Shown here: positions 1 to 64,000 of the stretch, piece after piece
How positions within the stretch are numbered: the stretch's first letter is position 1
Layout: the number at the start of each line of letters is the position of its first letter
Assembly (NCBI GenBank): GCA_947086925.1
Contig: CAMUAL010000001.1
Coordinates: 1 to 64,000 of the forward strand
DNA length: 64,000 bases
Direction of reading: 5' to 3'
Source of the DNA: an uncultured Clostridia bacterium
GTDB taxonomy: Bacteria; Bacillota; Clostridia; Christensenellales; Pumilibacteraceae
Position numbers and translations under genes: made by a program
Notes under the pieces: model-generated
Seen by the model: only the letters and a program-made list of their open reading frames with translations
Told to the model about the DNA's origin: nothing
Databases searched by the model: none

Positions 1-18
1 TTTTACGTAACTATAAAA

Positions 19-59
19 AATAAAGACGTAAATTGTAGTGTTCAACTTACGTCTTTATT
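19..59. terminator. 13-bp perfect inverted repeat hairpin (aataaagacgtaa / ttacgtctttatt), terminator-like
   Basis: Inverted repeat with 15-nt loop read directly; A/T-rich flanks on both sides (possible bidirectional terminator for a gene left of the window). Confidence 0.35.
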
Positions 60-163
60 GTCAATGATGAATGATAAGTAGCGTAGTAAACAGCCGAAAA
101 AGGGAGCAGACAGACACAGGGATTGAACCTAACAATTATAATTTGGCTATTCGAAAAATATAA

Positions 164-664
164 TTGAATGTGGCACATCTTATGAAATCCCAAAGTATTA
201 GACGAGTTGTATATACTGTTTTGATAACATGTTTAACGTGTCTGATTTTAAGTTTAATCATTTATCAAGGGCAATATTTTCAAAATTGGTTTAACAGTGC
301 ATACGCACCGCATAAGCAATTCATTATAATCGGTTGGTTTTTGTTGTTTGCATATTACGGGGTTTGCCTTTTCTGTTTATGGCAAACAAACACCAAAGGA
401 AGAAACTATTTATTTCTTTTAGGTATTCAGTTTTTTGCGTTTGCCGTTTTTGTAATATCGGTATATTGTTTTTCTGCTTATATATTGGCTACGGTCAGCA
501 GTATTTTCTCCGTGATATTTTCTTGTTGGTTGGCAGTAAAATTGTTCAGGAATAAGCAATATGTTTTAATGTCTTTAATAGCGGTGCTTATACTGATTTA
601 TCTTTATTGTGTGTTCTGCGGACTACTTTATTGTTCGCTTGAATACGGCGTTTGGAAAGAATGA
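164..664 (+). CDS. hypothetical polytopic membrane protein
   Basis: 166-aa ORF, very hydrophobic with 4-5 predicted TM helices; no recognisable family. Confidence 0.4.
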   Translation: MNVAHLMKSQSIRRVVYTVLITCLTCLILSLIIYQGQYFQNWFNSAYAPHKQFIIIGWFLLFAYYGVCLFCLWQTNTKGRNYLFLLGIQFFAFAVFVISVYCFSAYILATVSSIFSVIFSCWLAVKLFRNKQYVLMSLIAVLILIYLYCVFCGLLYCSLEYGVWKE

Positions 665-706
665 AAATGCCGTATTCTATCTTTCGACAAAATACGACAT
701 TATTCT

Positions 707-781
707 TGGAGCGGAAGACGGGACTCGAACCCGCAACGTTCAGCTTGGGAAGCTGACGCTCTACCATTGAGCCACTTCCGC
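707..781 (-). tRNA. tRNA-Gly (anticodon CCC)
   Basis: Reverse complement folds as canonical cloverleaf: acceptor GCGGAAG/CTTCCGC, D-arm GCTC-AATGGTA-GAGC, anticodon stem TCAGC/GCTGA with loop TTCCCAA (anticodon CCC), T-arm with TTCGAGT loop, discriminator T + encoded CCA; near-identical to Bacillus tRNA-Gly scaffold. Confidence 0.85.
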
Positions 782-794
782 ACTTTGCAAATTT

Positions 795-823
795 ATTTTA
801 TACTATTTTAAGCTTTGCGTCAA
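795..823 (-). promoter_or_regulatory. sigma-A type promoter for tRNA-Gly (TTGACG-17-TAAAAT on minus strand)
   Basis: On the minus strand: TTGACG (plus 823-818), 17-nt spacer, TAAAAT (plus 800-795); predicted TSS a few nt upstream of the tRNA 5' end at 781. Confidence 0.5.
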
Positions 824-1147
824 GCGGCAAAGCATGGTTATGAACGAAATGTTTCGCGCCATGCGATTTTCAAACAGTATTGAATCGATACGGAAATTAA
901 AAAACTCGGTTTATGCTGCGGTTCGATAGGGGATTAGAAACAGGCAATAATAAAAAGCTACCTAACACTTTGTCCGAGAGCTTTTTATCTACACGTAATT
1001 AAGTAAGATAAATTGAAATTTATCATTAATTTTAATTTGATTTTTTAGCCGCTCCGATCCGAACGCGGTAAATCGCTTATGCCTATTTTGGACGGTATGT
1101 GCGAGTGGGGAGATAAAAACAGAATATAATCGGATAAATCTATTAAA

Positions 1148-1188
1148 AAGAAGTAAGGCATTGAATAATCGTCTTACTTCTTTTTTCT
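1148..1188 (+). terminator. rho-independent terminator (10-bp stem aagaagtaag/cttacttctt + T-run)
   Basis: Perfect 10-bp stem, 15-nt loop, followed by ttttttctt; it overlaps the 5' end of track ORF 1161..2264, arguing the real start of that gene is the internal ATG at 1341. Confidence 0.55.
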
Positions 1189-1340
1189 TCGCTAAATTAT
1201 GTTTATCGTTCAAACATTATATCAAGATACATGAGAGAACGCAGCTTGGAATTACTGGTACGGCGATTGCTTTTATTTATTGTTTGCGTTTTTCTTTGAC
1301 ACATGATATAATTTATAAAACATATTGTGTAGGTATTCGA

Positions 1341-2264
1341 ATGATAAAAAAAGGGCTGAAAAACTTTTTAGTTAATCTCAAATATCTGTTTACTCCGTTG
1401 GGGGCGTTGTCGTTGGGCGTTGTTTTGGGCTTGTCCGCTCTTATATCGGGCACGGCGGCGGAAATAAAAACGCTTTCCGACAAAGTGGTCGAAATAACAG
1501 GGGATATGGAAATCGATTACGATGCGCTCAAAGAATCGGTGTTCGGCGCGGTGCGCTCACTCGACTGGACTCAGCCGTTCTCGGCACTTAAAACTCTGCT
1601 TAGCGTCGAGTGGCTTTCGTCCACGTTCAATTCGTGCATAGGCTCGCTCGTTTCGGGCGGGGATTCTTACGTAGACCGAATAACTCTTGCGGTAGACGTT
1701 GCGCTCGGCGGCATAAAGGTTCATTTTACGGTGTTTGTTTTGTGGTCGGTTCTCGGACTGTTCGGCGGTTGTTTTTTAACTAAGTTTTTAATACGGCGCA
1801 ATATGGCTCGGCGGGCGTGGTGGAAATACTTTTTGGCAACATTTGTCGAGTCTTTACTTGGTTCGCTGTTTGCCGTTTTCGTAGTGCGGTTTCAGTTTTT
1901 GTGGGAAGCGGGAGGAATACTGTCGGCACTTTGCGCACTGGTTTTGATAAGTTTAGGCTCGCTTATCGAAGCGCATATATTGCACGGGTGGAAAAAGGTA
2001 GATTCCCGTAAAATACTTAATCCGAAAAACATATTTACTCTTATGGCGGTTAATCTGATTATTTTCGCAATAGCGATTGCGGTTATTATTATTCTGTTTG
2101 TCGCATTAAACGCGGCGGCGGCATTGTTCCTCAGCGTTGCAATTATCGAAATAATGTTTATAGTTTGCAGTATGAATGCCGAGTCTTATGTTAAAAGCGT
2201 AGCCGAACAAGAGGCGGAAGCAAACGAATGCCCGTCGGCGGCGGATACCGAAATACGCGACTGA
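1341..2264 (+). CDS. hypothetical integral membrane protein
   Basis: In-frame ATG (MIKKGLKNF...) downstream of terminator; 6-8 predicted TM segments; acidic C-terminal tail; no family recognised. Confidence 0.5.
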   Translation: MIKKGLKNFLVNLKYLFTPLGALSLGVVLGLSALISGTAAEIKTLSDKVVEITGDMEIDYDALKESVFGAVRSLDWTQPFSALKTLLSVEWLSSTFNSCIGSLVSGGDSYVDRITLAVDVALGGIKVHFTVFVLWSVLGLFGGCFLTKFLIRRNMARRAWWKYFLATFVESLLGSLFAVFVVRFQFLWEAGGILSALCALVLISLGSLIEAHILHGWKKVDSRKILNPKNIFTLMAVNLIIFAIAIAVIIILFVALNAAAALFLSVAIIEIMFIVCSMNAESYVKSVAEQEAEANECPSAADTEIRD

Positions 2265-2328
2265 CTCTTGCGTCAAAAAATTTTCGCAAAAAAATTTAAA
2301 AAAAATTAAAAAAACGTCAAAAAAACGC

Positions 2329-2357
2329 TTGACGGATTTATTTTATTGGTATATAAT
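2329..2357 (+). promoter_or_regulatory. consensus sigma-A promoter TTGACG-17-TATAAT
   Basis: TTGACG at 2329-2334, 17-nt spacer, TATAAT at 2352-2357; preceded by A-rich UP-like tract (2280-2325). Confidence 0.6.
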
Positions 2358-2363
2358 AAGCGT

Positions 2364-2512
2364 GTAATCAAGGTTAAGTACCTTTTCGGTACGTTGGTTA
2401 TATTAAGAAACCTTGTTTACATTAAGTAGCTCATCATTTTCCCCCTTATCATATAGCGGGACGGTCGATTGTAATAATCGGCCGTTTCGCAGTTTTAGGG
2501 GGATTTTTTTAT
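2364..2512 (+). ncRNA. candidate small structured RNA (promoter-to-terminator unit, ~150 nt)
   Basis: TSS predicted ~2364 from the promoter above; 5' stem caaggtt(2369-2375)/aaccttg(2409-2415) enclosing hairpin gtacc-ttttc-ggtac; 3' stem tccccct(2440-2446)/aggggga(2497-2503) enclosing hairpin cggtcgatt-gtaat-aatcggccg, followed by T7 run (2504-2510); no credible ORF. Confidence 0.3.
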
Positions 2513-2670
2513 TTTATTTGATTTTATGGTTTAAGCGGGGTTTTTATTTGGGGGGGCGCATTTCAAGGCGAATTTTTTGTTTACGGCATAATGTAGTTGC
2601 GGGCTTAATTCGTTACCGCCGAAATTTTTTGAAAATATCGAAATTTTTCCGAAAATCTCATTCAAATCCG

Positions 2671-2699
2671 TTGACATACTATGTAATATATAGTATTAT
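2671..2699 (+). promoter_or_regulatory. promoter of padR operon (TTGACA-17-TATTAT) with overlapping palindrome tactat-gtaatat-atagta (candidate PadR operator)
   Basis: TTGACA 2671-2676, 17-nt spacer that itself is the inverted repeat tactatgtaatatatagta (2677-2695), -10 TATTAT 2694-2699. Confidence 0.55.
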
Positions 2700-2788
2700 G
2701 TATACGGTGGTATAAGGCATAACACAGTGTTTACTATACCGCAGGGAGTAAATATGGTTAATTACTACGACAGCGGAGGAGGACGCAA

Positions 2789-3100
2789 ATGGACGCACAG
2801 TTAAAAAAAGGTTTGCTCGAAGCATGCGTGCTTGTTTCGCTTAAAAAAGAGGAAAGCTACGGATATAAGATAATCAGCGATATATCGCCTTACATCGAGA
2901 TTTCGGAAAGTACGTTGTATCCCATACTCAAACGGCTTGAAAGCACGGGGTGTTTAACCACGCGAAGCAAGGAGTATAACGGCAGACTGCGAAAGTATTA
3001 CATGATAACCGAGGCGGGCAAGCGCAAAATCAAGGAATCCATATCCGATTTGGACGAACTTAGGCGGGTATACGAATTTATATACCGAGAAGGACACTGA
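2789..3100 (+). CDS. PadR-family transcriptional regulator
   Basis: 103 aa; winged-HTH PadR signature (ACVLVSLKKEESYGYKI...STLYPILKRLE...GCL); RBS ggaggagg upstream. Confidence 0.85.
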   Translation: MDAQLKKGLLEACVLVSLKKEESYGYKIISDISPYIEISESTLYPILKRLESTGCLTTRSKEYNGRLRKYYMITEAGKRKIKESISDLDELRRVYEFIYREGH

Positions 3101-3118
3101 GAGGGAGGTAAAAGTAAA

Positions 3119-3877
3119 GTGACTAAATACGAATGGGAATCGGAACTTAAAAAGAACATACACCGATTGCCTTCCGACGAAATAAAGCGCGTAATGGAAT
3201 ATTACGACGAACTGTTTGCCGACAAAATCGAGCAGGGATTAAAGGAAACCGAAATCGTATCGCAGTTCGGAAACCCCGTTGACGTAGCGGATAAAATACT
3301 TTCGGACTACGACGGCGAAATGCCGGAGCGCGAGGAAACTCCCGTGCCGTCGGTTAAAAAGTCTGATAAAGGCGCGGCAGATACCGAACCCGTAATAGCG
3401 GATTACAAACAGCCGTCGCCGGCTAAGTCCGATACCGAGCCTATGATAGCCGAGTATAAAGAGCCTTGCAAAAACGACGGCGGCACAGCCGAAACCGAGT
3501 CGAAAAAGAAATCTACGCGAAAAAGGGAGTTCAATTTCGGCAGACTTTTGGCGTTTGTGCTTATAAATGTTTTCACGGGATTCGTGCTTTTTATATTCGC
3601 GGCGTCGGTGTGGATTGCATTTGCATCGGTAACTATTGCGGGATTCGCATGCGCGGCGGGCGGCGTTGCGGGCATTGTTATTTCGATAGGAACGCTTTTC
3701 GGCGGGCATGCGGCGATAGCTTTTGCGCAAATAGGAATAAGCGTGGCGGCCGTCGGCATCGGCATGATAATGGAAGTAGTTTGCTTTAAAGCAATAAAGT
3801 GGCTGGCAATAGGCACGAAAAAGTTTTTCGGGTTGATATTCGATTGGGTATATGAAAAGAAGGAGGTTGCACAGTGA
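3119..3877 (+). CDS. DUF1700 (HAAS-like) membrane protein, PadR-associated
   Basis: N-terminal soluble DUF1700-like domain (MTKYEWESELKKNIHRLPSDEIKRVMEYYDELF), short acidic repeats, C-terminal 3-4 TM helices; typical partner immediately after padR. Confidence 0.7.
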   Translation: MTKYEWESELKKNIHRLPSDEIKRVMEYYDELFADKIEQGLKETEIVSQFGNPVDVADKILSDYDGEMPEREETPVPSVKKSDKGAADTEPVIADYKQPSPAKSDTEPMIAEYKEPCKNDGGTAETESKKKSTRKREFNFGRLLAFVLINVFTGFVLFIFAASVWIAFASVTIAGFACAAGGVAGIVISIGTLFGGHAAIAFAQIGISVAAVGIGMIMEVVCFKAIKWLAIGTKKFFGLIFDWVYEKKEVAQ

Positions 3878-4779
3878 GCAAGACATTGAAATGTGTTTTG
3901 GCGGGAATAGGACTGATAATTGCGGGCGGACTCATATTCGTAATTACCATGACCGCATTGAATTGGGATTTTTACAAGCTTGACTCGACTAAGTACGAAG
4001 CGCAAACCTTCAACGCGATTCCGGATTCCGTTACGCAGGTGGAAATCGATTTGGATTCGTTCCCCTTGAAGATAACGAGCGGCGACGAGCTTATTTTAAA
4101 TTACTTCGAGGCGAGCAACGCAACGGTAACCGTTAAGCAGGAGGGGAGCGTTTTAGTAGTCAAAGAAGACGCCGATTTCAATATAATGACTAACGGCATG
4201 TTCAATTTCGGACGCGGCAGATACGCTTATTCTCTTACCGTACCCGAAGGCATACGAATCAGATATACCGGCACAAACGGCGATATAACATTAAGCGGCG
4301 TAACAACCGACAGTCTGTACGTTAAGTCAACCAACGGCGACATCGATATAAGAGGTTGTAATATAGATTCGGCGGAGTTGCACGTCACCAACGGCGATAT
4401 AAGCATAATAAACGGAACAATGGGCAGTGTGGTTGTTAATTCCACAAACATGGATTTGGACGTGAACGGAGTAACCGCCGATTCGCTTAAAGCCGCGGGG
4501 ACGAACGCCGACATTTCGATAGAAAATTCTGTTATATACGAAATATCGCTCGATTCCGTAAACGCCGATTACGAAGTTGAAAGAGTGCAAGTAAACGAGC
4601 TTACCGTTAAGGGAACCAACCTTGACGCAAAGCTGATTATCAGAGGAATCAAAAGCGAGTATACAATAACGACTCACGGCAGGGGATTGCCCGCCGCGCA
4701 AACGGGAACGACCGATAAATTCGTAAAAATCACGGGAACAAACAGCGATGTAAAATTGCAGTTTGTGGCGGGGTTTTAA
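3874..4779 (+). CDS. DUF4097 (putative adhesin / beta-helix) domain protein with N-terminal TM anchor
   Basis: N-terminal TM helix then repeated beta-strand pattern (ITLSGVTTDSLYVKSTNGDIDIRG..., TNGDISI..., TNADISI...) typical of DUF4097; start overlaps stop of previous gene (coupled). Confidence 0.7.
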   Translation: MSKTLKCVLAGIGLIIAGGLIFVITMTALNWDFYKLDSTKYEAQTFNAIPDSVTQVEIDLDSFPLKITSGDELILNYFEASNATVTVKQEGSVLVVKEDADFNIMTNGMFNFGRGRYAYSLTVPEGIRIRYTGTNGDITLSGVTTDSLYVKSTNGDIDIRGCNIDSAELHVTNGDISIINGTMGSVVVNSTNMDLDVNGVTADSLKAAGTNADISIENSVIYEISLDSVNADYEVERVQVNELTVKGTNLDAKLIIRGIKSEYTITTHGRGLPAAQTGTTDKFVKITGTNSDVKLQFVAGF

Positions 4780-4834
4780 CCGATACGGCGGTGTGTTTCC
4801 GCTTTAAAACGCAATATGCGGATTGAAAACATAA

Positions 4835-4874
4835 AAAGCCTTCGAATACAAAGTCGCATTCGAAGGCTTTTTTA
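4835..4874 (+). terminator. rho-independent terminator (12-bp stem aagccttcgaat/attcgaaggctt + T6)
   Basis: Strong perfect stem-loop followed by tttttt directly after the padR-DUF1700-DUF4097 operon. Confidence 0.8.
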
Positions 4875-4954
4875 AAATATTCGCTTGCAATATTTTGCGT
4901 TGCGGTGTATACTGAAAACAGATATATTTTTATAAAGATAGCGAGGGACACAAA

Positions 4955-5740
4955 ATGGAATATAAGCAGTTGACAATAAAAGCGGAATCGTACGAGGGGA
5001 TTTTGTCTTGTTACGAACACACCGATTACGCTGAAATGCCCGAGAAGTCGCGCCCCGCGATACTGATTCTTCCGGGCGGCGGATACGTAGCGTGCAGCGA
5101 CCGCGAGTGCGAAGTGGTTGCGCTCGAATTTTTCAATCGCGGCTATAACGCATACGCGCTCAAATACCCTTGCGCACCTGCAAGATACCCCATTCAAATT
5201 ATAGTGGCGGCGGCTGTAATGGACACAATCCGTAAAAGAGCACCGCAAAGCAAAACCGACGTAAAAAGAGTTTTTGCGGCTGGATTTTCGGCAGGCGGGC
5301 ATCTTTGCGGCTGTCTTGCCAACTGCCCGCGCGAATTTAAGTCGGTTAAAAAGTATAACTTCAAGCCGAACGGAATAGTTCTCGGGTATCCCGTAATACG
5401 CGAACATCCGGGGCATGAGGACAGCTACAATAATCTTTTGGGCGACCGCCGCGATAAGGGCACTGCATGGCTTGATTTGCACACCTCGGTAACGAAAGAC
5501 AATCCGCCTGCGTTTATGTGGGCGACTGCCGACGATTCGGTTGTTCCCGTAATAAGCACGCTCAGCTATGCCGAAGCGTACAACAATCTCGGACTTAAAT
5601 ACGAACTGCATATTTTTTCGTCGGGACCGCACGGCATGAGTTTGGCAGACAAAAGAGTAAGTCAGAACAACGCCGCTTACGCCGACTCAAAAGTTGCGAA
5701 ATGGGTTGATATGGCAGACGAATTTTTGCGCGGGTTATAA
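4955..5740 (+). CDS. alpha/beta-hydrolase fold esterase/lipase-like protein
   Basis: 261 aa; oxyanion-hole region ILILPGGGY, nucleophile elbow GFSAGGHL (GxSxG), C-terminal His (SSGPHGM) consistent with HSL/acetyl-esterase type hydrolases. Confidence 0.7.
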   Translation: MEYKQLTIKAESYEGILSCYEHTDYAEMPEKSRPAILILPGGGYVACSDRECEVVALEFFNRGYNAYALKYPCAPARYPIQIIVAAAVMDTIRKRAPQSKTDVKRVFAAGFSAGGHLCGCLANCPREFKSVKKYNFKPNGIVLGYPVIREHPGHEDSYNNLLGDRRDKGTAWLDLHTSVTKDNPPAFMWATADDSVVPVISTLSYAEAYNNLGLKYELHIFSSGPHGMSLADKRVSQNNAAYADSKVAKWVDMADEFLRGL

Positions 5741-5823
5741 TTTCCCGAATCCCGCGCGACCGCGGTAAACAAACGCATTTGCCGAAAGCAAAAGCACGAA
5801 CAGACCGGACAGAATAAAAAGAA

Positions 5824-7368
5824 ATGGCAATACTCGAAATCAAAAATCTATCGCACACGTTTGACGGCAAACCGCTTTTCGCGGGCGCCGATTTGGCGAT
5901 AAACAACGGCGAACACGTAGGAATAGTAGGTCTTAACGGCGCGGGAAAAACCACATTCATAAATATTATTTCGGGCAAGCTTCCGCAAGACGGGGGCGAG
6001 GTTAAATGGCAAAACGGAATACGCCGCGGCTACTTAGACCAACACGCCGACATTGACCGCAGCAAAACGGTAATGGAATATCTGCGCGCCGCATTCGACC
6101 GCTTATACGCCGAAAACGCGCGCATGGAACAAATGTATGCCGATATGGCGGATATATCCGACCCCGACGAGCTCGACCGCAGAATAAACAAAGCAAATAA
6201 GATTCTCGAACGGCTTACCGACGAAGGTTTTTTCGAACTCGACTCCATGATTAAAAAAGTTGCGGGCGGTTTGGGCATTGCCGCGTTCGGGTACGACACG
6301 GTTATAGAAACGCTCAGCGGCGGTCAGCGCGCAAAGCTCATGCTTGCAAGACTTCTTCTCGAAAAGCCCGAAATAATGTTGCTCGACGAGCCCACCAACT
6401 TTTTGGATATCGAACATATAGCATGGCTTACCGAGTATTTAAACTCGGTTAAGGGAACTTTTTTGGTAATATCGCACGACACCGAATTTTTGGATAAAGT
6501 AACAAAGTTCATTGTGTCGATAGAGAACGGCACAATCAAAAAGTACGGCGGTAATTACACCACCTACCGTGCGCAAGCCGAGCAGAACGCAAAGCAGTAC
6601 GAAGAAAGCTATCGGCGTCAGCAGGAAGAAATCAAGCGCATGGAAGAATACATTGCGCGCAACAAAGCGCGTGCGGCAACCGCGGGTATGGCGAACAGCC
6701 GCAAGAAAATGCTCGACCGCATGGAAAAGCTCGACAAACCGAAAGTTGTCTACGACGCCGAGTTTTCGTTTCCGTGCGAGGTACTGCACACCCGCGATAT
6801 GCTTATTGCGGAAAATCTTTTAATAGGCTACTCGAAGCCGCTTTTGCCGCCTATTAACCTGCACATAAACGGCGAAACGAAACTTTGGATACGCGGTACG
6901 AACGGCATAGGAAAAACCACTTTAATCAAAACGCTTATGGGGATATTACCCGCTAAGGGAGGCAGTTACCGTCTGCACCCGTTTTTCCGCGCGGGATATA
7001 TCGAACAGGATTTCGATTTCGGAAGCCGCTCCACAAACGCGCTCGGCTATCTGTCGGACATTTACCCGCGGCTTCAACCAAAGCAACTGCGCGAAAAGCT
7101 GAGCAAGGCCGGCATTAAAAACGAGCTTTGCACAAAGCCTCTCGGCGACCTCTCGGGCGGCGAGCAGGTAAGGGTTAAGCTGTGCGTGCTTATGCAGAAA
7201 ACAACAAATATTTTGCTTTTGGACGAACCTACCAATCATTTGGACGTTCGCGCCAAAGAGTCGCTTAAAAAAGCTCTTTGCGAGTACAAGGGGGCGATTC
7301 TGCTTGTAAGCCACGAACGCGATTTTGCCGAAAGCGTGTGCAACGAAATTTTCGACGTTAAACAATAA
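5824..7368 (+). CDS. ABC-F family ATPase (two tandem ABC domains, no TMD)
   Basis: Walker A GLNGAGKTT and GTNGIGKTT, signatures LSGGQRAKL / LSGGEQVRV, Walker B LLDEPTN x2, charged inter-domain linker; 514 aa. Confidence 0.85.
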   Translation: MAILEIKNLSHTFDGKPLFAGADLAINNGEHVGIVGLNGAGKTTFINIISGKLPQDGGEVKWQNGIRRGYLDQHADIDRSKTVMEYLRAAFDRLYAENARMEQMYADMADISDPDELDRRINKANKILERLTDEGFFELDSMIKKVAGGLGIAAFGYDTVIETLSGGQRAKLMLARLLLEKPEIMLLDEPTNFLDIEHIAWLTEYLNSVKGTFLVISHDTEFLDKVTKFIVSIENGTIKKYGGNYTTYRAQAEQNAKQYEESYRRQQEEIKRMEEYIARNKARAATAGMANSRKKMLDRMEKLDKPKVVYDAEFSFPCEVLHTRDMLIAENLLIGYSKPLLPPINLHINGETKLWIRGTNGIGKTTLIKTLMGILPAKGGSYRLHPFFRAGYIEQDFDFGSRSTNALGYLSDIYPRLQPKQLREKLSKAGIKNELCTKPLGDLSGGEQVRVKLCVLMQKTTNILLLDEPTNHLDVRAKESLKKALCEYKGAILLVSHERDFAESVCNEIFDVKQ

Positions 7369-7408
7369 TTTTTATTTGCCTTAATAAAATAGAAAGAGGT
7401 AAAAGAAA

Positions 7409-8398
7409 ATGATTAAATATTATTTGCTGTACGACGACGAAGCGCAAACCTGCGCCGAAGAAATCGCCGCCGGGCTTACGGACTCGGGACTTGTAAACGC
7501 GTCGGACGAATGCGACGACGACGGTGCGGCACTTCTCGGTGCGGATTTTCTGTTTATGGTTGTGTCCGATGCGGCGCAAATAGAAAAACCCGAAATCAGG
7601 AATCGTTGGGAAGCATTCGACAACGAAATAAGGTGGAAGCGCAAACCGTTAGGAGAAATTTTGTTTTTCGTGCCGGATGACGGCGTGCTGAAAAATCTTC
7701 CGTTAAGACTCAAAAAATACGGATACTATTTGTTCGACGAAGTTTCCGACGCGGCGGGATATTGCGAAGAAACTATGCGGAATGCGCAGAATAAAAAACG
7801 CGTTTCGGAGTCCGAACCGAGCATTAAGCAGATTAAGTACAGTCCTTCTCGGGAAACGGTTGAGCAGATTAAGTATAATCCCACTCGGGAAACGGTTGAG
7901 CAGATTGAGTATAATCCCGAAAAGGATTCGATAAAGCAGATAAAATACAATCCCGAGCGCAAATCTGTTAATTTGCTTAATAAAGATTCGGCGAAAAGTG
8001 TTTCGGAAAAACATGCTTCGGGCGAAGATACGGTAACTCCCGACGAGGTTGTCGAAAAGACCGCCGAGTCACTCGCGCAAAGCATAAAATCCGACGTGAC
8101 TCCGAAAATCGAAGCGGACAACGAGCACGAATACCGCATGAACAAATACGATTATATATTCGAGGAGCTTAAACGCGCCGACAAAAAACTGCGAGAGAAC
8201 AATCCCAAAGTAAATTCGAAAGGTTGCATTGCGGCGATTGCGATTTTTGTTGTTTTTTGCGTAATTTCGGTAATAGTGGCGGTTATAGTAAATACGCTTA
8301 GAATGCAATACGCTGGCTTTGCGGTGAGTATGAGCGAAATTGCGCCCCTATTCGACTTTGCTCCCGATTATGTGTGCCCGATAAATGCTTTACAATGA
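7409..8398 (+). CDS. hypothetical protein: N-terminal TIR-like domain, 12-aa tandem repeats, C-terminal TM helix
   Basis: RBS aaagaggt; N-term ~115 aa shows TIR-like alternation (YYLLYDDE..., DFLFMVVSDAA, RNRWEAFDNEI, ILFFVPDDG); middle has repeats ETVEQIKYNP(T/S)R; C-term hydrophobic segment IAAIAIFVVFCVISVIVAVIV. Confidence 0.5.
   Translation: MIKYYLLYDDEAQTCAEEIAAGLTDSGLVNASDECDDDGAALLGADFLFMVVSDAAQIEKPEIRNRWEAFDNEIRWKRKPLGEILFFVPDDGVLKNLPLRLKKYGYYLFDEVSDAAGYCEETMRNAQNKKRVSESEPSIKQIKYSPSRETVEQIKYNPTRETVEQIEYNPEKDSIKQIKYNPERKSVNLLNKDSAKSVSEKHASGEDTVTPDEVVEKTAESLAQSIKSDVTPKIEADNEHEYRMNKYDYIFEELKRADKKLRENNPKVNSKGCIAAIAIFVVFCVISVIVAVIVNTLRMQYAGFAVSMSEIAPLFDFAPDYVCPINALQ
7824..7960 (+). repeat. 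36-bp in-frame tandem repeats (~3.5 copies) inside CDS 7409..8398
   Basis: cagattaagta(c/t)a(g/a)tcc...cgggaaacggttgag repeated; encodes (S/T)RETVEQIKYNP units. Confidence 0.8.
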
Positions 8399-8494
8399 GA
8401 ATCGTTTTGTGCTATAATTTAATTTAGCAATTTTTGTCTTTGCCGTACGGCTTATGAGTTGAATTGCCAAGCTGATTAAAAGGAAAATCTTTAC

Positions 8495-9322
8495 GTGACA
8501 ATCGGTTGTTTCGGTGACAAACTAAGCCATACCTTTGCCGCGACTGCCGCGTTGATAAAAAGCGGCAATCCCGATGAATGCGAAATTCGCGGATACGACA
8601 GTGTGCGCGCCGCGTTGCAGGCGGTGAAAAACGGCGAGTGTTCGGCGGCTGTGGTTCCCATAGAAAACAGCGTCGAGGGAACGGTTACCGAAACCGCAGA
8701 CTCGCTCGGCGAGCTCGGACTTTACGTAACAGACGAGATTATACTTCCGGTAAGGCAAAGTCTTATAACGCTCGGCGGAGTAAAAAAGGAAGATATAAAA
8801 ACCGTTTATTCGCACCCGCAGGCACTTGCTCAGTGCCGCGAAACGCTGCGTAATGTTTTGCCCGCGGCAAAGTCCGTTCCCGTTGCGTTTACGTCGGCGG
8901 GACTCAATATGCTTGACTCCGACAGTGCGGCAATCGCCCGCGCGCCGAAAGACGGGCAAGTTGTACTCCTCGACAATATAGCCGACTCGGCTGATAACTG
9001 CACGAGATTCATTGCCGTAAAGTCAAAGGCAAACGACGTCGGCGAAAAGATAAGCGTGCTGTTTTCCACCGAAAACAAGCCGGGCGCATTGCTCGACGTG
9101 CTTTCGGTAATAAAGAGTCACGGACTCAATATGGTGAAAATAGAGTCGCGCCCCGCCAAAAAGAAGATGGGGCAGTATGTGTTTTACGTTGATTTTCTTG
9201 TTAGCGGCAAAAGCGTAAAACTTGACGGCATACTCGGCGAAATATCGCTTAAATGCGGAGATTTGCAATTTTTGGGCAGATATAATCCTTATTCGTGGAA
9301 TCCGGCGGATAACAAGCAATAA
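8495..9322 (+). CDS. pheA: prephenate dehydratase (PDT + ACT domain)
   Basis: GTG start with RBS aaggaaa; PDT catalytic domain followed by ACT regulatory domain (ESRPAKKKMGQYVFYVDF). Confidence 0.85.
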   Translation: MTIGCFGDKLSHTFAATAALIKSGNPDECEIRGYDSVRAALQAVKNGECSAAVVPIENSVEGTVTETADSLGELGLYVTDEIILPVRQSLITLGGVKKEDIKTVYSHPQALAQCRETLRNVLPAAKSVPVAFTSAGLNMLDSDSAAIARAPKDGQVVLLDNIADSADNCTRFIAVKSKANDVGEKISVLFSTENKPGALLDVLSVIKSHGLNMVKIESRPAKKKMGQYVFYVDFLVSGKSVKLDGILGEISLKCGDLQFLGRYNPYSWNPADNKQ

Positions 9323-9327
9323 AGAGT

Positions 9328-9426
9328 ACGGCAAAAAACCGAAATCATTTAAACAATAAAAAGCACGGCGGCAAAAAACCGAAATCATTTAAACAATAAA
9401 AAGCATGGCGGCAAAAAACCGCAGAG
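9328..9426 (+). repeat. ~40-bp direct repeat, 2.5 tandem copies, in pheA-secA intergenic/secA leader
   Basis: acggc(ggc)aaaaaaccgaaatcatttaaacaataaaaagc repeated at 9328-9364, 9365-9404 and partial 9405-9426. Confidence 0.85.
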
Positions 9427-9446
9427 AAATAAAAGGAGCAATCTTA

Positions 9447-12155
9447 ATGGGACTTATCAGTTTTATCACGGGAAGCGACAATCGCAAGCATCTTAAAAAG
9501 CTCGAAACCATTGCGCTTAAAGTGGAGGAGTACGACGAGGCGTACCGCAAACTTACCGACGACGAGCTTAAAGCCAAAACCGACGAATTTAAAAAGCGTT
9601 TAAAAGAAAACTACGAAACGCTCGACGACATACTTCCCGAGGCGTTCGCAACGGTGCGCGAGGCAAGCGCGCGCGTGCTCGGCATGCGTCACTTTCACGT
9701 TCAGTTGCTCGGCGGCATAACTCTGCATCAGGGGCGTATTGCCGAGATGCGCACGGGCGAAGGTAAAACTTTGGTTTCCACGCTTCCCGCATACTTAAAC
9801 GCACTTACGGGCGAAGGCGTTCACATTGTAACGGTAAATGATTATCTTGCAAAGCGCGACGCCGAGTGGATGGGCAAAGTTCACCGCTTTTTGGGTCTTA
9901 CCGTGGGCGTTGCCGTATCGGGCATGACTCCCGAGGCAAAACGCGCCGCATACAACTGCGACATTACGTATGCAACGAACAACGAGCTCGGATTCGATTA
10001 CCTCAGAGACAACATGGTTATTTACAAAGAAGAAATGGTGCAGCGCAAACTCAGCTATGCCATAATCGACGAGGTTGACTCGATTTTAATCGACGAGGCG
10101 CGCACTCCGCTTATTATATCGGGCAGAGGAGAAAAATCGAGCGAGCTTTACATTAAAGCGAATCAGTTCGTTAAGCGCGAGGTTAAAGAGGACGATTACG
10201 AATACGACGAAAAGAAAAAGGGCATAAACCTTACCGAGTCGGGCACGGAAAAAGCCGAAATGTTTTTCGGAATAGACAACCTTGCCGATGTGGAAAACAG
10301 CGATATTGCGCACTATGTAAATAACGCGCTCCGCGCACACAAGATTATGAAGCGCGACCAAGACTACATTGTAAGCGACGGCGAAGTCGTTATAGTAGAC
10401 GAATTTACGGGTCGCCTTATGGTTGGGCGCAGGTACAGCGACGGATTACATCAGGCAATCGAGGCGAAAGAAAACGTAACTATTCGCAACGAGAACAAAA
10501 CTCTCGCAACAATCACGTTTCAGAACTACTTCCGTCTTTACGACAAGCTCGGCGGCATGACGGGTACCGCCAAAACCGAAGAATCCGAGTTCAAAGGCAT
10601 TTACGGCTTAGACGTTGTTGAGATTCCCACCAATGTTCCGAGTAAGCGCGTAGACGAAAACGACGTAATTTACACTACCGTAAACGGCAAATTAAAAGCG
10701 GTTATCGAGGATATAAAAGAGTGCACTCAGCGCGGACAACCCGTGCTTGTGGGTACGACAAACGTAGAAAAGAGCGAGGAGCTGGCGCGCCTTCTCAAAG
10801 GTCAGAGAATAGAGCACAGCGTGCTTAACGCAAAGAACCATGAAAAAGAGGCGGAGATAATAGCTCAGGCGGGCAGAGTCGGCGCGGTTACAATCGCAAC
10901 CAACATGGCAGGCCGCGGTACCGATATTCTGCTTGGCGGCAATCCCGAATATCTTGCGAAAAAGCGCATGCGCGACCTTGGCGTAGACGAAAAGCTTATA
11001 AGCGCGGCAACCGCTTACTTCAATACCGAAGACCCCGATATTCTTGCCGCCCGCGCTCAGTACAAAAAATTCTATGATGAATACAAAGCCGAAGCGGATG
11101 TCGAAAAAGAAAAAGTTATCGCGGTGGGCGGTTTGCGCATCATAGGCACCGAGCGTCACGAATCGCGCCGAATCGACAATCAGTTGCGCGGTCGTGCGGG
11201 ACGTCAGGGCGATATGGGTTCGAGTATCTTCTATCTTAGCATGGAAGACGATTTGTTAAGACTGTTCGGCGGCGACAGAATGAAACGCATAGCCGAAATA
11301 TTCGGAGGCGACGAGGATACGCCTTTCAGCATGAAGCTTCTTACAAAGCAGATTGCAAACGCACAGCGCAACGTAGAGGGCAGAAACTACTCTATACGTA
11401 AGCAAGTACTCGAATACGACAACGTAATGAACACTCAGCGTACGATAATTTATCAGGAACGCAATAAGGTGCTGTCGGGCGAGAGCGTACATGAACAAAT
11501 CGACACGATGATGCACGAGCAAATCGAAAAGATTGTCGATATGTACACCGACCCCAAGGTTGATTGGAACGATTGGGATTACGAAAATCTAAACAAAGAA
11601 ATCGAGCGCAAGCTTATTCCCGGCGACACAACTTTCCTCACGGAAGACCGCATGGAAAAATGGGCTCTCGAAGAAATAAAAGAGCAGATTTACACCGCCA
11701 TGCAAACCTATTATACTCAGAAAATCGACAACGCAAAAGAGCTCGGAGTCGATTTTGAGGAAATAGAGCGCGTTATACTTCTTAAAGTGGTAGACAAGCA
11801 GTGGATGGACCATATCGACTCTATGGATGCGTTGCGTCGCGGAATAGGGCTTAAAGCGTACGGTCAGCAAGACCCCGTTATTGCTTACAAGCAAGAGGGA
11901 TTTGCTATGTTCGACGATATGATAGACCGTATCCACGAGGACACGGTTGCGCTCCTTATGCGCGTAAACGTAGAGCGCGCACCCAAGCGCGAGGGGCAGA
12001 ACCTCGACCTTGTTGTATCGAGCGGCGGAAGCAAACAGGCAAAAGCTCCCTCGGTCAATCGCAGTGAAAACAAAGACGTAGGGCGCAACGACCTTTGCCC
12101 TTGCGGAAGCGGCAAAAAGTATAAAAACTGTTGTTGGGACAAAGACCATAAGTAA
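9447..12155 (+). CDS. secA: preprotein translocase ATPase SecA
   Basis: Start at ATG 9447 (MGLISFITG, RBS aaggag 8 nt upstream) rather than track start 9405 which lies in the repeat; DEAD-motor, PPXD, HSD and C-terminal zinc finger CPCGSGKKYKNCC all present. Confidence 0.95.
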   Translation: MGLISFITGSDNRKHLKKLETIALKVEEYDEAYRKLTDDELKAKTDEFKKRLKENYETLDDILPEAFATVREASARVLGMRHFHVQLLGGITLHQGRIAEMRTGEGKTLVSTLPAYLNALTGEGVHIVTVNDYLAKRDAEWMGKVHRFLGLTVGVAVSGMTPEAKRAAYNCDITYATNNELGFDYLRDNMVIYKEEMVQRKLSYAIIDEVDSILIDEARTPLIISGRGEKSSELYIKANQFVKREVKEDDYEYDEKKKGINLTESGTEKAEMFFGIDNLADVENSDIAHYVNNALRAHKIMKRDQDYIVSDGEVVIVDEFTGRLMVGRRYSDGLHQAIEAKENVTIRNENKTLATITFQNYFRLYDKLGGMTGTAKTEESEFKGIYGLDVVEIPTNVPSKRVDENDVIYTTVNGKLKAVIEDIKECTQRGQPVLVGTTNVEKSEELARLLKGQRIEHSVLNAKNHEKEAEIIAQAGRVGAVTIATNMAGRGTDILLGGNPEYLAKKRMRDLGVDEKLISAATAYFNTEDPDILAARAQYKKFYDEYKAEADVEKEKVIAVGGLRIIGTERHESRRIDNQLRGRAGRQGDMGSSIFYLSMEDDLLRLFGGDRMKRIAEIFGGDEDTPFSMKLLTKQIANAQRNVEGRNYSIRKQVLEYDNVMNTQRTIIYQERNKVLSGESVHEQIDTMMHEQIEKIVDMYTDPKVDWNDWDYENLNKEIERKLIPGDTTFLTEDRMEKWALEEIKEQIYTAMQTYYTQKIDNAKELGVDFEEIERVILLKVVDKQWMDHIDSMDALRRGIGLKAYGQQDPVIAYKQEGFAMFDDMIDRIHEDTVALLMRVNVERAPKREGQNLDLVVSSGGSKQAKAPSVNRSENKDVGRNDLCPCGSGKKYKNCCWDKDHK

Positions 12156-12170
12156 AATCACGGTAAAAAA

Positions 12171-13268
12171 ATGCTGATATTAGACGAACAGAAACAGCGC
12201 ATAAAGACGCTTAAAAACAAATTCGACGGTTGCTGCGAAGCATTTAACGAAGGTGAGCTTAGCGATAAGCTCGCCTCTTTAAACGAGGCTCAGCAAGACC
12301 CGGAGCTTTACAAAGATTTAAAGCGCGCGCAAAGTATAAATTCGGAAGCGAAATACATTTCGTCGCTTTTATCCGACCTTAAATCCAAACGGAGTAAAAT
12401 AGACGATATTGCGGAATTTGTTTCGGCGGCAGAAAGCGAATCGGACGAGGAGCTTATTGCGGAAATCGATTCCGCGCTTTCGGAAATCGAAAACGAGGTT
12501 GAAACTCTGCACCTTAAAACACTGCTTAAAGGAGAGTACGACCATTACAACGCAATACTTACGCTTCATGCGGGCGCGGGCGGTACCGAGGCGCAAGATT
12601 GGACGCAGATGCTTTACCGCATGTATAAAATGTATTGCGACAAAAACGGTTTTACCTACGAAGAACTCGACTACTTGCCGGGCGACGAAGCGGGAATAAA
12701 GAGCGTTACGTTCAGAGTAATAGGCACAAACGCTTACGGCTATCTCAAAGCCGAAAAGGGAGTGCACCGTCTTGTGCGCATTTCGCCGTTCGACAGTAAC
12801 GCCCGCCGACACACAAGCTTTGCGAGTTTGGAAGTTATGCCCGAAATCGAGAACGACGAGAGCGTGAAAATAAATCCGGAAGATTTAAGAATCGATACTT
12901 ACCGTAGCGGCGGCGCGGGCGGTCAGCACATAAACAAAACCGACTCGGCGGTGCGCATAACTCATATTCCCACGGGAATAGTAGTGCAGTGTCAAAACGA
13001 GCGCAGTCAGATTCAGAATCGCGAAACCGCAATGAAAATGTTGCTCGGCAAGCTTGTGGAACTGCGCGAGCGCGAACTCGAAGAAAAAGCAAACGCCATT
13101 AAGGGCGAAATGAAAAAAATCGAGTGGGGCAGTCAAATACGTTCATACGTATTTCAGCCTTACACTATGGTTAAAGACCACCGCACGGGCTACGAGAAAC
13201 CCGACGTTCAGGCGGTCATGGACGGCGACATTGCGGAGTTTATATTCGACTATTTACGCAAATCTTAA
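12171..13268 (+). CDS. prfB: peptide chain release factor 2
   Basis: 365 aa, GGQ motif ([12 protein letters not shown]), SPF tripeptide (RISPFDS); single continuous ORF, no CUU-UGA-C frameshift site detected. Confidence 0.9.
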
Positions 13269-13325
13269 AGGCGTCGTATAAGGTCGCATATAGCGGCTAA
13301 TTCGTTGCATTGGCTATTGTGTATT

Positions 13326-13351
13326 GTCATTCCGAGCGTAGTCGAGGAATC
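13326..13351 (+). repeat. dispersed hairpin repeat unit (family A, AT-stem variant gtcattccgagcgtagtcgaggaatc)
   Basis: Stem attcc/ggaat around conserved loop gagcgtagtcga; same family as copies at 33148, 37248, 39450, 39553 and inverted copies at 33108, 39486, 54769. Confidence 0.8.
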
Positions 13352-13485
13352 TTATCTTTAATCTAATTCAATGCCCCTTTGGGGCGGTGGAACACAAGGG
13401 GGGGGAATTCCAATTATTCTCTGCCTTGTATTTTCCGTGTCATTGGCGGGTGATTTTTTTAAGGAAATCGGGTGGCGGAAGCAAT

Positions 13486-13514
13486 TTGACTTTATCGGCT
13501 CGGAGTGTTATACT
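13486..13514 (+). promoter_or_regulatory. promoter TTGACT-17-TATACT for tsaD (near-leaderless)
   Basis: -35 13486-13491, -10 13509-13514; predicted TSS ~13521, ATG at 13523. Confidence 0.45.
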
Positions 13515-13522
13515 ACGCCTAT

Positions 13523-14596
13523 ATGTATATTGAACTCGCACAACAACAATTCGATAAAATAAAGAACAATCCCGACGCGGTTATTTTGGGCATAGAAAGC
13601 TCATGCGACGAAACTGCGGCGGCGGTTGTGCGCGGCGGAAGAATTATGCTGAGTAACGTAATCGCCTCGCAAATCGAAATACATAAGCGTTTCGGCGGCG
13701 TAGTGCCTGAGGTTGCAAGCCGCAATCATACGCTTGCTTTGCCAGATATAATCGACGAAGCTTTAAAACAGGCAAACGTGAGCGCAAGCGATTTGAGCGC
13801 GGTTGCCGTAACTTACGGCGCGGGACTTATCGGCGCACTGCTTGTGGGAGTGGCGGCGGCAAAGTCGTATGCCTATGCAATAAACAAGCCGCTTATAGCC
13901 GTAAATCATATAGAGGCGCATGTTTCGGCAAACTATATTTCGCACCCGGATTTAAAGCCGCCCTTTTGCGCGCTTGTGGCGAGCGGCGGACACACTCTTT
14001 TGCTGAATGCGACCGATTACAATAAGTACGCAATGCTCGGCGGTACGCTCGACGACGCGCTCGGCGAAGCGTTCGATAAAGTCGCGCGCGTTTTGGGACT
14101 TCCGTACCCCGGAGGACCGAACGTAGAAAAGCTTGCGCACGAAGGCTCGGCAAATATCCGACTATATAAGCACCCCAAGGGTGTGCGCGAAGATTTGTCG
14201 CTTTCGTACTCCGGACTTAAAACCGCAGTGGTAAATTATGTGAACACGTTAAGACAAAAGGGGGAGAAAATCCCCGTTGCCGATATATGCGCCTCGTTTA
14301 CAAGCGAGTCGTTGTCGCTTTTGGCTAAAACCGCGTCGGAGGCAATGAAGCGTACGGGATACAGCCGACTTGTGCTTGCGGGCGGGGTTGCCTCTAACGG
14401 CGATTTGCGCAGACTTCTTTGTGCCGAGGGCGAAAAAAACGGTTTTACAGTGAGTTTCCCGCCGCACGTGCTTTGCACCGACAACGCCGCCATGGTTGCG
14501 TCACGCGCTTACTTCATGGCGCAAGACGGGTTGGGACTTGCCGATTTGAGCCTTAACGCAAAATCCCACATACCTTTCGAGGAAAAAATATTATGA
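13523..14596 (+). CDS. tsaD: tRNA N6-adenosine threonylcarbamoyltransferase TsaD (Kae1/Gcp family)
   Basis: ILGIESSCDETAAAVV N-terminus, metal-binding His pair region (HIEAHVSANY), conserved C-terminal CTDNAAM; ATG 13523 chosen because track GTG start 13505 overlaps the -10. Confidence 0.85.
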   Translation: MYIELAQQQFDKIKNNPDAVILGIESSCDETAAAVVRGGRIMLSNVIASQIEIHKRFGGVVPEVASRNHTLALPDIIDEALKQANVSASDLSAVAVTYGAGLIGALLVGVAAAKSYAYAINKPLIAVNHIEAHVSANYISHPDLKPPFCALVASGGHTLLLNATDYNKYAMLGGTLDDALGEAFDKVARVLGLPYPGGPNVEKLAHEGSANIRLYKHPKGVREDLSLSYSGLKTAVVNYVNTLRQKGEKIPVADICASFTSESLSLLAKTASEAMKRTGYSRLVLAGGVASNGDLRRLLCAEGEKNGFTVSFPPHVLCTDNAAMVASRAYFMAQDGLGLADLSLNAKSHIPFEEKIL

Positions 14597-15720
14597 ATAA
14601 AAAAACCGTTGTTGTGGGAATATCGGGCGGAGTGGATTCGTCGGTTGCGGCGTACTTACTGCGCGAGCAAGGCTACAACGTAATCGGATTGTTTATGAAT
14701 AATTGGGAAGACGAGGACGAGGGCGACTCGGCATGCTCGTCGGCAACCGATTGGCAGGATGCGCGCGCGGTTTGCGCGGGACTCGGGATTCCCGCGTATT
14801 CGGTGAACTTTTCCGCAGAATATTACAGTCGCGTGTTCGAGTATTTTTTATCGGAATACAAAAAGGGACGCACGCCGAATCCCGACGTGCTTTGCAACCG
14901 CGAAATAAAATTCGGTCCGTTTGCCGAATACGCAAAAAAACTCGGTGCCGATTACATTGCCACGGGGCATTACTGCGCCGTTAAACATACCTGCGGCGGC
15001 GGCGAGTTGTACGAGTGCGCCGACAAGAACAAGGACCAAACGTACTTTTTAAATCAGGTGCTCACAAGTCAGCTCGGCAACGTGCTGTTTCCGCTGTCGG
15101 AACTCGAAAAGGGCGAGGTTCGCAAAATCGCCGACAAGCTCAATTTGGTAACCGCAAAAAAGAAAGATTCCACCGGCATATGCTTTATAGGCGAGCGCAA
15201 CTTCAAAAAGTTTTTGTCGCAGTATCTGCCCGCACGGCAGGGAAATATTGTGGACACCGACGGCAATGTTATAGGCAAACACGACGGACTTATGTATTAC
15301 ACGCTCGGACAGCGCAGAGGACTCGGCATAGGCGGAATAGCTGGCTACGCTCAAAACCGATGGTTTGTAGTAGATAAGGATTTGAGTAAAAACGAGCTTG
15401 TGGTTAAGTGCGGCGAGGGCGACGAGCTTATGTCCGATGCGCTTGACACGCAGGGATTTAACGTGATAGGCGAATACCGCTATACCGCGCCTTTTAAAGC
15501 CAAAGTAAAAACGCGCTACCGTCAGCCCGCGCAAGACGCAACGGTTACTTTTACCCAATCGGGAGCGCACATAGAGTTTAACGAGCCGCAACGCGCCGTA
15601 ACTCCGGGGCAGTATGCCGTGGTTTATATAAACGACGGCAATCCAAATCGACTTCGCTGTTTGGGCGGAGGAGCTATATCGGATTGCAGACCGATAATTC
15701 AAAAATTAAAATCAGATTAA
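14593..15720 (+). CDS. mnmA: tRNA-specific 2-thiouridylase MnmA
   Basis: PP-loop SGGVDSS, catalytic Cys region, ATGA overlap with tsaD stop (translational coupling). Confidence 0.9.
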   Translation: MNKKTVVVGISGGVDSSVAAYLLREQGYNVIGLFMNNWEDEDEGDSACSSATDWQDARAVCAGLGIPAYSVNFSAEYYSRVFEYFLSEYKKGRTPNPDVLCNREIKFGPFAEYAKKLGADYIATGHYCAVKHTCGGGELYECADKNKDQTYFLNQVLTSQLGNVLFPLSELEKGEVRKIADKLNLVTAKKKDSTGICFIGERNFKKFLSQYLPARQGNIVDTDGNVIGKHDGLMYYTLGQRRGLGIGGIAGYAQNRWFVVDKDLSKNELVVKCGEGDELMSDALDTQGFNVIGEYRYTAPFKAKVKTRYRQPAQDATVTFTQSGAHIEFNEPQRAVTPGQYAVVYINDGNPNRLRCLGGGAISDCRPIIQKLKSD

Positions 15721-15807
15721 AAAATTCTCTTTTGAGATTATATTTTTTGCGTTGTACGTACTTTATCGTTTATAATAAAGCAAAGAAATAAAAAACGGAG
15801 AGTTTAT

Positions 15808-16674
15808 ATGTTTACTTTGTCCACCGATACTTCTTGCGACGTAAAGCGCAATGAACTTGACGAAGCGGGTATACCGTGGGTGCCGCTTACTTTTACGATT
15901 GACGGCGAAACACGACCCGACGATTTCACAACCGACGAACAGTATAAGGAATTTTACGCAAAAGTGCGCGGCGGCGCAATGCCCACCACAAGTCAGATAA
16001 CGGCATTTGCTCACGAAGAATTTTTCGAAAAGCTGATAGCGGACGGGGCAACCGATATTGTGCATTTAACGCTTTCGAGCGGACTCAGCGAAACGTATAA
16101 TCAGGCATGCAAGGGAGCGGCGGCGGTAATGGCGCGTCACCCCGACTGTACCGTAAATATAGTCGATTCGCTCGGCGCAACGCAGGTTCACCACATGGTG
16201 CTCGACGACGCGTCGGAATTGCAACGAAAAGGACTCTGCGGCGCAGAGGCGGCAAAAATACTTAACGCTCAGAACAAAAAAATTCACGTTCTTTTTATGG
16301 TAGACGACCTTAATCATCTGCGCAGAGGCGGTCGCGTTTCGGGCGTTGCCGCGGCAATAGGTACTCTGCTTAAAATCAAACCGATAATTGCGTTCGACAA
16401 AGAGGGTAAACTGCGCGTAGTTCATAAAGCCAAGGGCACTCGCAAAGCAATGGAATACGTAATAAGCGAAATCAAAAGGCATTCGCCCGACGTAAAAACG
16501 GTTTACATTGCGCAGGGCGACGCCGAAGAACTTTGCTCGGAGATGACCGAAATGCTTAAAAGCGAATTCGGGTGCGAAGTAAAATCGGGTTGGTGCGGAC
16601 CGGTAATAGGCGCGCACACGGGCGCGGGAATTTTGGGTATGATATTCAAGTGCGACCACGAGCGCGAACTTTAA
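15808..16674 (+). CDS. DegV family fatty-acid-binding protein
   Basis: 288 aa; DegV/EDD fold signature (STDTSCD..., MPTTSQ, HLRRGGRVSG). Confidence 0.85.
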   Translation: MFTLSTDTSCDVKRNELDEAGIPWVPLTFTIDGETRPDDFTTDEQYKEFYAKVRGGAMPTTSQITAFAHEEFFEKLIADGATDIVHLTLSSGLSETYNQACKGAAAVMARHPDCTVNIVDSLGATQVHHMVLDDASELQRKGLCGAEAAKILNAQNKKIHVLFMVDDLNHLRRGGRVSGVAAAIGTLLKIKPIIAFDKEGKLRVVHKAKGTRKAMEYVISEIKRHSPDVKTVYIAQGDAEELCSEMTEMLKSEFGCEVKSGWCGPVIGAHTGAGILGMIFKCDHEREL

Positions 16675-16703
16675 AATTTTATAAAATCGTAAAAACAAAA
16701 ACA

Positions 16704-16745
16704 ATGCGAGAGCGAATTACTAAGCTCCCGCATTTTCTTTTTTTG
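16704..16745. terminator. bidirectional terminator between degV (+) and esterase gene (-)
   Basis: Stem atgcgagagc/gctcccgcat (one wobble) flanked by A-run upstream and T-run downstream. Confidence 0.6.
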
Positions 16746-16761
16746 TTGCAGTTTGCCTGAT

Positions 16762-18057
16762 TTAAATTCCGACGAAATAAGGCAAAAAGTTATAAAGAGC
16801 AAGATGCCAACAACTTATTGCGTGCTTGCATAACGGGAATACGTCGAAGCAAGTGTTTACGTTTTGTTTAAGACGGCTGTCTGCTTTAAGAAATTCGCGA
16901 TATTCTTTGATTTGTCCCGAAAGCGGAAAATCGAAACTGCCCGAACTTACGTACAGATAATTTATCGGCAGGACTTTAAATTCGTCGCTCATAGCCGTTT
17001 TGCCGTAATAGTCTATATCGGTGCGACTTCCGCTGAAAACGCCGAAGTAGGAAAAATAATCAAGGCTTCCGCAAAGCGCGGAGTGTAGCGTGGTAACCGC
17101 TCCTCGCGATAATCCCGCAAAAGCGCGGTGATTTCGGCTGTTTATAAATCCCTCGTCGGTAGTGTCGGCGGCGTAGGTGGAATACGTGCTTTCGATAAGC
17201 GGCATTAAATCGTTCCGCAGTTCGTCTTTAAACGAATAAGTCAGTTCGTCGAGATTATCCGCGCAGTCGTTTTCGGTGTAGAACGACGGTGTTACTATTA
17301 TAAGAGGCTTTATTATTTTGCGGTGAATCATGTTGTCTACCATGGTTTTGTTATAGCCGTAAGTTTTAAGCCAATACTCCTCGTCGTCGCCCGTGCCGTG
17401 CATAAGGTATAAAATATCGTACTCGTTTTCTTCCGTGTATCCGTAAGGCAGGTATACCCATGCTTTTTTCGTAACTTCTCGGTTGTCGGTGGCGTAGGCT
17501 TTTGTTTTGTATTCGATGGCTGAAAGAGTCCCTTTTTCGGGGCAGTCGGCTTTGTCGAAAATATCGGGGACAGCCCATATTTCGCGCCCGCAGTAGTCGC
17601 GCCCGTTAGCGTTCGAAATATTCACTCCGCCGAATATAACGCAAAATAATAAAACCGCCGCTGTTGCCGCAATGACGGGAATACGGAATAACCGCGGCTT
17701 TAACTTATCTTTAATCTGAAATACAAGCGCGGCGACTCCGCCCGCAAATAAAACCGCCGCCTGAACGAAAAAGGTAAAATTGAAAAGCGGCATGCCGGCG
17801 TAATTCGTGTTGCAACCTATTATAAAATATATAATTCCCACTGCCGCTCCGAGCCCGCTTAGGCGCAGAGTGAATCCGAGTAATACAATAAGGCATAAAC
17901 ATAAATTTACCGCAAGCATAACCGTAAAGGTAGTGATTTCGCCGAGCGCGGCATACCTTATCACGTCGATTACCGACATTAGTAAACTTAATATAAAAGC
18001 CGAAAAAGCGAACAAATCGCATTTACTGTACTTTTTAAATAACTCTTTTACGTTCAT
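16762..18057 (-). CDS. membrane-anchored esterase (putative esterase / esterase-D-like family, alpha/beta hydrolase)
   Basis: Start moved to ATG 18057 (MNVKEL, RBS gaggtg 5 nt upstream); N-terminal 4-5 TM helices, then esterase domain (YDILYLMHGTGDDEEYW..., GLSRGA nucleophile elbow). Confidence 0.75.
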   Translation of the reverse strand: MNVKELFKKYSKCDLFAFSAFILSLLMSVIDVIRYAALGEITTFTVMLAVNLCLCLIVLLGFTLRLSGLGAAVGIIYFIIGCNTNYAGMPLFNFTFFVQAAVLFAGGVAALVFQIKDKLKPRLFRIPVIAATAAVLLFCVIFGGVNISNANGRDYCGREIWAVPDIFDKADCPEKGTLSAIEYKTKAYATDNREVTKKAWVYLPYGYTEENEYDILYLMHGTGDDEEYWLKTYGYNKTMVDNMIHRKIIKPLIIVTPSFYTENDCADNLDELTYSFKDELRNDLMPLIESTYSTYAADTTDEGFINSRNHRAFAGLSRGAVTTLHSALCGSLDYFSYFGVFSGSRTDIDYYGKTAMSDEFKVLPINYLYVSSGSFDFPLSGQIKEYREFLKADSRLKQNVNTCFDVFPLCKHAISCWHLALYNFLPYFVGI

Positions 18058-18112
18058 TTCGCACCTCATGCTTTTATTGTACAACATATATAAGTAAAAG
18101 AAAAGGATACGT

Positions 18113-18170
18113 GCAATTTTTGCATAAAAACGTGCAAAATTTGACAGTTTTGTTTCCTTTTATTAAATCC
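18113..18170 (+). promoter_or_regulatory. candidate promoter (TTGACA-16-TTAAAT) for GH3 gene preceded by palindrome tgcaa-ttttt-ttgca
   Basis: Palindrome 18113-18125 (also direct repeat acgtgcaa[t/a]ttt x2), TTGACA 18142-18147; divergent region between esterase and GH3 genes. Confidence 0.4.
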
Positions 18171-18242
18171 CTTGTTAAAATTTTTTTGCGTCGGGTGAAT
18201 AGGTGTAAACCCGTTAAGCAAAGATAACAAGGAGGAACATGA

Positions 18243-21200
18243 ATGAAGAAAGCAACCAAAATCAAAATGATGCACGGACTCATGACGGTTGCGGTTACGT
18301 TGTTTGCGGTATTACTGTGCGCAACGTCGCTGGCAAACACACGCGCATCGTTTATCAACAATGCGCTCGGTACAACCAACTACACACTTAAAAAAGTTGG
18401 TACCGACGATAAAGTGGACGCTACGTACTTTAAGTCGCAGTACACTTCGCTTAAAGATATGATTGATGCGAAAAACGAAGTGGCGGTTGAAATATCGCGC
18501 GAGGGCAGTGTGCTTCTTAAAAACGAAAACAACGCGCTTCCGCTCGACAAGAGCACCGAAACCGTTACTATTTGGGGTTTGAACAGCCATAACCCCGTGT
18601 TGGGCGGCAATATAGGCTCTAACGTAGGCGTTAATGCCTCGGCGGGACAGAAGCTGTACGGCATAAAAGAAGCTCTTGCCGAAAGAAAATTCAACTTAAA
18701 TCAGCAATTTATAGATTTTTACGCATCTTCCGCTTTGGACGATTACAGATTGAAAGCGTCGATGTTCGGCAACGTGACGTACGGGCACGGACTTACGACC
18801 GCGTTTACGCCGTCTATGCCTATGGGCACGACTTATCCCGTGGGCGAAGCTCCCGCAAGCGCGTACGGTACGGATTTGCTTAATTCGGCGAAAAACACCG
18901 CGGCGGTTGTAGTGCTTACCCGCGACAGCTCTGAGGCGGCGGACTATTTGCCTACAATGACAAACTCCACCCCCGGCGACAGCAATGAGACAACCATTTT
19001 GGGACTTTCGAACAACGAAAAAGCAATGTTGGAGCTTGCAAAAGCCAACAGCACAAAGGTTATAGTGCTCATAAACGCCGACAACCAAATGGAAATAGAG
19101 GAGCTTAAAACCGACGACGAAATAGATTCGATACTGTGGGTCGGAGCCCCCGGCGTAAACGGATTTTTGGGCGTAGCCGATATTCTTTCGGGCGACGCGG
19201 TTCCGTCGGGTCATTTAACCGACACCTATGCGGTAAGCAGTCTTTCTTCTCCCGCAATGAAGAATTTCGGTTCCAAAAACTTCGATTTGACGGGTGTCGA
19301 AATTACGAGTAACGACCGCGCAAATTGGTTCGTAGTTGAAAACGAGGGAATTTACGTAGGCTATAAATACTACGAAACCCGTTACGAAGACCAAATCATG
19401 AACGCGGGCAACGCGACTTCCACTGTGGGAAGTTCGACTTCCGAGGCGTGGGATTATGCAAAAGAAGTATCGTATCCCTTCGGTTACGGACTCAGTTACA
19501 CCACGTTTAAGCAAGAACTCAAATCGGTTGAATTAACCGTGGGCGGAACGGGCAAAGCCGTTGTGGAAGTTACCAATACGGGCGACTACGACGGAAAATC
19601 GGTTGTTCAGCTTTACGTTCAGACCCCTTACACCTCGGGCGGTCTTGAAAAATCGGCGGTTCAGCTTTTGGCTTTCGGCAAAACGGACGTTCTTGACAAA
19701 AACGGCGGACATGAAACCGTGACAATCGAGTTCGACCCCGTATACATGGCTTCATACGACGAAAAAGCCGTTAAACGCAACGGCAAAGCGGGCGCATGGG
19801 TTTTGGAAGAAGGCAACTATTACTTTGCGATAGGTAACGGCGCGCACCACGCCCTTAACAATATCATCGCCCTTAAAGACAGCGGTAAAACTTCTTCGCT
19901 TATAAGAATCAACAACGAAGAAGTAAATGCAAGCAACGCAAAAATGTGGCATCTCGGCAGTACCGATATGGAAACGTATTCGGAAAACGTGGAAAACGCA
20001 TTGCAGGATATGGACGTAAATACCCGTATTCCCGATACCGTGGAATACGTAACCCGTAGCGATTGGACTAAGGGTTGGGAAACCATAACCGCTATTACTC
20101 CCACTGCCGAAATGGTTACCGAACTTAAAAACGCCAAATTCCAACTTACCGAAAACGGCAAAGCCGGCGACGTAATTTGGGGCGCGAACAACGGACTCAA
20201 TGCGGCTAACTTCATACTTCTCGACGACGAAGGCAAATACGCGGGCGTAGTCGATTTCAGCGACCCTCAGTGGGATAAACTCGTTCAGCAAATAGATTTC
20301 GACGAAGCGGTTGCGTTTATCGAGCAAGGCGGCGATAAAAACTTAGAGCCTCTGCTTAGCATCAACCTCGGCGAATCCATTTGGTACGACGGACCCATAG
20401 GCGTAGCCCCCGATCAGCTTTTGGATTACACCGTTCGTTGGGACAGCAGCAACGAAGTACACGTAACCGAACCCACCTACGTTAAAGCGGACGACGAGCG
20501 TGCTACGTGGAAAGCGGGCGGCATGCCCACCGAGCCGATTGTGGCTTCTACCTTTAACTACGAGCTTGTTTACTTACAGGGCGTAATGTTCGGCGAAGAA
20601 TCTCTTTGGATAAACAACAACGCGCTTTGCGGACCCGGACTCAATTTGCACCGCACTCCGTACAACGCGCGTAACCACGAGTATTACAGCGAGGACTCGG
20701 TGCTCACTTCGCTCATGGGCGAAGCGGTGTGCAAAGGCGCGCTTACAAAAGGCTTGCAGATGATGCCCAAGCACCTTGCCTTTAACCATCAGGAAGACAA
20801 ACGTGCGGCAATAGCCACGTTTATGAACGAGCAGTCGGCGCGCGAGAACGAACTCCGCGGTTTCTACGGCTGTATGGCAAATAACTACGCGCTCGGCTGC
20901 ATGACGGCGTTCAACCGCGCCGGAACGCTGTTCTCGGGCGCTCACCCCGGATTGCAGGAACAGATAATCCGCAACGAATGGGGATTCACCGGTTGGCTTA
21001 TTACCGACATGATTAACGGCGGCGATTATATGAATTGGCGCGACATAGTGTTCGGCGGCGGCGGAACGTGTTGTACGTCTAATGCGTATGCCAACACCGC
21101 GATAGGGTCGATGACTTCGGACGCAAACAAAGAGCTTATCAAAAAAGACTATGCATTCCAAGAAAAGATGCAAACCGCGCTTAAATATTTCGTGTACAAC

Positions 21201-21371
21201 GAAATCCGCAGTAATACCATGAACGGCGTAACCGCTAACATGAGATTCGTTTACGTTCGCACGTGGTGGCAGAATACGCTTATTGCAGCCGACGTAATCG
21301 TAGGCGTGGCAATGGCGGCGGCTATAACGGGCTATGTGCTTATGTTTGTACTCAAAAAGAAAGAAGCGTAA
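18243..21371 (+). CDS. glycoside hydrolase family 3 enzyme, circularly permuted domain order, signal peptide + C-terminal TM anchor
   Basis: RBS aggagg; N-terminal signal peptide; GH3 C-terminal-type domain motif (ILWVGAPGVNGFLGVADILSGDAVPSGHLTDTY) and Fn3-like (VVEVTNTGDYDGKSVVQLYV) precede GH3 catalytic motifs near the C-terminus (KHLAFNHQE; GFTGWLITDM with nucleophile Asp); terminal hydrophobic helix + KKKEA. Confidence 0.75.
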   Translation: MKKATKIKMMHGLMTVAVTLFAVLLCATSLANTRASFINNALGTTNYTLKKVGTDDKVDATYFKSQYTSLKDMIDAKNEVAVEISREGSVLLKNENNALPLDKSTETVTIWGLNSHNPVLGGNIGSNVGVNASAGQKLYGIKEALAERKFNLNQQFIDFYASSALDDYRLKASMFGNVTYGHGLTTAFTPSMPMGTTYPVGEAPASAYGTDLLNSAKNTAAVVVLTRDSSEAADYLPTMTNSTPGDSNETTILGLSNNEKAMLELAKANSTKVIVLINADNQMEIEELKTDDEIDSILWVGAPGVNGFLGVADILSGDAVPSGHLTDTYAVSSLSSPAMKNFGSKNFDLTGVEITSNDRANWFVVENEGIYVGYKYYETRYEDQIMNAGNATSTVGSSTSEAWDYAKEVSYPFGYGLSYTTFKQELKSVELTVGGTGKAVVEVTNTGDYDGKSVVQLYVQTPYTSGGLEKSAVQLLAFGKTDVLDKNGGHETVTIEFDPVYMASYDEKAVKRNGKAGAWVLEEGNYYFAIGNGAHHALNNIIALKDSGKTSSLIRINNEEVNASNAKMWHLGSTDMETYSENVENALQDMDVNTRIPDTVEYVTRSDWTKGWETITAITPTAEMVTELKNAKFQLTENGKAGDVIWGANNGLNAANFILLDDEGKYAGVVDFSDPQWDKLVQQIDFDEAVAFIEQGGDKNLEPLLSINLGESIWYDGPIGVAPDQLLDYTVRWDSSNEVHVTEPTYVKADDERATWKAGGMPTEPIVASTFNYELVYLQGVMFGEESLWINNNALCGPGLNLHRTPYNARNHEYYSEDSVLTSLMGEAVCKGALTKGLQMMPKHLAFNHQEDKRAAIATFMNEQSARENELRGFYGCMANNYALGCMTAFNRAGTLFSGAHPGLQEQIIRNEWGFTGWLITDMINGGDYMNWRDIVFGGGGTCCTSNAYANTAIGSMTSDANKELIKKDYAFQEKMQTALKYFVYNEIRSNTMNGVTANMRFVYVRTWWQNTLIAADVIVGVAMAAAITGYVLMFVLKKKEA

Positions 21372-21390
21372 AAGGGGAGGTAAATAGAAA

Positions 21391-21795
21391 ATGAAATTCA
21401 GTATAAAAGACAAGGGAATAGGAATTTACCTCGGCGCCGCGGCATTTATACTCTCGCTTGTAACCGTTATACTTTACGCCACGGCGTACAACAGCGTGTC
21501 GTCGTCGCTCGCACTTTTGATAGTGGGCATGATAGTGCTTATAGGCACGGTGGTTGCGGTATTCTTTATAAAAACTCATTGGCTCAATCTCGGATTTTTG
21601 GTTGCGGCTATGCTGTTCGGAATCGCGCTTGTAACGGGACTTAACGTACAGCTTGACGGTATAGGCTACGTTATCGCGGGACTTAACCCGTATTCCACAA
21701 TATCGACTTACGTTTCGTCGGCGATAATAGGAATAATAACGCTTATTGTAACGGTAGTCGCATCCTTCTTCGGGGTAAACAAATCCGAAGAATAA
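21391..21795 (+). CDS. small hypothetical membrane protein (4 TM)
   Basis: 134 aa, RBS ggggagg, four hydrophobic segments; no family recognised. Confidence 0.55.
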   Translation: MKFSIKDKGIGIYLGAAAFILSLVTVILYATAYNSVSSSLALLIVGMIVLIGTVVAVFFIKTHWLNLGFLVAAMLFGIALVTGLNVQLDGIGYVIAGLNPYSTISTYVSSAIIGIITLIVTVVASFFGVNKSEE

Positions 21796-21812
21796 AACTT
21801 AATACGCGGCAA

Positions 21813-21846
21813 AACAGCCGCCCCGTATGTGGGCGGCTGTTTTTAC
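21813..21846 (+). terminator. rho-independent terminator (cagccgccc/gggcggctg + T-run)
   Basis: 9-bp GC-rich stem with 7-nt loop followed by tttt(acg)tttttt. Confidence 0.8.
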
Positions 21847-21864
21847 GTTTTTTGAAAATGGGTA

Positions 21865-21893
21865 TTGATTTTTTCTGATTTCTGTGTTATAAT
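21865..21893 (+). promoter_or_regulatory. promoter TTGATT-17-TATAAT for the two-component operon
   Basis: -35 21865-21870, -10 21888-21893. Confidence 0.5.
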
Positions 21894-21991
21894 ATCTAAC
21901 ATAATACAAAACCGATAAAAAATAATCAAAAGAATCGAAAGACAATACCTTTTTCCCAATTACCCTAAATTTATTACTATGAGGTTGACTG

Positions 21992-22717
21992 ATGATTAAA
22001 ATTGCGGTGGTAGATGATAAGCAGTCCTATGTAACTCTTATAAGCGAGTACATAGAACAGTTTTCGCGTGACAACGGAATTACCTGCGAAGTAAAAGGTT
22101 TTGCGGGGGGGGGCACGCTTGTAAATAATTACCGTTGCGATTACGACGCGGTTTTTCTCGACATAGAAATGCCCGGTATCGACGGCATGAGTCTTGCGCA
22201 AAATCTGCGCGAGAAAGACAGCGAGCTTATAATAGTTTTTATAACTCATCTCATGAAAATGGCGGTAAAGGGCTACGAGGTAAACGCATTTTCGTTTTTG
22301 TTAAAACCTGTAAGCTACGCCGACTTTGCGGCGGTTATGAAAAAGATTCACGAGCGCGTGCGCGCGAAATCCGAGCTTAAAAGCAAAAGCATTTTCGTAA
22401 ACGTGAAAACGGGCGTGAAAAAGCTGATAATAGACGATATTTATTATCTCGAAAGCCGCGGGCATTACGTAAACTTTCATACCGCAGACGGCACGTATCA
22501 AACTCTCGGAAAGCTCTGCGACTATGTGTCGGCTTTGGAGCCGCTCGATTTTTGTTCGTCGAGCAAGTCGTTTCTTGTGAATTTAAGGTACGTAAACGAA
22601 ATCCGCGCCACCGAAGTTCTTGTTGCAAACGGAGTTGCAACGCTTACGCGTTCGCACAAACACGAATTTAAAGATAAGTTCACAACGTACATAAATTCTT
22701 CTCGCGCACGGGTGTGA
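21992..22717 (+). CDS. LytTR-family response regulator (REC + LytTR DNA-binding domain)
   Basis: REC domain with phospho-acceptor region (AVFLDIEMPGIDG), C-terminal LytTR domain (ESRGHYVNFHTADGTYQ...); RBS gagg. Confidence 0.85.
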   Translation: MIKIAVVDDKQSYVTLISEYIEQFSRDNGITCEVKGFAGGGTLVNNYRCDYDAVFLDIEMPGIDGMSLAQNLREKDSELIIVFITHLMKMAVKGYEVNAFSFLLKPVSYADFAAVMKKIHERVRAKSELKSKSIFVNVKTGVKKLIIDDIYYLESRGHYVNFHTADGTYQTLGKLCDYVSALEPLDFCSSSKSFLVNLRYVNEIRATEVLVANGVATLTRSHKHEFKDKFTTYINSSRARV

Positions 22718-22720
22718 CTT

Positions 22721-23992
22721 ATGGCGGAAATATTTCTCGTTTACAACTATATCGCCGTAATAGTTTTCACCGTGCAGTTGTTTGTTGCGCAGTTGCAGTT
22801 CTGCGTGTTTTTGAGAAGACGAAAAAGGTTTTTGCTTCGTATACTGCTCGGTTTTGCCGTGCTTGTTCTGCTTGCGTGTCCCATAGGGGCGGTAGCTAAT
22901 ATTTTCGATAATTCGTTCGGCATGCGCTCGCTTGCCATTTTCGTGCTTTCGGTCGCGCTGTTCGTATTCTGTTTTAAAACGGATTTCATCGATGTACTGT
23001 TCCGCTGTTCGTGCGGCGTATTTTTGCAAAATTTCGCGGCAAGCATGCAAGATGTTTTGTCGGATATTTCGGGCGAAACAGGTTACAATCCGCTGTCGGT
23101 CTGGATGTTTATAAGCTTTATTTGCTGTTACGTTTTGTGTTGGTTCTTATGCGCGCGCAGACTTAAAGGCAAACACGGCGTGGGAGTGGATAAAATTTTT
23201 ACGCTTGTAATGACTTTGCTCGGCTACGTTATTTGCGACGTTGTGTTTACTCAGTCCACTCGAATGCCCGATATGACTCACAGGATACTGTGGCAGATTA
23301 CTCTCGCGTTTTGCGATTTGTTCTCGCTTATGCTTTTGTTTTCGGTGCTCAACCGCAAGGTGATAGAGGAGGAAAAAATAATTCTCGAACAGCTCGTGCG
23401 CGAAAATGCGCGTAAGTACGAGTTGGAACAAAGCACCGCCGACATAATAAACATGAAGTGTCACGACATCAAATATCATTTGGATATGCTCAAATTAAAG
23501 GACGGCGAACAAAATTCCGTGGACGAAATCAAGCGCGCCGTTTCCATTTACGACAATATAGCAAAAACGGGGAACGTAGCTCTCGATTTGATTTTATCCG
23601 AGCGTTCGCTTCACTGCGAGCAGTACGGAATAAGGTTTCTGTACATGGCGGACGGGCAATGTCTGAACAGATTTGCGCTTACCGACGTTGCGGGCATATT
23701 CGGGAACTTACTCGATAACGCAATCGAGTATCTTAAATCGGCGCCCGACGACACCGACCGCGTGCTTAATTTGCAAGTTTCCGAAAAACCGCAGGGAGTC
23801 TGCATACACGTGGAAAATCCGTGCCGTGCCGATTTGAATTTCGTAAACGGTTTGCCCAAAAGCACGAAGGGCGATGACAATTACCACGGATTCGGCATTA
23901 AAAGCGTTCGCTACACCGTACAGAAGTACGGCGGCAATCTTGTGGTGAACCGTTCGGACAACATGTTTACCGTGGATATTTTCATACCGTAG
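22721..23992 (+). CDS. AgrC/ComD-like (HPK10) membrane sensor histidine kinase, GHKL ATPase
   Basis: 6 predicted TM helices, H-box region (MKCHDIKYHL), C-terminal HATPase_c (GNLLDNAIEY..., GFGIKSV); start 4 nt after RR stop. Confidence 0.8.
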   Translation: MAEIFLVYNYIAVIVFTVQLFVAQLQFCVFLRRRKRFLLRILLGFAVLVLLACPIGAVANIFDNSFGMRSLAIFVLSVALFVFCFKTDFIDVLFRCSCGVFLQNFAASMQDVLSDISGETGYNPLSVWMFISFICCYVLCWFLCARRLKGKHGVGVDKIFTLVMTLLGYVICDVVFTQSTRMPDMTHRILWQITLAFCDLFSLMLLFSVLNRKVIEEEKIILEQLVRENARKYELEQSTADIINMKCHDIKYHLDMLKLKDGEQNSVDEIKRAVSIYDNIAKTGNVALDLILSERSLHCEQYGIRFLYMADGQCLNRFALTDVAGIFGNLLDNAIEYLKSAPDDTDRVLNLQVSEKPQGVCIHVENPCRADLNFVNGLPKSTKGDDNYHGFGIKSVRYTVQKYGGNLVVNRSDNMFTVDIFIP

Positions 23993-24009
23993 AAAAAATA
24001 TAAAGAATA

Positions 24010-24038
24010 TTGACAACTTTTATAAGCGGGTGTATAAT
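24010..24038 (+). promoter_or_regulatory. consensus promoter TTGACA-17-TATAAT for nfeD-flotillin operon
   Basis: TTGACA 24010-24015, TATAAT 24033-24038, followed by AT-rich 160-nt leader. Confidence 0.6.
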
Positions 24039-24198
24039 TAAATTGTATATGCCGCTTTAAACGCGCCCGCGCTTTCGGCTCATCCGATTTAATCTTAATT
24101 TAATATTACTTTAATAGATATAATAAAATATTTATGGTACAATTATATCGTATTTAAAATAAATACTTTAAATAGGGTATATTATAAGGAGAACAAAA

Positions 24199-24837
24199 AT
24201 GGCATGGTGGAACGAACTGCATATTTTGCAGCAGATACTGTTTGTAATCGGTTGCGCGTCTACGCTGTTTATGATAATTCAGATAATCCTTTTGGCGATA
24301 GGCAGCGGCGATAACGACGCGTCGTTTGACGGCGATACGAGCGTAGACGACGTTGATACGATTAACGACGGAGGTTCGGGGTTTACTATTTTCGGGCTTA
24401 AAATACTTAGCGTGCGCAGTGCCATTGCGTTTTTGGCAGTGGGCAGTTGGCTCACGTTTGCTCTGTTTTACTCAATCGAATTTTGGGCTCTCATTCCCGG
24501 TATTGCGGCAGGCATTGCGGCGGCGTTTCTGATTGCTTTGTTTTTCAAAGCGACCGAAAAACTGCAAAACAGCGGCAATCTTAAAATAGAAAACACCGTG
24601 GGAAAATCCGCCGAGGTTTATCTTACTATTCCCGCACTCAGAAAGGGTAACGGCAAGGTGAACGTATACGTTCAGGAACGCTACGTCGAACTCGAAGCCG
24701 TTACCGACAGTCCCGAACCAATTAAAACGGGCGACCGCGTTAAGATTATAGGAACCGAAAGCGAAGGTACTCTTTTGGTAGAACCGTACGGCGCGGAAAT
24801 CAAGCAGGAAACCGCACGGCAGGAAAAAGCCGAGTAA
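24199..24837 (+). CDS. NfeD-family membrane protein (OB-fold C-terminus)
   Basis: 212 aa, N-terminal TM helices, C-terminal beta-rich NfeD-like domain; immediately upstream of SPFH gene (canonical pairing). Confidence 0.7.
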   Translation: MAWWNELHILQQILFVIGCASTLFMIIQIILLAIGSGDNDASFDGDTSVDDVDTINDGGSGFTIFGLKILSVRSAIAFLAVGSWLTFALFYSIEFWALIPGIAAGIAAAFLIALFFKATEKLQNSGNLKIENTVGKSAEVYLTIPALRKGNGKVNVYVQERYVELEAVTDSPEPIKTGDRVKIIGTESEGTLLVEPYGAEIKQETARQEKAE

Positions 24838-24875
24838 TTAAAGAAAATAAAAACAAAAGGAGATAAAAACAAAAA

Positions 24876-26312
24876 ATGATTATCGGTGCATCGACAGGTC
24901 AGATAGTCGGAATAATCGGACTTATAGTGGCAATAGTTGTAATACTTATATCGTTGTTTGCTTTAATAGCAAGCCGTTATAAAAAGTGCCCTTCCGATAA
25001 AATAATGGTTATTTACGGTAGCGTAGGCAGTAACAAAGACGGTACGAGCAGAGCCGCCAAATGTATTCACGGCGGCGCGAGTTTTGTAATGCCGTTCTTT
25101 CAGGCATACAGCTTTTTGGATTTGACGCCCATATCCATAAGCGTAGACCTTAAAAACGCGCTGAGCCGTCAGAACATACGTATCGACGTTCCGAGCGTAT
25201 TCACGGTAGGCATATCAACCGAGCCGGGAGTTATGCAGAACGCCGCCGAACGACTTCTCGGATTAAAGCTCAACGACATACAGGATTTGGCAAAAGATAT
25301 TATACTCGGTCAGTTGCGTCTTGTTATCGCTCTTATGGATATAGAAGAAATCAACACCGACCGCGATAAGTTCTTAGAGGCGGTATCGCGTAACGTAGAG
25401 GGCGAACTCAAAAAGATAGGCTTGCGTCTTATAAACGTAAACGTAACCGACATAAACGACGAATCGGGCTACATCGAGGCTCTCGGTAAAGAGGCGGCGG
25501 CAAAGGCAATAAACGATGCAAAACGCAGTGTTGCCGAGAAGAACCGCGACGGTAGCATAGGCGAGGCAAACGCCGTGCGCGACGAGAGAATAGAAGTTGC
25601 GTCGGCAAACTCCACCGCAGTAGAGGGCGAAAACGAATCGCAGGCAAAGATAAGCCAAAGTAACGCACGTCGCCGTCAGATAGAGGCGGAAGCCGAACGC
25701 GTGGCGTCGGTAGCCGAAATGATTGCCGAAGCAAACGCGAAACGCGAAGCGTACAAAGCCGAGCAAGAGGCCGAAATCGCACGTGCCGAGCGTGAAAAGA
25801 GCACTTTGGAAGCTGACGTAATAGTTAAGCAGGAAATCGAAAAACGCAAGCTCGAACTTCAAGCCGAAGCCGAGGCGGAAATGGTACGCCGTAAGGCAAA
25901 AGGCGAGGCGGACGCTATTAAAGCAATGAAAGAGGCGGAAGCGCAAGGTATGTTCGAAGTGCTTTCTAAGCAGGCGCTCGGCTTTGAAAAGCTTGTTAAA
26001 GCCGCGGGCGGCACTGCCGACGATGCGGTTAAAATGCTTATATCCGATAAACTCGAACAGCTTGTCGCAACTCAGGTCGAGGCGGTTAAGGGAATCAATA
26101 TCGACAAAGTTACCGTTTGGGATTCCATGGGCGGTAAAGACGGCGAATCAACTACCGCAAACTTTATTTCGAGCATGCTCAAAGCCGTTCCTCCGCTTAA
26201 CGAAGTGTTTAAAATGTCGGGTATGAAACTTCCCGAATACTTAGGTAAGGTAGAGGACGGCGTGCCGCAGATTGCCGAGAAATCAACCGCAAAATCCGCC
26301 AAAAAGCAATAA
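24876..26312 (+). CDS. flotillin-like SPFH/band-7 protein
   Basis: N-terminal TM anchor, SPFH domain, long EA-rich coiled-coil (EAEAER..., KAEQEAEIARAE...), flotillin C-terminal region. Confidence 0.85.
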   Translation: MIIGASTGQIVGIIGLIVAIVVILISLFALIASRYKKCPSDKIMVIYGSVGSNKDGTSRAAKCIHGGASFVMPFFQAYSFLDLTPISISVDLKNALSRQNIRIDVPSVFTVGISTEPGVMQNAAERLLGLKLNDIQDLAKDIILGQLRLVIALMDIEEINTDRDKFLEAVSRNVEGELKKIGLRLINVNVTDINDESGYIEALGKEAAAKAINDAKRSVAEKNRDGSIGEANAVRDERIEVASANSTAVEGENESQAKISQSNARRRQIEAEAERVASVAEMIAEANAKREAYKAEQEAEIARAEREKSTLEADVIVKQEIEKRKLELQAEAEAEMVRRKAKGEADAIKAMKEAEAQGMFEVLSKQALGFEKLVKAAGGTADDAVKMLISDKLEQLVATQVEAVKGINIDKVTVWDSMGGKDGESTTANFISSMLKAVPPLNEVFKMSGMKLPEYLGKVEDGVPQIAEKSTAKSAKKQ

Positions 26313-26349
26313 TTGAAACAAGCTTGCTATAAATAAGTTAATTTTATAC

Positions 26350-26378
26350 TTGACAAATGTGATAAAACGGTGTACAAT
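26350..26378 (+). promoter_or_regulatory. promoter TTGACA-17-TACAAT
   Basis: TTGACA 26350-26355; TACAAT 26373-26378. Confidence 0.5.
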
Positions 26379-26467
26379 TTTCTATAAGGAAACGAGCAAG
26401 TCAATTTCGCAGACCCCTTATTAAATTGCCTTATGACTTTCCAATCTAATAGGAGGTTATAGCGAGG

Positions 26468-26638
26468 ATGGCAGATAAAATCTTGACTTGCAAGGATTGC
26501 GGCAAAGAATTTACATTCACCGAGGGCGAGCAAGCATTCTATGCAGAAAAAGGCTTTACTAATGAGCCTGCGCGTTGTCCCGAATGTCGCAAAGCACGTA
26601 AAGCGGCTCGTAAGAATAACGAGCAGCACAATGCATAG
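26468..26638 (+). CDS. small zinc-ribbon protein (zf-trcl-like, CxxC...CxxC), 56 aa, not in ORF track
   Basis: AGGAGG 11 nt upstream; MADKILTCKDCGKEFTFTEGEQAFYAEKGFTNEPARCPECRKARKAARKNNEQHNA; two CxxC pairs; own promoter and terminator. Confidence 0.75.
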   Translation: MADKILTCKDCGKEFTFTEGEQAFYAEKGFTNEPARCPECRKARKAARKNNEQHNA

Positions 26639-26706
26639 TTAGCCAAAACTCCGCTCCCTGCTAAGACAAAGTATCAAAGGGGGACCGAGTACAAACTTCA
26701 AACCCA

Positions 26707-26740
26707 AAAGACGGTTCGATAATATCGAATCGTCTTTTTG
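26707..26740 (+). terminator. rho-independent terminator
   Basis: Stem agacggttcgat/atcgaatcgtct followed by ttttt. Confidence 0.75.
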
Positions 26741-26800
26741 CTTACGGTTGTATTTAGTTCGTTGCACGTAAATGTGTTTATATTTAAAACACAAAAAGGA

Positions 26801-26829
26801 TTGATTTTTGTGTCCCGTTATGGTAGAAT
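26801..26829 (+). promoter_or_regulatory. extended -10 promoter TTGATT-17-TGgTAGAAT for aspartate aminotransferase gene
   Basis: -35 26801-26806, TG-extended -10 26821-26829; ~135-nt leader containing hairpin gccgc-tttaacataatc-gcggc + ttgatattaaaaaa. Confidence 0.5.
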
Positions 26830-26967
26830 ATAAAAAACTATACTTTTTTACGGTTTGAAGTCAAGGCAAAATCCGTTTAAACAGTTTAGGGTTTTACATC
26901 AACGGAAAAGCCGCTTTAACATAATCGCGGCTTGATATTAAAAAACGGAGGCAATTCGATTACTTAT

Positions 26968-28173
26968 ATGACGGGCATAGCACAAAGAGCGCAACGGGTA
27001 TCTCCGTCGCTTACACTCGAAATCACTGCAAAGGCAAAAAAAATGCGGGCGGATGGCAAACCGGTCGTATCGTTCGGTGCGGGAGAACCCGACTTCAACA
27101 CTCCCGAATACATAGTAAAAGCGGCGGAATACGCGCTCGATTGCGGCATGACAAAGTACACGCCCGCGTCGGGAACGGAAGGACTCAAAAAAGCCATAGC
27201 GCATAAATTCGCCGTCGACAACAACTTGCATTACGACGCAAACGAAATAGTTGTGTCAAACGGTGCAAAACATTCGCTTTATAACGCGTTTTTATCGATT
27301 GTCAATCCTTCTGACGAGGTTATAATTCCCGCGCCTTATTGGCTTACTTATCCCGAGCTTGTCAAGCTGTGCGAAGGCGTTCCCGTATTCGTTCATACCA
27401 AAGCGGAAAACAACTTTAAAATGACACCCGACGAGTTGCGCGGCGCAATAACAAATAAGACCAAAGCGGTGCTTATAAACAACCCCTGCAACCCTACGGG
27501 CGCGGTATACACAAAAAGCGAACTGTGCGCGCTTGCCGAGGTTTTAAGTAATGTCGACGTTTACATTATATCCGACGAGATTTACGAAAAGCTTATGTAC
27601 GAGGGCGGCGGGTATTACTCGATTGCACAGTATTCGGAAGATATAAAAAAGCGCACTATTGTGGTAAACGGCGTATCGAAAACCTATTCCATGACGGGTT
27701 GGCGCATAGGCTACACGGCGAGCAGTGCCGAAATCGCAAAGGCAATGTCGAGCATGCAAAGTCACACAACATCCAATCCCAATACGATTGCGCAGTACGC
27801 CGCGCAGGAAGCATATATGCACTCCGAGGGAGAAAGCTTTTTGGCGGGAATGAAATCCACGTTCGACACACGCCGCAAGCTTATGATAGGCGAACTCGAA
27901 AAAATCGACAAGCTGAGCATAATCAAGCCGCAAGGTGCGTTTTACGTTATGGTAAACGTATCAAAGCTGTTTAAAAAGACCACGGCGGGCGGCGCGAAGC
28001 TTAAAACCGCGTATGATGTTGCCACCGCGTTGCTTAACGAAAAAATGGTTGCGTCTATACCGTGCGAGTCGTTCGGTGCGCCCGAGTATCTGCGCCTCAG
28101 TTATGCAATAAGCAACGAGGACATAAAAATCGGCTTAAAGCGCATAGCCGAATTTGTATCGGAAGTTAAGTAG
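26968..28173 (+). CDS. aspartate/aromatic aminotransferase (class I PLP fold)
   Basis: Start at ATG 26968 (GGAGG upstream; track TTG start 26932 has no RBS); PLP-Lys motif VVNGVSKTYSMTGWRIGY, other class-I AT signatures. Confidence 0.85.
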   Translation: MTGIAQRAQRVSPSLTLEITAKAKKMRADGKPVVSFGAGEPDFNTPEYIVKAAEYALDCGMTKYTPASGTEGLKKAIAHKFAVDNNLHYDANEIVVSNGAKHSLYNAFLSIVNPSDEVIIPAPYWLTYPELVKLCEGVPVFVHTKAENNFKMTPDELRGAITNKTKAVLINNPCNPTGAVYTKSELCALAEVLSNVDVYIISDEIYEKLMYEGGGYYSIAQYSEDIKKRTIVVNGVSKTYSMTGWRIGYTASSAEIAKAMSSMQSHTTSNPNTIAQYAAQEAYMHSEGESFLAGMKSTFDTRRKLMIGELEKIDKLSIIKPQGAFYVMVNVSKLFKKTTAGGAKLKTAYDVATALLNEKMVASIPCESFGAPEYLRLSYAISNEDIKIGLKRIAEFVSEVK

Positions 28174-28175
28174 CC

Positions 28176-28230
28176 GCAATAATAAATTAAGCGGCTGTAA
28201 TGAGAAGTTAAGCAGCCGCAATAAAAAGAA
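28176..28230 (+). terminator. tandem GC-stem hairpins (agccgc...gcggct; gcggctg...cagccgc) after aminotransferase gene
   Basis: Two overlapping perfect 6-7 bp stems read directly; weak T-run. Confidence 0.45.
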
Positions 28231-28296
28231 CACGATTTTCAATCGGAAAACCGATTAAAAAATAAAATCGCCGAAAACGGCAAAAAGGAGAGTATT

Positions 28297-28689
28297 ATGA
28301 TAGAACTCATTTATGGGGCAAAGGGCACGGGCAAAACTCAGCGCATTATAGAGAAAGCCAACAAAAAGGTCGAAGAAACAAAAGGGAACGTAGTTTTTAT
28401 CACGCCCGTAGATAAGTACAGTCTTGATATAAGCAACAACATCCGCTTTGTCGTTACGGCCGAGTACGGAATAAGCAAGGCGTGCGGACTTGCGGCGTTT
28501 ATTAAGGGCATGATTGCGGGTAATTCCGATATAAGCGATTTTTACATAGACGGAATGGCGCGCATAGGCGAAATCGACCCCGTGGAATTTATACCCGTTC
28601 TCGACGATATATCCACTCGTTACAACGTGAACTTTACCGTTACCGTAAGCATGGCGGAAGTTCCCGCAAAACTCAAAAGATACATTTAA
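28297..28689 (+). CDS. hypothetical small P-loop (Walker A GAKGTGKT) protein
   Basis: 130 aa, RBS aaaggagag; Walker A at residues 7-14, hydrophobic beta-strand after it (VVFITPVD); no family recognised. Confidence 0.5.
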   Translation: MIELIYGAKGTGKTQRIIEKANKKVEETKGNVVFITPVDKYSLDISNNIRFVVTAEYGISKACGLAAFIKGMIAGNSDISDFYIDGMARIGEIDPVEFIPVLDDISTRYNVNFTVTVSMAEVPAKLKRYI

Positions 28690-28757
28690 AAAGACGATAG
28701 CAATCGCAAAGGCAATCACGGTTTAAACTCGAAACCGAAAGGTAAAAACGGCAGACA

Positions 28758-30233
28758 ATGGAATTTTTCAGCACAAGAAACAAGAATAACACGGTAAGCG
28801 GAGCTCAGGCTATAACCAAAGGGATAAGCGACGAGGGCGGATTGTTTGTACCCGTTGCGTTTCCCAAGACGGAGCAGGACGAAATAGAGTCGTTCTGCGG
28901 TGCGGACTATGCGACTTCGGCGGCAAAAATAATAGGCAAATTTCTGCCCGAGCTTACTTGTCTTGCCGATTACACGCGTCTTGCATACGAAAAATTCGAC
29001 GGCGACCCCGCTCCCGTCGTTAAGCTCGACGACGGACTGTACGTAATGGAACTGTGGCACGGACCGACTCATGCGTTTAAAGACATTGCGCTCACGTTGC
29101 TTCCTTACCTTCTTACCGGAAGTAAAAAGCTTCTCGGCAATAGCAACATAACGCTTATACCCGTAGCCACAAGCGGCGATACGGGCAAAGCCGCGCTCGA
29201 AGGCTTTAAAAACGTAGACGGCACGGGCGTTGCGGTGTTCTATCCGCAGGGGGGAGTATCGGAACTGCAACAGCTGCAAATGATTACCACCGAAGGGGAC
29301 AACGTGTTCGTTTCGGCTGTGCACGGCAATTTCGACGACGCTCAGACCGCAGTTAAAAAAGCATTCACCGATTCGGAGCTCAACGCCGAGCTTAAAAAAG
29401 CGGGCATAGAGCTTTCGTCGGCAAATTCCATAAATTTCGGTCGTCTTGCGCCGCAGATTACTTACTACTTTACCGCATATGCCGATTTGCTCGACGGCGG
29501 GCAGATTAAGTACGGCGACAAGGTGGACTTCTGCGTTCCGAGCGGAAATTTCGGCGATATACTTGCGGGTTACTATGCGCGCAAAATGGGACTCCCCATA
29601 GGCAGGCTTATATGCGCGTCTAACATAAACAACGTATTGTGCGATTTTATACGCACCGGCAAATACGATGCCCGGCGCGAGTTTAAAAAAACCACTTCTC
29701 CGAGTATGGATATTCTCGTATCGTCCAACTTAGAGCGTCTTATTTTCGATTTAAGCGGCTGTGACGATAAATCCACTGCGCAGAGAATGACGGAGCTTAA
29801 AGAAAAGGGTGTGTACTCTATTACAAAGCCCGAGCTTGACGCAATGCGGAAAGTTTTTGCGGCGGATTATGCAACCGAGCGCGACGTTGCCGAAATCACC
29901 GAAAAATATTTCGACGAATACGGCTACATTATAGACCCTCATACGGCTGTTGCCGCGGCGGTTGCCGATAAATGCGCAGAGGAAAATCCCGTGGTTATTT
30001 TGTCTACGGCGTCGCCTCATAAGTTTGCGGCAAGCGTGCTTGAATACATAGGCGAAACGCCTACGGGGAACGAAGTGAAAGATTTGAAACTGCTCGAAGA
30101 CGTTACGGCGTTGCCTGTGCCCGATTCGCTTATAAATTTGCCGAAAAAGGAAAAACTCTTTACGGGCAGTGTGGAAATCGAGCAGGTGAATACGGTAATA
30201 AAAAGTTTTGCGGAAAAGCTTAAACATAATTGA
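28758..30233 (+). CDS. thrC: threonine synthase (long form)
   Basis: PLP-Lys motif (HGPTHAFKDIAL), 491 aa typical of long ThrC. Confidence 0.9.
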   Translation: MEFFSTRNKNNTVSGAQAITKGISDEGGLFVPVAFPKTEQDEIESFCGADYATSAAKIIGKFLPELTCLADYTRLAYEKFDGDPAPVVKLDDGLYVMELWHGPTHAFKDIALTLLPYLLTGSKKLLGNSNITLIPVATSGDTGKAALEGFKNVDGTGVAVFYPQGGVSELQQLQMITTEGDNVFVSAVHGNFDDAQTAVKKAFTDSELNAELKKAGIELSSANSINFGRLAPQITYYFTAYADLLDGGQIKYGDKVDFCVPSGNFGDILAGYYARKMGLPIGRLICASNINNVLCDFIRTGKYDARREFKKTTSPSMDILVSSNLERLIFDLSGCDDKSTAQRMTELKEKGVYSITKPELDAMRKVFAADYATERDVAEITEKYFDEYGYIIDPHTAVAAAVADKCAEENPVVILSTASPHKFAASVLEYIGETPTGNEVKDLKLLEDVTALPVPDSLINLPKKEKLFTGSVEIEQVNTVIKSFAEKLKHN

Positions 30234-30276
30234 AGTCGGAACAATAATCAAACCGAACAAAAAAGGGCATTAAGCA

Positions 30277-31290
30277 ATGAACGAAGCTAAGGAAAAGAAA
30301 AAAGTAATATTCAGTGCGGTTAAGCCGACCGGCATGCCGACGCTCGGCAGCTATGCGGGTGCGCTGAAAAATTGGCTTAAAATGCAGGAGGATTACGACT
30401 GTTTTTATTGCGTTGCCGATTTACACAGCATAACCGTAACTTTGAATCCCGCCGATTTCAGACGCAATACGCTCGAACTTTTGGCAATGTATATAGCGTT
30501 GGGACTCGACCCCGAAAAATGCACTCTGTTTTTGCAGTCGCATGTTTCGGCTCATGCCGAGCTTGCGTGGGTGCTTAACTGCCACACCCAATTCGGCGAG
30601 GCGCGCCGCATGACTCAGTTTAAGGAAAAGAGCAAGTCCGCGCCCGACAACGTAAACGTGGGACTTTTCGATTATCCCGTTTTAATGGCGGCGGACATAC
30701 TTTTGTATCAGGCGGAAATAGTTCCCGTAGGACAAGACCAAAAGCAACACGTCGAGTTGGCGCGAAACATAGCTCAGCGTTTTAATAACAAGTATTCGCC
30801 CACATTCGTTCTTCCCGAACCGGTAATTCCCAAAAGCGGCGCGAAAATCTGCGGACTGCAAAATCCGCTCAAAAAAATGAGCAAGTCCGAAGATAACGCG
30901 AACAACTGCGTATATCTTGCAGACGAACCCGACGCGATTATGCGTAAATTCAAGTCGGCGGTTACCGACAGCGGCTCGTGCGTAAAATACGCTCCGACGG
31001 AAAAAGCGGGTATAAGCAATCTGCTTACCGTGTATTCCGTATTTTCGGGCGTGAGCATAGATAAAGCGGAAAAAGAGTTCGAGGGTAGCGGTTACGCCGA
31101 CTTTAAAAAGCGTGTGGGCGAAGCGGTGTGCGAATTTTTGAAACCCGTTCAGTCGGAATACAAAAGATTGCTTGCGGATAAAGGGTATCTGCAATCGGTA
31201 ATGCGTGCGGGCGCCGAAAAGGCCGCAAGGGTTGCACGCAGAACATTAAGCAAAGTTTACAGAAAGGTCGGCTTTATAGCCTTGGAGTAG
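30277..31290 (+). CDS. trpS: tryptophan--tRNA ligase
   Basis: Class I HIGH-like region (PTGMPTLGSYAG), KMSKS motif present, 337 aa. Confidence 0.9.
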   Translation: MNEAKEKKKVIFSAVKPTGMPTLGSYAGALKNWLKMQEDYDCFYCVADLHSITVTLNPADFRRNTLELLAMYIALGLDPEKCTLFLQSHVSAHAELAWVLNCHTQFGEARRMTQFKEKSKSAPDNVNVGLFDYPVLMAADILLYQAEIVPVGQDQKQHVELARNIAQRFNNKYSPTFVLPEPVIPKSGAKICGLQNPLKKMSKSEDNANNCVYLADEPDAIMRKFKSAVTDSGSCVKYAPTEKAGISNLLTVYSVFSGVSIDKAEKEFEGSGYADFKKRVGEAVCEFLKPVQSEYKRLLADKGYLQSVMRAGAEKAARVARRTLSKVYRKVGFIALE

Positions 31291-31300
31291 GAGAAAGATT

Positions 31301-32167
31301 TTGTACGGATATGTTGTGCCGATAAAAAACGAGCTCGGACAAGGCGACTTCGGACTTTACCGCGCGTTTTACTGCGGAATATGTAAGTCTACGGGTAAAA
31401 TGTTCGGGCAGATGCCGCGCTTTACCACTAACTACGATATGGTTTTTTTGAGCGTATTACTGCACGACTATACAAAACAGGAAGTGCGATTCTCGAACGA
31501 GGGGTGTATACTTAGTCCGCGAAAAAAAACAATCGTTCTCGGAAACTGCCTTTTCGATAAAATCGTTGCCGCAAATATCATACTCAGCTACAATAAGGCT
31601 CTCGACGACGTGACGGACGGCGGCGGCGTAAAAAAACGCGCGGCATTGCGAATGCTTAAAAAGCATTACAAGTCGGCGGCGGCAATGTTGCCCGAAATCG
31701 ACGCAATAGTAACCGAGCAATACGCAAAACTGCGCGAGTACGAAAAACAGAACTTCTCGGGAGTGGACAGAGTGGCGGACTGCTTTGCCGATATGCTCGG
31801 CAGGATAGGCGCATTTCTTGCTCAAACGCAAGAAGAAAATTTCGTTAAGCTGTTGTATAACGTGGGCAAATTCGTTTATCTTGCCGACGCGGTAGACGAC
31901 CTTGACGATGACTTCAAAAAGAAAAGATACAATCCGCTTATAGCGCGGTTCGGAAACTATACTTCCAGAAAGCAGTTTATATCCGACAACCGCGCCGAAC
32001 TCACATTTATGCTTGCAAGCGCGGTGAATCGCGCAATAGAATGTTTTAACGGTATGGTCTTTACGGGCGCGAGCGACCTTCTGAAAAATATTCTTTATAA
32101 AGGGCTGAGGAGCAAGTGCGACGAGCTTTTAAGCAGCGAAAAAAAACTTCCCGCGCCGAAGATTTGA
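31301..32167 (+). CDS. hypothetical protein (possibly DUF5685-like); TTG start coupled to trpS
   Basis: 288 aa, RBS aggag 7 nt upstream of TTG; conserved-looking N-terminus MYGYVVPIKNELGQGDFGLYRAFYCGICK; no catalytic motif recognised. Confidence 0.45.
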   Translation: MYGYVVPIKNELGQGDFGLYRAFYCGICKSTGKMFGQMPRFTTNYDMVFLSVLLHDYTKQEVRFSNEGCILSPRKKTIVLGNCLFDKIVAANIILSYNKALDDVTDGGGVKKRAALRMLKKHYKSAAAMLPEIDAIVTEQYAKLREYEKQNFSGVDRVADCFADMLGRIGAFLAQTQEENFVKLLYNVGKFVYLADAVDDLDDDFKKKRYNPLIARFGNYTSRKQFISDNRAELTFMLASAVNRAIECFNGMVFTGASDLLKNILYKGLRSKCDELLSSEKKLPAPKI

Positions 32168-32317
32168 AAACCGTTATAAAAAACACGCATTAAACACATA
32201 TATATGTTATAATCGAAAAAAGCGGGTGTGCCGTTACAAAGTCGTTTCAAATTGCATGGTATAAGTATCAATCCCGAAAACGGCAAGCGGCTAAACCCGT
32301 ATCAGTAGGAGAATAAA

Positions 32318-32929
32318 ATGAAAGACCCGTACAGTGTGCTCGGATTATCCCCCGAAACTCCCGAAGAAGAACTTAAAGCGCGTTACGAAGAACTGAAAGC
32401 CGAGTACGGCGAACAGCGTTTCAAAACGGGAGCAGAGGGCAACGAAGGCGCGCGCAAGTTAAGCGAACTCGAAGCCGCATGGAGCGAAATTTCCGCGAAG
32501 TTCGGCAAACGCGAATCGCAGGAGACGTTCGGCGACGTCGATTACGGAGAAATCGACGACCTTATAAAAAAGGGCGAATATAACGAGGCGCAAAACAAAC
32601 TCGACGAAATTACCGACCGCAATGCTCAGTGGCACTATTTGCAATCTATTATATATTACAAGCGCGAGTGGATGAACGACAGCCGTATTCAGCTTGCCGA
32701 GGCGGTTAAAATGGACCCGACTAACGAAAAGTACCGTTCCGCGCTCGAAAAGCTCGATTTGGTTATAGGGAATCCGCAAGTCGACCCGCGCACCATAGGC
32801 GCGAACGGCGAGCAACCTACGCGTCAGCAAGACAACGGGCAGGTTTGCGGCGGCAATACATTAAGCAACTGCTGTTTGGCATATCTGTGCACAGATTGTT
32901 GCTGTACTATGACGCGCTGTTGCGGTTAG
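32318..32929 (+). CDS. J-domain-like (no HPD) + TPR-like + Cys-rich C-terminal tail protein
   Basis: RBS aggag; N-terminal DPYSVLGL... J-like fold lacking HPD; central TPR-like helices; last 29 aa contain 11 Cys (CGGNTLSNCCLAYLCTDCCCTMTRCCG). Confidence 0.6.
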   Translation: MKDPYSVLGLSPETPEEELKARYEELKAEYGEQRFKTGAEGNEGARKLSELEAAWSEISAKFGKRESQETFGDVDYGEIDDLIKKGEYNEAQNKLDEITDRNAQWHYLQSIIYYKREWMNDSRIQLAEAVKMDPTNEKYRSALEKLDLVIGNPQVDPRTIGANGEQPTRQQDNGQVCGGNTLSNCCLAYLCTDCCCTMTRCCG

Positions 32930-33107
32930 CAAGGCATATACGGGGCATCTCGACACTGCGTGTTCGTTGCCAATCGGTTATATATATGTAAAATACACTC
33001 TCGCGCGGGCAACGCAACCGTTGTGTCAATCCGCAACCCGTCTCCGTCGCCGTAAAAAACCCCTGCCTTAGACGGGGGGGGGATTAAAAGGGGCGGGAAT
33101 TAAAAAG

Positions 33108-33173
33108 GACCTCTCCGCTACGGTCGAGGTGACAGTGTAGCGGCTATGCCATTCCGAGCGAAGTCGAGGAATC
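33108..33173. repeat. pair of family-A hairpin repeat units (inverted unit 33108-33133, forward AT-stem unit 33148-33173)
   Basis: gacctctccgctacggtcgaggtgac and gccattccgagcgaagtcgaggaatc read directly. Confidence 0.8.
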
Positions 33174-33193
33174 TAAAAAAAACGAGGCGATTT

Positions 33194-33721
33194 ATGAGTC
33201 ATACGCGGAAAATAACATATTCGGCAGTGGGAGCCGCAATCAGCGCGGTGTGCGTGTGTCTTACGAATTTCGGTTGGCTTAAAGTATCGCTCCTTATGTT
33301 TGCCGCACTGTGCTATTATATAATTTTTATTAAATGTGGTCTGTTTTACGGACTTGCCGATATTGCAATAAGTCTGCTTGTGGCGTTTTTTGCGTTCGGC
33401 ATAACGCCGCTGAGTTCGGCGTTTTTGCTCGATTCACTTATTTTTGCGCCGTTTTCGCTATTGTGCTATATAATAAAAAAACTTTATTATACAAAATGGC
33501 AAACGGCTTTGATTCGTCTTGTTATAATGGCGGCGTTTGCAAACGCGTCGCTTGTGGCGGTATGGTTTACCGCAAAGTGGATTACCACAATCGATATATT
33601 TATGATTGCGTCACGCATAGGGGGATACGCCGTGCTTGCAATGCTGTTTACTTTGTTTGCTTTGATATTCGACTTTCTGTTTAATCAGTTGAGCATACGG
33701 ATAGTAAAACTCATAAAATAA
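33194..33721 (+). CDS. hypothetical 5-6 TM membrane protein (ECF-S-component-like size/topology)
   Basis: Start at ATG 33194 (gagg RBS); track start 33146 lies inside the repeat element; 175 aa, strongly hydrophobic. Confidence 0.5.
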   Translation: MSHTRKITYSAVGAAISAVCVCLTNFGWLKVSLLMFAALCYYIIFIKCGLFYGLADIAISLLVAFFAFGITPLSSAFLLDSLIFAPFSLLCYIIKKLYYTKWQTALIRLVIMAAFANASLVAVWFTAKWITTIDIFMIASRIGGYAVLAMLFTLFALIFDFLFNQLSIRIVKLIK

Positions 33722-33758
33722 AAACTTTAATCAATTACGGAAAATCCGAAAAAATCGC

Positions 33759-33788
33759 TTGACACCGCTGTGCCGTGTGTGCTAACAT
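33759..33788 (+). promoter_or_regulatory. promoter TTGACA-18-TAACAT upstream of rpmG-secE-nusG
   Basis: TTGACA 33759-33764, TAACAT 33783-33788. Confidence 0.45.
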
Positions 33789-33851
33789 AAATAAGCACCG
33801 CAGTATGGGGTGTTATTTTTTCTATGCGAACTTATAAAGGAGTAAACATAA

Positions 33852-34013
33852 ATGGCTGCTACTACCAGAACGCGTATAACGCTTGCCTGCACCGAGTGCA
33901 AACAGCGCAATTACGACAATATGAAGAACAAAAAGAACGACCCCGACAGAATCGAGCTTAAAAAATACTGCAAGTTCTGCCAAAAGCACACCGTTCATAA
34001 GGAGACGAAGTAA
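33852..34013 (+). CDS. rpmG: 50S ribosomal protein L33 (not in ORF track)
   Basis: [53 protein letters not shown]; zinc-ribbon CxxC...CxxC; canonical position before secE. Confidence 0.9.
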
Positions 34014-34015
34014 CA

Positions 34016-34339
34016 ATGGCGAATGATAAAAATTCGCAAGGCGAAAAGGTAAAAAAGCGCAGTCGCGTTAAAGAAACTTTTGCCGAACTCAAAAAGGTTA
34101 CTTGGCCTACTTTCGGCAAAACCATGAAACAGACGGGAGCCGTTTTGGTGGTAACTCTGTTCTTCTTTGTTATACTTCTTATAATGGATTATCTTCTCGG
34201 CTTGGCGCACAAGGCACTTATAACGGGTATCGGCGACGCGTCCGATGCAACCGCGGCTGTATCGAACTTGCTCGGCGGACTTAAAAGTTACGCTTGCGCA
34301 CTGTTTAACGGCGCGCCCGCTTTGCCTTTACTGATATAG
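34016..34339 (+). CDS. secE: preprotein translocase subunit SecE (with ~40-aa C-terminal extension)
   Basis: AGGAG RBS; basic N-terminus + single TM (LVVTLFFFVILLIMDYLLGL); 107 aa is longer than usual SecE. Confidence 0.75.
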   Translation: MANDKNSQGEKVKKRSRVKETFAELKKVTWPTFGKTMKQTGAVLVVTLFFFVILLIMDYLLGLAHKALITGIGDASDATAAVSNLLGGLKSYACALFNGAPALPLLI

Positions 34340-34343
34340 GCAG

Positions 34344-34940
34344 GTGAACACCGTGGAAGAAGAACTTACGACTACACCCGAGGTTGCGGATATTCAATCC
34401 GAGTCCGCGCCCGCTCAGCCCGAGCCCAAATGGTATGTGCTTCATACTTACTCGGGTTACGAGAACATGGTGCGCGATAACCTGAAAATGGTTTTCGAAA
34501 AGAACAATATGCTCGACCGTCTTGTTAAAATCACTATTCCTATGGAAGACGTGGTAGAGGAGAAGAACGGTAAGCGCAAAATCGTTCAACGCCGTATGTT
34601 CCCGTGCTACGTACTTATAAAAATGGTTTACGACAATAGCATGTGGCACATGATAACCAACACCCGCGGCGTTACCGGCTTTGTAGGGCCCAAAGGTTAT
34701 CCTTTGCCGCTCACTGCCGACGAAATCAAGCGCATGCACATCGACGACGACACATTGGTTGTCGAAACCGATTATCACGTGGGCGACCGCGTAAAAGTTA
34801 CGCAAGGTCCTTTGGAGGGATTTATGGGCGAAATCGACACAATCGATGCCGCCGCAGGCAAATGCCGCGTAACCGTGAGCATGTTCGGACGCGAAACTCC
34901 CGTGGATTTGGAGCTTAGGCAGATAGAACACGCCGAATAA
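34344..34940 (+). CDS. nusG: transcription termination/antitermination factor NusG
   Basis: NGN domain (KWYVLHTYSGYEN) + KOW (GDRVKVTQGPLEGFMGEI); GTG start at 34344 or 34353 (28-aa N-extension, no in-frame ATG upstream of KWY). Confidence 0.85.
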   Translation: MNTVEEELTTTPEVADIQSESAPAQPEPKWYVLHTYSGYENMVRDNLKMVFEKNNMLDRLVKITIPMEDVVEEKNGKRKIVQRRMFPCYVLIKMVYDNSMWHMITNTRGVTGFVGPKGYPLPLTADEIKRMHIDDDTLVVETDYHVGDRVKVTQGPLEGFMGEIDTIDAAAGKCRVTVSMFGRETPVDLELRQIEHAE

Positions 34941-34988
34941 TTACGGTATTGTATAGTAGCGCGTCTTTCCGCTACGCTTGCCGCGCCC

Positions 34989-35047
34989 GCTCGGTCACGT
35001 ACGCCAATGTACGCTCGCTCGCGTGTGCGCCAACTGTTGCGAAAATC
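34989..35047 (+). repeat. dispersed repeat family B copy (gctcggtcacgtacgcc...cgcgtgtgcgccaactgttgcgaaaatc)
   Basis: ~59-bp segment ~80% identical to 54687-54745; located in the unusually long nusG-rplK spacer. Confidence 0.8.
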
Positions 35048-35160
35048 CGCACCACTCTCCGCCACTTCGGCGGAATTAAAAGAAACAATTCGGGAGAACG
35101 GCAGTGGCTGTTCGGTTGTACCGCGATTGCTATATAAAATAAGCAAGGAGAAACAAAACA

Positions 35161-35586
35161 ATGGCAAAAAAATTGCAAGCAGTAGTAAAGCTTCAACTGC
35201 CCGCCGGCAAGGCGACCCCGGGACCTCCCGTTGGTAGCAGCCTCGGTCCGCACGGCATAAACATTCCGGGCTTTACAAAAGAGTTCAACGAAAAAACGCG
35301 CGGACAAGAGGGACTTATAATCCCCGTTGTAATCAGCATATATGCCGACCGTAGCTTTACGTTTGTGCTTAAAACCCCGCCCGCGGCAGTCCTTATCAAA
35401 AAGGCTTGCGGAATCGAGAGCGGAAGTGCTAAACCCAACAAAGACAAAGTAGCTAAAATCACAAAAGCTCAGCTTACAGAGATAGCTACAACCAAAATGC
35501 CCGACCTTAATGCGGCGTCGCTCGATGCGGCTATAAGCATGATAGCGGGAACGGCGCGCAGTATGGGCGTTACCGTGGTAGACTGA
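35161..35586 (+). CDS. rplK: 50S ribosomal protein L11
   Basis: [12 protein letters not shown]...GPHGINI signature. Confidence 0.95.
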
Positions 35587-35600
35587 GGAGGGTTAGCATA

Positions 35601-36284
35601 ATGAGCGGAAAGAATTACAGAGATAGCGTTAAAGCACTTGATTTATCTAAATTATACGACCCTGCCGATGCAATCAATGCGGTTATAGCCTCGGCAAAAG
35701 CGAAGTTCGACGAAACGGTAGAACTTCACGTGCGCCTCGGCGTAGACCCCCGTCAGGCGGACCAGCAGGTTCGCGGCACGGTTGTACTTCCCAACGGAAC
35801 GGGTAAGTCGGTTAAAGTTTTGGTTATCGCAAAAGGCGACAAAGCCGATATTGCGGTTAAGGCCGGCGCCGATATCGTAGGAGCGGAAGAAATCATTGCA
35901 AAAATTCTCAACGAGAATTACCTTGATTTCGACGTTGTTATAACTTCGCCCGACATGATGGGTCAAATGGGTAGAGTAGCTAAAATCCTCGGTCCCAAAG
36001 GCTTGATGCCTTCGCCTAAGTCCGGAACGGTTACTCCCGACATCGAAAAGGCCATTAAAGAAACCAAAGCAGGTAAGGTTGAATACCGCGTAGACAAAAC
36101 GGCTATTATTCACTGCCCCATAGGCAAAAAGTCGTTCGGTGCGGACAAACTCTTAGAGAACTTCAACGTGCTTATGGAAGCCATTGTAAAGGCTAAGCCC
36201 GCCGCGGCAAAAGGCACTTACATTAAGAGCGTTTACACCGCGTCTACAATGGGTCCCGGCGTAAAGGTTAATTACAGAATTTAA
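35601..36284 (+). CDS. rplA: 50S ribosomal protein L1
   Basis: Translation matches uL1; position after rplK. Confidence 0.95.
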
Positions 36285-36537
36285 TCGCGCGGCAGTTGCG
36301 GATTAAAGCAAAGCAACAATCCAAAAACACAACGCACTCAATTAAATAACCTAAGACAACAAGCGTTTAACAAAACTCAAATGATTGAAAAATCGGCTTG
36401 TCGAGGTGTTTATATCTTTTAATTGCAAAGCACGATTTAAGTGCGGCAAACGTAAAAGACTCTGACGCCTCGTTTAATCGGGGCGTTTGTTTTATAGCAA
36501 CCACGGTTGCGAAAAATAAAACAGGAGGTAAAAAAGA
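36285..36537 (+). promoter_or_regulatory. rplJ (L10) 5' leader region
   Basis: 250-nt noncoding stretch upstream of rplJ in conserved position of the L10 autoregulatory leader; structure not verified. Confidence 0.4.
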
Positions 36538-37035
36538 ATGTCAAAAGAAGCAATCGCACAAAAGGCACAGCAGGTAGAAGAAATCGTCGAAAAGGTTAAA
36601 AAAGCCAAAAGCGTAGTGCTTGTCGATTACCGCGGTCTTACCGTTGCGCAAGACACCGAAATGCGCGTAAACATGCGTAAGGCGGGCGTTGATTACAAAG
36701 TGCTTAAAAACCGTCTTGTTCTGCGTGCGTTCAACACTTGCGGATTCGACGGATTCGAGAAGATTCTCGAAGGTCCCACCGCAGTTGCGTTCGGCTACGA
36801 AGACGCGGTAGCTCCCGCAAAAATCGTTTCCGAAACCGTTACGAAAACCAACAACAAGATTGCAATCAAAGGCGGCATAATCGAGGGCAAACAAGCGGAC
36901 GTAAACGAGATTAACGCGCTTGCGAAAATCCCCGCAAAACCCGTTCTTGTCGGACAGTTGCTCGGCATGCTCACCAATCCCATGCGCAGTCTTGCCGTTG
37001 CAATCAGCGAAATCGCAAAAAAGCAGTCGGCTTAA
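36538..37035 (+). CDS. rplJ: 50S ribosomal protein L10
   Basis: Translation matches uL10; RBS aggagg. Confidence 0.95.
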   Translation: MSKEAIAQKAQQVEEIVEKVKKAKSVVLVDYRGLTVAQDTEMRVNMRKAGVDYKVLKNRLVLRAFNTCGFDGFEKILEGPTAVAFGYEDAVAPAKIVSETVTKTNNKIAIKGGIIEGKQADVNEINALAKIPAKPVLVGQLLGMLTNPMRSLAVAISEIAKKQSA

Positions 37036-37247
37036 CCGCATGATTGCGTAAAGGCTGTAAGAGCCACATCCTTTAATTCCCGCGCCGAGGGCAGGGGATA
37101 AAAAGGATAATAATTTCCCGCCGAGGGCAGGGGGAAATGCAACAAAACACCGCGAGAGCGGGAACTCACAATCGGCGCAAACAAATAAAACGGCGTCGGT
37201 GTGAAATTAAAAGTTTTTGAAAGGCTTTTTACAAAAAGCCGAACCGT

Positions 37248-37321
37248 GTCATTCCGAGCGCAGTCGAGGAATCTTAAAGATTTCTCCGCTAAGTGACTGT
37301 CGTCGCTTAGGTCGAAATGAC
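37248..37321. repeat. family-A hairpin repeat pair (forward unit 37248-37273; interrupted inverted unit 37283-37321 with nested hairpin insertion)
   Basis: gtcattccgagcgcagtcgaggaatc then tctccgcta[agtgactgtcgtcgcttag]gtcgaaatgac; also G-rich mini repeats cccgcgccgagggcagggg (37069-37087) and tttcccgccgagggcagggggaaa (37105-37127) upstream. Confidence 0.75.
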
Positions 37322-37364
37322 ATGCCGATTATCAAACAAATAAAATAAGGAGTTTTAAAAAATC

Positions 37365-37742
37365 ATGGCAGATTTAAATAAAATGTTAGAAGAAGTTAAG
37401 GGTATGACCGTTGTTGAACTCAACGAGTTCGTTAAAATGCTCGAAGAAGAATTCGGCGTATCGGCAGCCGCTATGGCTGTTGCGGCGCCCGCGGCAGGCG
37501 GAGCGGCGGCAGCTCCCGCAGAGGAAGAAAAGACCGAGTTCAACCTTGCGCTCAAAGAAGTAGGCGCAAACAAGATTGCGGTTATCAAAGTTGTTCGCGA
37601 AATCACCGGCTTGGGACTCAGCGAAGCAAAGGCTTTGGTAGACGGCGCGCCTTCCACCGTAAAGGAAGCTATGCCCAAGGAAGCAGCCGAAGAAGCTCTC
37701 AAAAAGTTGCAGGAAGCAGGCGCAACCGCCGAACTCAAATAA
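37365..37742 (+). CDS. rplL: 50S ribosomal protein L7/L12
   Basis: Ala-rich hinge, C-terminal domain ending ...AGATAELK. Confidence 0.95.
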
Positions 37743-37770
37743 TTTCTTTAATCGGTATAATAAAACAAGA

Positions 37771-37806
37771 AGACACGCTGTGGATAAACACGGCGTGTTT
37801 TTTGTT
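37771..37806 (+). terminator. rho-independent terminator after rplL
   Basis: Stem acacgctgtg/cacggcgtgt + tttttt. Confidence 0.8.
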
Positions 37807-37898
37807 GTACAGCATAACCGAAAATCGGTTGTATTTGCTTGACAAAAATTCGGGGGGGGGTACACTTGAATAAATAAAGCAAAAGAGGAAGATGGGCT

Positions 37899-39485
37899 GT
37901 GGATAACGGTCGCAAAAAATTCAGAGAAAAACACCCGACCTTATGTGAAATAGCGCGTTTTATCATAGTCGGCGGAATAGCCACGCTTGTAGATATGTTT
38001 GTAATGGGATTGGTGCTTTATGCCTTTAAGCCGAGCCTGTACCCGAAGTTCTATAACATATTTTACGGCGGCGGACAACCGAGCGCTTCGGCAACCGTGG
38101 TGGGAACGGGTAGCGGATTTATATCGGGGCTTATAGTAAATTACGTACTTTCGATATTCTTTGTGTTCGAGCATAAGGGCAAAAGTAAGTCGGCGGTGGG
38201 CTTTTTGGTGTTTACGCTTTTGTCGGCTGTGGGACTTGCCATTCACTTGCTCGGCATGTATCTCGGGTACACCGTACTCGGCATAAACGAGTGGATAGTT
38301 AAAATAGTACTTACGCTTATAGTTCTTGTGTACAATTATGTTTCCAAACGGCTATTGCTGTTTAAAAAATCAAAAGCCGCCGATGCAAAAGCGGATAACG
38401 CGTCTACGGAGAAAACGTCCGAATCGCAAGAAGAACTGTATTTGAGAATAGGCAAGCACGACGACAAAAAAATTAAAATAAGCATTGTAGTGCCTTGTTA
38501 TAACGAAGAAGCTTGCATCGAAAAATATTATAACGCCATGCAAGAAGTTGTGTCCGCTCTCCCCGCCGACTTCGAATACGTATTCGTAGACGACGGCAGT
38601 CGCGACGGTACTCTGCGGTTGATTCGCAAGCTTGCGGAGTCGGACGGCAGAGTGAGATATATCTCGTTTTCGCGTAACTTCGGAAAAGAGGCGGCAATGC
38701 TTGCGGGGCTTAAAGCGGCGAGCGGCGATTTGGTGGGGCTTATGGACGCGGATTTGCAAGACCCGCCCGAAATGCTTAAAGATATGTTCTACGGAATAGC
38801 AGACGAGGGGTACGATTGCGTTTCGTGTCGCAGAACCGACCGCAAGGGCGAAAGTAAAATACGCAGTGCGTTTGCGCGATTGTTTTACAAACTTATAAAC
38901 CGAATGAGCGACGCCGAGATAATGGACGGTGCGCGCGATTACCGCCTTATGTCGCGCAGAATGGTAAACGCCGTTTTGGATTTAACCGAGCGCGAGCGTT
39001 TCAGCAAAGGAATATTCGGCTGGGTGGGATTTAAAACCAAGTGGCTCGAATACAATAATACCGAGCGCGTGGCGGGCACGACAAAGTGGAGCTTTAAAAA
39101 GCTTACCAAATACGCGATAGGCGGAATAGAGGATTTTTCGACCGCACCTCTCAAATTTAACTTTGTAATGTTCGGATTATGTTTTTTTGCGGCGGTATTT
39201 TTTGCCGTGTTCGATATAGCATGGGCATGCACATCGCACAAAGTCGGCATTGTACTCACTTTAATGCCGATACTTTTATTTGTCGCGTCATTGCTGTTTG
39301 CGGGCATAGGGATACTCGGCGAATACGTTAAAAAGATTTTTTACGAGGTAAAGGCGCGGCCCGTTTATTTGGTGCGCGAAACCGAGCAATCGGCAAAAGC
39401 GGCTAAGGCGAACGACAAGCCGAACACAGTCACCCCGCCACCGAGTAATGTCACCCCGAGCGAAGCCGAGGGGTCTATCGAATAA
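37899..39485 (+). CDS. GtrA-like flippase domain fused to GT2 (GtrB/CsbB/DPM1-like) polyprenol-phosphate glycosyltransferase
   Basis: GTG start with RBS agagga; N-term GtrA-like 4-TM domain (IARFIIVGGIATLVDM...), GT2 domain (IVVPCYNEE..., DDGSRDGT, DAD), two C-terminal TM helices; last ~20 codons lie inside family-A repeats (NVTPSEAEGSIE). Confidence 0.8.
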   Translation: MDNGRKKFREKHPTLCEIARFIIVGGIATLVDMFVMGLVLYAFKPSLYPKFYNIFYGGGQPSASATVVGTGSGFISGLIVNYVLSIFFVFEHKGKSKSAVGFLVFTLLSAVGLAIHLLGMYLGYTVLGINEWIVKIVLTLIVLVYNYVSKRLLLFKKSKAADAKADNASTEKTSESQEELYLRIGKHDDKKIKISIVVPCYNEEACIEKYYNAMQEVVSALPADFEYVFVDDGSRDGTLRLIRKLAESDGRVRYISFSRNFGKEAAMLAGLKAASGDLVGLMDADLQDPPEMLKDMFYGIADEGYDCVSCRRTDRKGESKIRSAFARLFYKLINRMSDAEIMDGARDYRLMSRRMVNAVLDLTERERFSKGIFGWVGFKTKWLEYNNTERVAGTTKWSFKKLTKYAIGGIEDFSTAPLKFNFVMFGLCFFAAVFFAVFDIAWACTSHKVGIVLTLMPILLFVASLLFAGIGILGEYVKKIFYEVKARPVYLVRETEQSAKAAKANDKPNTVTPPPSNVTPSEAEGSIE

Positions 39486-39578
39486 GACCTCTCCGCTACG
39501 GTCGAGGTGACAAGGGTGGCATTTACGGTCGAGGTGACAAATCGGCATCATAGTCACCCCGAGCGAAGCCGAGGGGTC
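39429..39578. repeat. cluster of family-A hairpin repeat units: forward 39450-39475, inverted 39486-39511, partial 39525-39538, forward 39553-39578, half-copy 39429-39445
   Basis: gtcaccccgagcgaagccgaggggtc x2, gacctctccgctacggtcgaggtgac, acggtcgaggtgac read directly; adjacent forward/inverted units can pair as a long imperfect hairpin. Confidence 0.85.
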
Positions 39579-39606
39579 TGTTTAAGAATAATAAAAGGGA
39601 AGAAAA

Positions 39607-42255
39607 ATGTTCTCGTTTTTTACTTGTGACGAAGAAAAGAAATCCAAAACCGACGCTCTTAAAAGATGGGGCGTCTTTTTGGGGATTGCGATATTCGCGC
39701 TGTTTTTGTATGTTTTGCCGTTTATGATACGAGGCAATTATCTTGCTTGGGGCGGCACGGGTGCATATTCGGACGGAATAGCTCAACACGCCACGTTTTT
39801 GGAATATATGTTCAAACACGGTTTATTTTCGGGCTTGGGCGAGTACGATTATAACATAGGCTTGGGGGCGGACTATGCGGTAGCGTTTGCGTATTATACC
39901 ATGTTCGACCCCGTAAACTTTTTGCTGTACATATTGCCGAGAAGTAACTTTTTACTGTCGTATTCCGTTCTTGCGTGCATAAGATTTTTAATATGCGCGA
40001 TTTGCATGTATGTGTATTTACGCAGTCATAAGGTGCGTCAGACGCTTTCGGTGGTATTTTCGGTGGCTTACATGCTGTCGGGTTATATAATGTTCACGTT
40101 CACCCGTCATCCGTGCCTAACCGCGGGGGCAATGTATTTGCCGCTTATAACGCTAGGACTCGAAAAGGCGATAGATAAAAACAATCCGTTTATCTTAATA
40201 GCGTTTACGTTTTTGACTACGATAAGCTCGTTTTACATGGCATACATGGTAACGATTTATGCGGTTCTGTATGCAGTATTATATTACGTCAATAAAGTCC
40301 ATGCGCAAGGTGAAAAGATAAAGGCAAGAAAATTCGCGGCGGTATTTTTCCGCACGGCGGGATATTATTTAATAGGATTATTGATTGCGTCGTTTATGCT
40401 GTTTCCCGTGGCATACGGGTACATTACAGGTGCAAGAGGCGACAGTAAAGGTCTTGCAATATTCTCTCCGTTTGATTTACTGAGTATATTCGTAAGTTTT
40501 TTTGCACCGTATGCGGGCAAATGTTATACCGCCGTTATGTTAAATATAGTTGCGGTGCTGCTCGGATTCGCCGCGTTTGCGGCATGTCCGCGCGCGGTAA
40601 TGAGCAAGATGACGGTTATTTTAACTGTTTGTCTGTTTATTCCCGTTGCGGGATACGTAATGAATATATTCAATTATGCAAACAACCGCTACACGTATAT
40701 GTTTTCGTTTTGTGCTTACGCGCTTATTGCGCAGTTTCTCAACGGTTTAAACAGCGGCGAGATTAAGAAAAAGGAGCGTAGCATTATAATAAAAGGAGCG
40801 GTTACGGTGTGCGTAATCGCTGTGAATTTGGTTGTATGGTGGCTGATTTATTCTATTGTGGTTAAAGCTCACGCGGTTTTCGGTGCGCTTATTGCAACTG
40901 CGGCGGTGGCTGTTACCGCATCTTCGGCATTTGCGCTGTACGGATTTTACAAAACCGATATTTCCGGCGACGTCATATTCAAAAAGATAGGGTATGGCGC
41001 TTTGATTTGGGCGTTCGTAGGATTCGTTTTGGTGCAGGCGGTGATATTCGGCGCCGTTTATTCTTCGCAATTCAACGATAACGGCAAACGGTACAGTGCG
41101 TATGTAAGCGCGCCGGAAACTTATGCGGCGACGACGAAAACGGATGATTTCGTTCGTTTGGATACCTATGCCGACGCTTGCAACCGACCGCTTAACAACG
41201 GCTATAAAGGTACGGTTATTTATAACAGTATGTACGGCGAGTCCGTTTCGGAATTTTTATCGGCAAATATGCTCTACACGTTTTCGCCCACGCTCGGCAT
41301 GTCGGGTCTTAACGGGCGCACGGCGTTGCAGGCTTTGCTTTGCACTAAGTATTATTATGCTACTAAAACGGTCGTTACTCCGACGGGATTTAACGAATCG
41401 GAAGATATAAGCGGATTGTATATAGCCGACGATTACGTGCGTTTCGGCACGGTATTTGAAAATACTGTCAGCGAGGAATTTTTATATTCCATACCCGAGA
41501 TTGAACGTCAGTATCTGATGCTTAGCGGCGTGGTTATCGAAAACGGCAAAATAACGGAATATACTCCGCTTGTTGCCAAAAAGGAATCTACGGAAAAAGC
41601 GTTTACTTTGTATCCCGAAAACACAAAGAATATTAACATAGACGGTGCGCTCGGAGCTGATATTTATTTAAAAATTCGATTGGCGGAATTGCCGACAAAG
41701 AAAACCGTAGTTACGGTGAGTTGCGGCGAGGAGTCGTTCGAAATCGAGGTCGCGCCCAAAGGGCATCAGATGTATACGGGGCAAACCGAGTGGCTTATGA
41801 AGCTCGACGGACGTTCGGACAATGTGAGTATAAGCATAAAGAACGGCATGGAACTGAAATTCGAAGAAACGGAATTTTACGAGGTAAGCGAAGCCGCAAT
41901 AATGCAACTGATACGCGCGGCGTCGGCGCGGGCGCATTTAACCGATACCGAATTTAATTCTCGCGGATTCGTCGGTAAAATAAATTCAAGCGGCGGCACA
42001 ATGCTTATTCAGTTGCCGTACTCCAAAGGTTGGAAAGCCGAGGTTGACGGAGAGCGTGCGGAAGTGAAAAAAGCCGATTGTGGGCTTATGGCAATAGAGG
42101 TATCGGGCGGCGAACACGATGTGAAATTCACGTACCGCACGCCGTGGCTCAATGCCGGAATAGCCGTAACCGCGGTTGCCGCGGCCGTATGCGCAGGCTT
42201 AATCGTTGCGACGACGGTAATAAAGCTTAGGCGGCGCGAGCGTAAGAACGGTTAA
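39607..42255 (+). CDS. YfhO-family polytopic membrane glycosyltransferase-like protein
   Basis: 882 aa; N-terminal motif SDGIAQHATFLEY resembles the YfhO D-x-x-x-Q-H-Y/FP signature; ~13 TM helices then large extracytoplasmic domain and terminal TM; genomic pairing with a CsbB/GtrB-type GT2. Confidence 0.7.
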   Translation: MFSFFTCDEEKKSKTDALKRWGVFLGIAIFALFLYVLPFMIRGNYLAWGGTGAYSDGIAQHATFLEYMFKHGLFSGLGEYDYNIGLGADYAVAFAYYTMFDPVNFLLYILPRSNFLLSYSVLACIRFLICAICMYVYLRSHKVRQTLSVVFSVAYMLSGYIMFTFTRHPCLTAGAMYLPLITLGLEKAIDKNNPFILIAFTFLTTISSFYMAYMVTIYAVLYAVLYYVNKVHAQGEKIKARKFAAVFFRTAGYYLIGLLIASFMLFPVAYGYITGARGDSKGLAIFSPFDLLSIFVSFFAPYAGKCYTAVMLNIVAVLLGFAAFAACPRAVMSKMTVILTVCLFIPVAGYVMNIFNYANNRYTYMFSFCAYALIAQFLNGLNSGEIKKKERSIIIKGAVTVCVIAVNLVVWWLIYSIVVKAHAVFGALIATAAVAVTASSAFALYGFYKTDISGDVIFKKIGYGALIWAFVGFVLVQAVIFGAVYSSQFNDNGKRYSAYVSAPETYAATTKTDDFVRLDTYADACNRPLNNGYKGTVIYNSMYGESVSEFLSANMLYTFSPTLGMSGLNGRTALQALLCTKYYYATKTVVTPTGFNESEDISGLYIADDYVRFGTVFENTVSEEFLYSIPEIERQYLMLSGVVIENGKITEYTPLVAKKESTEKAFTLYPENTKNINIDGALGADIYLKIRLAELPTKKTVVTVSCGEESFEIEVAPKGHQMYTGQTEWLMKLDGRSDNVSISIKNGMELKFEETEFYEVSEAAIMQLIRAASARAHLTDTEFNSRGFVGKINSSGGTMLIQLPYSKGWKAEVDGERAEVKKADCGLMAIEVSGGEHDVKFTYRTPWLNAGIAVTAVAAAVCAGLIVATTVIKLRRRERKNG

Positions 42256-42344
42256 TTTTATCGTTTTACCGCAGTAAAATAATTGAAGAATCAATGAGGA
42301 TATGGTATAATTGTCGGGTAAAGCATAAGAAAAGGCAATTATAA

Positions 42345-43637
42345 ATGGGTTCGATAGAGGTTCTCAAAATTATAATATCGGTTTTGGCGGGTATAGGCAC
42401 GGCGCTTACCGTAATGAAAGCGTACCGTTATTTATACTTGCTCGGCTGGTTTCATAAAACAAAGTTTAAGGCTACCGAAAACAAACACAAGTACGGAATA
42501 TGTATAGCGGCGCGCAACGAAGAAAAAGTAATCCGTAACCTTTTGGAAAGTATAGACGCGCAAGATTACGATTTGAGTCTGTTGACGGTTTTTGTCGTGG
42601 CGGATAACTGTACCGACGGCACGGCGGACGAAGTGCGTCGGTTTATGCAGACAAGCAATGTGAAAATAGTTTTATATGAACACAACAATCCCGACGAGCG
42701 CACAAAAGGCTATGCGCTACGGTATTTGTTCGATTGCATAAAAGCCGACGGCGGAACCGATTTATACGACGGTTATTTTATTTTCGACGCCGATAACGTA
42801 TTGGCAAAAGACTATGTGTCGCGCATGAACGAAGCATTCGATGCCGGTTACGATGCAGTTACTTCTTTCCGAAACTCCAAAAATACGGGGCAAAATTGGA
42901 TTTCTTTTTCCTATGCGATACATTGGCTCGGCACGTGTTTAAACGAGCATCGCGGAAAAAATATGTTGCATTTGTCGTGTCGTTTGCAAGGAACGGGCTT
43001 GCTGTTTCACAATAAATATGTGAGCAACGGTTGGAATTACGTGACGTTCACCGAAGACCGCGATTTTTGCTCGGATATCGTTGTCAAAGGCGGCAGGGTG
43101 GTGTATTGCGAAGATGCGAAGTTTTACGATGAACAGCCGTATAAACTGAAAGTCGCACTGCGACAACGCGTGCGGTGGGCAAAAGGACACTTGCAGTCGT
43201 CGGTTACAAACGGACCGAAACTCATTAAAAACACATTTAAGTTCAATAGAAACAGCTTGCGTTCTTACGATATTTTTTGGTTGAATTTCCCCGCGCCCAT
43301 AGAGAGCATTATCCGAAAGCTAATCTCGTGGGCGTTGCAAATCTGCGTCGGCATATTGGTAGGTACGTGGTGCGGCGTTATAATAGGAATATTGACGGGA
43401 ATAGGTTGGGGATACCTTAAACATTGGATTCAGTACATGGCAACCGCCGTTTTCGTATATGTGTACTATCATAAGCACATACAAAAGATTCCGTTTTTCA
43501 AATTGTGCTTTTATGTTCTTATGAACCCTTTCTTTACCAAAATAGGCACATGGTCGAATTACGTAGCTCTTTTTAAAAAAGTGGAATGGAAAGAAATACC
43601 GCACGATTACACCGTAGACTTAAACAAATTACCGTAA
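42345..43637 (+). CDS. membrane-embedded processive-type GT2 glycosyltransferase (D,D,D,QxxRW)
   Basis: N-terminal TM, GT2 catalytic core (ARNEEKVI, VADNCTDGT, FDADN, QRVRWAKGH), 3-4 C-terminal TM helices. Confidence 0.75.
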   Translation: MGSIEVLKIIISVLAGIGTALTVMKAYRYLYLLGWFHKTKFKATENKHKYGICIAARNEEKVIRNLLESIDAQDYDLSLLTVFVVADNCTDGTADEVRRFMQTSNVKIVLYEHNNPDERTKGYALRYLFDCIKADGGTDLYDGYFIFDADNVLAKDYVSRMNEAFDAGYDAVTSFRNSKNTGQNWISFSYAIHWLGTCLNEHRGKNMLHLSCRLQGTGLLFHNKYVSNGWNYVTFTEDRDFCSDIVVKGGRVVYCEDAKFYDEQPYKLKVALRQRVRWAKGHLQSSVTNGPKLIKNTFKFNRNSLRSYDIFWLNFPAPIESIIRKLISWALQICVGILVGTWCGVIIGILTGIGWGYLKHWIQYMATAVFVYVYYHKHIQKIPFFKLCFYVLMNPFFTKIGTWSNYVALFKKVEWKEIPHDYTVDLNKLP

Positions 43638-43664
43638 AAAGATTAAAAATTATGTAAAAATTGT

Positions 43665-43726
43665 TTGACACAGTTGTAATTACTGTGATACAATGATAAG
43701 GCTGTGCGTCTGCGCAGCCCTTTTTT
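43665..43726 (+). promoter_or_regulatory. promoter-like TTGACA-17-ATACAAT immediately followed by GC hairpin + T6 (terminator 43700-43726)
   Basis: TTGACA 43665-43670, -10 43688-43694, stem ggctgtgcg/cgcagcc(c) 43700-43720, tttttt 43721-43726. Confidence 0.45.
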
Positions 43727-44013
43727 GACGAGAGATTAGGTGTGAAACCGAAGGTTACCTGCATAAAATTAGCGAGGTGCGGGAGAACTTCGGCGGACCG
43801 AGTGCGGCGAGGCATGCCGTGCGGCGAAGTGAGCGTCGAAAAAGAAAAACGCAAAAGGCTTGTGGGCGAACCGTCGGTTATAATCCGAAAGGCGCAAATA
43901 CTGCTTGAAACATTACGGCGGGTAAAACCGCTTATCGTTTTCGCAAAAAGTAGACCCGCCCGACTGCGTTGTAATTAGCTTCGCAAATGCTAAACGGAGG
44001 TAAAACAAAAATA
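43727..44013 (+). promoter_or_regulatory. S10 operon 5' leader region
   Basis: ~290-nt noncoding stretch upstream of rpsJ; track ORF 43742..43978 here is unlikely to be a real CDS. Confidence 0.4.
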
Positions 44014-44322
44014 ATGGCTAGTCAGAAAATCAGAATCAAGTTAAAGGCATACGACCATGACCTGATTGACCAATCGGCGGCAAGAATCGTCGAAACGGCA
44101 AAGAAAACCGGCACGAAAGTATCCGGTCCCATACCTTTGCCTACGGACAAGGAAGTGGTTACGATATTGCGCGCGGTGCATAAGTATAAGGATAGCAGAG
44201 AGCAATTCGAACTTCGCACCCACAAGCGTTTAATAGACATTTACAGCCCCTCGGCGAAAACGGTTGATTCACTTATGAAACTCGACCTTCCCGCGGGCGT
44301 AGATATTCAAATCAAGCTGTAA
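44014..44322 (+). CDS. rpsJ: 30S ribosomal protein S10
   Basis: Start at ATG 44014 (GGAGG RBS 43996-44000); [15 protein letters not shown]... Confidence 0.95.
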
Positions 44323-44343
44323 GAGGAGCGAGGAGGAACGACA

Positions 44344-44976
44344 ATGGAAAAAGCAATATTAGGCAGAAAACTCGGCATGACCTCAATCTTCGACGAAACC
44401 GGACTCAGCATACCCGTAACCGTAGTAGAGGCAGGCCCCATGAAAGTGGTACGCAAAAAGACCCCCGAGCGCGACGGATACAGCGCGGTGCTCGTATCGT
44501 TTGAGGAAGCTCCCAAAAATCAGAACAAAGCCGAAGCCGGCGTTTACAAAAAGGCGGGCTTAGAGGCCGGTAAAATCCTGCGCGAGTTCAAATTCTCTCA
44601 GCCCGACAAATTCGAAATCGGCAGTGAAATTAAGTGCGACATCTTTGCGGGCGGCGATATGGTAGACGTATCTGCGGTAAGCAAGGGTCACGGCTTTTCG
44701 GGCGTTATCAAGCGTTGGAATCAGCGCAGACTTAAAATGACGCACGGTACCGGACCGGTTCACCGCAGCGTGGGCTCAACGGGTGCAAACAGCACGCCCA
44801 GCAAGGTTATAAAGGGCTTGCACATGCCCGGTCATTTCGGTCACGACAACGTAACGATTCAGAACCTTAAAATAGTAAAGGTGGATGCGGCTCGCGGAGT
44901 TCTTTTGATTCGCGGCGCAATCCCCGGCCCTAAGGGCGGTCTTGTAACGGTAAAAGAAACCGTGAAGTCGAAGTAA
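44344..44976 (+). CDS. rplC: 50S ribosomal protein L3
   Basis: Translation matches uL3 (GMTSIFDETG...IPVTVVEA). Confidence 0.95.
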   Translation: MEKAILGRKLGMTSIFDETGLSIPVTVVEAGPMKVVRKKTPERDGYSAVLVSFEEAPKNQNKAEAGVYKKAGLEAGKILREFKFSQPDKFEIGSEIKCDIFAGGDMVDVSAVSKGHGFSGVIKRWNQRRLKMTHGTGPVHRSVGSTGANSTPSKVIKGLHMPGHFGHDNVTIQNLKIVKVDAARGVLLIRGAIPGPKGGLVTVKETVKSK

Positions 44977-44991
44977 GGCGGAGGAAGAAAT

Positions 44992-45615
44992 ATGCCAAGC
45001 GTAAAAGTATATAATCAAACCGGCAAAGAAGCGGGAAGCATCGAGCTTGACGACAGCGTCTTCGCCGTAGAGTATAACGAAGCACTCATTCATCAGGCGG
45101 TTGTGGCTCAGCGCAACAACGCCCGTCAGGGAACAAAATGCACCCTTACCCGCACCGAGGTGCGCGGCGGCGGTATTAAACCGTGGCGTCAAAAAGGTAC
45201 GGGCAGAGCGCGTCAAGGCTCTATCCGTTCGCCTCAGTGGACGGGCGGCGGCGTAGTGTTTGCACCCAAGCCCCGCGATTTCTCGCAAAAGGTAAACAAG
45301 CAGGCTAAGCGCGGCGCGCTTTGCTCGGCACTCAGCGAAAAACTCCGCGAAGGTGCTCTCACCGTTGTAAACGAAATCAAAATCGAGCCCAAAACCAAAG
45401 AAATGGTTAAAGTGCTTTCGGCGCTCAAAATGGACAAGCGCGTGCTTGTTGTGGTTACCGACGCCGACGACGCGGTTGTGCGCGCGGCGGGAAACATTCA
45501 GGGCGTAAGCACAATCAACTCTAAGCAAATAAACGTATACGACCTTGTTGCAAACGCAAAATGCGTTATGACGCAAGAGGCGGTTAAAAAAATCGAGGAG
45601 GCATACAAGGCATGA
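44992..45615 (+). CDS. rplD: 50S ribosomal protein L4
   Basis: Translation matches uL4; operon order. Confidence 0.95.
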   Translation: MPSVKVYNQTGKEAGSIELDDSVFAVEYNEALIHQAVVAQRNNARQGTKCTLTRTEVRGGGIKPWRQKGTGRARQGSIRSPQWTGGGVVFAPKPRDFSQKVNKQAKRGALCSALSEKLREGALTVVNEIKIEPKTKEMVKVLSALKMDKRVLVVVTDADDAVVRAAGNIQGVSTINSKQINVYDLVANAKCVMTQEAVKKIEEAYKA

Positions 45616-45902
45616 ACGCTTACGACGTTATAATAAAGCCTGTTCGCAGCGAAAAAGCATACGACGGCATAGTAAACAAAAAGTATGTCTTTGTAGTAGA
45701 CCGCAGAGCGGACAAAACGCAAATTAAAGCGGCGGTTGAAGAAATCTTCAAAGTACAGGTTGCAAAAGTAAACACGGTCAACGTGCGCGGCAAATATAAG
45801 CGTCAGGGACGCTCCGAGGGTTACACTTCGAAGTTCAAAAAGGCTTACGTTCAGCTCACCGCGCAAAGCAAGTCTATCGAGTTCTTCGATAGCTTAACCT
45901 AA
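45612..45902 (+). CDS. rplW: 50S ribosomal protein L23
   Basis: Translation matches uL23; overlaps rplD stop. Confidence 0.95.
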   Translation: MNAYDVIIKPVRSEKAYDGIVNKKYVFVVDRRADKTQIKAAVEEIFKVQVAKVNTVNVRGKYKRQGRSEGYTSKFKKAYVQLTAQSKSIEFFDSLT

Positions 45903-45917
45903 TGAGGGAGGCATCAA

Positions 45918-46745
45918 ATGGCAATTAAAAGATATAAACCCATGACCGCCGGTACTCGCTTCAAGACGGTTTCGAGCTTTGACGAGATTACGACGTCTAC
46001 GCCCGAAAAATCCCTTTTGGACGTTTCGTACCGCACCGGCGGCAGAAACAATACAGGCAGAATAACCGTTCGTCACATAGGCGGCGGCAATCGCATTAAG
46101 TACCGCATAATCGACTTCAAGCGCAATAAGGACGACATCCCCGCGCGCGTAGCCGAAATCGAGTACGACCCCAACCGCACGGCTTACATCGCGCTTCTCA
46201 ATTACGCCGACGGCGAAAAGAGATACATTCTCGCGCCCCTCGGATTAAAGAAAGGCGACACCGTAATAAGCGGAGAAAACGCCGATATTAAGGCGGGCAA
46301 CGCGCTCCCTCTTGCCAATATCCCCGTAGGCACAATGGTGCACAACATCGAGATGCAACCGGGCAGAGGCGGTCAAATGGCAAAGGCCGCTGGCAGTGCG
46401 GCTCAGCTTATGGCAAAAGAAGGCAATTACGCAACGCTCCGTCTTCCGAGCGGCGAAATGCGTATGATTCCGTTAAAGTGCAAAGCTACAATCGGTCAGG
46501 TCGGAAATCTCGACCACGAGCTCGTATCACTCGGCAAAGCCGGCAGAAAACGTCACATGGGCGTTAAACCCACCGTTCGCGGCGTGGTAATGAACCCTTG
46601 CGACCACCCTCACGGCGGCGGCGAAGGCAAGTCTCCGATAGGTCGTCCCGGTCCCGTATCTCCTTGGGGTCAGCCGGCACTCGGTTACAAGACTCGCAAG
46701 AAGCATAAAAACAGTGACCGCTTTATCGTAAAGCGTATTAACTGA
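45918..46745 (+). CDS. rplB: 50S ribosomal protein L2
   Basis: Translation matches uL2 ([15 protein letters not shown]...). Confidence 0.95.
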
Positions 46746-46760
46746 GAGGTGTAATTAGAA

Positions 46761-47039
46761 ATGAGTAGAAGTGTAAAAAAAGGCCCTTACGTTGAAGAAA
46801 GGCTTTATAACAGAGTAAAAGCGCAGGCGGAAAGTTCCGATAAAAAAGTTATCAAAACTTGGTCGCGCTCGTCAACGATATTCCCCGAGTTCGTAGGTTG
46901 CACGATAGCCGTGCACGACGGACGCAAACACGTTCCCGTTTATTGCACCGAAGAAATGGTAGGTCATAAGCTCGGCGAATTTGCGCCCACCCGTACTTTC
47001 CGCGGCCATGCCGGCGAAAAGACGACAAAGGGTAAATAA
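46761..47039 (+). CDS. rpsS: 30S ribosomal protein S19
   Basis: Translation matches uS19. Confidence 0.95.
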
Positions 47040-47052
47040 GGAGTAGCTTAAA

Positions 47053-47448
47053 ATGGCAAAGAGAATGAAAGAAAAAACGCTTGCGCGTAAAGAAAACAAA
47101 GATACGCGCCCCAGCGCAACCGCTAAATATATACGCATCTCGCCCACAAAAGTTCGCGTGGTACTCGATACCGTTCGCGGCAAGTCGGTAAACGATGCGC
47201 TTGCGTCGCTTATGGCAACTCCCAAGGTTGCAAGCGAGCCTATCCGAAAAGTGATAGAGTCGGCAACCGCAAACGCCGAGCACAATCAGGGGCTCAGCCG
47301 CGCGGACTTGTACGTAGCCGAAATATTTGCCGACGGCGGACCTATTTTAAAGCGTATCAATCCCGTAAGTAAGGGCAGAGCGCACCGCATCAACAAAAGA
47401 ACCAGTCATATCACGGTTATACTCGACACCGTGAAGGAGGTCAAGTAA
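47053..47448 (+). CDS. rplV: 50S ribosomal protein L22
   Basis: Translation matches uL22. Confidence 0.95.
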
Positions 47449-47450
47449 GT

Positions 47451-48113
47451 ATGGGTCAAAAAGTTAATCCTCACGGACTGAGAGTAGGCGTTATCGACAG
47501 TTGGAATGCTAATTGGTACGCCGGTAAAAAGGATTTCTCGGCTAATCTTTACGAAGACCACAAAATCCGCGAATTTATTAAAAAGAAGTATTACACATTC
47601 GGCGTGAGCAAAGTGGTTATCGAGCGCGCACAGGGCAATGTAAGCATAAACATTTATACTTCCAAGCCCGGCATGATTATCGGTCTTAAAGGCGCGGGAA
47701 TCGAAGAACTCAAAAAAGCTCTTGCAAAGGTTGTTCCGGGTAAGCAGTTCCATATCAACATTATGGAAGTTAAGCGTCCCGATATGGACGCGGTGCTTGT
47801 TGCCGAGGGAATCGCCGCTCAGCTCGAAAAGCGCAGTTCGTTCAGAAGAACAATGAAACAGGCTATGGGCAGAGTAATGCGCAGCGGAGCAAAGGGTGTA
47901 AAGATTAAAGTTTCGGGTCGACTCGACGGCGCCGAAATAGCACGCAGCGAAGCGTATCACGAGGGAAGTATCCCCCTGCAAACGCTTAGAGCCGATATAG
48001 ATTACGGCACGGCTACCGCACGCACTACCTTCGGTGCCATAGGCATTAAGGTTTGGGTGTACAAGGGTGAAATCTTACCCAAAGCCAAAGAGCCGCAAGG
48101 AGGTCAGGAATAA
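47451..48113 (+). CDS. rpsC: 30S ribosomal protein S3
   Basis: Translation matches uS3 (KH domain). Confidence 0.95.
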
Positions 48114-48553
48114 TGTTACTTCCCAAAAGAGTAAAACGCCGCAAACAACAGCGCGGCAGAATGAAAGGCAGCGCGCACAAGGGTAACGTAATCGCTTACG
48201 GCGAATACGGACTCGTTGCGCTCGACCCCGCATGGATAACGTCAAATCAGATAGAGGCAGCCCGTATCGCAATGACCCGTTACATCAAGCGCGGCGGTCA
48301 GGTATGGATTGATATATTCCCTCATAAGCCTATCACCAAAAAACCCGCCGAAACCCGCATGGGTAGCGGTAAAGGTTCGCCCGAATATTGGGCGGCGGTG
48401 GTTAAGCCGGGCAGAGTTATGTTCGAAATGGCGGGAGTAAGCGAGGAGATTGCCCGCGAGGCACTCCGTCTTGCATCTCACAAGCTTCCCGTTCGTTGCA
48501 AAATATGCAAGCGTGACGAGCTTGTGTCCGCCGACGAGGAGGAGAAAGCGTAA
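48113..48553 (+). CDS. rplP: 50S ribosomal protein L16
   Basis: Translation matches uL16; TAATG overlap with rpsC. Confidence 0.95.
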
Positions 48554-48753
48554 TGAAAGCTAAGCAGATACACGAAATGAAAGACGATGAGCTGATTGCT
48601 AAGCTCGGCGAGCTTAAACAGGAATTGTTTAACCTCAGATTCAGCAACGCTACCGGTCAGCTCAGCAACCCCATGCAAATGGTAGTTTGCAAAAAAGACA
48701 TTGCGCGCATCAAAACGGTGCTCCGTGAGCGCGAACTCGGTAAAAAGGCATAG
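48553..48753 (+). CDS. rpmC: 50S ribosomal protein L29
   Basis: Translation matches uL29. Confidence 0.9.
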
Positions 48754-48767
48754 GGAGCGAGGTAATC

Positions 48768-49031
48768 ATGGAAACATTAGAAAGAAACAATCGTAAGGTG
48801 CGCGAAGGTATTGTTGTGTCCGACAAAATGGACAAAACGATTGTCGTTGCAATTAAGGACAAAGCAAAGCACCCTCTGTATAAAAAGACCATTAACAAGA
48901 CCAAAAAACTGAAAGCTCACGACGAAAACAACGAGGCAGGCATAGGCGATACCGTTGAAATAATGGAAACCCGCCATATCTCAAAAGATAAGTGCTGGCG
49001 TCTTGTCAAAGTAGTCGAGAAGGCGAAGTAA
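48768..49031 (+). CDS. rpsQ: 30S ribosomal protein S17
   Basis: Translation matches uS17. Confidence 0.95.
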
Positions 49032-49045
49032 GGAGAGGTGAAATT

Positions 49046-49414
49046 ATGATACAACCACAGACCTATCTTAAAGTAGCCGACAACAGCGGTGCAAAAGAAA
49101 TCATGTGCATTCGCGTGCTCGGCGGCTCGTTCCGCAGAAGCGGCAATATAGGCGACGTTATCATCGCCTCGGTAAAAAGCGCGTCTACCGGCGGCGCCGT
49201 TAAAAAAGGCGACGTAGTAAAGGCGGTAATCGTGCGCACGAATAAGGGCGTCGGTCGCCCCGACGGCTCGTTTATCCGTTTCGACGATAACGCCGCCGTA
49301 ATAATCGACAACCAGAAACAACCCCGCGGCACCCGTATCTTCGGACCCATTGCCCGCGAGCTCAGAGAAAAAGATTACATGAAAATCATTTCTCTTGCAC
49401 CGGAAGTTTTGTAG
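49046..49414 (+). CDS. rplN: 50S ribosomal protein L14
   Basis: Start at ATG 49046 ([20 protein letters not shown] aggagagg); track start 48992 is a spurious upstream extension overlapping rpsQ. Confidence 0.95.
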
Positions 49415-49427
49415 GAGGTAAGAGAAC

Positions 49428-49955
49428 ATGAGTTTGAACGTAAAGAAAGGCGACAATGTTGTTATGATTGCCGGCAAAGACAAAGGCAAGACCGGTAAAA
49501 TAACTTCTTGCGACCCCACAAGCGGCAGAGTAGTCGTAGAAGGTTGCAACATTATAACAAAGCACGTTAAGCCCCGCGGCGCAAATCAACCGGGCGGCAA
49601 AAACAAGCTTTCAGGTCCCGTAGACGTTAGCAACGTGCAGATTATCTGCCCCGTTTGCAACAAGGCGACCCGTGTTGCTCACAAAGAGGAAGGCGATAAA
49701 AAGGTTCGCGTTTGCAACAAATGCGGAGCTTCGCTCGACACAAAGAAAGTAGAAAAGAAATCCAAAAAAGGTAAAACCGATAAGGCAGAAGCCGTAGAGG
49801 CGGAAACCGAGGTAAAAGAAAAGACCACGGCAAAAAAGACCGCGGCAAAGAAACCCGCGGCTAAAAAGACCGCGGCCGAAAAGCCCGCGGCTAAGAAAAC
49901 CGTTAAACCCGAGGCAGAAAACACTGCCGATACCGCAAACGGCGGCGAGAACTAA
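49428..49955 (+). CDS. rplX: 50S ribosomal protein L24 with zinc-ribbon variant and ~70-aa Lys/Ala-rich C-terminal extension
   Basis: uL24 core (KKGDNVVMIAGKDKGKTGKI...), CPVCNK...CNKCG zinc motif, then KKTAAKKPAAKKTAAEKPAAKK tail; 175 aa vs ~105 typical. Confidence 0.85.
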   Translation: MSLNVKKGDNVVMIAGKDKGKTGKITSCDPTSGRVVVEGCNIITKHVKPRGANQPGGKNKLSGPVDVSNVQIICPVCNKATRVAHKEEGDKKVRVCNKCGASLDTKKVEKKSKKGKTDKAEAVEAETEVKEKTTAKKTAAKKPAAKKTAAEKPAAKKTVKPEAENTADTANGGEN

Positions 49956-49967
49956 TCGGAGGACACA

Positions 49968-50570
49968 ATGGCAGAAAAGAAAAATCAGGTTGCGGCGAAC
50001 AAGACTGCAACCGATACGAAAAACGATGCCCGTTACCGCCTCAGAAAGCGTTACGTGAGCGAAATCGTTCCCGCTCTTATGAGCGAAAAAGGGTATAAGA
50101 ACATCAACGAAGTTCCCAAGCTCGAAAAAATCACTCTTAATATGCGTCTCGGCGATATTAAGGATAACAGCAAAAGTATTCAGCTTGCGCAAGCCGAACT
50201 CGAAGCTATCTGCGGACAAAAGAGCATTGTAACAAAGGCGAAGAAAAGCGTAGCAAACTTCAAGCTCCGCGAAAATCAGCCCATAGGCATAAAAGTAACC
50301 CTTCGCGGCGATAAAATGTACGAGTTCCTCGATAAGCTTGTTTCGATAGCACTTCCCCGCGTGCGCGACTTCCGCGGAATATCCGGAAAGTCGTTCGACG
50401 GCAGAGGAAACTATTCGATGGGTATAAAAGAGCAAATTATCTTCCCCGAAATTTCCTACGAACAAGTGGAAAAAGTACGCGGTTTCGATATTTGCATAGT
50501 AACTACCGCCAAGTCGGACGATGAAGCGAAAGCATTGCTCACCAAAATGGGCATGCCGTTCAGAAACTAG
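49968..50570 (+). CDS. rplE: 50S ribosomal protein L5
   Basis: Translation matches uL5. Confidence 0.95.
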
Positions 50571-50589
50571 CGGAGGATAGGAGAAAATT

Positions 50590-50775
50590 ATGGCTAAAAA
50601 AGCAATGATTAACAAGCAGCAAAAACCCGCAAAGTTCTCTACGCGCGCATATACGCGTTGCAACATTTGCGGACGTCCGCATGCCGTTTTGAAAAAGTAC
50701 GGTATTTGCAGAATATGCTTCCGCGAACTTGCCTACAAGGGCGAGATTCCCGGCGTTAAAAAGTCGAGCTGGTAA
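50590..50775 (+). CDS. rpsN: 30S ribosomal protein S14 type Z (zinc-binding, 61 aa)
   Basis: CNICGRPH...CRIC zinc motif. Confidence 0.95.
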
Positions 50776-50790
50776 GGAGGGACAATCAAT

Positions 50791-51189
50791 ATGGTTACAA
50801 CAGACCCCATAGCGGATTTGCTCACGAGAATACGTAATGCGCTCACCGCGCGTCACGACTCCGTATCGGTGCCGGCTTCCAAAATGAAGAAGGCAATCGC
50901 GGATATTCTTGTTGAAGAAGGTTTTATCAAAAGCGCGGAAATCGGCGACGATAACGGACACCCCGTTATCAACATGGTTCTCAAATACGGCAACAAGTAC
51001 GAAAGAGTTATAACAAACCTTAAACGTATCAGTAAGCCGGGCTTGCGTGTATACTGCGGCTACGAAGATTTACCCAAAGTTTTGGGCGGACTCGGAATTG
51101 CGATAATCTCGACAAGCAAGGGCGTAATGACCGATAAACAAGCGCGTGCGCAGAAAGTCGGCGGCGAAGTGCTCGCCTACGTTTGGTAA
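50791..51189 (+). CDS. rpsH: 30S ribosomal protein S8
   Basis: Translation matches uS8. Confidence 0.95.
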
Positions 51190-51201
51190 GGGAGGCTCAG
51201 T

Positions 51202-51744
51202 ATGTCAAGAATAGGTAGAATGCCGATTGCTATTCCCGCAGGCGTTAAGGTTGAAGTAAACGGTGCCGCGGTTAAAGTAAGCGGACCCAAGGGTACGCTC
51301 GAGCGCGAAATAGCAAGCAACAAAATTCAGGTTAAAGTAGAAGGCGCGGAAGTACACGTACTTCGCTCCGACGAAAAGAAAGAAACAAAATCGAAGCACG
51401 GACTTTACCGTCAGCTTATAGCCAACATGGTAGCCGGTGTTGTTACGCCGTTTACCCGCACCCTTATTATTCAGGGCGTAGGTTACAAAGCCGCGGTTGC
51501 CGGAAACAAGCTTACAATGAGCTTAGGTTACAGTCACCCCGTAGAGTTCATTGCTCCCGAGGGAATAACCATTACTTGCCCCGACATTACGACGGTTGTC
51601 GTTTCGGGTATAAGCAAGGAGTTGGTCGGACAGACCGCCGCTACCATTCGCAGTAAGCGACCCGTTGAGCCTTATCACAATTACGGACTCCATTATTCGG
51701 ACGAAGTGCTTGTGAAGAAGGAAGGCAAGACGGCAGGTAAGTAA
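51202..51744 (+). CDS. rplF: 50S ribosomal protein L6
   Basis: Translation matches uL6. Confidence 0.95.
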   Translation: MSRIGRMPIAIPAGVKVEVNGAAVKVSGPKGTLEREIASNKIQVKVEGAEVHVLRSDEKKETKSKHGLYRQLIANMVAGVVTPFTRTLIIQGVGYKAAVAGNKLTMSLGYSHPVEFIAPEGITITCPDITTVVVSGISKELVGQTAATIRSKRPVEPYHNYGLHYSDEVLVKKEGKTAGK

Positions 51745-51756
51745 GGAGCGTAAAAT

Positions 51757-52119
51757 ATGATAAACAAGCAGAATAAAAATCAGATTCGTTTAAAACGTCA
51801 TTTGCGCGTTCGCAGCAACATTTCGGGAACGGCTCAGTGCCCGCGCCTTAATGTTTACCGCTCCACAAGTCACATTTACGCACAGGTTATCGACGACGTG
51901 GCGGGCAAAACGCTTGCCGCAAGTTCGACTGTGGCAAAAGACGTCAACGTCAAAGGTAAAACCAAAACCGAGGCTGCCGCAATAGTCGGTGCCGACGTTG
52001 CCAAAAAGGCAATGGCAAAAGGTATAGCTTGCGTCGTATTCGACCGCGGCGGCTACCTTTACACGGGCAGAGTTAAAGCTCTTGCCGACGGCGCGCGCGA
52101 AGCGGGACTCAAATTTTAA
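51757..52119 (+). CDS. rplR: 50S ribosomal protein L18
   Basis: Translation matches uL18. Confidence 0.95.
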
Positions 52120-52134
52120 CGGAGGAAATCGGAA

Positions 52135-52647
52135 ATGGCAAGACGTGAACGTGAAGAAATGAAGCCGGATGACGGCTTTAAAAGCAAACTCGTAGCGGTA
52201 AACCGTATCACAAAGGTTGTTAAGGGCGGACGCAACATGCGCTTTTCGGCACTTGTTGTAGTCGGCGACGGCAACGGCAATGTGGGTATTGGTACCGGCA
52301 AAGCCGCCGAAGTCCCCGAGGCTATCAAAAAGGCGGAAGGCGTTGCTCGTCGCAGTTTGGTTAAAATTGCGCTCAGCGACGGCACTATACCGCATGAGAT
52401 AATAGGTAAGTTCGGAACTTCGCAGGTATTACTGCGTCCCGCTCCCGAAGGTACCGGCGTTATAGCCGGCGGCAGCGTGCGTGCGGTGGTAGAGCTTGCG
52501 GGCATTAAGAACATAACTACCAAAAGCTACGGCAGCCGTAATCCCATAAACAGCGTTAAGGCTACTTTCAGCGGGCTTACATCGCTTCGTTCGCCCGAAC
52601 AGGTGGCGGCACTCCGCGGTAAAACCGTAGAAGAAATTTTAGGATAG
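52135..52647 (+). CDS. rpsE: 30S ribosomal protein S5
   Basis: Translation matches uS5. Confidence 0.95.
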
Positions 52648-52657
52648 GAGAGGCGAT

Positions 52658-52873
52658 ATGGCTACAAAAAAGACCGATAAAGCCGCTGATAAGATGCTTA
52701 AAGTTACGCTTGTAAAAAGCACAATCGGCAGCCTTGAAAAGCATAAAAGAACAGTTCAGGCATTGGGACTTAAAAAAATTCGTTCCAGCGTTGTGGTACG
52801 CGACAATCCCGCTATGCGCGGAATGATTTTCGCGGTTAAGCACCTTGTGAGCGTAGAGGAGGTACAAGCCTAA
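52658..52873 (+). CDS. rpmD: 50S ribosomal protein L30
   Basis: Translation matches uL30 (71 aa, slightly extended N-terminus). Confidence 0.9.
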
Positions 52874-53316
52874 TGAAAATGAATGACATTTCACCCGCGG
52901 CGGGTGCGAGAAAAGCACCCAAGCGTTTGGGGCGCGGTATCGGTTCGGGTACCGGAAAAACCAGCGGTAAAGGACACAAGGGACAGTGGGCAAGAAGCGG
53001 CGGCGGAGTACGTCCCGGCTTCGAGGGCGGACAGATGCCGCTCAGCCGCAGAATACCCAAATCGGGTTTTGACAACCGCTACAAGAAAGTATATTCGATA
53101 GTAAATCTCGACGACCTCAATTCGTTTGACGACGGTGCGGTTGTGAACGCCGAGGAGCTTAAAAAAGCGGGCGTGCTCAGCAAAATCGAACCTTACGGAT
53201 TAAAGGTGCTCGGCAACGGAGAACTCACCAAAAAAGTTACCGTTCAGGCTAAGAAATTCTCGAAATCCGCAGCGGAAAAAATAGAGAAGGCCGGCGGTAA
53301 AGCAGAGGTGTTGTAA
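52873..53316 (+). CDS. rplO: 50S ribosomal protein L15
   Basis: Gly-rich N-terminus typical of uL15. Confidence 0.95.
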
Positions 53317-54638
53317 TGTTTCAAACTCTCGTTAACGCGTTTAAGAATAAGGACGTAAGAAAAAAGATTCTTATTACTTTGGCGCTTATGTTTGTTTACC
53401 GCTTAGGGTGTTGGTTGCCTATTCCCGGTATAGCCGGCGAAACTTACACCGGCTCGGTCGGCAATTCGGGTAACATACTCGACTTGCTCGGCATGATTAC
53501 CGGCGGCGCGCTTCAAAACGGTGCTTTTCTTGCAATAGGAATATCGCCGTATATCAATGCGTCGATTATCATTCAGTTGCTTACCGTTGCTATCCCCCCA
53601 CTTGAAAGACTCAGTAAGCAAGGTGACGAGGGCAGAAAGAAACTCAACAAAATAACAAGATACTTCACTTTGGTACTTGCCGTTGCGCAAGCCGCGGGTA
53701 TTTTGGTTAGCTTTGTAAATTCCGATTCAATCAGTACCGGCTTGTTCGGCGTGGCATTGCCCGAATGGCTTGTGTGCATGTTCGTAGGCATTATACTCGT
53801 ATCCGGTTCTATGTTCACAATGTGGCTCGGCGAGAGAATCACCGAAATCGGAGTAGGTAACGGCATTTCGCTCCTTATCTTCGTAGGTATCCTTTCCACC
53901 GCAGGCATAAGCATTGTATCGGTATTCACCATTTGGTTCAGCGGCAGTGCGGGTGCGGATATGGCCCCGTGGGCACTGTTGGCGTTCGCTTTGCTTGTAA
54001 TACTTATCTTTGCGTTTATTGTATTCGTAGACCTTGCCGAGCGCAAGATTCCCGTGCACTACGCAAAACAGATTAAAGGTCGCAAGCAGTACGGCGGACA
54101 AACCACATATATTCCCATTAAAGTAAACGCAAGCGGCGTATTGCCCATCATATTTGCAACCGCAATACTTTCGTTCCCTCAGCTCATAATGTCGCTGTTC
54201 AACATGGACAATGCTTTTTATACATGGTGGCAGAAATGGCTCGGAACGGGGCAACCCATTTATATAGTTGTAATGGGACTGCTGATATTGTTTTTCAGTT
54301 TCTTCTATGCGCAGATTCAGTTCAATGCAGAAGAAGTCGCACGCAATATTCAGCAGTACGGCGGAAATATTACCGGATTACGTCCCGGCAAAATGACAAG
54401 CGAATATCTTAACAGAGTAAACAAGCGTTTAACTTTGTTCGGTGCGATATTCCTTGCGATTATCGCAATCGTTCCTTCGCTTATATTCAGTTTCGTATTC
54501 CAAAACAGCGAAGCGGCGTCGCTTGTAAACGCGTTCAGCGCAACAGGTATGCTAATCGTTGTATCGGTGGCTATCGAGTTCCAAAAACAACTTGAAAGTC
54601 AGCTTATGATGAAGCAGTATCGCGGTTTCTTGAAATAG
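53316..54638 (+). CDS. secY: preprotein translocase subunit SecY
   Basis: 10-TM SecY signature, 440 aa. Confidence 0.95.
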   Translation: MFQTLVNAFKNKDVRKKILITLALMFVYRLGCWLPIPGIAGETYTGSVGNSGNILDLLGMITGGALQNGAFLAIGISPYINASIIIQLLTVAIPPLERLSKQGDEGRKKLNKITRYFTLVLAVAQAAGILVSFVNSDSISTGLFGVALPEWLVCMFVGIILVSGSMFTMWLGERITEIGVGNGISLLIFVGILSTAGISIVSVFTIWFSGSAGADMAPWALLAFALLVILIFAFIVFVDLAERKIPVHYAKQIKGRKQYGGQTTYIPIKVNASGVLPIIFATAILSFPQLIMSLFNMDNAFYTWWQKWLGTGQPIYIVVMGLLILFFSFFYAQIQFNAEEVARNIQQYGGNITGLRPGKMTSEYLNRVNKRLTLFGAIFLAIIAIVPSLIFSFVFQNSEAASLVNAFSATGMLIVVSVAIEFQKQLESQLMMKQYRGFLK

Positions 54639-54686
54639 TCGGCTGCATATACGGGCGCATCTTAATTGTTTGGGTGTTTGTTGCTC

Positions 54687-54794
54687 GCTCGGTCAGGTGC
54701 GTATTTGTACGCGTTCTCGCGTGCGCGCCAACTGTTGCGAAAATCAGTGCCGAGTTAAATTAGGGAAAGCCCCCTCCGCTACGGTCGGGGTGAC
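54687..54794. repeat. family-B repeat copy (54687-54745) followed by inverted family-A hairpin unit (54769-54794) in secY-adk spacer
   Basis: gctcggtcaggtgcgtatttgtacgcgttctcgcgtgcgcgccaactgttgcgaaaatc and gccccctccgctacggtcggggtgac read directly. Confidence 0.8.
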
Positions 54795-54917
54795 GAAGTC
54801 AATTTATAACGGGTTACAAAGCAACCTATATGCGTGACAAAGCCCACCTATAACGAGTGGCAAGTAAAGCCCATTAAAAGTTTTTCAAGCTTTTTACAAA
54901 AAGCGGGAGGATAAAGA

Positions 54918-55544
54918 ATGAAAATCGTTTTACTCGGCGCGCCGGGCGCAGGTAAAGGAACACAGGCAGTCAAGATTGCCGAAAAGTACAATGTTGTGCA
55001 TATTTCCACGGGCGACATCTTCCGCAAGAATCTTAAAGAAGGCACGCCTGTTGGACTCAAAGCAAAAGCGTATATCGATAAAGGTCAGCTTGTTCCCGAC
55101 GAAGTAACTTGCGAAATAGTTGCCGAGCGTCTTAAAGAGTCGGATTGCAAAAAAGGCTTTATGCTCGACGGATTTCCCCGTAACGTAATGCAAGCGGAAG
55201 CACTCGATAAAATGGCAGACGTTGACTTGGTGCTCAATCTTGCCGTAGACCTCGATAAGCTCATGGCTCGTCTTACGGGTCGCAGAGTATGTTCGTCTTG
55301 CGGCGAAAGCTACCACGTATCCGCGTTTGACGGCAAAAAATGCACGAAGTGCGGCGGCGACGTTATACAGCGTGCCGATGACACCGAGGAAACGGTGGGC
55401 AACCGTCTTAAAGTTTACACCGAGCAAACTCAGCCTCTTATCGATTACTACTTGGCAAAGGGCAAGCTCAAATCGGTTGACGGCATGAAAGCTATCGATG
55501 ATGTGTTTGCCGAAGTGGTAACGGTTCTCGACAAAATAAAATAG
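54918..55544 (+). CDS. adk: adenylate kinase (with zinc-binding LID Cys4)
   Basis: P-loop GAPGAGKGTQA; LID CSSCGESYH...CTKCGGD. Confidence 0.95.
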   Translation: MKIVLLGAPGAGKGTQAVKIAEKYNVVHISTGDIFRKNLKEGTPVGLKAKAYIDKGQLVPDEVTCEIVAERLKESDCKKGFMLDGFPRNVMQAEALDKMADVDLVLNLAVDLDKLMARLTGRRVCSSCGESYHVSAFDGKKCTKCGGDVIQRADDTEETVGNRLKVYTEQTQPLIDYYLAKGKLKSVDGMKAIDDVFAEVVTVLDKIK

Positions 55545-55604
55545 TCGTCGGTAATCCGATTAAAATTTTTTTGCCTGTTTTTTGCAAAAAAGCAGGATTG
55601 AATA

Positions 55605-56348
55605 ATGATAACAGTAAAAAAGCCGAACGAACTTAATAAAATGCGTGTTGCGGGCAAACTTACGGGCGATACTCTCAGATATATAGAGGAGTACGTAAAA
55701 CCGGGGGTGACAACCGCCGAAATAAACCGTCTTATTCACGAGTTTATTACTTCCCACGATGCTATCCCGTCGTTTTTGGGTTACTGCGGCTATCCCGCCT
55801 CGGCTTGCGTTTCGGTAAACGACGTAGTGGTTCACGGAATCCCGAGCGGATACGTACTGCAAGAAGGCGACATAGTGTCGGTGGACGTAGGCGTAATAAA
55901 AGACGGATGGCAGGGCGATGCGGCAAGGACGTTTGCGGTCGGTAAAATATCCGCCGCGGCGCAAAAGCTTATCGACGTTACGCGCGAATGTTTCTACGAA
56001 GGCATCAAGCACGCAAAAAACGGAAAACGACTCGGCGATTTAAGTCATGCGATTCAGGCTCATGCCGAAAGCCACGGTTACGGCGTTGTGCGTGAAATGG
56101 TAGGACACGGTATAGGCAGAAAAATGCACGAAGACCCCTCGGTGCCGAATTTCGGAACGGCGGGAACGGGCGTTATGTTTAAATCGGGTTACACCATAGC
56201 GGTAGAACCTATGATAAACGCAGGTACGTTTAAAATCAAATTCGATTCCGACGGTTGGACAACGCGAACCGCCGACGGGAGCTTGTCGGCGCATTACGAA
56301 AACACCATAGCGATTTTCGACGGAGAACCCGAAATTCTGACGCTTTAA
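55605..56348 (+). CDS. map: type I methionine aminopeptidase
   Basis: Metal-binding D/D/H/E/E residues in conserved contexts. Confidence 0.95.
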   Translation: MITVKKPNELNKMRVAGKLTGDTLRYIEEYVKPGVTTAEINRLIHEFITSHDAIPSFLGYCGYPASACVSVNDVVVHGIPSGYVLQEGDIVSVDVGVIKDGWQGDAARTFAVGKISAAAQKLIDVTRECFYEGIKHAKNGKRLGDLSHAIQAHAESHGYGVVREMVGHGIGRKMHEDPSVPNFGTAGTGVMFKSGYTIAVEPMINAGTFKIKFDSDGWTTRTADGSLSAHYENTIAIFDGEPEILTL

Positions 56349-56401
56349 CAGGCAAATCCCATAAAAACAAAGTGTTTCAGTCACTTTACAAAGAGAAAAT
56401 T

Positions 56402-56695
56402 ATGTGCTATAATAATATGTACGCCCTTAAAGTTCCCGAAGTCGGACTTGCGGTTGTAAGCCGCATGGGGCACGATAAAGGAAGGTTGTATATAGTAGCG
56501 GCGGTGCTCAATTCCGACTTTATATTGTGTACCGACGGCGATGTGCGACCGCTCGATAAACCCAAAACAAAGAGGGTAAAGCACGTAAAAGCGATTTGTT
56601 TGTCGGAACCGGCGCAAACTGCGATAAAAAGCGGTAAACCGACCGACGCAAAGATAAAAAAAATTCTCAGAGATTTGAAAGACAAAAAACAATAA
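56402..56695 (+). CDS. KOW-domain RNA-binding protein (map-infA spacer protein)
   Basis: Start at internal ATG 56402; 97 aa; KOW-like GRLYIVAAV; conserved position between map and infA in Firmicutes; the track ORF start 56255 overlaps map. Confidence 0.65.
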   Translation: MCYNNMYALKVPEVGLAVVSRMGHDKGRLYIVAAVLNSDFILCTDGDVRPLDKPKTKRVKHVKAICLSEPAQTAIKSGKPTDAKIKKILRDLKDKKQ

Positions 56696-56704
56696 GGAGA
56701 GGTT

Positions 56705-56926
56705 ATGCCCAAGGACGATAATATCGAAGCGGAAGGTACCGTGGTAGAGTGCCTGCGCAACGCTATGTTCAAGGTAAAGCTGTCAAACGGTCACATTGTG
56801 ACATGTACCATATCGGGTAAAATCCGTATGCACTACATTAAAATCTTAGAAGGCGACACCGTTAAAATCGAAATGTCGCCCTACGATATTACAAAAGGTA
56901 GAATAACCTACCGCAACAAAAATTAA
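56705..56926 (+). CDS. infA: translation initiation factor IF-1
   Basis: S1-like OB fold, matches IF-1 nearly residue-for-residue. Confidence 0.95.
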
Positions 56927-56945
56927 CCCCAAAGAGGTAACTAAA

Positions 56946-57062
56946 ATGAAAGTAAGAACTTCGGTTAAACCCATGTGCGACAGATGCAGAGTAATCAAGC
57001 GTCACGGCAAAGTAATGGTTATCTGCTCGAAGTACCCCAATCACAAACAGCGTCAGGGCTGA
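56946..57062 (+). CDS. rpmJ: 50S ribosomal protein L36 (38 aa, not in ORF track)
   Basis: [38 protein letters not shown]; zinc ribbon C-x2-C-x12-C-x4-H. Confidence 0.95.
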
Positions 57063-57148
57063 AAAAGGCGGCAAAACACGAATATGCGCGCGGATTCCTT
57101 GTATAAGGGCAGTTTCCGTGCGCCGTTTTGGCGTTTAAAGAGCAAAAC

Positions 57149-57225
57149 AGTTCCGTAAGTCAGGTTACGGGTTGATATTAAAAGATGCAGTTCCGTAAGT
57201 CAGGTTACGGGTTGATATTAAAAAA
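57149..57225 (+). repeat. two tandem copies of a 37-39-bp hairpin repeat (ccgtaa-gtcagg-ttacgg + gttgatattaaaa) in rpmJ-rpsM spacer
   Basis: cagttccgtaagtcaggttacgggttgatattaaaa at 57149-57184 and 57188-57225; each with perfect 6-bp stem. Confidence 0.85.
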
Positions 57226-57342
57226 AGAAAAATATCGCAACGGGGCGGTGCTGATTAACATTCCATAGTCGGCACTGCGTAAAAATTGCGTAATCATATA
57301 TATTTAAAACTCTAAATAAACAAATTTTAAAGGAGAAAAACT

Positions 57343-57711
57343 GTGGCAAGAATAGCCGGAATAGATTTACCCCGTGAAAAACGCGTGGAAATCGGACTTA
57401 CGTATATTTACGGTATCGGCAAGCCCACCGCTCAAAAGATTTTGGCGGATACGGGCGTAAATCCCGACACCCGAGTAAAAGATTTAAACGAAGAAGAAGT
57501 AAACAAAATCCGTTCTTACGTAGAGCACAACCTCCGCGTAGAAGGCGATTTGCACCGTGAAGTGGCTCTCAACATAAAACGCCTTATGGAAATAGGATGC
57601 TACCGCGGCGTGCGTCACCGCAAAGGTCTTCCCGTTCGCGGACAGAACACCAAGCAGAATGCGCGCACTCGCAAAGGTCCCAAGCGTACCGTGGGCAGAA
57701 AGAAAAAGTAG
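57343..57711 (+). CDS. rpsM: 30S ribosomal protein S13
   Basis: Translation matches uS13. Confidence 0.95.
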
Positions 57712-57724
57712 GAGAGCATAAAAA

Positions 57725-58117
57725 ATGGCAGTGAAAAAGACTTCTTCCAGAAAGAGCAGAGTAACTAAGAATATAGATAAAGGACAAGTGCATATCCACG
57801 CTTCGTTTAACAATACGATTATAACCGTAACCGACGAGCAGGGGAATGCGATTTCCGCATGCAGTGCAGGAGCGCTCAACTTCCGCGGCAGCCGTAAAAG
57901 CACGCCGTTTGCGGCTCAGCAGGCTTCCGAAAAAGCTGCGGCTGCGGCAAAAGAACACGGACTTAAAAGCGTTGACGTTTTCGTTAAAGGTCCCGGCAGC
58001 GGTCGTGAGTCGGCAATCCGCGCACTCGAAGTAGTGGGACTTGCCGTAACGAGCATAACCGACGTTTCGCCCATTCCTCATAACGGATGCCGTCCGCCCA
58101 AACGCAGAAGAGTTTAA
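57725..58117 (+). CDS. rpsK: 30S ribosomal protein S11
   Basis: Translation matches uS11. Confidence 0.95.
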
Positions 58118-58135
58118 TAGGAGAGATAAGATAAA

Positions 58136-58756
58136 ATGGCTAAATATACATGTGCAGATTGTCGTCAGTGCCGCCGCGAAGGACAAAAACTGTTCCTTAA
58201 AGGCGAGCGTTGCACCAGCAAAAAATGCGCTATGGAGCGTCGCCCCGTTCCTCCCGGACAGCACGGCATGGGCAGAAAAAAAGCAAGCGAGTACAGCGTG
58301 CAGTTGCGTGAAAAGCAAAAGGCAAAGCGCGCTTACGGATTGCTCGAAAAGCAGTTCCGCAGTTATTACGAAGAAGCCGAGCGTATGCGCGGCGTAACCG
58401 GTGAAAACATGCTTGCGCTTATCGAGCGCAGACTCGATAACGTGGTATACCGTATGGGCATAGGCGCAAGCCGCGCTCAGTGCCGTCAGATTGTAAATCA
58501 CGGTCACATAACGGTAAACGGCAAGCGTGTAGACATACCTTCGTATCAGGTTAAAATCGGCGACGTTATCGCGGTAAACGAAAACAAGAAAGACAACGCG
58601 ATTTTCAAAGAACTGCGCGGAGCACGCATAGTAATGCCCAAGTGGTTGGAGTTCGACACCGAGTCGCTTGTGGGCAAAATAATCGACAGCCCTAAGCGCG
58701 AAGATATCGACCTTAATATCAACGAGCAGCTTATCGTCGAGTTGTATTCCAAGTAA
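58136..58756 (+). CDS. rpsD: 30S ribosomal protein S4 (zinc-binding N-terminus)
   Basis: [26 protein letters not shown] Cys4 motif + S4 domain. Confidence 0.95.
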
Positions 58757-58818
58757 CAGTAAATAAGTCAAATAAAGTAAAGTCTGTCAAAGTGGCATAA
58801 GCCACCAAGGAGAATTGA

Positions 58819-59778
58819 ATGAATATGATGGAAATCGAAAAGCCACGGATTACGCTTGAGGAAAGCCCCGATTTAAGGGTAGGAAAGTTTGTAGTAGAAC
58901 CTCTCGAGCGTGGTTATGGCATTACGCTCGGCAATGCGCTCAGAAGGGTTCTGTTGTCCGCACTCCCCGGAACGGCGGTTGTGGGCATTCGCATAGAGGG
59001 TGCAAGCCACGAGTTTACTACCATCAAGGGAGTCAAGGAAGACGTTGCGGAGATTATTCTTAATTTAAAAGGGCTCAATCTTAAAGCCAACTATTCCGAC
59101 AAGACCCTTAAAAAGACGCTCAAAATCGAGCGCAATACACCGGGTATCGTAACCGCTAAGGATATCGAAATCGACCCCGAGATAGAAGTTTTAAACCCCG
59201 ATATGTACATTTGCACGCTTGACGACGGCGGAAAGCTTAACATGGAAATGACCGTTGCGCGCGGCAGAGGCTATGTAGTGGCATTACACCACAAAGACGA
59301 AAGCCAGCCCATAGGTTATATTCCCATCGACGCTATTTTTACGCCTGTTAAAGCCGCAAGCTATTCGGTTGAAAGCACCCGTGTGGGGCAGTCGATAGAT
59401 TACGACAAACTCACGCTCGAAGTTAAAACCGACGGCAGCTTGTCGGCAAAGGACGTTCTGAGTCTTGCCGCAAAAGCGATTGAAGACCATATCCGTTTGT
59501 TTGTAAATCTTTCGGACGTAATATCGGGCATGGATATACTCGTTTCGCGCGAGGAAGACAAACAGCAAAAAGTTCTCGAAATGAACATCGAAGACATGGA
59601 TTTAAGCGTTCGCAGTTACAACTGCTTAAAGCGCGCCGCGATTCATACCGTAGAAGATTTAACAAAGAGAACGGAAGAAGATATGCTTAAAGTCCGCAAT
59701 TTGGGTCGCAAGTCGCTTGACGAGGTTATAAGCAAACTGCGCTCTTACGGTTTGGATCTTAAAAGCAACGATGATTAA
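58819..59778 (+). CDS. rpoA: DNA-directed RNA polymerase subunit alpha
   Basis: Alpha NTD and CTD (RSYNCLKRAAIHTVEDL). Confidence 0.95.
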   Translation: MNMMEIEKPRITLEESPDLRVGKFVVEPLERGYGITLGNALRRVLLSALPGTAVVGIRIEGASHEFTTIKGVKEDVAEIILNLKGLNLKANYSDKTLKKTLKIERNTPGIVTAKDIEIDPEIEVLNPDMYICTLDDGGKLNMEMTVARGRGYVVALHHKDESQPIGYIPIDAIFTPVKAASYSVESTRVGQSIDYDKLTLEVKTDGSLSAKDVLSLAAKAIEDHIRLFVNLSDVISGMDILVSREEDKQQKVLEMNIEDMDLSVRSYNCLKRAAIHTVEDLTKRTEEDMLKVRNLGRKSLDEVISKLRSYGLDLKSNDD

Positions 59779-59792
59779 GGAGTAACGCAAAA

Positions 59793-60299
59793 ATGGAACA
59801 GAGAAAATTGGGTAAACCCACCGATCAAAGAATGGCTCTTTTACGCAATCAGGTTACCGACCTTCTTTGGAACGGTAAAATAGAAACCACCTGCGACCGC
59901 GCAAAAGAAGTTAGCCGCATGGCGGATAAAATTCTTACGCTTGCAATAAACAGCTATACCGATACTTACAAAAAGGTTGAAACCCGCAAAACGGACAAGG
60001 GCGACGTTAAAGTGGAACTCGTAAACGACGGTCCCAAAAAACTTGCCGCACGCCGTAAAATAATGAGTATCGTTTACGACCGCCAGGAACAGCGCGGTGA
60101 AAAAGAATCGGCTATTGCTTTTAAGCAACGCACCGAGCATATTCAGCACCCGCTTATCGAAAAGATTTTCAACGAGTACGCTCCCAAATATACCAAGCGT
60201 GCCGCCGACCTCGGTCAGAAAGGCGGTTACACCCGCGTTCTTAAAATGGGATTCCGCAGAGGCGACAGCGCCGAAGCCGCGCTCATAGAGTTGGTGTAA
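59793..60299 (+). CDS. rplQ: 50S ribosomal protein L17 (with ~45-aa internal insertion)
   Basis: bL17 N- and C-terminal blocks; 168 aa vs ~120 typical. Confidence 0.9.
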   Translation: MEQRKLGKPTDQRMALLRNQVTDLLWNGKIETTCDRAKEVSRMADKILTLAINSYTDTYKKVETRKTDKGDVKVELVNDGPKKLAARRKIMSIVYDRQEQRGEKESAIAFKQRTEHIQHPLIEKIFNEYAPKYTKRAADLGQKGGYTRVLKMGFRRGDSAEAALIELV

Positions 60300-60304
60300 C
60301 ATTG

Positions 60305-60345
60305 TTTCCCCTCCCGTCTTACATAAGGCGGAGGGGAATTTTATT
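60305..60345 (+). terminator. rho-independent terminator after rplQ
   Basis: Stem ttcccctccg/cggaggggaa + ttttatt. Confidence 0.8.
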
Positions 60346-60463
60346 ATGATAAATAACGCCAATAAAAATCAAATGATTACATATCGATGTCTTGAAAAAT
60401 ATCTTGACATATTACGCGATTGTATGATAAAATAATATCAATGAAAAACAAAGGAGATATATT

Positions 60464-60697
60464 ATGAAAGTTTACAAACTTGTAGCGGGACCTACCACAA
60501 GCCAGATTCTCGACAAAAAAGGCAACACAGGCGACGCGGTAAATTCGTTCGAATCGGTTATTTCGAATATGGCAAAAGAGGGTTGGACTTACCACTCGAT
60601 GGAGCCTATCACCACTCAGCAAACAAAAGGTTGCTTTATTAACAAGCAAACGATAGTAACAACTTTTTATATGCTTGTATTCGTTAAGGAAGCGTAA
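60464..60697 (+). CDS. small hypothetical protein (DUF4177-like?)
   Basis: 77 aa, RBS aaaggag; pattern MKVYKLV...EGWTYHSMEP resembles DUF4177; own promoter-like sequence upstream. Confidence 0.5.
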   Translation: MKVYKLVAGPTTSQILDKKGNTGDAVNSFESVISNMAKEGWTYHSMEPITTQQTKGCFINKQTIVTTFYMLVFVKEA

Positions 60698-60702
60698 GCC
60701 GT

Positions 60703-61329
60703 TTGCAAAACAATAGAAACGACATAAAACAAAAGTCCGCATCGGCACCCGATGCGGATTCTTTTTCTTTTAACGCAGAAGCCTGCGCGGATAGTAAGGA
60801 ACAAACCGTCAAAGCCGAAAATGCTACGGTAGGCGACTGTCAAACCGTGTCGGTGGAACTCACCGAGGCGGATTTCGCCTATTCGCAAATGCGCACTGCG
60901 GCAATAGATACGCTTATAAAAAAGACTAACGGCGCAAGCGTGGACGAGCACGGATTGGTTCGCCCGCACATATCCGCCGTGCGGGCGGTGCTTAACATAA
61001 CATTGCCGCTTATAATCTGCGGCGGAATTTTTTGTCTGCTGTATTTTTTGTTGCCGCGCTATAACTTAACGGTTGCTCTGTCGGTATCGCTCGGACTTTT
61101 GGGACTGTATATAATAGTGCGCATGCGCAGTATTTTGATATGGTGCGTTCTCGTGTATCAGGCAAAGGCCCCCGCTCATGTGCGCCGCCGTTGCGTTTTC
61201 ACTCCCACGTGCTCGGAGTACGCGCTTCAAGCATTACGTAAATACGGCGTAATTCGCGGAGTCCCGAAAATTGTTGCGCGCCTGTGGCGATGTCATCCGC
61301 CCAATGAGGGCAACGACCCGCTCAAATAA
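60703..61329 (+). CDS. yidD: YidD-domain protein (membrane protein insertion efficiency factor) with N-terminal TM extension; start uncertain (TTG 60703 vs ATG 61123)
   Basis: C-terminal 69 aa carry the YidD signature (YQAKAPAHVRRRCVFTPTCSEYA...RCHP); in-frame upstream 140 codons include two hydrophobic helices. Confidence 0.7.
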   Translation: MQNNRNDIKQKSASAPDADSFSFNAEACADSKEQTVKAENATVGDCQTVSVELTEADFAYSQMRTAAIDTLIKKTNGASVDEHGLVRPHISAVRAVLNITLPLIICGGIFCLLYFLLPRYNLTVALSVSLGLLGLYIIVRMRSILIWCVLVYQAKAPAHVRRRCVFTPTCSEYALQALRKYGVIRGVPKIVARLWRCHPPNEGNDPLK

Positions 61330-61332
61330 AAA

Positions 61333-61372
61333 CCGCTGTTGCTTTTTCTTGCAACGGCGGTTTTCGTTTATG
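61333..61372. terminator. bidirectional terminator between yidD (+) and trxA (-)
   Basis: Stem ccgctgttgc/gcaacggcgg with T-run on + and A-run upstream. Confidence 0.7.
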
Positions 61373-61395
61373 CAATTTGATTTTTCGGTTTTGTA

Positions 61396-61701
61396 TTATA
61401 ACCCCGCAAGTTGGGCAAGGTTGCTTATTGATTGTACGCCCACGGCTTTGTTGAAAACCTCTCCGCCCTTAAAGACGATAATTGTGGGAATACTCATTAT
61501 TCCGAATTGCATGCAAAGTTTTTCGTTTTCGTCGGTGTTTACTTTGCACACCTTGACTTTGCCCGAATATTTTTCGGCAAACTGTTCGAGTATGGGAGTC
61601 TGACTGCGGCAAGGTCCGCACCACGGTGCCCAAAAGTCTACAACTACGGGTAAGTCACCCGATATTTCCGAATCGAAAGTGCTGTCGTTAAGTTCAATCA
61701 T
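61396..61701 (-). CDS. trxA: thioredoxin
   Basis: WAPWCGPC active site, 101 aa. Confidence 0.95.
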   Translation of the reverse strand: MIELNDSTFDSEISGDLPVVVDFWAPWCGPCRSQTPILEQFAEKYSGKVKVCKVNTDENEKLCMQFGIMSIPTIIVFKGGEVFNKAVGVQSISNLAQLAGL

Positions 61702-61831
61702 AATTATATACTCCTTATTTTATATATTTTCCTATTTTCAGTGATTTTATTATTTTCTGCTCGGTGCAAAAGAGCGATTTGCTTGTTTTCGTCGCTTTCC
61801 TAAATGACTTGTGCGTAAATAGTGCGGCGTT

Positions 61832-63223
61832 TTAAAACGCTTTGTCAAGTTTTAATATCGCCGCCTCGTAAATAGCGGGTAACTTATCGAACAGCTCAAT
61901 CGGGAAAGATTCGTCGATATTGTGTATATTGGTTTCGAGGTTTTCAAAGGTGGGACCGAACGCAACCGCATTGGGAAGTTCGCGCGCATATGTGCCCCCG
62001 CCGCAGTAAAGGCATTTTCTGTCGCCCCCGGTGGTTTCGGCGTAAGCGTCTAAAAGCGAGCTTACGAGTTTGCTGTCTTCGGGAATATAAAGGTTGGGCG
62101 ACCAACGATTGACAATTACGGTTGCGCCGTTAAAACACTTTTCTATATTGCTTACAACTTTTTCGTGATTTGCGCATACGGGCAATCGCAAATCGAGCGT
62201 TATTCCCACATGATTTGCACCCTCGATATAATTCACAATGCCGGTATTTACGGTAAGATTGCCCGAAACTTTATCTTCCGCCGCAATGCCCAACAGACTT
62301 GCGGGATTGGGCGCGCCGAGGTATTTTACCGCCGCGCCAAGCGCACTCGATTTACCGCCCGTTAAGCCGTTTAAAAGGGTAATCATTTTTATTGCGGCGT
62401 TTTCTCCCTTTTCGGGCGACATGGCATGTCCCGCAACTCCGCGTGATTCCAAAACGATTTTATCGGGGAAGAAGTGCGCCGAAAAATCCTCTGTGCGCAT
62501 ATTGTTGTCTATAATTATCTTCGCCGCTTTGGGAGTAGCGAATACGTCGCTGCTGTTTCCGAGCGCAGTAATCGTTTCAAACAATTCACTGCCTTTTATC
62601 ACCGTTGCCGAACAGAAATCCGGTACGATGTTGGGGCGAAGTCCCGCTTTCAGCTCCGAAATATCCGACTTTAAAACTTCGTCGGCGGGTAAAAGAACGG
62701 ATAAATGCAATATGCCTTTTTCGCTGTTTATAACGGGGAAATCGGCGTCGGGGACAAAGCTTGCCTTGGGAATTTCGCAATGCTCGCGGTAGTACTCTAT
62801 GCATTCCGAACCGTTTTCTTCGTTGCAACCCACAATAAGACGTATGCGGTTATTCAGCTTTGCGCCGCTGTCTTTAATGCGTTTAAGCGCGTGCAATGCG
62901 GCAACAGTAGGTCCTTTGTCGTCGGCAACGCCTCTGCCCATAATTAAGCCGTTTTCGCATACGAGCGTATAAGGGTCGTGACTCCATCCGTCGCCCGCGG
63001 GCACAACGTCCAAATGTCCGAGTATTCCTATCAAACCGCTTCCTTCGCCGTATTCCGCCCAACCGCAGTAACCGTTTTCGTTATGCGTTTTAAAGCCGTA
63101 GCGAGCGGCTATTTCCAAAAATTTATCGAGTGCCGCTTTCGGACCCGCACCGAACGGTGCGCCGCTTTCCGCTTCGCCCATGGTGGATTGAATTTGTATA
63201 AGTTCTTTTAAATCGTTCAGCAT
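61832..63223 (-). CDS. pepV: M20-family dipeptidase (PepV-like)
   Basis: Metal-binding HLDVVPAGDGW motif, dimerisation/lid domain, 463 aa. Confidence 0.85.
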   Translation of the reverse strand: MLNDLKELIQIQSTMGEAESGAPFGAGPKAALDKFLEIAARYGFKTHNENGYCGWAEYGEGSGLIGILGHLDVVPAGDGWSHDPYTLVCENGLIMGRGVADDKGPTVAALHALKRIKDSGAKLNNRIRLIVGCNEENGSECIEYYREHCEIPKASFVPDADFPVINSEKGILHLSVLLPADEVLKSDISELKAGLRPNIVPDFCSATVIKGSELFETITALGNSSDVFATPKAAKIIIDNNMRTEDFSAHFFPDKIVLESRGVAGHAMSPEKGENAAIKMITLLNGLTGGKSSALGAAVKYLGAPNPASLLGIAAEDKVSGNLTVNTGIVNYIEGANHVGITLDLRLPVCANHEKVVSNIEKCFNGATVIVNRWSPNLYIPEDSKLVSSLLDAYAETTGGDRKCLYCGGGTYARELPNAVAFGPTFENLETNIHNIDESFPIELFDKLPAIYEAAILKLDKAF

Positions 63224-63314
63224 TTAATATACCTCTCACGTCAATTCGGTTGCTTTTATTTTACGATGATATTATAATAGTAAACGGATAATTTGTCAAG
63301 GAGCATACCTTATT

Positions 63315-64000
63315 ATGGTAAGAACACGTTTTGCACCGAGCCCCACGGGATATCTGCATGTGGGGGGATTGCGCACCGCGCTGTACGCCTATTTGTACGC
63401 AAAAAAGGCGGGAGGAAAATTTATACTGCGAATAGAGGATACCGACTTAGAGCGCACGGTAGACGGAGCGGTAGAACTTATTTACCGCACATTGCATGAA
63501 ACGGGACTTGTTTACGACGAAGGTCCCGACGTGGGCGGCGAGTACGGTCCTTACGTTCAGACTCAACGCAAAGATATTTATCTTCAATATGCCGAACGAC
63601 TAATCGAGAGCGGCGACGCTTATTACTGCTTTTGCACAAAGGAACGGCTCGAACAGATTCACAAGGACGGCGCAACCAAATACGACAAGCACTGCCTTAA
63701 TCATATAAGCGTAGAGGAGGCTCGCAAACGCATAGCGGCGGGAGAGAAGTATGTAATCAGGCAGAACATACCCGCAAAGGGCGTTTCAAGTTATACCGAC
63801 CTTGTGTTCGGCGAAATCAGCGTTGATTATAACGACTTAGAGGATAACATACTTATTAAGTCTGACGGATATCCGACTTATAACTTTGCCAACGTAATCG
63901 ACGACCACCTTATGGGAATTACGCACGTTATACGCGGAACGGAATATCTTTCGTCAACGCCAAAATATAACTTATTGTACGACGCGCTCGGGTGGGAACG
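63315..64000 (+). CDS. gltX: glutamate--tRNA ligase, 5' partial (runs off window end; not in ORF track)
   Basis: [23 protein letters not shown] (HIGH-type motif), promoter-like ttgctt-17-tataat and AGGAG upstream. Confidence 0.9.

Follow-up and report, generated by a model that had tools for sequence, protein, structure and literature searches.

A REP-like DNA hairpin with a conserved non-Watson-Crick core and a very wide taxonomic spread

The 64-kb window (the whole 64,000-nucleotide stretch of DNA that was analysed) holds 10 units or part-units of a dispersed hairpin, against a chance expectation of 0, and all of them are intergenic or lie within the last 12 codons of an ORF (Table 1). What appears to be new here is a REP-like hairpin with a conserved non-Watson-Crick core and a very wide taxonomic spread. 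The nine copies listed in the original prediction are all present, the one placed at 37283 being a 43-nt long variant at 37279-37321. When the pattern was searched in 100 dinucleotide shuffles, 0 matches were obtained, compared with 8 observed. The covariance model that the prediction had called for recovered exactly 8 full copies in an unfiltered run, at 33-43 bits (E <= 5.5e-6), with everything else scoring below 11 bits.

Table 1. Units and part-units of the hairpin in the window. Scores in bits are from the covariance model; distances are in nucleotides.
Positions	Strand	Unit	Score or basis	Setting
13326..13351	+	Subtype A, solo, GTCATTCCGAGCGTAGTCGAGGAATC	43.1 bits	Preceded by T, giving a TGTC tag; spacer between release-factor gene and tsaD
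33108..33133	-	Subtype B', GTCACCTCGACCGTAGCGGAGAGGTC	37.4 bits	Head-to-head with unit at 33148, gap 14 nt
33148..33173	+	Subtype A, GCCA head, GCCATTCCGAGCGAAGTCGAGGAATC	38.7 bits	
37248..37273	+	Subtype A	43.2 bits	rplJ-rplL spacer; kept in same-species contigs L196-L200
37279..37321	-	Long B' variant, 43 nt, GTCATTTCGACC[TAAGCGACGACAGTCACTTA]GCGGAGAAATC	Sequence and fold; unscored by covariance model	rplJ-rplL spacer; tail-to-tail with unit at 37248
39429..39445	+	Possible remnant, GTCACCCCGCCACCGAG	Weak	Inside 3' end of GT2 ORF
39450..39475	+	Subtype A, GTCACCCCGAGCGAAGCCGAGGGGTC	42.3 bits	Exact GCGAAGC at 39460-39466; encodes most of the last 11 residues (VTPSEAEGSIE*) of GtrA-GT2 ORF 37899-39485
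39486..39511	-	Subtype B'	37.4 bits	Tail-to-tail with unit at 39450, 10-nt spacer
39524..39538	-	Half copy of B' (5' half), + strand reading TACGGTCGAGGTGAC		Identical to 39497-39511
39553..39578	+	Subtype A, same sequence as 39450 unit	42.3 bits	Exact GCGAAGC at 39563-39569; yfhO start 28 nt downstream
54769..54794	-	Degenerate B', GTCACCCCGACCGTAGCGGAGGGGGC, A4 opposite G25	33.2 bits	secY-adk spacer, immediately downstream of a second repeat (element X)

Two subtypes are present in the window, A (GTCAYYCCGAGCGNAGYCGAGGRRTC), with all copies on the + strand, and B' (GTCACCTCGACCGTAGCGGAGAGGTC), with all copies on the - strand. The predicted occurrence of the repeat in both orientations, between genes and as adjacent inverted pairs was borne out, with four inverted pairs in the window that combine A with B' across spacers of 5-41 nt. 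All copies had been thought to share one loop or its complement; the conserved core is indeed common to them, but on their own strand the inverted copies read GACCGTAGCGGAG and not GAGCGNAGYCGAG, and represent a variant in which the pair G11-C18 is exchanged, with compensation, for C11-G18. In the long variant a net insertion of 17 nt lies at the triloop site, and in the predicted fold the inserted helix sits exactly between C12 and G16, replacing the triloop. The short stretch listed as a possible remnant is a weak candidate that may be of chance origin.

Each unit spans about 30 nt and comprises an unpaired 5' tag YGTC, a variable 5-bp stem, a structured core and a 3' tail C-T-Y. The sequence of the stem is free while its pairing is required, as the original prediction had proposed, and the covariation is far stronger than that prediction could show. 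Among 115 distinct 26-mers, 94.8% of stem cells are paired, compared with 76.4% in shuffles, and there are 177 double changes compared with 56.6; neither observed value was reached in any of 500 shuffles. The scans left stem positions 5-8 and 21-24 free, and full stems (5/5 pairs) were found in 75 of 93 viral matches and 108 of 120 genome loci, with 27 distinct stem types. Inside the stem the tandem mismatch G9·A20/A10·G19 is invariant, pair 11-18 covaries with a spare pyrimidine left at position 17, and C12-G16 closes a G-N-A triloop, so that the core, GCGNAG(C), is that of the d(GCGNAGC) mini-hairpin. The region originally described as a loop is conserved, but it is itself structured, with its tandem G·A, one covarying pair and a C-G-closed GNA triloop. 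C12, G13, A15 and G16 never vary. N14 may be any base (A 91, T 50, C 41, G 36), in line with the middle base of a GNA triloop being unconstrained and solvent-exposed.

This structure is established by covariation together with control scans. Among unbiased core variants, changes at position 11 are compensated at position 18 in 10 of 10 cases. In IMG/VR scans, full stems accompany 75 of 93 matches with G-C at 11-18 and 10 of 26 with C-G, compared with none of 33 with C·C and 1 of 10 with G·G. The tandem G·A is specifically kept, since its replacement by Watson-Crick pairs gives few full stems (0/10 and 2/10), which is the background level. Position 0, at the hairpin foot, is mostly T (161 of 218 copies) and otherwise C (45), A (8) or G (4). 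GTC is retained in 217 of these 218, most of which were selected with GTC fixed, and GTCA is retained in 25 of the 34 copies lying outside the scan pattern. Pair 4-25 is A-T, as fixed by the scan pattern, and pair 5-24 is T-A in 80 and C-G in 17 of the 115 sequences, with C-G at this second stem position in five of the eight full 26-nt window copies. The 3' tail begins with C in 213 of 218 copies, followed by T (145) or C (43) and then by C (100) or T (47). By nearest-neighbour folding the monomer hairpins are weak (-1.6 to -5.5 kcal/mol, z between 0 and -1.7); the hairpin is claimed to be stable by analogy with published data on the mini-hairpin and on tandem G·A pairs. The inverted pair formed by the units at 39450 and 39486 folds as a single 62-nt hairpin of -18.9 kcal/mol.

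Contrary to what had been supposed, the repeat is not species-specific: other Clostridia MAGs and, among the matches listed, well over a dozen phyla share the core as well as some identical 26-mers. When the stem is left free, the matches listed for the core include Bacteroidota, Verrucomicrobiota, Acidobacteriota, Planctomycetota, Chloroflexota, Clostridia, CPR and others, and the carriers include the culturable genera Hymenobacter, Pedobacter and Algoriphagus as well as many uncultured phyla. Lineage-specificity applies instead to whether copies are present at these loci. Three relatives with approximately 80% SecY identity (L202, L204 and L205) have 0 copies in three syntenic 21-kb stretches, and the secY-adk spacer measures 13 nt in L202 compared with 279 nt in the window. 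At this same site the window and two other loci (L233 and L234) each hold a different variant, of which one is inverted. From this patchy presence we infer that the hairpin may be mobile; the relatives compared gave no clean pair of filled and empty sites. Across loci, some units are solo and others form inverted, often heterologous dimers; neighbours no more than 200 nt apart comprise 29 inverted and 4 direct cases, and many pair two different stems. One locus (L041) has units of ~210 bp bounded by inverted hairpins. Copies were also found in prophage modules and at random intergenic sites. Some spacers that hold copies are mosaics in which other repeats are also present.

The original classification as REP/MITE-like was of the right kind, the copies forming a family of dispersed hairpins in which the core is conserved and the stems covary. 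Several generic features of REPs are present, in that the unit is a short imperfect palindrome (20-40 bp), repeated, extragenic and frequently arranged as inverted dimers. Judged by sequence, and by the stems and loops described in the available part of Di Nocera, De Gregorio & Rocco 2013 (BMC Genomics 14:522, PMC3733652), the closest known kind is that of the CGTC/TGTC-tagged REPs, although none of the families defined there fits. These include Neisseria dRS3 (CGTC-1) and Rickettsia RPE-4 and RPE-6, and its authors likewise found no transposase for CGTC REPs (PMC3733652). The likenesses, as described there, are the unpaired 5' tag CGTC/TGTC (with CCTC as a variant), matched here by T or C at position 0 in most copies; a stem that opens with A-T and then T-A, the frame GTCATTCC...GGAATC being identical to CGTC-1 and CGTC-2; a length of ~26 nt, extragenic location, and occurrence as single units and inverted homo- or heterodimers; and a distribution over several phyla, including Bacteroidetes, with no dedicated transposase known. 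CGTC-1 to CGTC-4 are described in the same text as having uninterrupted stems of 8-9 bp, loops of 4-5 nt (GAAA, CTTGT, CTTGA) and a CCA tail, whereas in the present hairpin a Watson-Crick stem of only 5 bp is followed by an obligatory tandem G·A, one inner pair with a bulged pyrimidine, and a CGNAG triloop hairpin, and the tail is C-T-Y. Its spread is also far wider than that given there, including Firmicutes, Verrucomicrobiota, Acidobacteriota, Planctomycetota, Chloroflexota and CPR. Of the families described, CGTC-2 appears nearest; back-translation of a Sulfurovum peptide, RHSELVSGS, gives approximately CGTCATTCCGAGCTTGTCTCGGGATC.

Other known systems share some of these features. The GTAG REPs, BIMEs and REPIN-RAYT systems of E. 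coli and Pseudomonas likewise have a short imperfect palindrome with an unpaired foot tetranucleotide and stem irregularities, inverted dimers able to form a single long hairpin, a position between genes and lineage-specific expansion. The tag here, however, is YGTC and not GTAG, which is met in the units only within the triloop region, where it is one of the four NAG variants; the core is common to many phyla, whereas GTAG REPs vary between species; and no hairpin-flanked RAYT was found in the window or in the loci searched. The d(GCGNAGC) mini-hairpin of Hirao et al. is a poor ligand of SSB, and its DNA form is far more stable than its RNA form (reviewed in PMC13037366). G11-C12-G13-N14-A15-G16-(C17) matches it exactly in the units at 39450 and 39553 and in about one third of all copies, with the same C-G closing pair and free N, but position 17 is T in two thirds of copies, subtype B' has C11, so that the outer pair is 11-18 and position 17 is bulged, and the motif sits within a larger hairpin. 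Its known natural uses (phage origins, ssiA, N4 promoters) are moreover single sites and not dispersed repeats. The subterminal hairpins of IS200/IS605 elements and their MITE derivatives (PATEs) are also imperfect ssDNA hairpins with a nearby tetranucleotide and HUH-Y1 recognition, but they stand at both element ends in the same orientation, are replication-strand-biased and accompany tnpA/tnpB genes, neither of which was seen here. MITEs have terminal inverted repeats bounding 100-400 bp and a target-site duplication; the corresponding distances here are the ~210 bp of locus L041 and the short dimer spacers of the window.

We consider it probable that the copies are units of a REP-type DNA element, non-coding and non-autonomous, which acts at the DNA level and would be moved by a trans-acting enzyme. 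The hairpin would be extruded from single-stranded or supercoiled DNA, and the enzyme would recognise the tag and the non-canonical core and then copy or move the unit. The likeliest candidate would be an HUH-Y1 (RAYT-like) nuclease/transposase, by analogy with GTAG REPs and with the proposal made for Neisseria CGTC-1 REPINs; the Neisseria REPIN ATTCCCGCGCAGGCGGGAATC tracks a Group 2 RAYT (10.1101/2021.07.10.451892). A tblastn search with 12 RAYT/TIRYT sequences detected none in the window and a single RAYT in the 1.56 Mb of loci covered. The family of that one, a Hymenobacter RayT, was rejected as the partner of the hairpin because no 26- or 25-nt hairpin lies within 2.5 kb of it in 27 further loci. 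Solo units slightly favour the locally C-rich strand (58 compared with 33 at |skew| > 0.04; p = 0.011, unadjusted), an excess that is at odds with a simple model placing the G·A strand on the lagging-strand template.

The main alternatives place the hairpin in the service of RNA, of the host chromosome or of other mobile elements. An RNA-level element around housekeeping operons, whether a terminator, 3'-end stabiliser, RNase processing site or protein-binding RNA motif, would agree with the window's A copies, all of which run in the direction of the flanking genes; RNA, too, can contain tandem G·A pairs and GNA loops, and E. coli REPs are known to stabilise upstream mRNA (discussed in PMC3733652). 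Across loci, however, 42 copies have the same orientation as transcription and 53 the opposite, subtypes A and B' each occur in both orientations in other Clostridia MAGs, and heads and tails are turned towards gene starts and stops with about equal frequency, with no positional rule. The spacers holding copies are tandem in 95 cases, convergent in 23 and divergent in 28, and two copies lie inside the rplJ-rplL operon spacer. Stem mismatches of the G·U type (6) are not above A·C (8), both being equally rare. Rfam matched only a tRNA and the L10 leader in the window, both elsewhere than the copies, and a permissive scan of 39380-39640 yielded nothing beyond a chance match to mir-1991, at 20 bits where the threshold is 66. 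None of 17 terminator-like calls in 32900-39700 falls on a copy, and no promoter signal was found at copies; an intrinsic (Rho-independent) terminator was rejected on the lack of any call or T-run on the copies in that interval and on the unbiased orientation across loci. The copies show no transcription-strand signature, and the DNA-stable mini-hairpin that forms the core is much less stable as RNA (PMC13037366). These observations argue against the small RNA motif that had been offered as an alternative, and we regard an RNA-level role as quite unlikely.

A non-selfish DNA structural site used by the host, kept by selection as an SSB-excluding, nuclease-resistant ssDNA hairpin or cruciform, would account for the conservation of the core across well over a dozen phyla while the stems drift; such a site might serve for priming or loading, or for binding of a conserved host protein such as gyrase, a nucleoid protein or a helicase. 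The specific retention of the tandem G·A is in keeping with this, as are the use of mini-hairpins by primases and phage N4 RNA polymerase, their poor binding of SSB (PMC13037366), and the lack of a transposase in the window or loci searched. This explanation nevertheless seems unlikely, given the patchiness among close relatives, with the three syntenic stretches empty, the differences in variant and orientation at one orthologous site, the copies in prophage modules and random intergenic sites, the dimer and mosaic organisation typical of REPs and MITEs, and the lack of a positional rule relative to genes. It is highly improbable that the hairpins are mainly target sites for IS110/IS1111-type insertion sequences or phages and spread only passively. 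The REPs of E. coli and Pseudomonas and the dRS3 (CGTC-1) repeats of Neisseria are known insertion targets, and the sharing of mosaic spacers with other repeats would agree with such a role, but it leaves the origin of hundreds of conserved-core units unexplained; no IS or integrase adjoins any window copy, and where ORFs beside copies were checked, they proved to be housekeeping or phage-tail genes.

We put forward more tentatively, as a possibility about which we are doubtful, that this is an orphan pan-bacterial hairpin in which the tandem sheared G·A and the cGNAg mini-hairpin with its bulged pyrimidine form the recognition element for a conserved ssDNA enzyme or host machinery other than a classical GTAG-type RAYT. 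Such a conserved recognition partner would explain why lineages from Clostridia and CPR to Bacteroidota, Verrucomicrobiota and Planctomycetota keep one 12-nt core despite freely drifting stems.

Few non-coding features of bacterial genomes are as common as REP-type repeats, and for their CGTC/TGTC-tagged branch we know of neither a mobilising enzyme nor a function. The hairpin family described here offers a sharp handle on CGTC/TGTC REP mobilisation, being short and of precisely defined structure, and this definition together with the culturable hosts makes a gene-repeat co-occurrence screen and ssDNA pull-downs directly feasible. The units are translated into spurious peptide tails, such as ...VTPSEAEGSIE*, and inflate the intergenic spacers within core operons, and recognising them would improve the annotation of metagenome-assembled genomes.

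The feature is a REP-type hairpin at the DNA level, within the YGTC-tagged branch, whose non-canonical core is unusually well defined and phylogenetically widespread; in kind, the original prediction of a REP/MITE-like structured element was right. All of the copies first reported are present on direct reading of five regions of the window. A degenerate pattern (≤3 mismatches) recovered eight full 26-mers, of subtypes A (GTCAYYCCGAGCGNAGYCGAGGRRTC) and B' (GTCACCTCGACCGTAGCGGAGAGGTC), against 0 in 100 dinucleotide shuffles, and in an unfiltered covariance-model scan these eight scored 33-43 bits, with the rest of the window at ≤11 bits. Every copy is flanked on both sides by + strand genes, and the copy-bearing spacers are those of release factor/tsaD, two unannotated ORFs (the second upstream of secE-nusG), rplJ/rplL, GtrA-GT2/yfhO and secY/adk. 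The unit at 39450 falls within the final 12 codons of the GT2 ORF, where it supplies most of the closing 11 residues, ...VTPSEAEGSIE-stop. The end of this ORF (39393-39485) reads ...TVTPPPSNVTPSEAEGSIE-stop. A hairpin unit, together with what may be the remnant of a second one, encodes this C-terminus, so the tail of the annotated protein is repeat-derived.

Stem pairing was maintained as more copies were aligned. Across 115 distinct 26-mers, 94.8% of cells were paired in the model compared with 76.4% after shuffling, and 177 double changes were observed compared with 56.6; neither observed value was reached in any of 500 shuffles, and the signal was lost when partner positions were slid. Pairs 5-24 to 8-21 use C-G, U-A, G-C and A-U, and as these columns were unconstrained in the scans the covariation does not stem from how the matches were ascertained. 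Position 11 also pairs with position 18, all ten changes at 11 among core variants with ≤2 mismatches being compensated at 18 (nine to C-G, one to A-T). This pair and the tandem G·A were tested by dedicated control scans with a perfect 5-bp stem as readout. In IMG/VR, such stems were found in 75 of 93 matches with G-C at 11-18 and 10 of 26 with C-G, as against 0 of 33 and 1 of 10 with the non-pairs C·C and G·G. Watson-Crick substitutions for the tandem G·A, on either side, gave background levels of perfect stems (0/10 and 2/10), indicating that G9·A20 and A10·G19 are a required feature rather than tolerated mismatches. Flank logos gave a 5' YGTC tag (T in 161 and C in 45 of 218 copies) and a C-T-Y tail.

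The pair C12-G16 closes a G13-N14-A15 loop in which N takes all four bases, and the long variant lengthens exactly this helix. A C-G-closed GNA triloop with a free N identifies the core as a d(GCGNAGC) mini-hairpin, a structure that is nuclease-resistant, binds SSB poorly and is much less stable in its RNA form; the mini-hairpin GCGAAAGCT, which is closely related and built on an octamer, has a melting temperature of about 82 °C (PMC13037366). The model predicts that d(TGTCATTCCGAGCGAAGTCGAGGAATCT) would be much more stable as DNA than as RNA, and that this stability would be abolished by changes to the tandem G·A or to the GNA triloop. Nearest-neighbour calculations, which have no terms for these motifs, gave weak monomer folds (-1.6 to -5.5 kcal/mol) and a strong predicted fold for the A+B' dimer at 39450-39511 (-18.9 kcal/mol, z = -4.5). 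Close relatives of the unit with other cores occur at L180:4292-4425 (Hymenobacter metallilatus), L222:2345-2455 (another Hymenobacter stretch) and L234:3590-3615 (a closer relative of the window's species). The 25-nt relatives GTCATCCTGAGCGAAGCGAAGGAC and GTCATTGCGAGCGTAGCGAAGCAATC are without the bulged pyrimidine and keep the tandem G·A, which is also kept in a CTTG-loop relative, GTCATTCCGAGCTTGCCGAGGAATC.

Every test points to the units acting at the DNA rather than the RNA level. Crude gene calls around 232 units gave 95 in tandem, 23 in convergent and 28 in divergent spacers, and in tandem spacers 42 units ran with transcription and 53 against it. Stem mismatches comprised 6 G·U and 8 A·C, and no Rfam family was matched in either a gathering-threshold or a permissive scan. 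These results contradict a small RNA motif, the other reading first proposed. No position rule relative to gene starts or stops was found, heads and tails facing both about equally. A terminator role was rejected, as none of 17 terminator-like calls in 32900-39700 overlaps a copy. The inverted head, TGACA, resembles a -35 box, but a promoter role was likewise rejected, -10-like hexamers 16-18 nt from TGACA-like heads being no more frequent (3.8%) than in controls (4.7%). The likeness to hammerhead or kink-turn motifs (CUGA...GAA, tandem G·A) was ruled out by reasoning from the consensus motifs, since covariation shows C7 and Y8 to be paired and the unit lacks a 3-nt bulge. The arrangement seen in the window, A on the + strand and B' on the - strand, is broken in other Clostridia MAGs, and solo units show a weak excess on the locally C-rich strand by an unadjusted statistic.

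The hairpin had been proposed as species-specific, which does not hold: its core is found across many phyla, and other Clostridia MAGs contain 26-mers identical to those of A and B' in the window. The scan pattern, GTCA-N4-GAGCG-N-AG-N-CGA-N4-TC, leaves the four inner stem positions unconstrained. The 93 IMG/VR matches fell on 74 stretches, and at least 120 stretches matched in GTDB species-representative genomes, with a 5/5 stem in 108/120 among the matches listed. Carriers among those matches include Bacteroidota (Hymenobacter, Pedobacter, Algoriphagus, Flavobacteriaceae, Saprospiraceae, Prevotella), Ignavibacteria, Rhodothermales, Verrucomicrobiota (Udaeobacter, Chthoniobacterales), Kiritimatiellia, Acidobacteriota, Planctomycetota (Pirellulales, Scalindua, Phycisphaerae), Chloroflexota, Armatimonadota, Dormiibacterota, Zixibacteria, Saccharimonadales, Vampirovibrio, Bdellovibrionota, Alpha- and Gammaproteobacteria, Campylobacterota (Helicobacteraceae) and Clostridia (Christensenellales, Oscillospiraceae). 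Individual MAG assignments may be wrong, though the wide taxonomic breadth of the family is not in doubt.

Those SecY homologues that are named come from MAGs labelled Clostridia or Clostridiales bacterium. Among relatives, the two rplJ-rplL copies are unchanged in same-species contigs, and no copy was found in the syntenic 21-kb ribosomal-protein stretches of L202, L204 and L205 (77-81% SecY identity), the secY-adk spacer being 279 nt in the window and 13 nt in L202. At the orthologous secY-adk position the window carries B' on the - strand, and the closer relatives L233 and L234 (83-85% SecY identity) carry, on the + strand, GTCATTCCGACCGTAGTCGAAGAATC and the 25-nt relative GTCATTGCGAGCGTAGCGAAGCAATC, respectively. 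Different units at one orthologous site, together with absence in relatives, indicate that units are gained, lost, replaced or inverted on a short evolutionary scale. An empty-site search among same-species contigs and more distant relatives gave no clean insertion boundary; the distant relatives differ from the window by entire composite spacers. The rplJ-rplL spacer (37035-37365; 329 nt) holds two units and a duplicated TTCCCGC(G)CCGAGGGCAGGGG motif, and one 36-nt repeat unit is missing there in one same-species contig (L196/L199), a strain polymorphism.

Adjacent units are mostly inverted (29 inverted, 4 direct). Many dimers join two unlike stems, each arm with its own hairpin, such as ATGTC + ATTCC in Verrucomicrobiota and A + B' in the window. 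In L041, ~210-bp units bounded by inverted hairpins sharing extra sequence (AACGCG...) lie between P2-like tail genes; around the dense clusters of L041 and L090, the neighbouring ORFs encode phage-tail or housekeeping proteins and none is a transposase. At several loci the units form mosaics with GTAG-tagged REPs, and three IMG/VR stretches (L002, L004, L042) each carry YGTC hairpins and GTAG-tagged REPs, e.g. TTGTAGGGGCCGATGACCACATCGGCCC, on one contig, in mosaic spacers of several repeat families.

Locations of hairpin units, element X and the RayT-like ORF (window positions unless another stretch is named)
Feature	Location	Strand	Basis or remark
Subtype A units	13326, 33148, 37248, 39450, 39553	+	pattern match
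Subtype B' units	33108, 39486, 54769	-	pattern match
43-nt B' variant (the '37283' copy)	37279-37321		helix inserted at triloop site
15-nt exact repeat of half B'	39524-39538		
Element X	32925-33050, 34950-35060, 54640-54760		3 copies, each downstream of a gene end
Element X, relatives' secY-adk spacers	L233:2499-2625, L234:3486-3612, L205:11333-11470		
RayT-like ORF, Hymenobacter metallilatus	L180:3689-4261	-	tblastn

A second repeat, element X, is a ~120-nt long imperfect hairpin (CATATACGGG ... GTAC-loop-GTAC ... CTCGCG ... CCAACTGTTGCG) for which RNAalifold gave 39 pairs, with compensatory changes in 19; it had no Rfam match and is missing from L202, and the hairpin units come after 2/3 of its window copies. 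The L205 secY-adk spacer (11495-11570) holds another hairpin repeat, GCTCCCCTTAGCAAGGGGAGCTGTCGCCGAAAGGCGACTGAGGGGAT, of a type frequently seen in gut Firmicutes, where spurious ORFs often read it as ...GELSPKVTEGL.... Two near-exact 40-nt intergenic tandem duplications lie at 9329-9408 and 57148-57223; one is CGGCAAAAAACCGAAATCATTTAAACAATAAAAAGCA(C/T)GG, twice, and the other has a period of 40 and a 36-nt core, CAGTTCCGTAAGTCAGGTTACGGGTTGATATTAAAA, twice. Between rplL and rpsJ (37365-44322) there are GtrA-GT2, YfhO and another GT2 gene, and no rpoB/rpoC or rpsL-rpsG-fusA-tuf; the interval of ~38-42 kb shows a markedly raised GC skew, with AT skew near zero or negative.

A literature string search with the unit core strings matched no paper. 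As described in the text of Di Nocera et al. (PMC3733652), CGTC-tagged REPs have a CGTC, TGTC or CCTC tag, stems of 8-9 bp that begin A-T, 4-5 nt loops, a CCA tail and dimers, and occur in five phyla with no dedicated transposase; the supplement's CGTC-1 and CGTC-2 peptides back-translate to GTCATTCCCGCGAAAGCGGGAATC and about CGTCATTCCGAGCTTGTCTCGGGATC. Measured against that text and supplement, the hairpin family has the same tag, first stem pairs and GTCATTCC...GGAATC frame, but it has a tandem G·A in place of the two pairs beside the outer stem, a CGNAGY loop and a C-T-Y tail. As the stem, loop and tail definitions failed, we placed it outside CGTC-1 to CGTC-4 and, on these text definitions and supplement peptides, file it as a variant within the CGTC-REP kind. 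The family seems not to have been described before, but it does not amount to a new category.

Finally, we searched for a mobilising enzyme by tblastn with the E. coli RAYT and then 12 RAYT/TIRYT sequences from the Di Nocera supplement. No RAYT was found in the window, and 1.56 Mb of loci yielded one ORF, in Hymenobacter metallilatus (L180), directly preceded by a dimer of related 25-nt hairpins. This RayT-like gene is single-copy, common to Hymenobacter species (L180, L207-L232), and has an NHxH motif, but falls below the Pfam Y1_Tnp threshold. It was rejected as the cognate enzyme because 27 further metagenomic loci of its family had no 26- or 25-nt hairpin within 2.5 kb; two of the 27 had the CTTG-loop relative, and most had other species-specific palindromes downstream, which are probably its real cognate REPs. 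Long palindromes of this sort follow the gene in, for example, L211, L219, L226 and L228. In Neisseria, a REPIN built on ATTCCCGCGCAGGCGGGAATC (= CGTC-1) tracks a Group 2 RAYT and decays where that RAYT is frameshifted (Park et al., 10.1101/2021.07.10.451892); by analogy, an HUH-Y1 partner would be the most plausible mechanism for the hairpin family. The family gives a direct way to test what mobilises or exploits CGTC-type REPs.

Follow-up and report, generated by a model that had tools for sequence, protein, structure and literature searches.

Background

Extracytoplasmic glycosylation of the cell surface is carried out by CsbB/GtcA/YfhO, which adds GlcNAc to LTA in Bacillus subtilis and Staphylococcus aureus and to WTA in Listeria monocytogenes, and by the GtrA/GtrB/GtrC systems of phages and Enterobacteria. 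These three-component glycosylation systems (PMC8035078, PMC5836110, PMC7389260) consist of a synthase of C55-P-linked sugar, a four-helix transmembrane (TM) protein of the GtrA family and a polytopic GT-C glycosyltransferase. The YfhO enzymes of Bacillus, Staphylococcus and Listeria modify LTA or WTA (PMC8035078), and protein O-glycosylation has also been linked experimentally to YfhO-family enzymes (PMC11092751). Flippase activity has never been directly demonstrated for the GtrA family (PMC11127046, PMC7389260).

Two other kinds of system bear on the locus described here. The Pgf proteins of Streptococcus mutans (PgfS/PgfM1/PgfE/PgfM2) and the streptococcal GtrB/PgtC2 pair combine a GtrB-like GT2 with a YfhO-family GT-C, and neither includes a GtrA fusion. 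The type-III dolichyl-phosphate mannose synthase (DPMS) of Pyrococcus furiosus (PDB 5MLZ, 9EP0) is a GT2 polyprenyl-phosphate glycosyltransferase joined to a GtrA-like four-helix domain, and a recent proposal is that it flips the product it makes (PMC12992685).

In the DNA analysed here, a 64-kb stretch of the chromosome of an uncultured gut Clostridia bacterium (the window), the C55-P-sugar synthase, the GtrA-family domain and the GT-C are likewise clustered, in contrast with model organisms in which gtcA is often unlinked and common to several GT-A/GT-C pairs. Homology and gene order make it probable that the first two genes of the locus, g1 and g2, constitute a three-component, extracytoplasmic "Gtr-type" glycosylation system contained in two polypeptides and derived by fusion, and that the third gene, g3, is separate from it. 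The g1/g2 pair is a standard three-part surface-sugar system, odd only in that GtrA and the synthase are one polypeptide, unlike in CsbB/GtcA/YfhO systems; the novelty is the fused variant, the kind of system being already known.

Organization of the locus

The three open reading frames lie on the forward (+) strand, as do the terminator, promoter-like sites, domains and repeat cluster described below, between two ribosomal-protein operons, downstream of rplL (37365-37742) and upstream of rpsJ (start at 43987): g1 (37899..39485; GtrA::GtrB fusion, 528 aa), g2 (39607..42255; YfhO-family GT-C glycosyltransferase, 882 aa) and g3 (42345..43637; membrane-integrated GT2 synthase of 430 aa with a HAS/BcsA-like fold). 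The first-pass annotation had delimited all three exactly, and Pfam searches uphold its assignment of GtrA, Glycos_transf_2 and YfhO domains. The terminator that it placed between rplL and g1 is a strong one (37769..37805), beginning 27 nt past the rplL stop codon and consisting of a 14-bp stem (centroid fold) followed by a T-run, with a folding energy (dG -22.9 kcal/mol, z = -6.1) equalled in 0 of 200 shuffled sequences. Downstream of this terminator, the glycosylation operon would have its own promoter at a promoter-like site (37839..37866; TTGACA, 16-nt spacer, TACACT; 10/12 consensus matches) that is conserved, together with the leader and ribosome-binding site, in the related locus L081, where the first gene is yfhO. 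A G9 homopolymer within the promoter spacer (37852-37860) could make expression of the surface-glycosylation operon phase-variable. At the other end of the locus, a promoter-like site of the S10 operon (43665..43725; TTGACA, 18-nt spacer, TG-TACAAT) overlaps a GC hairpin with a T6 run (43700-43725; z -3.0) that probably terminates the upstream gene. This hairpin marks where the S10 leader begins, and the leader is conserved as well: from the -10 region and hairpin onwards the window aligns with the related locus L004, in which the leader directly follows yfhO.

The only non-trivial repeat is a dispersed palindromic element of ~60 nt, GTCAYYCCGAGCGMAGYCGAGGRRTC, the core of which occurs five times in the 64-kb window (13332, 33154, 37254, 39456 and 39559) versus 0.01 expected. 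Near the three genes its copies fall in the rplJ-rplL and g1-g2 intervals, with none at the borders, contrary to the earlier description of an island flanked by repeats. The cluster between g1 and g2 (39450..39588; dG -61.7 kcal/mol, z -3.9) occupies most of the intergenic spacer, and g1 ends inside the first copy, which contributes the gene's final 12 codons together with the stop codon.

The GtrA::GtrB fusion protein

Translation of g1 would begin at a GTG codon with a GAGG ribosome-binding site 10 nt upstream, and the predicted product has six TM helices, with the N-terminus, linker, GT domain and C-terminus all cytoplasmic. Residues 20-155 (37956..38363) match Pfam family PF04138, GtrA_DPMS_TM (E 7.9e-14; 52.3 bits, cutoff 26.1), so named for the GtrA-like domain of DPMS. 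Four TM helices are predicted within residues 22-144 of this domain, which is modelled with pLDDT mostly ~85-96, dropping to ~67 at residues 91-100, and shares 48-76% identity with standalone proteins, in at least 120 clusters, that bear the NCBI name "GtrA family protein". In GtcA of Listeria, R95 and N132 are reportedly essential residues. The GtrA domain is followed by a low-complexity linker of 37 residues (156-192; 38364..38474), with pLDDT <50 at residues 164-172 and an A7 run at 38465-38471. The position of the former GT2 start codon (38478-38480) is ATT, and with this loss of the internal Met the GT2 part lacks a canonical start of its own.

Next in g1 is a predicted, complete GtrB-type polyprenyl-phosphate glycosyltransferase (residues 193-495; 38475..39383), composed of a GT-A domain (Pfam Glycos_transf_2 at residues 195-358, E 9.6e-36), juxtamembrane helices and a C-terminal TM hairpin (predicted helices at residues 422-440 and 449-467). 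Residues 189-494 match Synechocystis GtrB (5EKP) with an E-value of about 1e-67 in phmmer, and the model of this part matches GtrB 9NYC in Foldseek (E 1.5e-23; TM-score 0.81 on the target). All five key residues of Synechocystis GtrB (D94, D96, R122, D157 and R200), including the DxD motif, the putative catalytic acid and the acceptor-site arginines, are kept in g1 as D283, D285, R311, D347 and R390. Besides this agreement of the GT2 part with GtrB in both sequence and fold, gtrA, gtrB and yfhO are adjacent not only in the window, where the first two are fused, but, fused or unfused, in ten related loci (L001, L082, L003, L004, L005, L008, L056, L081, L092 and L093), and the initial view that the combination of GT2 and YfhO follows CsbB/YfhO (GtrB/GT-C) logic is borne out.

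That a GtrA fusion is unusual was correct insofar as it is a minority state, but it is not without precedent, since the type-III DPMS (PMC12992685) offers a solved structure of a GT2 joined to a GtrA-like domain, in the reverse order. The GtrA-like domain of DPMS lies at the C-terminus and is the sole membrane anchor, whereas in g1 the GtrB is complete, TM hairpin included, and is preceded at the N-terminus by a genuine bacterial GtrA, to which a disordered linker connects it. Sequence alignment with DPMS is confined to the GT domain of g1 (residues 191-309; phmmer E 6.7e-14), and Foldseek gives TMq 0.35.

Fused and unfused relatives

In the nearest relatives gtrA, gtrB and yfhO are three separate neighbouring genes. 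These include L004, which has the ribosomal proteins most similar to those of the window (rpsJ 100% and rplC 96% identical), and in which gtrA and gtrB are separated by a stop codon, a 20-nt gap and a change of frame; the gtrA and GT2 genes overlap by 4 nt in L092 and are 38 nt apart in L093. The fusion probably arose from an ancestral gtrA-gtrB-yfhO operon in which gtrA lost its stop codon and gtrB its start codon, an easy step given that these genes abut or overlap and that both termini are cytoplasmic. True in-frame fusions recur across assemblies that are independent of one another (18 contigs for P0006 and 5 for P0009), with a linker of different length and sequence in each fused homologue, and three fused homologues keep the old Met (…MKISIVVPCY) where the window has ATT. 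Fused L003 and unfused L014 are 80% identical, and the two states are interleaved on neighbour-joining trees, albeit unbootstrapped trees of 12 sequences from metagenome-assembled genomes, in which assembly errors could alter individual fused or unfused calls. Because of this interleaving on rough trees, the fusion is best described as a rare variant that has been repeatedly gained or lost, probably several times among close relatives. There are 11 fused protein clusters (at 90% identity) versus at least 124 clusters of standalone GtrA. Judging from these comparisons, the fusion is a minority state and not the standard arrangement of the clade. The gene downstream of the fusion also varies: in L002 and L085 it encodes, instead of a YfhO, a 571-aa product without a significant Pfam match.

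There is an appreciable chance, though we think it the less probable outcome, that the fusion has no mechanistic meaning, having arisen by neutral loss of a stop codon and leaving the halves to act through a flexible linker as if they were separate. Close relatives alternate between the two states, the fused state is a small minority, the linkers are unconserved, of low complexity and poorly modelled, and the standalone GtrA proteins of the g1 subfamily already possess long disordered C-terminal tails. Nevertheless, 11 or more clusters, diverged to 59-81% identity, keep the fusion, the GT2 part in the window no longer has its internal Met or a canonical start, and GtrA domains of the same subfamily have further fusion partners, YfhO (P0228) and other polytopic proteins of large size (23 of the best 150 representatives). 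The other partners are ~700-1000 aa in size, and Pfam finds the GtrA domain alone in these proteins. Such fusions to YfhO and other large proteins suggest a general tendency of this GtrA subfamily towards physical coupling with partner enzymes.

The YfhO-family glycosyltransferase and its acceptor

The g2 product matches Pfam YfhO (PF09586) over its full length (residues 25-855, profile positions 4-835 of 835, E 9.5e-90). It is predicted to have a polytopic N-terminal half, an extracytoplasmic domain of ~365 aa (residues 485-849) and a C-terminal TM anchor. The expected DGIxQH motif is present as DGIAQH, whose D, G, Q and H do not vary across six homologues, within an SDG(I/T/V)xQH segment of the first external loop, between TM1 and TM2; a catalytic role may be assigned to its invariant Asp. 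YfhO is only 45-53% identical between all relatives, versus 70-81% for g1 and 87-100% for ribosomal proteins. Going by these identities, YfhO is the fast-evolving specificity component of the system, and a conserved synthase and GtrA with a fast-diverging GT-C is the same pattern as gtrA and gtrB versus the type-specific gtr gene (PMC8035078, PMC3259042). The variable YfhO probably adds to the diversity of surface glycans, and may therefore affect phage or host recognition in this uncultured gut lineage.

Homology and the conservation of key residues suggest that the GtrB part of g1 charges undecaprenyl phosphate with a sugar at the cytoplasmic face of the membrane, taking it from a nucleotide-sugar donor. 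The attached GtrA domain, as a putative flippase, would help the C55-P-sugar to the outer face, where g2 would pass the sugar to an extracellular acceptor. This acceptor is most likely a teichoic-acid-like polymer or cell-wall polysaccharide, with Ser/Thr-rich surface proteins as the alternative. Teichoic acid, the acceptor first proposed, thus stands as one option but not as the sole one, because YfhO-family enzymes also O-glycosylate proteins (PMC11092751). LTA in particular would require a cell that makes it, and hence LtaS.

It is rather unlikely, although a reading to be taken seriously, that g1 and g2 carry out protein O-glycosylation in the manner of GtrB/PgtC2 or S. mutans PgfS/PgfM1, with disordered, Ser/Thr-rich stretches of proteins in the membrane or wall as acceptors. 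YfhO-family enzymes have that experimental tie to protein glycosylation, the best NCBIfam matches are to PgfS for the GT2 part of g1 and to PgfM1 and PgfM2 for g2, and neither ltaS, tagO or tar genes nor other teichoic-acid genes were found in the 64-kb window (by tblastn for LtaS-like proteins and by Pfam maps). Set against this are the Pgf scores, all far below the equivalog thresholds (PgfS 324 versus 500 bits, PgfM1 89 versus 1400, PgfM2 72 versus 1500), and the surroundings of g1/g2, which unlike the Pgf locus include no second YfhO, no adjacent adhesin gene and no PgfE-like epimerase (no epimerase open reading frame between 37.7 and 44 kb), as well as the LTA or WTA acceptors of YfhO in Bacillus, Staphylococcus and Listeria (PMC8035078). 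The Gram-positive three-component systems likewise yield no equivalog-level match to g1/g2.

The membrane GT2 synthase g3

Pfam identifies g3 as a membrane GT2, and the D,D,D,QxxRW signature noted at the outset is invariant in 45 homologues: D91, D148/D150 (DAD), T236/D238 (TED) and Q274-R275-x-R277-W278, with E237 near-invariant. The structure model (pLDDT 92.8) has a GT-A domain that packs against a bundle of TM helices, and its top fold matches are XlHAS1 (E 6.8e-15, TMq 0.66), CvHAS and BcsA. The D, DxD, TED and Q(R/Q)xRW motifs are shared with membrane-integrated processive GT2 synthases (hyaluronan synthase, BcsA, chitin synthase, NodC and PgaC); g3 is much smaller than BcsA and Chs and lacks both a PilZ domain and partner subunits. 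By motif and model, g3 is classed as a hyaluronan/cellulose-synthase-like membrane GT2 of putative processivity.

A single pathway, in which g3 would make a polymeric surface glycan or glycolipid for g1 and g2 to decorate, is improbable. The three genes are adjacent on the same strand between the same terminators, and the g3 family often adjoins a gene for an LtaS-like protein, a sulfatase-family membrane protein (52 of 84 loci, representing 24 groups at >=85% identity), an LTA-type context that recalls the known YfhO acceptor. Yet none of the related gtrA-gtrB-yfhO loci examined contains g3, and in L004, one of them, yfhO leads directly to the S10 leader; nor does a GtrB or YfhO relative occur in any of the 84 g3-family loci. 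Homologues of g3 are found in varied housekeeping contexts, and g3 is preceded by a promoter-like site of its own (42283..42311; TTGAAG, 17-nt spacer, extended -10 TG-TATAAT), a consensus match only, at 10/12 positions with the TG present. The first-pass proposal of a three-gene functional island is not supported, since the g3 family goes with LtaS-like genes rather than with GtrB and YfhO; g3 is, on comparative grounds, an accessory neighbour outside the conserved module, present at this position in this genome only.

That the region is a horizontally acquired mobile island is very improbable: it does interrupt a normally conserved ribosomal gene neighbourhood, GC is slightly lower across g2 and g3 (0.43-0.46) and relatives differ in gene order and content, but no integrase, tRNA or bounding direct repeat was found at the island, there is no sharp change in composition, GC skew is continuous with the flanks, and the module occupies the same rplL/rpsJ position in L081 and L004, with promoter and leader conserved. 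By these comparisons the locus is a resident chromosomal one at the genus level.

Implications

The g1/g2 system is an ordinary, chromosomally resident surface-glycosylation operon, and its fusion bears on how C55-P-sugars cross the membrane in widespread cell-surface modification systems. That a natural 1:1 fusion of GtrA and GtrB recurs in gut Clostridia speaks for a coupling of these proteins, be it physical or functional, as do the fusions of the GtrA subfamily to YfhO and other large proteins. As a single chain, g1 is a handy construct for structural and proteoliposome studies. A more speculative suggestion, offered with low confidence, is that GtrA-family proteins are not free-standing flippases but docking subunits that hand the C55-P-sugar from the synthase straight to the GT-C. 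If so, GtrA::GtrB, YfhO::GtrA (P0228) and the other GtrA fusions would together be "Rosetta-stone" evidence for a physical relay of synthase, flippase and transferase, and g1 would be a self-contained bacterial synthase-flippase, comparable to what has been proposed for the archaeal type-III DPMS.

Gene content and flanking regions

Three genes on the forward strand lie between rplL and rpsJ: g1 (37899-39485), encoding a 528-aa protein with Pfam matches to GtrA_DPMS_TM (residues 20-155) and Glycos_transf_2 (residues 195-358); g2 (39607-42255), encoding an 882-aa protein matched end to end by the YfhO model; and g3 (42345-43637), encoding a 430-aa membrane glycosyltransferase of family GT2. An ORF check returned exactly the coordinates of the first-pass annotation, and the GtrA, GT2 and YfhO domains that it had proposed for g1 and g2 are borne out by the Pfam matches. 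Also found were the DGIAQH motif of g2 and the D/DxD/TED/QRxRW motifs of g3, both conserved among homologues, and a strong terminator 3' of rplL, all as annotated. The upstream flank comprises nusG, rplK, rplA, the L10 leader (Rfam), rplJ and rplL; downstream are rpsJ, rplC, rplD and the remaining S10/spc/alpha region. The glycosylation genes alone part the rplKAJL cluster from the S10 operon (37743-43986, rplL to rpsJ). No ORF of sufficient length for rpoB or rpoC was present anywhere in the window, and rpoB/C, rpsL/G, fusA and tuf were absent from the larger ORFs scanned.

The GtrA::GtrB fusion protein

The C-terminal two-thirds of g1 constitute a complete GtrB: phmmer matches Synechocystis GtrB (5EKP) with E ~1e-67 over residues 189-494, ArnC being second-best; the AlphaFold model (mean pLDDT 84) reaches a target-normalised TM-score of 0.81 on superposition with cryo-EM structures of GtrB; and D283, D285, R311, D347 and R390 align with the key GtrB residues D94, D96, R122, D157 and R200 (PMC4728340). 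By sequence the N-terminal part is a genuine GtrA: standalone "GtrA family" proteins of Clostridia, 140-240 aa long and forming more than 120 clusters, share 48-76% identity with it. Hydropathy gives a self-consistent topology of four transmembrane helices, a cytoplasmic linker with the GT domain, and two further transmembrane helices.

Distribution and origin of the fusion

Related loci (numbered with the prefix L) were drawn from species-representative genomes and from a look-up of where homologous proteins are encoded, and fusion state was assigned by a frame and stop-codon check. The fusion is in frame in the window, in L081 (81% identical; found by protein look-up, not by the genome scan), in L001/L082, in L002/L085 and in L003; gtrA and gtrB are separate adjacent genes in L004, L005, L008, L014, L056, L092 (a 4-nt overlap) and L093 (38 nt apart). 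A tblastn span of residues 6-500 had made all eight loci of the genome scan candidates for fusion, which the frame and stop check ruled out: only L001, L002 and L003 are in frame, and L004, L005, L008, L014 and L056 have adjacent separate genes.

Judged by ribosomal proteins (rpsJ 100%, rplC 96% and rplD 87% identical), the relative nearest to the window is L004, which is unfused; fused L003 and unfused L014 share 80% identity. In neighbour-joining trees of either half of g1, which are unbootstrapped and built from metagenome-assembled sequences, fused and unfused states interleave. The fusion linkers are of low complexity, mutually unrelated and of differing lengths; the old initiator methionine of the GT2 is kept in three fusions, and ATT stands there in the window. 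In the subfamily of g1, GtrA proteins that stand alone already have long disordered tails at the C-terminus. Because of these locus states, interleaved trees, unrelated linkers and GtrA tails, we conclude, within the limits of unbootstrapped trees and metagenome assemblies, that the ancestral state was probably a canonical gtrA-gtrB-yfhO operon that underwent several fusion or fission events.

Among the matches listed, only 11 of the 90%-identity clusters have both domains and cover almost all of the query. The 90%-identity cluster database, searched with GtrA alone, returned nothing but standalone GtrA proteins, 124 clusters of them in the g1 subfamily; the fused-to-unfused ratio of 11 to 124 joins two separate searches and is therefore approximate. 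A GtrA-domain search of 1.84 billion representatives gives no fusion frequency, as it returned no g1-type fused clade, presumably because other cluster members stand for that clade; 23 of its 150 best matches are long fusions of other kinds. In some of these GtrA is C-terminal in proteins of ~850-900 aa, in others N-terminal in proteins of ~700-1000 aa (two of which have a weak DUF6080 match), and one is a 1249-aa YfhO::GtrA protein (P0228); several of the long fusions that were scanned (P0125-P0165) gave no further confident Pfam domain. Such variety suggests that the GtrA subfamily of g1 is prone to fusion with varied partners.

Conservation of the gtrA-gtrB-yfhO module

The yfhO gene adjoins the gtrA/gtrB pair, fused or not, in 10 related loci. 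Gene order differs: rplL, fusion, yfhO, g3, rpsJ in the window; rplL, yfhO, fusion in L081; and gtrA, gtrB, yfhO, rpsJ in L004. The YfhO proteins are 45-53% identical in all pairs, in the membrane half and the external domain alike, whereas among relatives g1 is 70-81% and the ribosomal proteins are 87-100% identical. Known gtr systems combine conserved gtrA/gtrB with a variable type-specific gtr (PMC3259042), a pattern mirrored by the variable YfhO beside conserved g1.

Other genes also occur at these loci. In L005 (10001-12506) a further GT2 paralogue (37% identical) separates gtrA from the orthologous GT2, and in L002/L085 (11917-13632) a 571-aa protein without a significant Pfam family follows the fusion in place of YfhO. 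In L081, the closest relative, a block of unannotated genes lies 3' of the module (5361-14917), encoding a 742-aa AAA_2 ATPase with weak PADLOC matches to PDC-M37B and DolB, proteins of 353, 110, 640 and 694 aa, and a Fer4_12 protein. Such a block could represent an insertion of variable or defence type at this locus; run on the genes 3' of the L081 module, PADLOC gave generic AAA-ATPase matches only.

Locus stability and repeats

Between rplL and the next gene, a promoter-like site, a leader and a ribosome-binding site are common to the window and L081 despite the different first gene, and the S10 leader is kept between the window and L004 from the -10 region and hairpin onward, with a mean column identity of 79% and an extended near-identical stretch in the alignment. 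From these conserved leaders and the shared module position it follows that the g1/g2 locus is a stable chromosomal feature of a genus-level lineage, with internal rearrangement. L081 (rplL then yfhO) and L004 (yfhO then rpsJ) each agree with the window layout on one side. The S10-operon leader itself (~270 nt; window 43700-43986, L004 4160-4476) has a GC hairpin and T6 directly after the -10 box; Rfam scans of this leader and of the inter-gene spacers gave nothing above threshold.

A mobile island was rejected on composition, ORF, RNA and repeat checks and on the position of the module in L004. The first-pass annotation had also described the genes as flanked by repeats, which was not borne out. 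The repeat concerned, a palindromic element of ~60 nt (GTCAYYCCGAGCGMAGYCGAGGRRTCT…), is dispersed through the window and lies mainly between genes; its local copies are in the rplJ-rplL and g1-g2 spacers, and its copies elsewhere in the window rule it out as an island boundary. The core occurs five times in the window (13332, 33154, 37254, 39456 and 39559) against 0.01 expected; full units include 39450-39512 and 37248-37340, and the final 12 codons of g1, with its stop codon, come from one copy.

Homopolymeric G tracts

Runs of a single nucleotide in the spacer of a promoter are a classic means of switching surface structures by phase variation. Upstream of g1, a G9 run (37852-37860) occupies part of the 16-nt spacer between a -35 TTGACA and a -10 TACACT, and is a candidate slipped-strand phase-variation switch of the glycosylation operon; its counterpart in L081 is interrupted (GGGGCGGG). 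Further G8/G9 runs in the window (13398-13405, 22105-22113 and 33074-33082) are all G on the forward strand and none C, and one G9 run falls inside a LytTR response-regulator ORF (21992-22717). Three G9 runs were observed in 64 kb versus ~0.2 expected by chance, on a rough estimate; the G8/G9 runs of the window may be contingency loci or may have arisen as a sequencing artefact.

The g3 glycosyltransferase family

The first-pass annotation had grouped all three genes as one glycosylation island; the pairing of g1 with g2 stands, but g3 does not belong with them, being absent from all related gtrA/gtrB/yfhO loci examined. Alignment with L004 shows g3 as an indel immediately 5' of the S10 -10 box, and its placement beside yfhO is specific to the genome of the window. 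The best matches of the g3 model (pLDDT 92.8) are hyaluronan synthases and BcsA, from which g3 is predicted to be a single-subunit synthase resembling hyaluronan and cellulose synthases.

The g3 family is large in Clostridia (more than 100 clusters at 50% identity or above), with members in varied housekeeping contexts. Clustering the neighbours of g3 homologues at 84 loci (L094-L173 and L088-L091) identified one dominant partner, a ~650-aa Sulfatase-family membrane protein, LtaS-like and with an N-terminal transmembrane region, whose gene lies beside the g3 homologue in 52 of the 84 loci (24 groups at 85% identity or above) in several orientations; relatives of GtrB or YfhO occur in none of the 84. 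Unbiased neighbour clustering was needed to reveal this association, as tblastn with one LtaS-like protein turned up few genes beside g3 homologues. The g3 family may work with the LtaS-like phosphotransferase, and the adjacency suggests an uncharacterised GT2 and phosphotransferase pair in gut Firmicutes.

Predicted function and relation to known systems

By homology, the GtrB part of g1 would make an undecaprenyl-phosphate-linked sugar, the GtrA part would aid its export, and YfhO (g2) would pass the sugar on outside the cell, as in the three-component scheme of synthesis, export and transfer (PMC8035078, PMC5836110, PMC7389260). The g1/g2 system shows all the features of the Gtr-type three-component class that can be tested from sequence, and is assigned to that class on those grounds. 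In Bacillus and Staphylococcus YfhO enzymes modify LTA, in Listeria WTA. In streptococci, their acceptors are Ser/Thr-rich proteins (PMC11092751). The best NCBIfam matches are Pgf proteins, all far below cutoffs.

Of known enzymes that join a GT2 to a GtrA-like membrane domain, the nearest to g1 is the type-III DPMS of archaea, for which flipping of its own product has recently been proposed (PMC12992685), but its domain order is the reverse of that in g1 and it is without the separate GtrB hairpin. The Gtr-type system is known, and the N-terminal GtrA::GtrB architecture, of which we found no description in the searchable literature, either under that name or as an N-terminal GtrA::GT2 fusion, appears to be new. 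The g1 fusion is of value mainly as natural evidence of coupling between GtrA and GtrB, and as a convenient single-chain construct.
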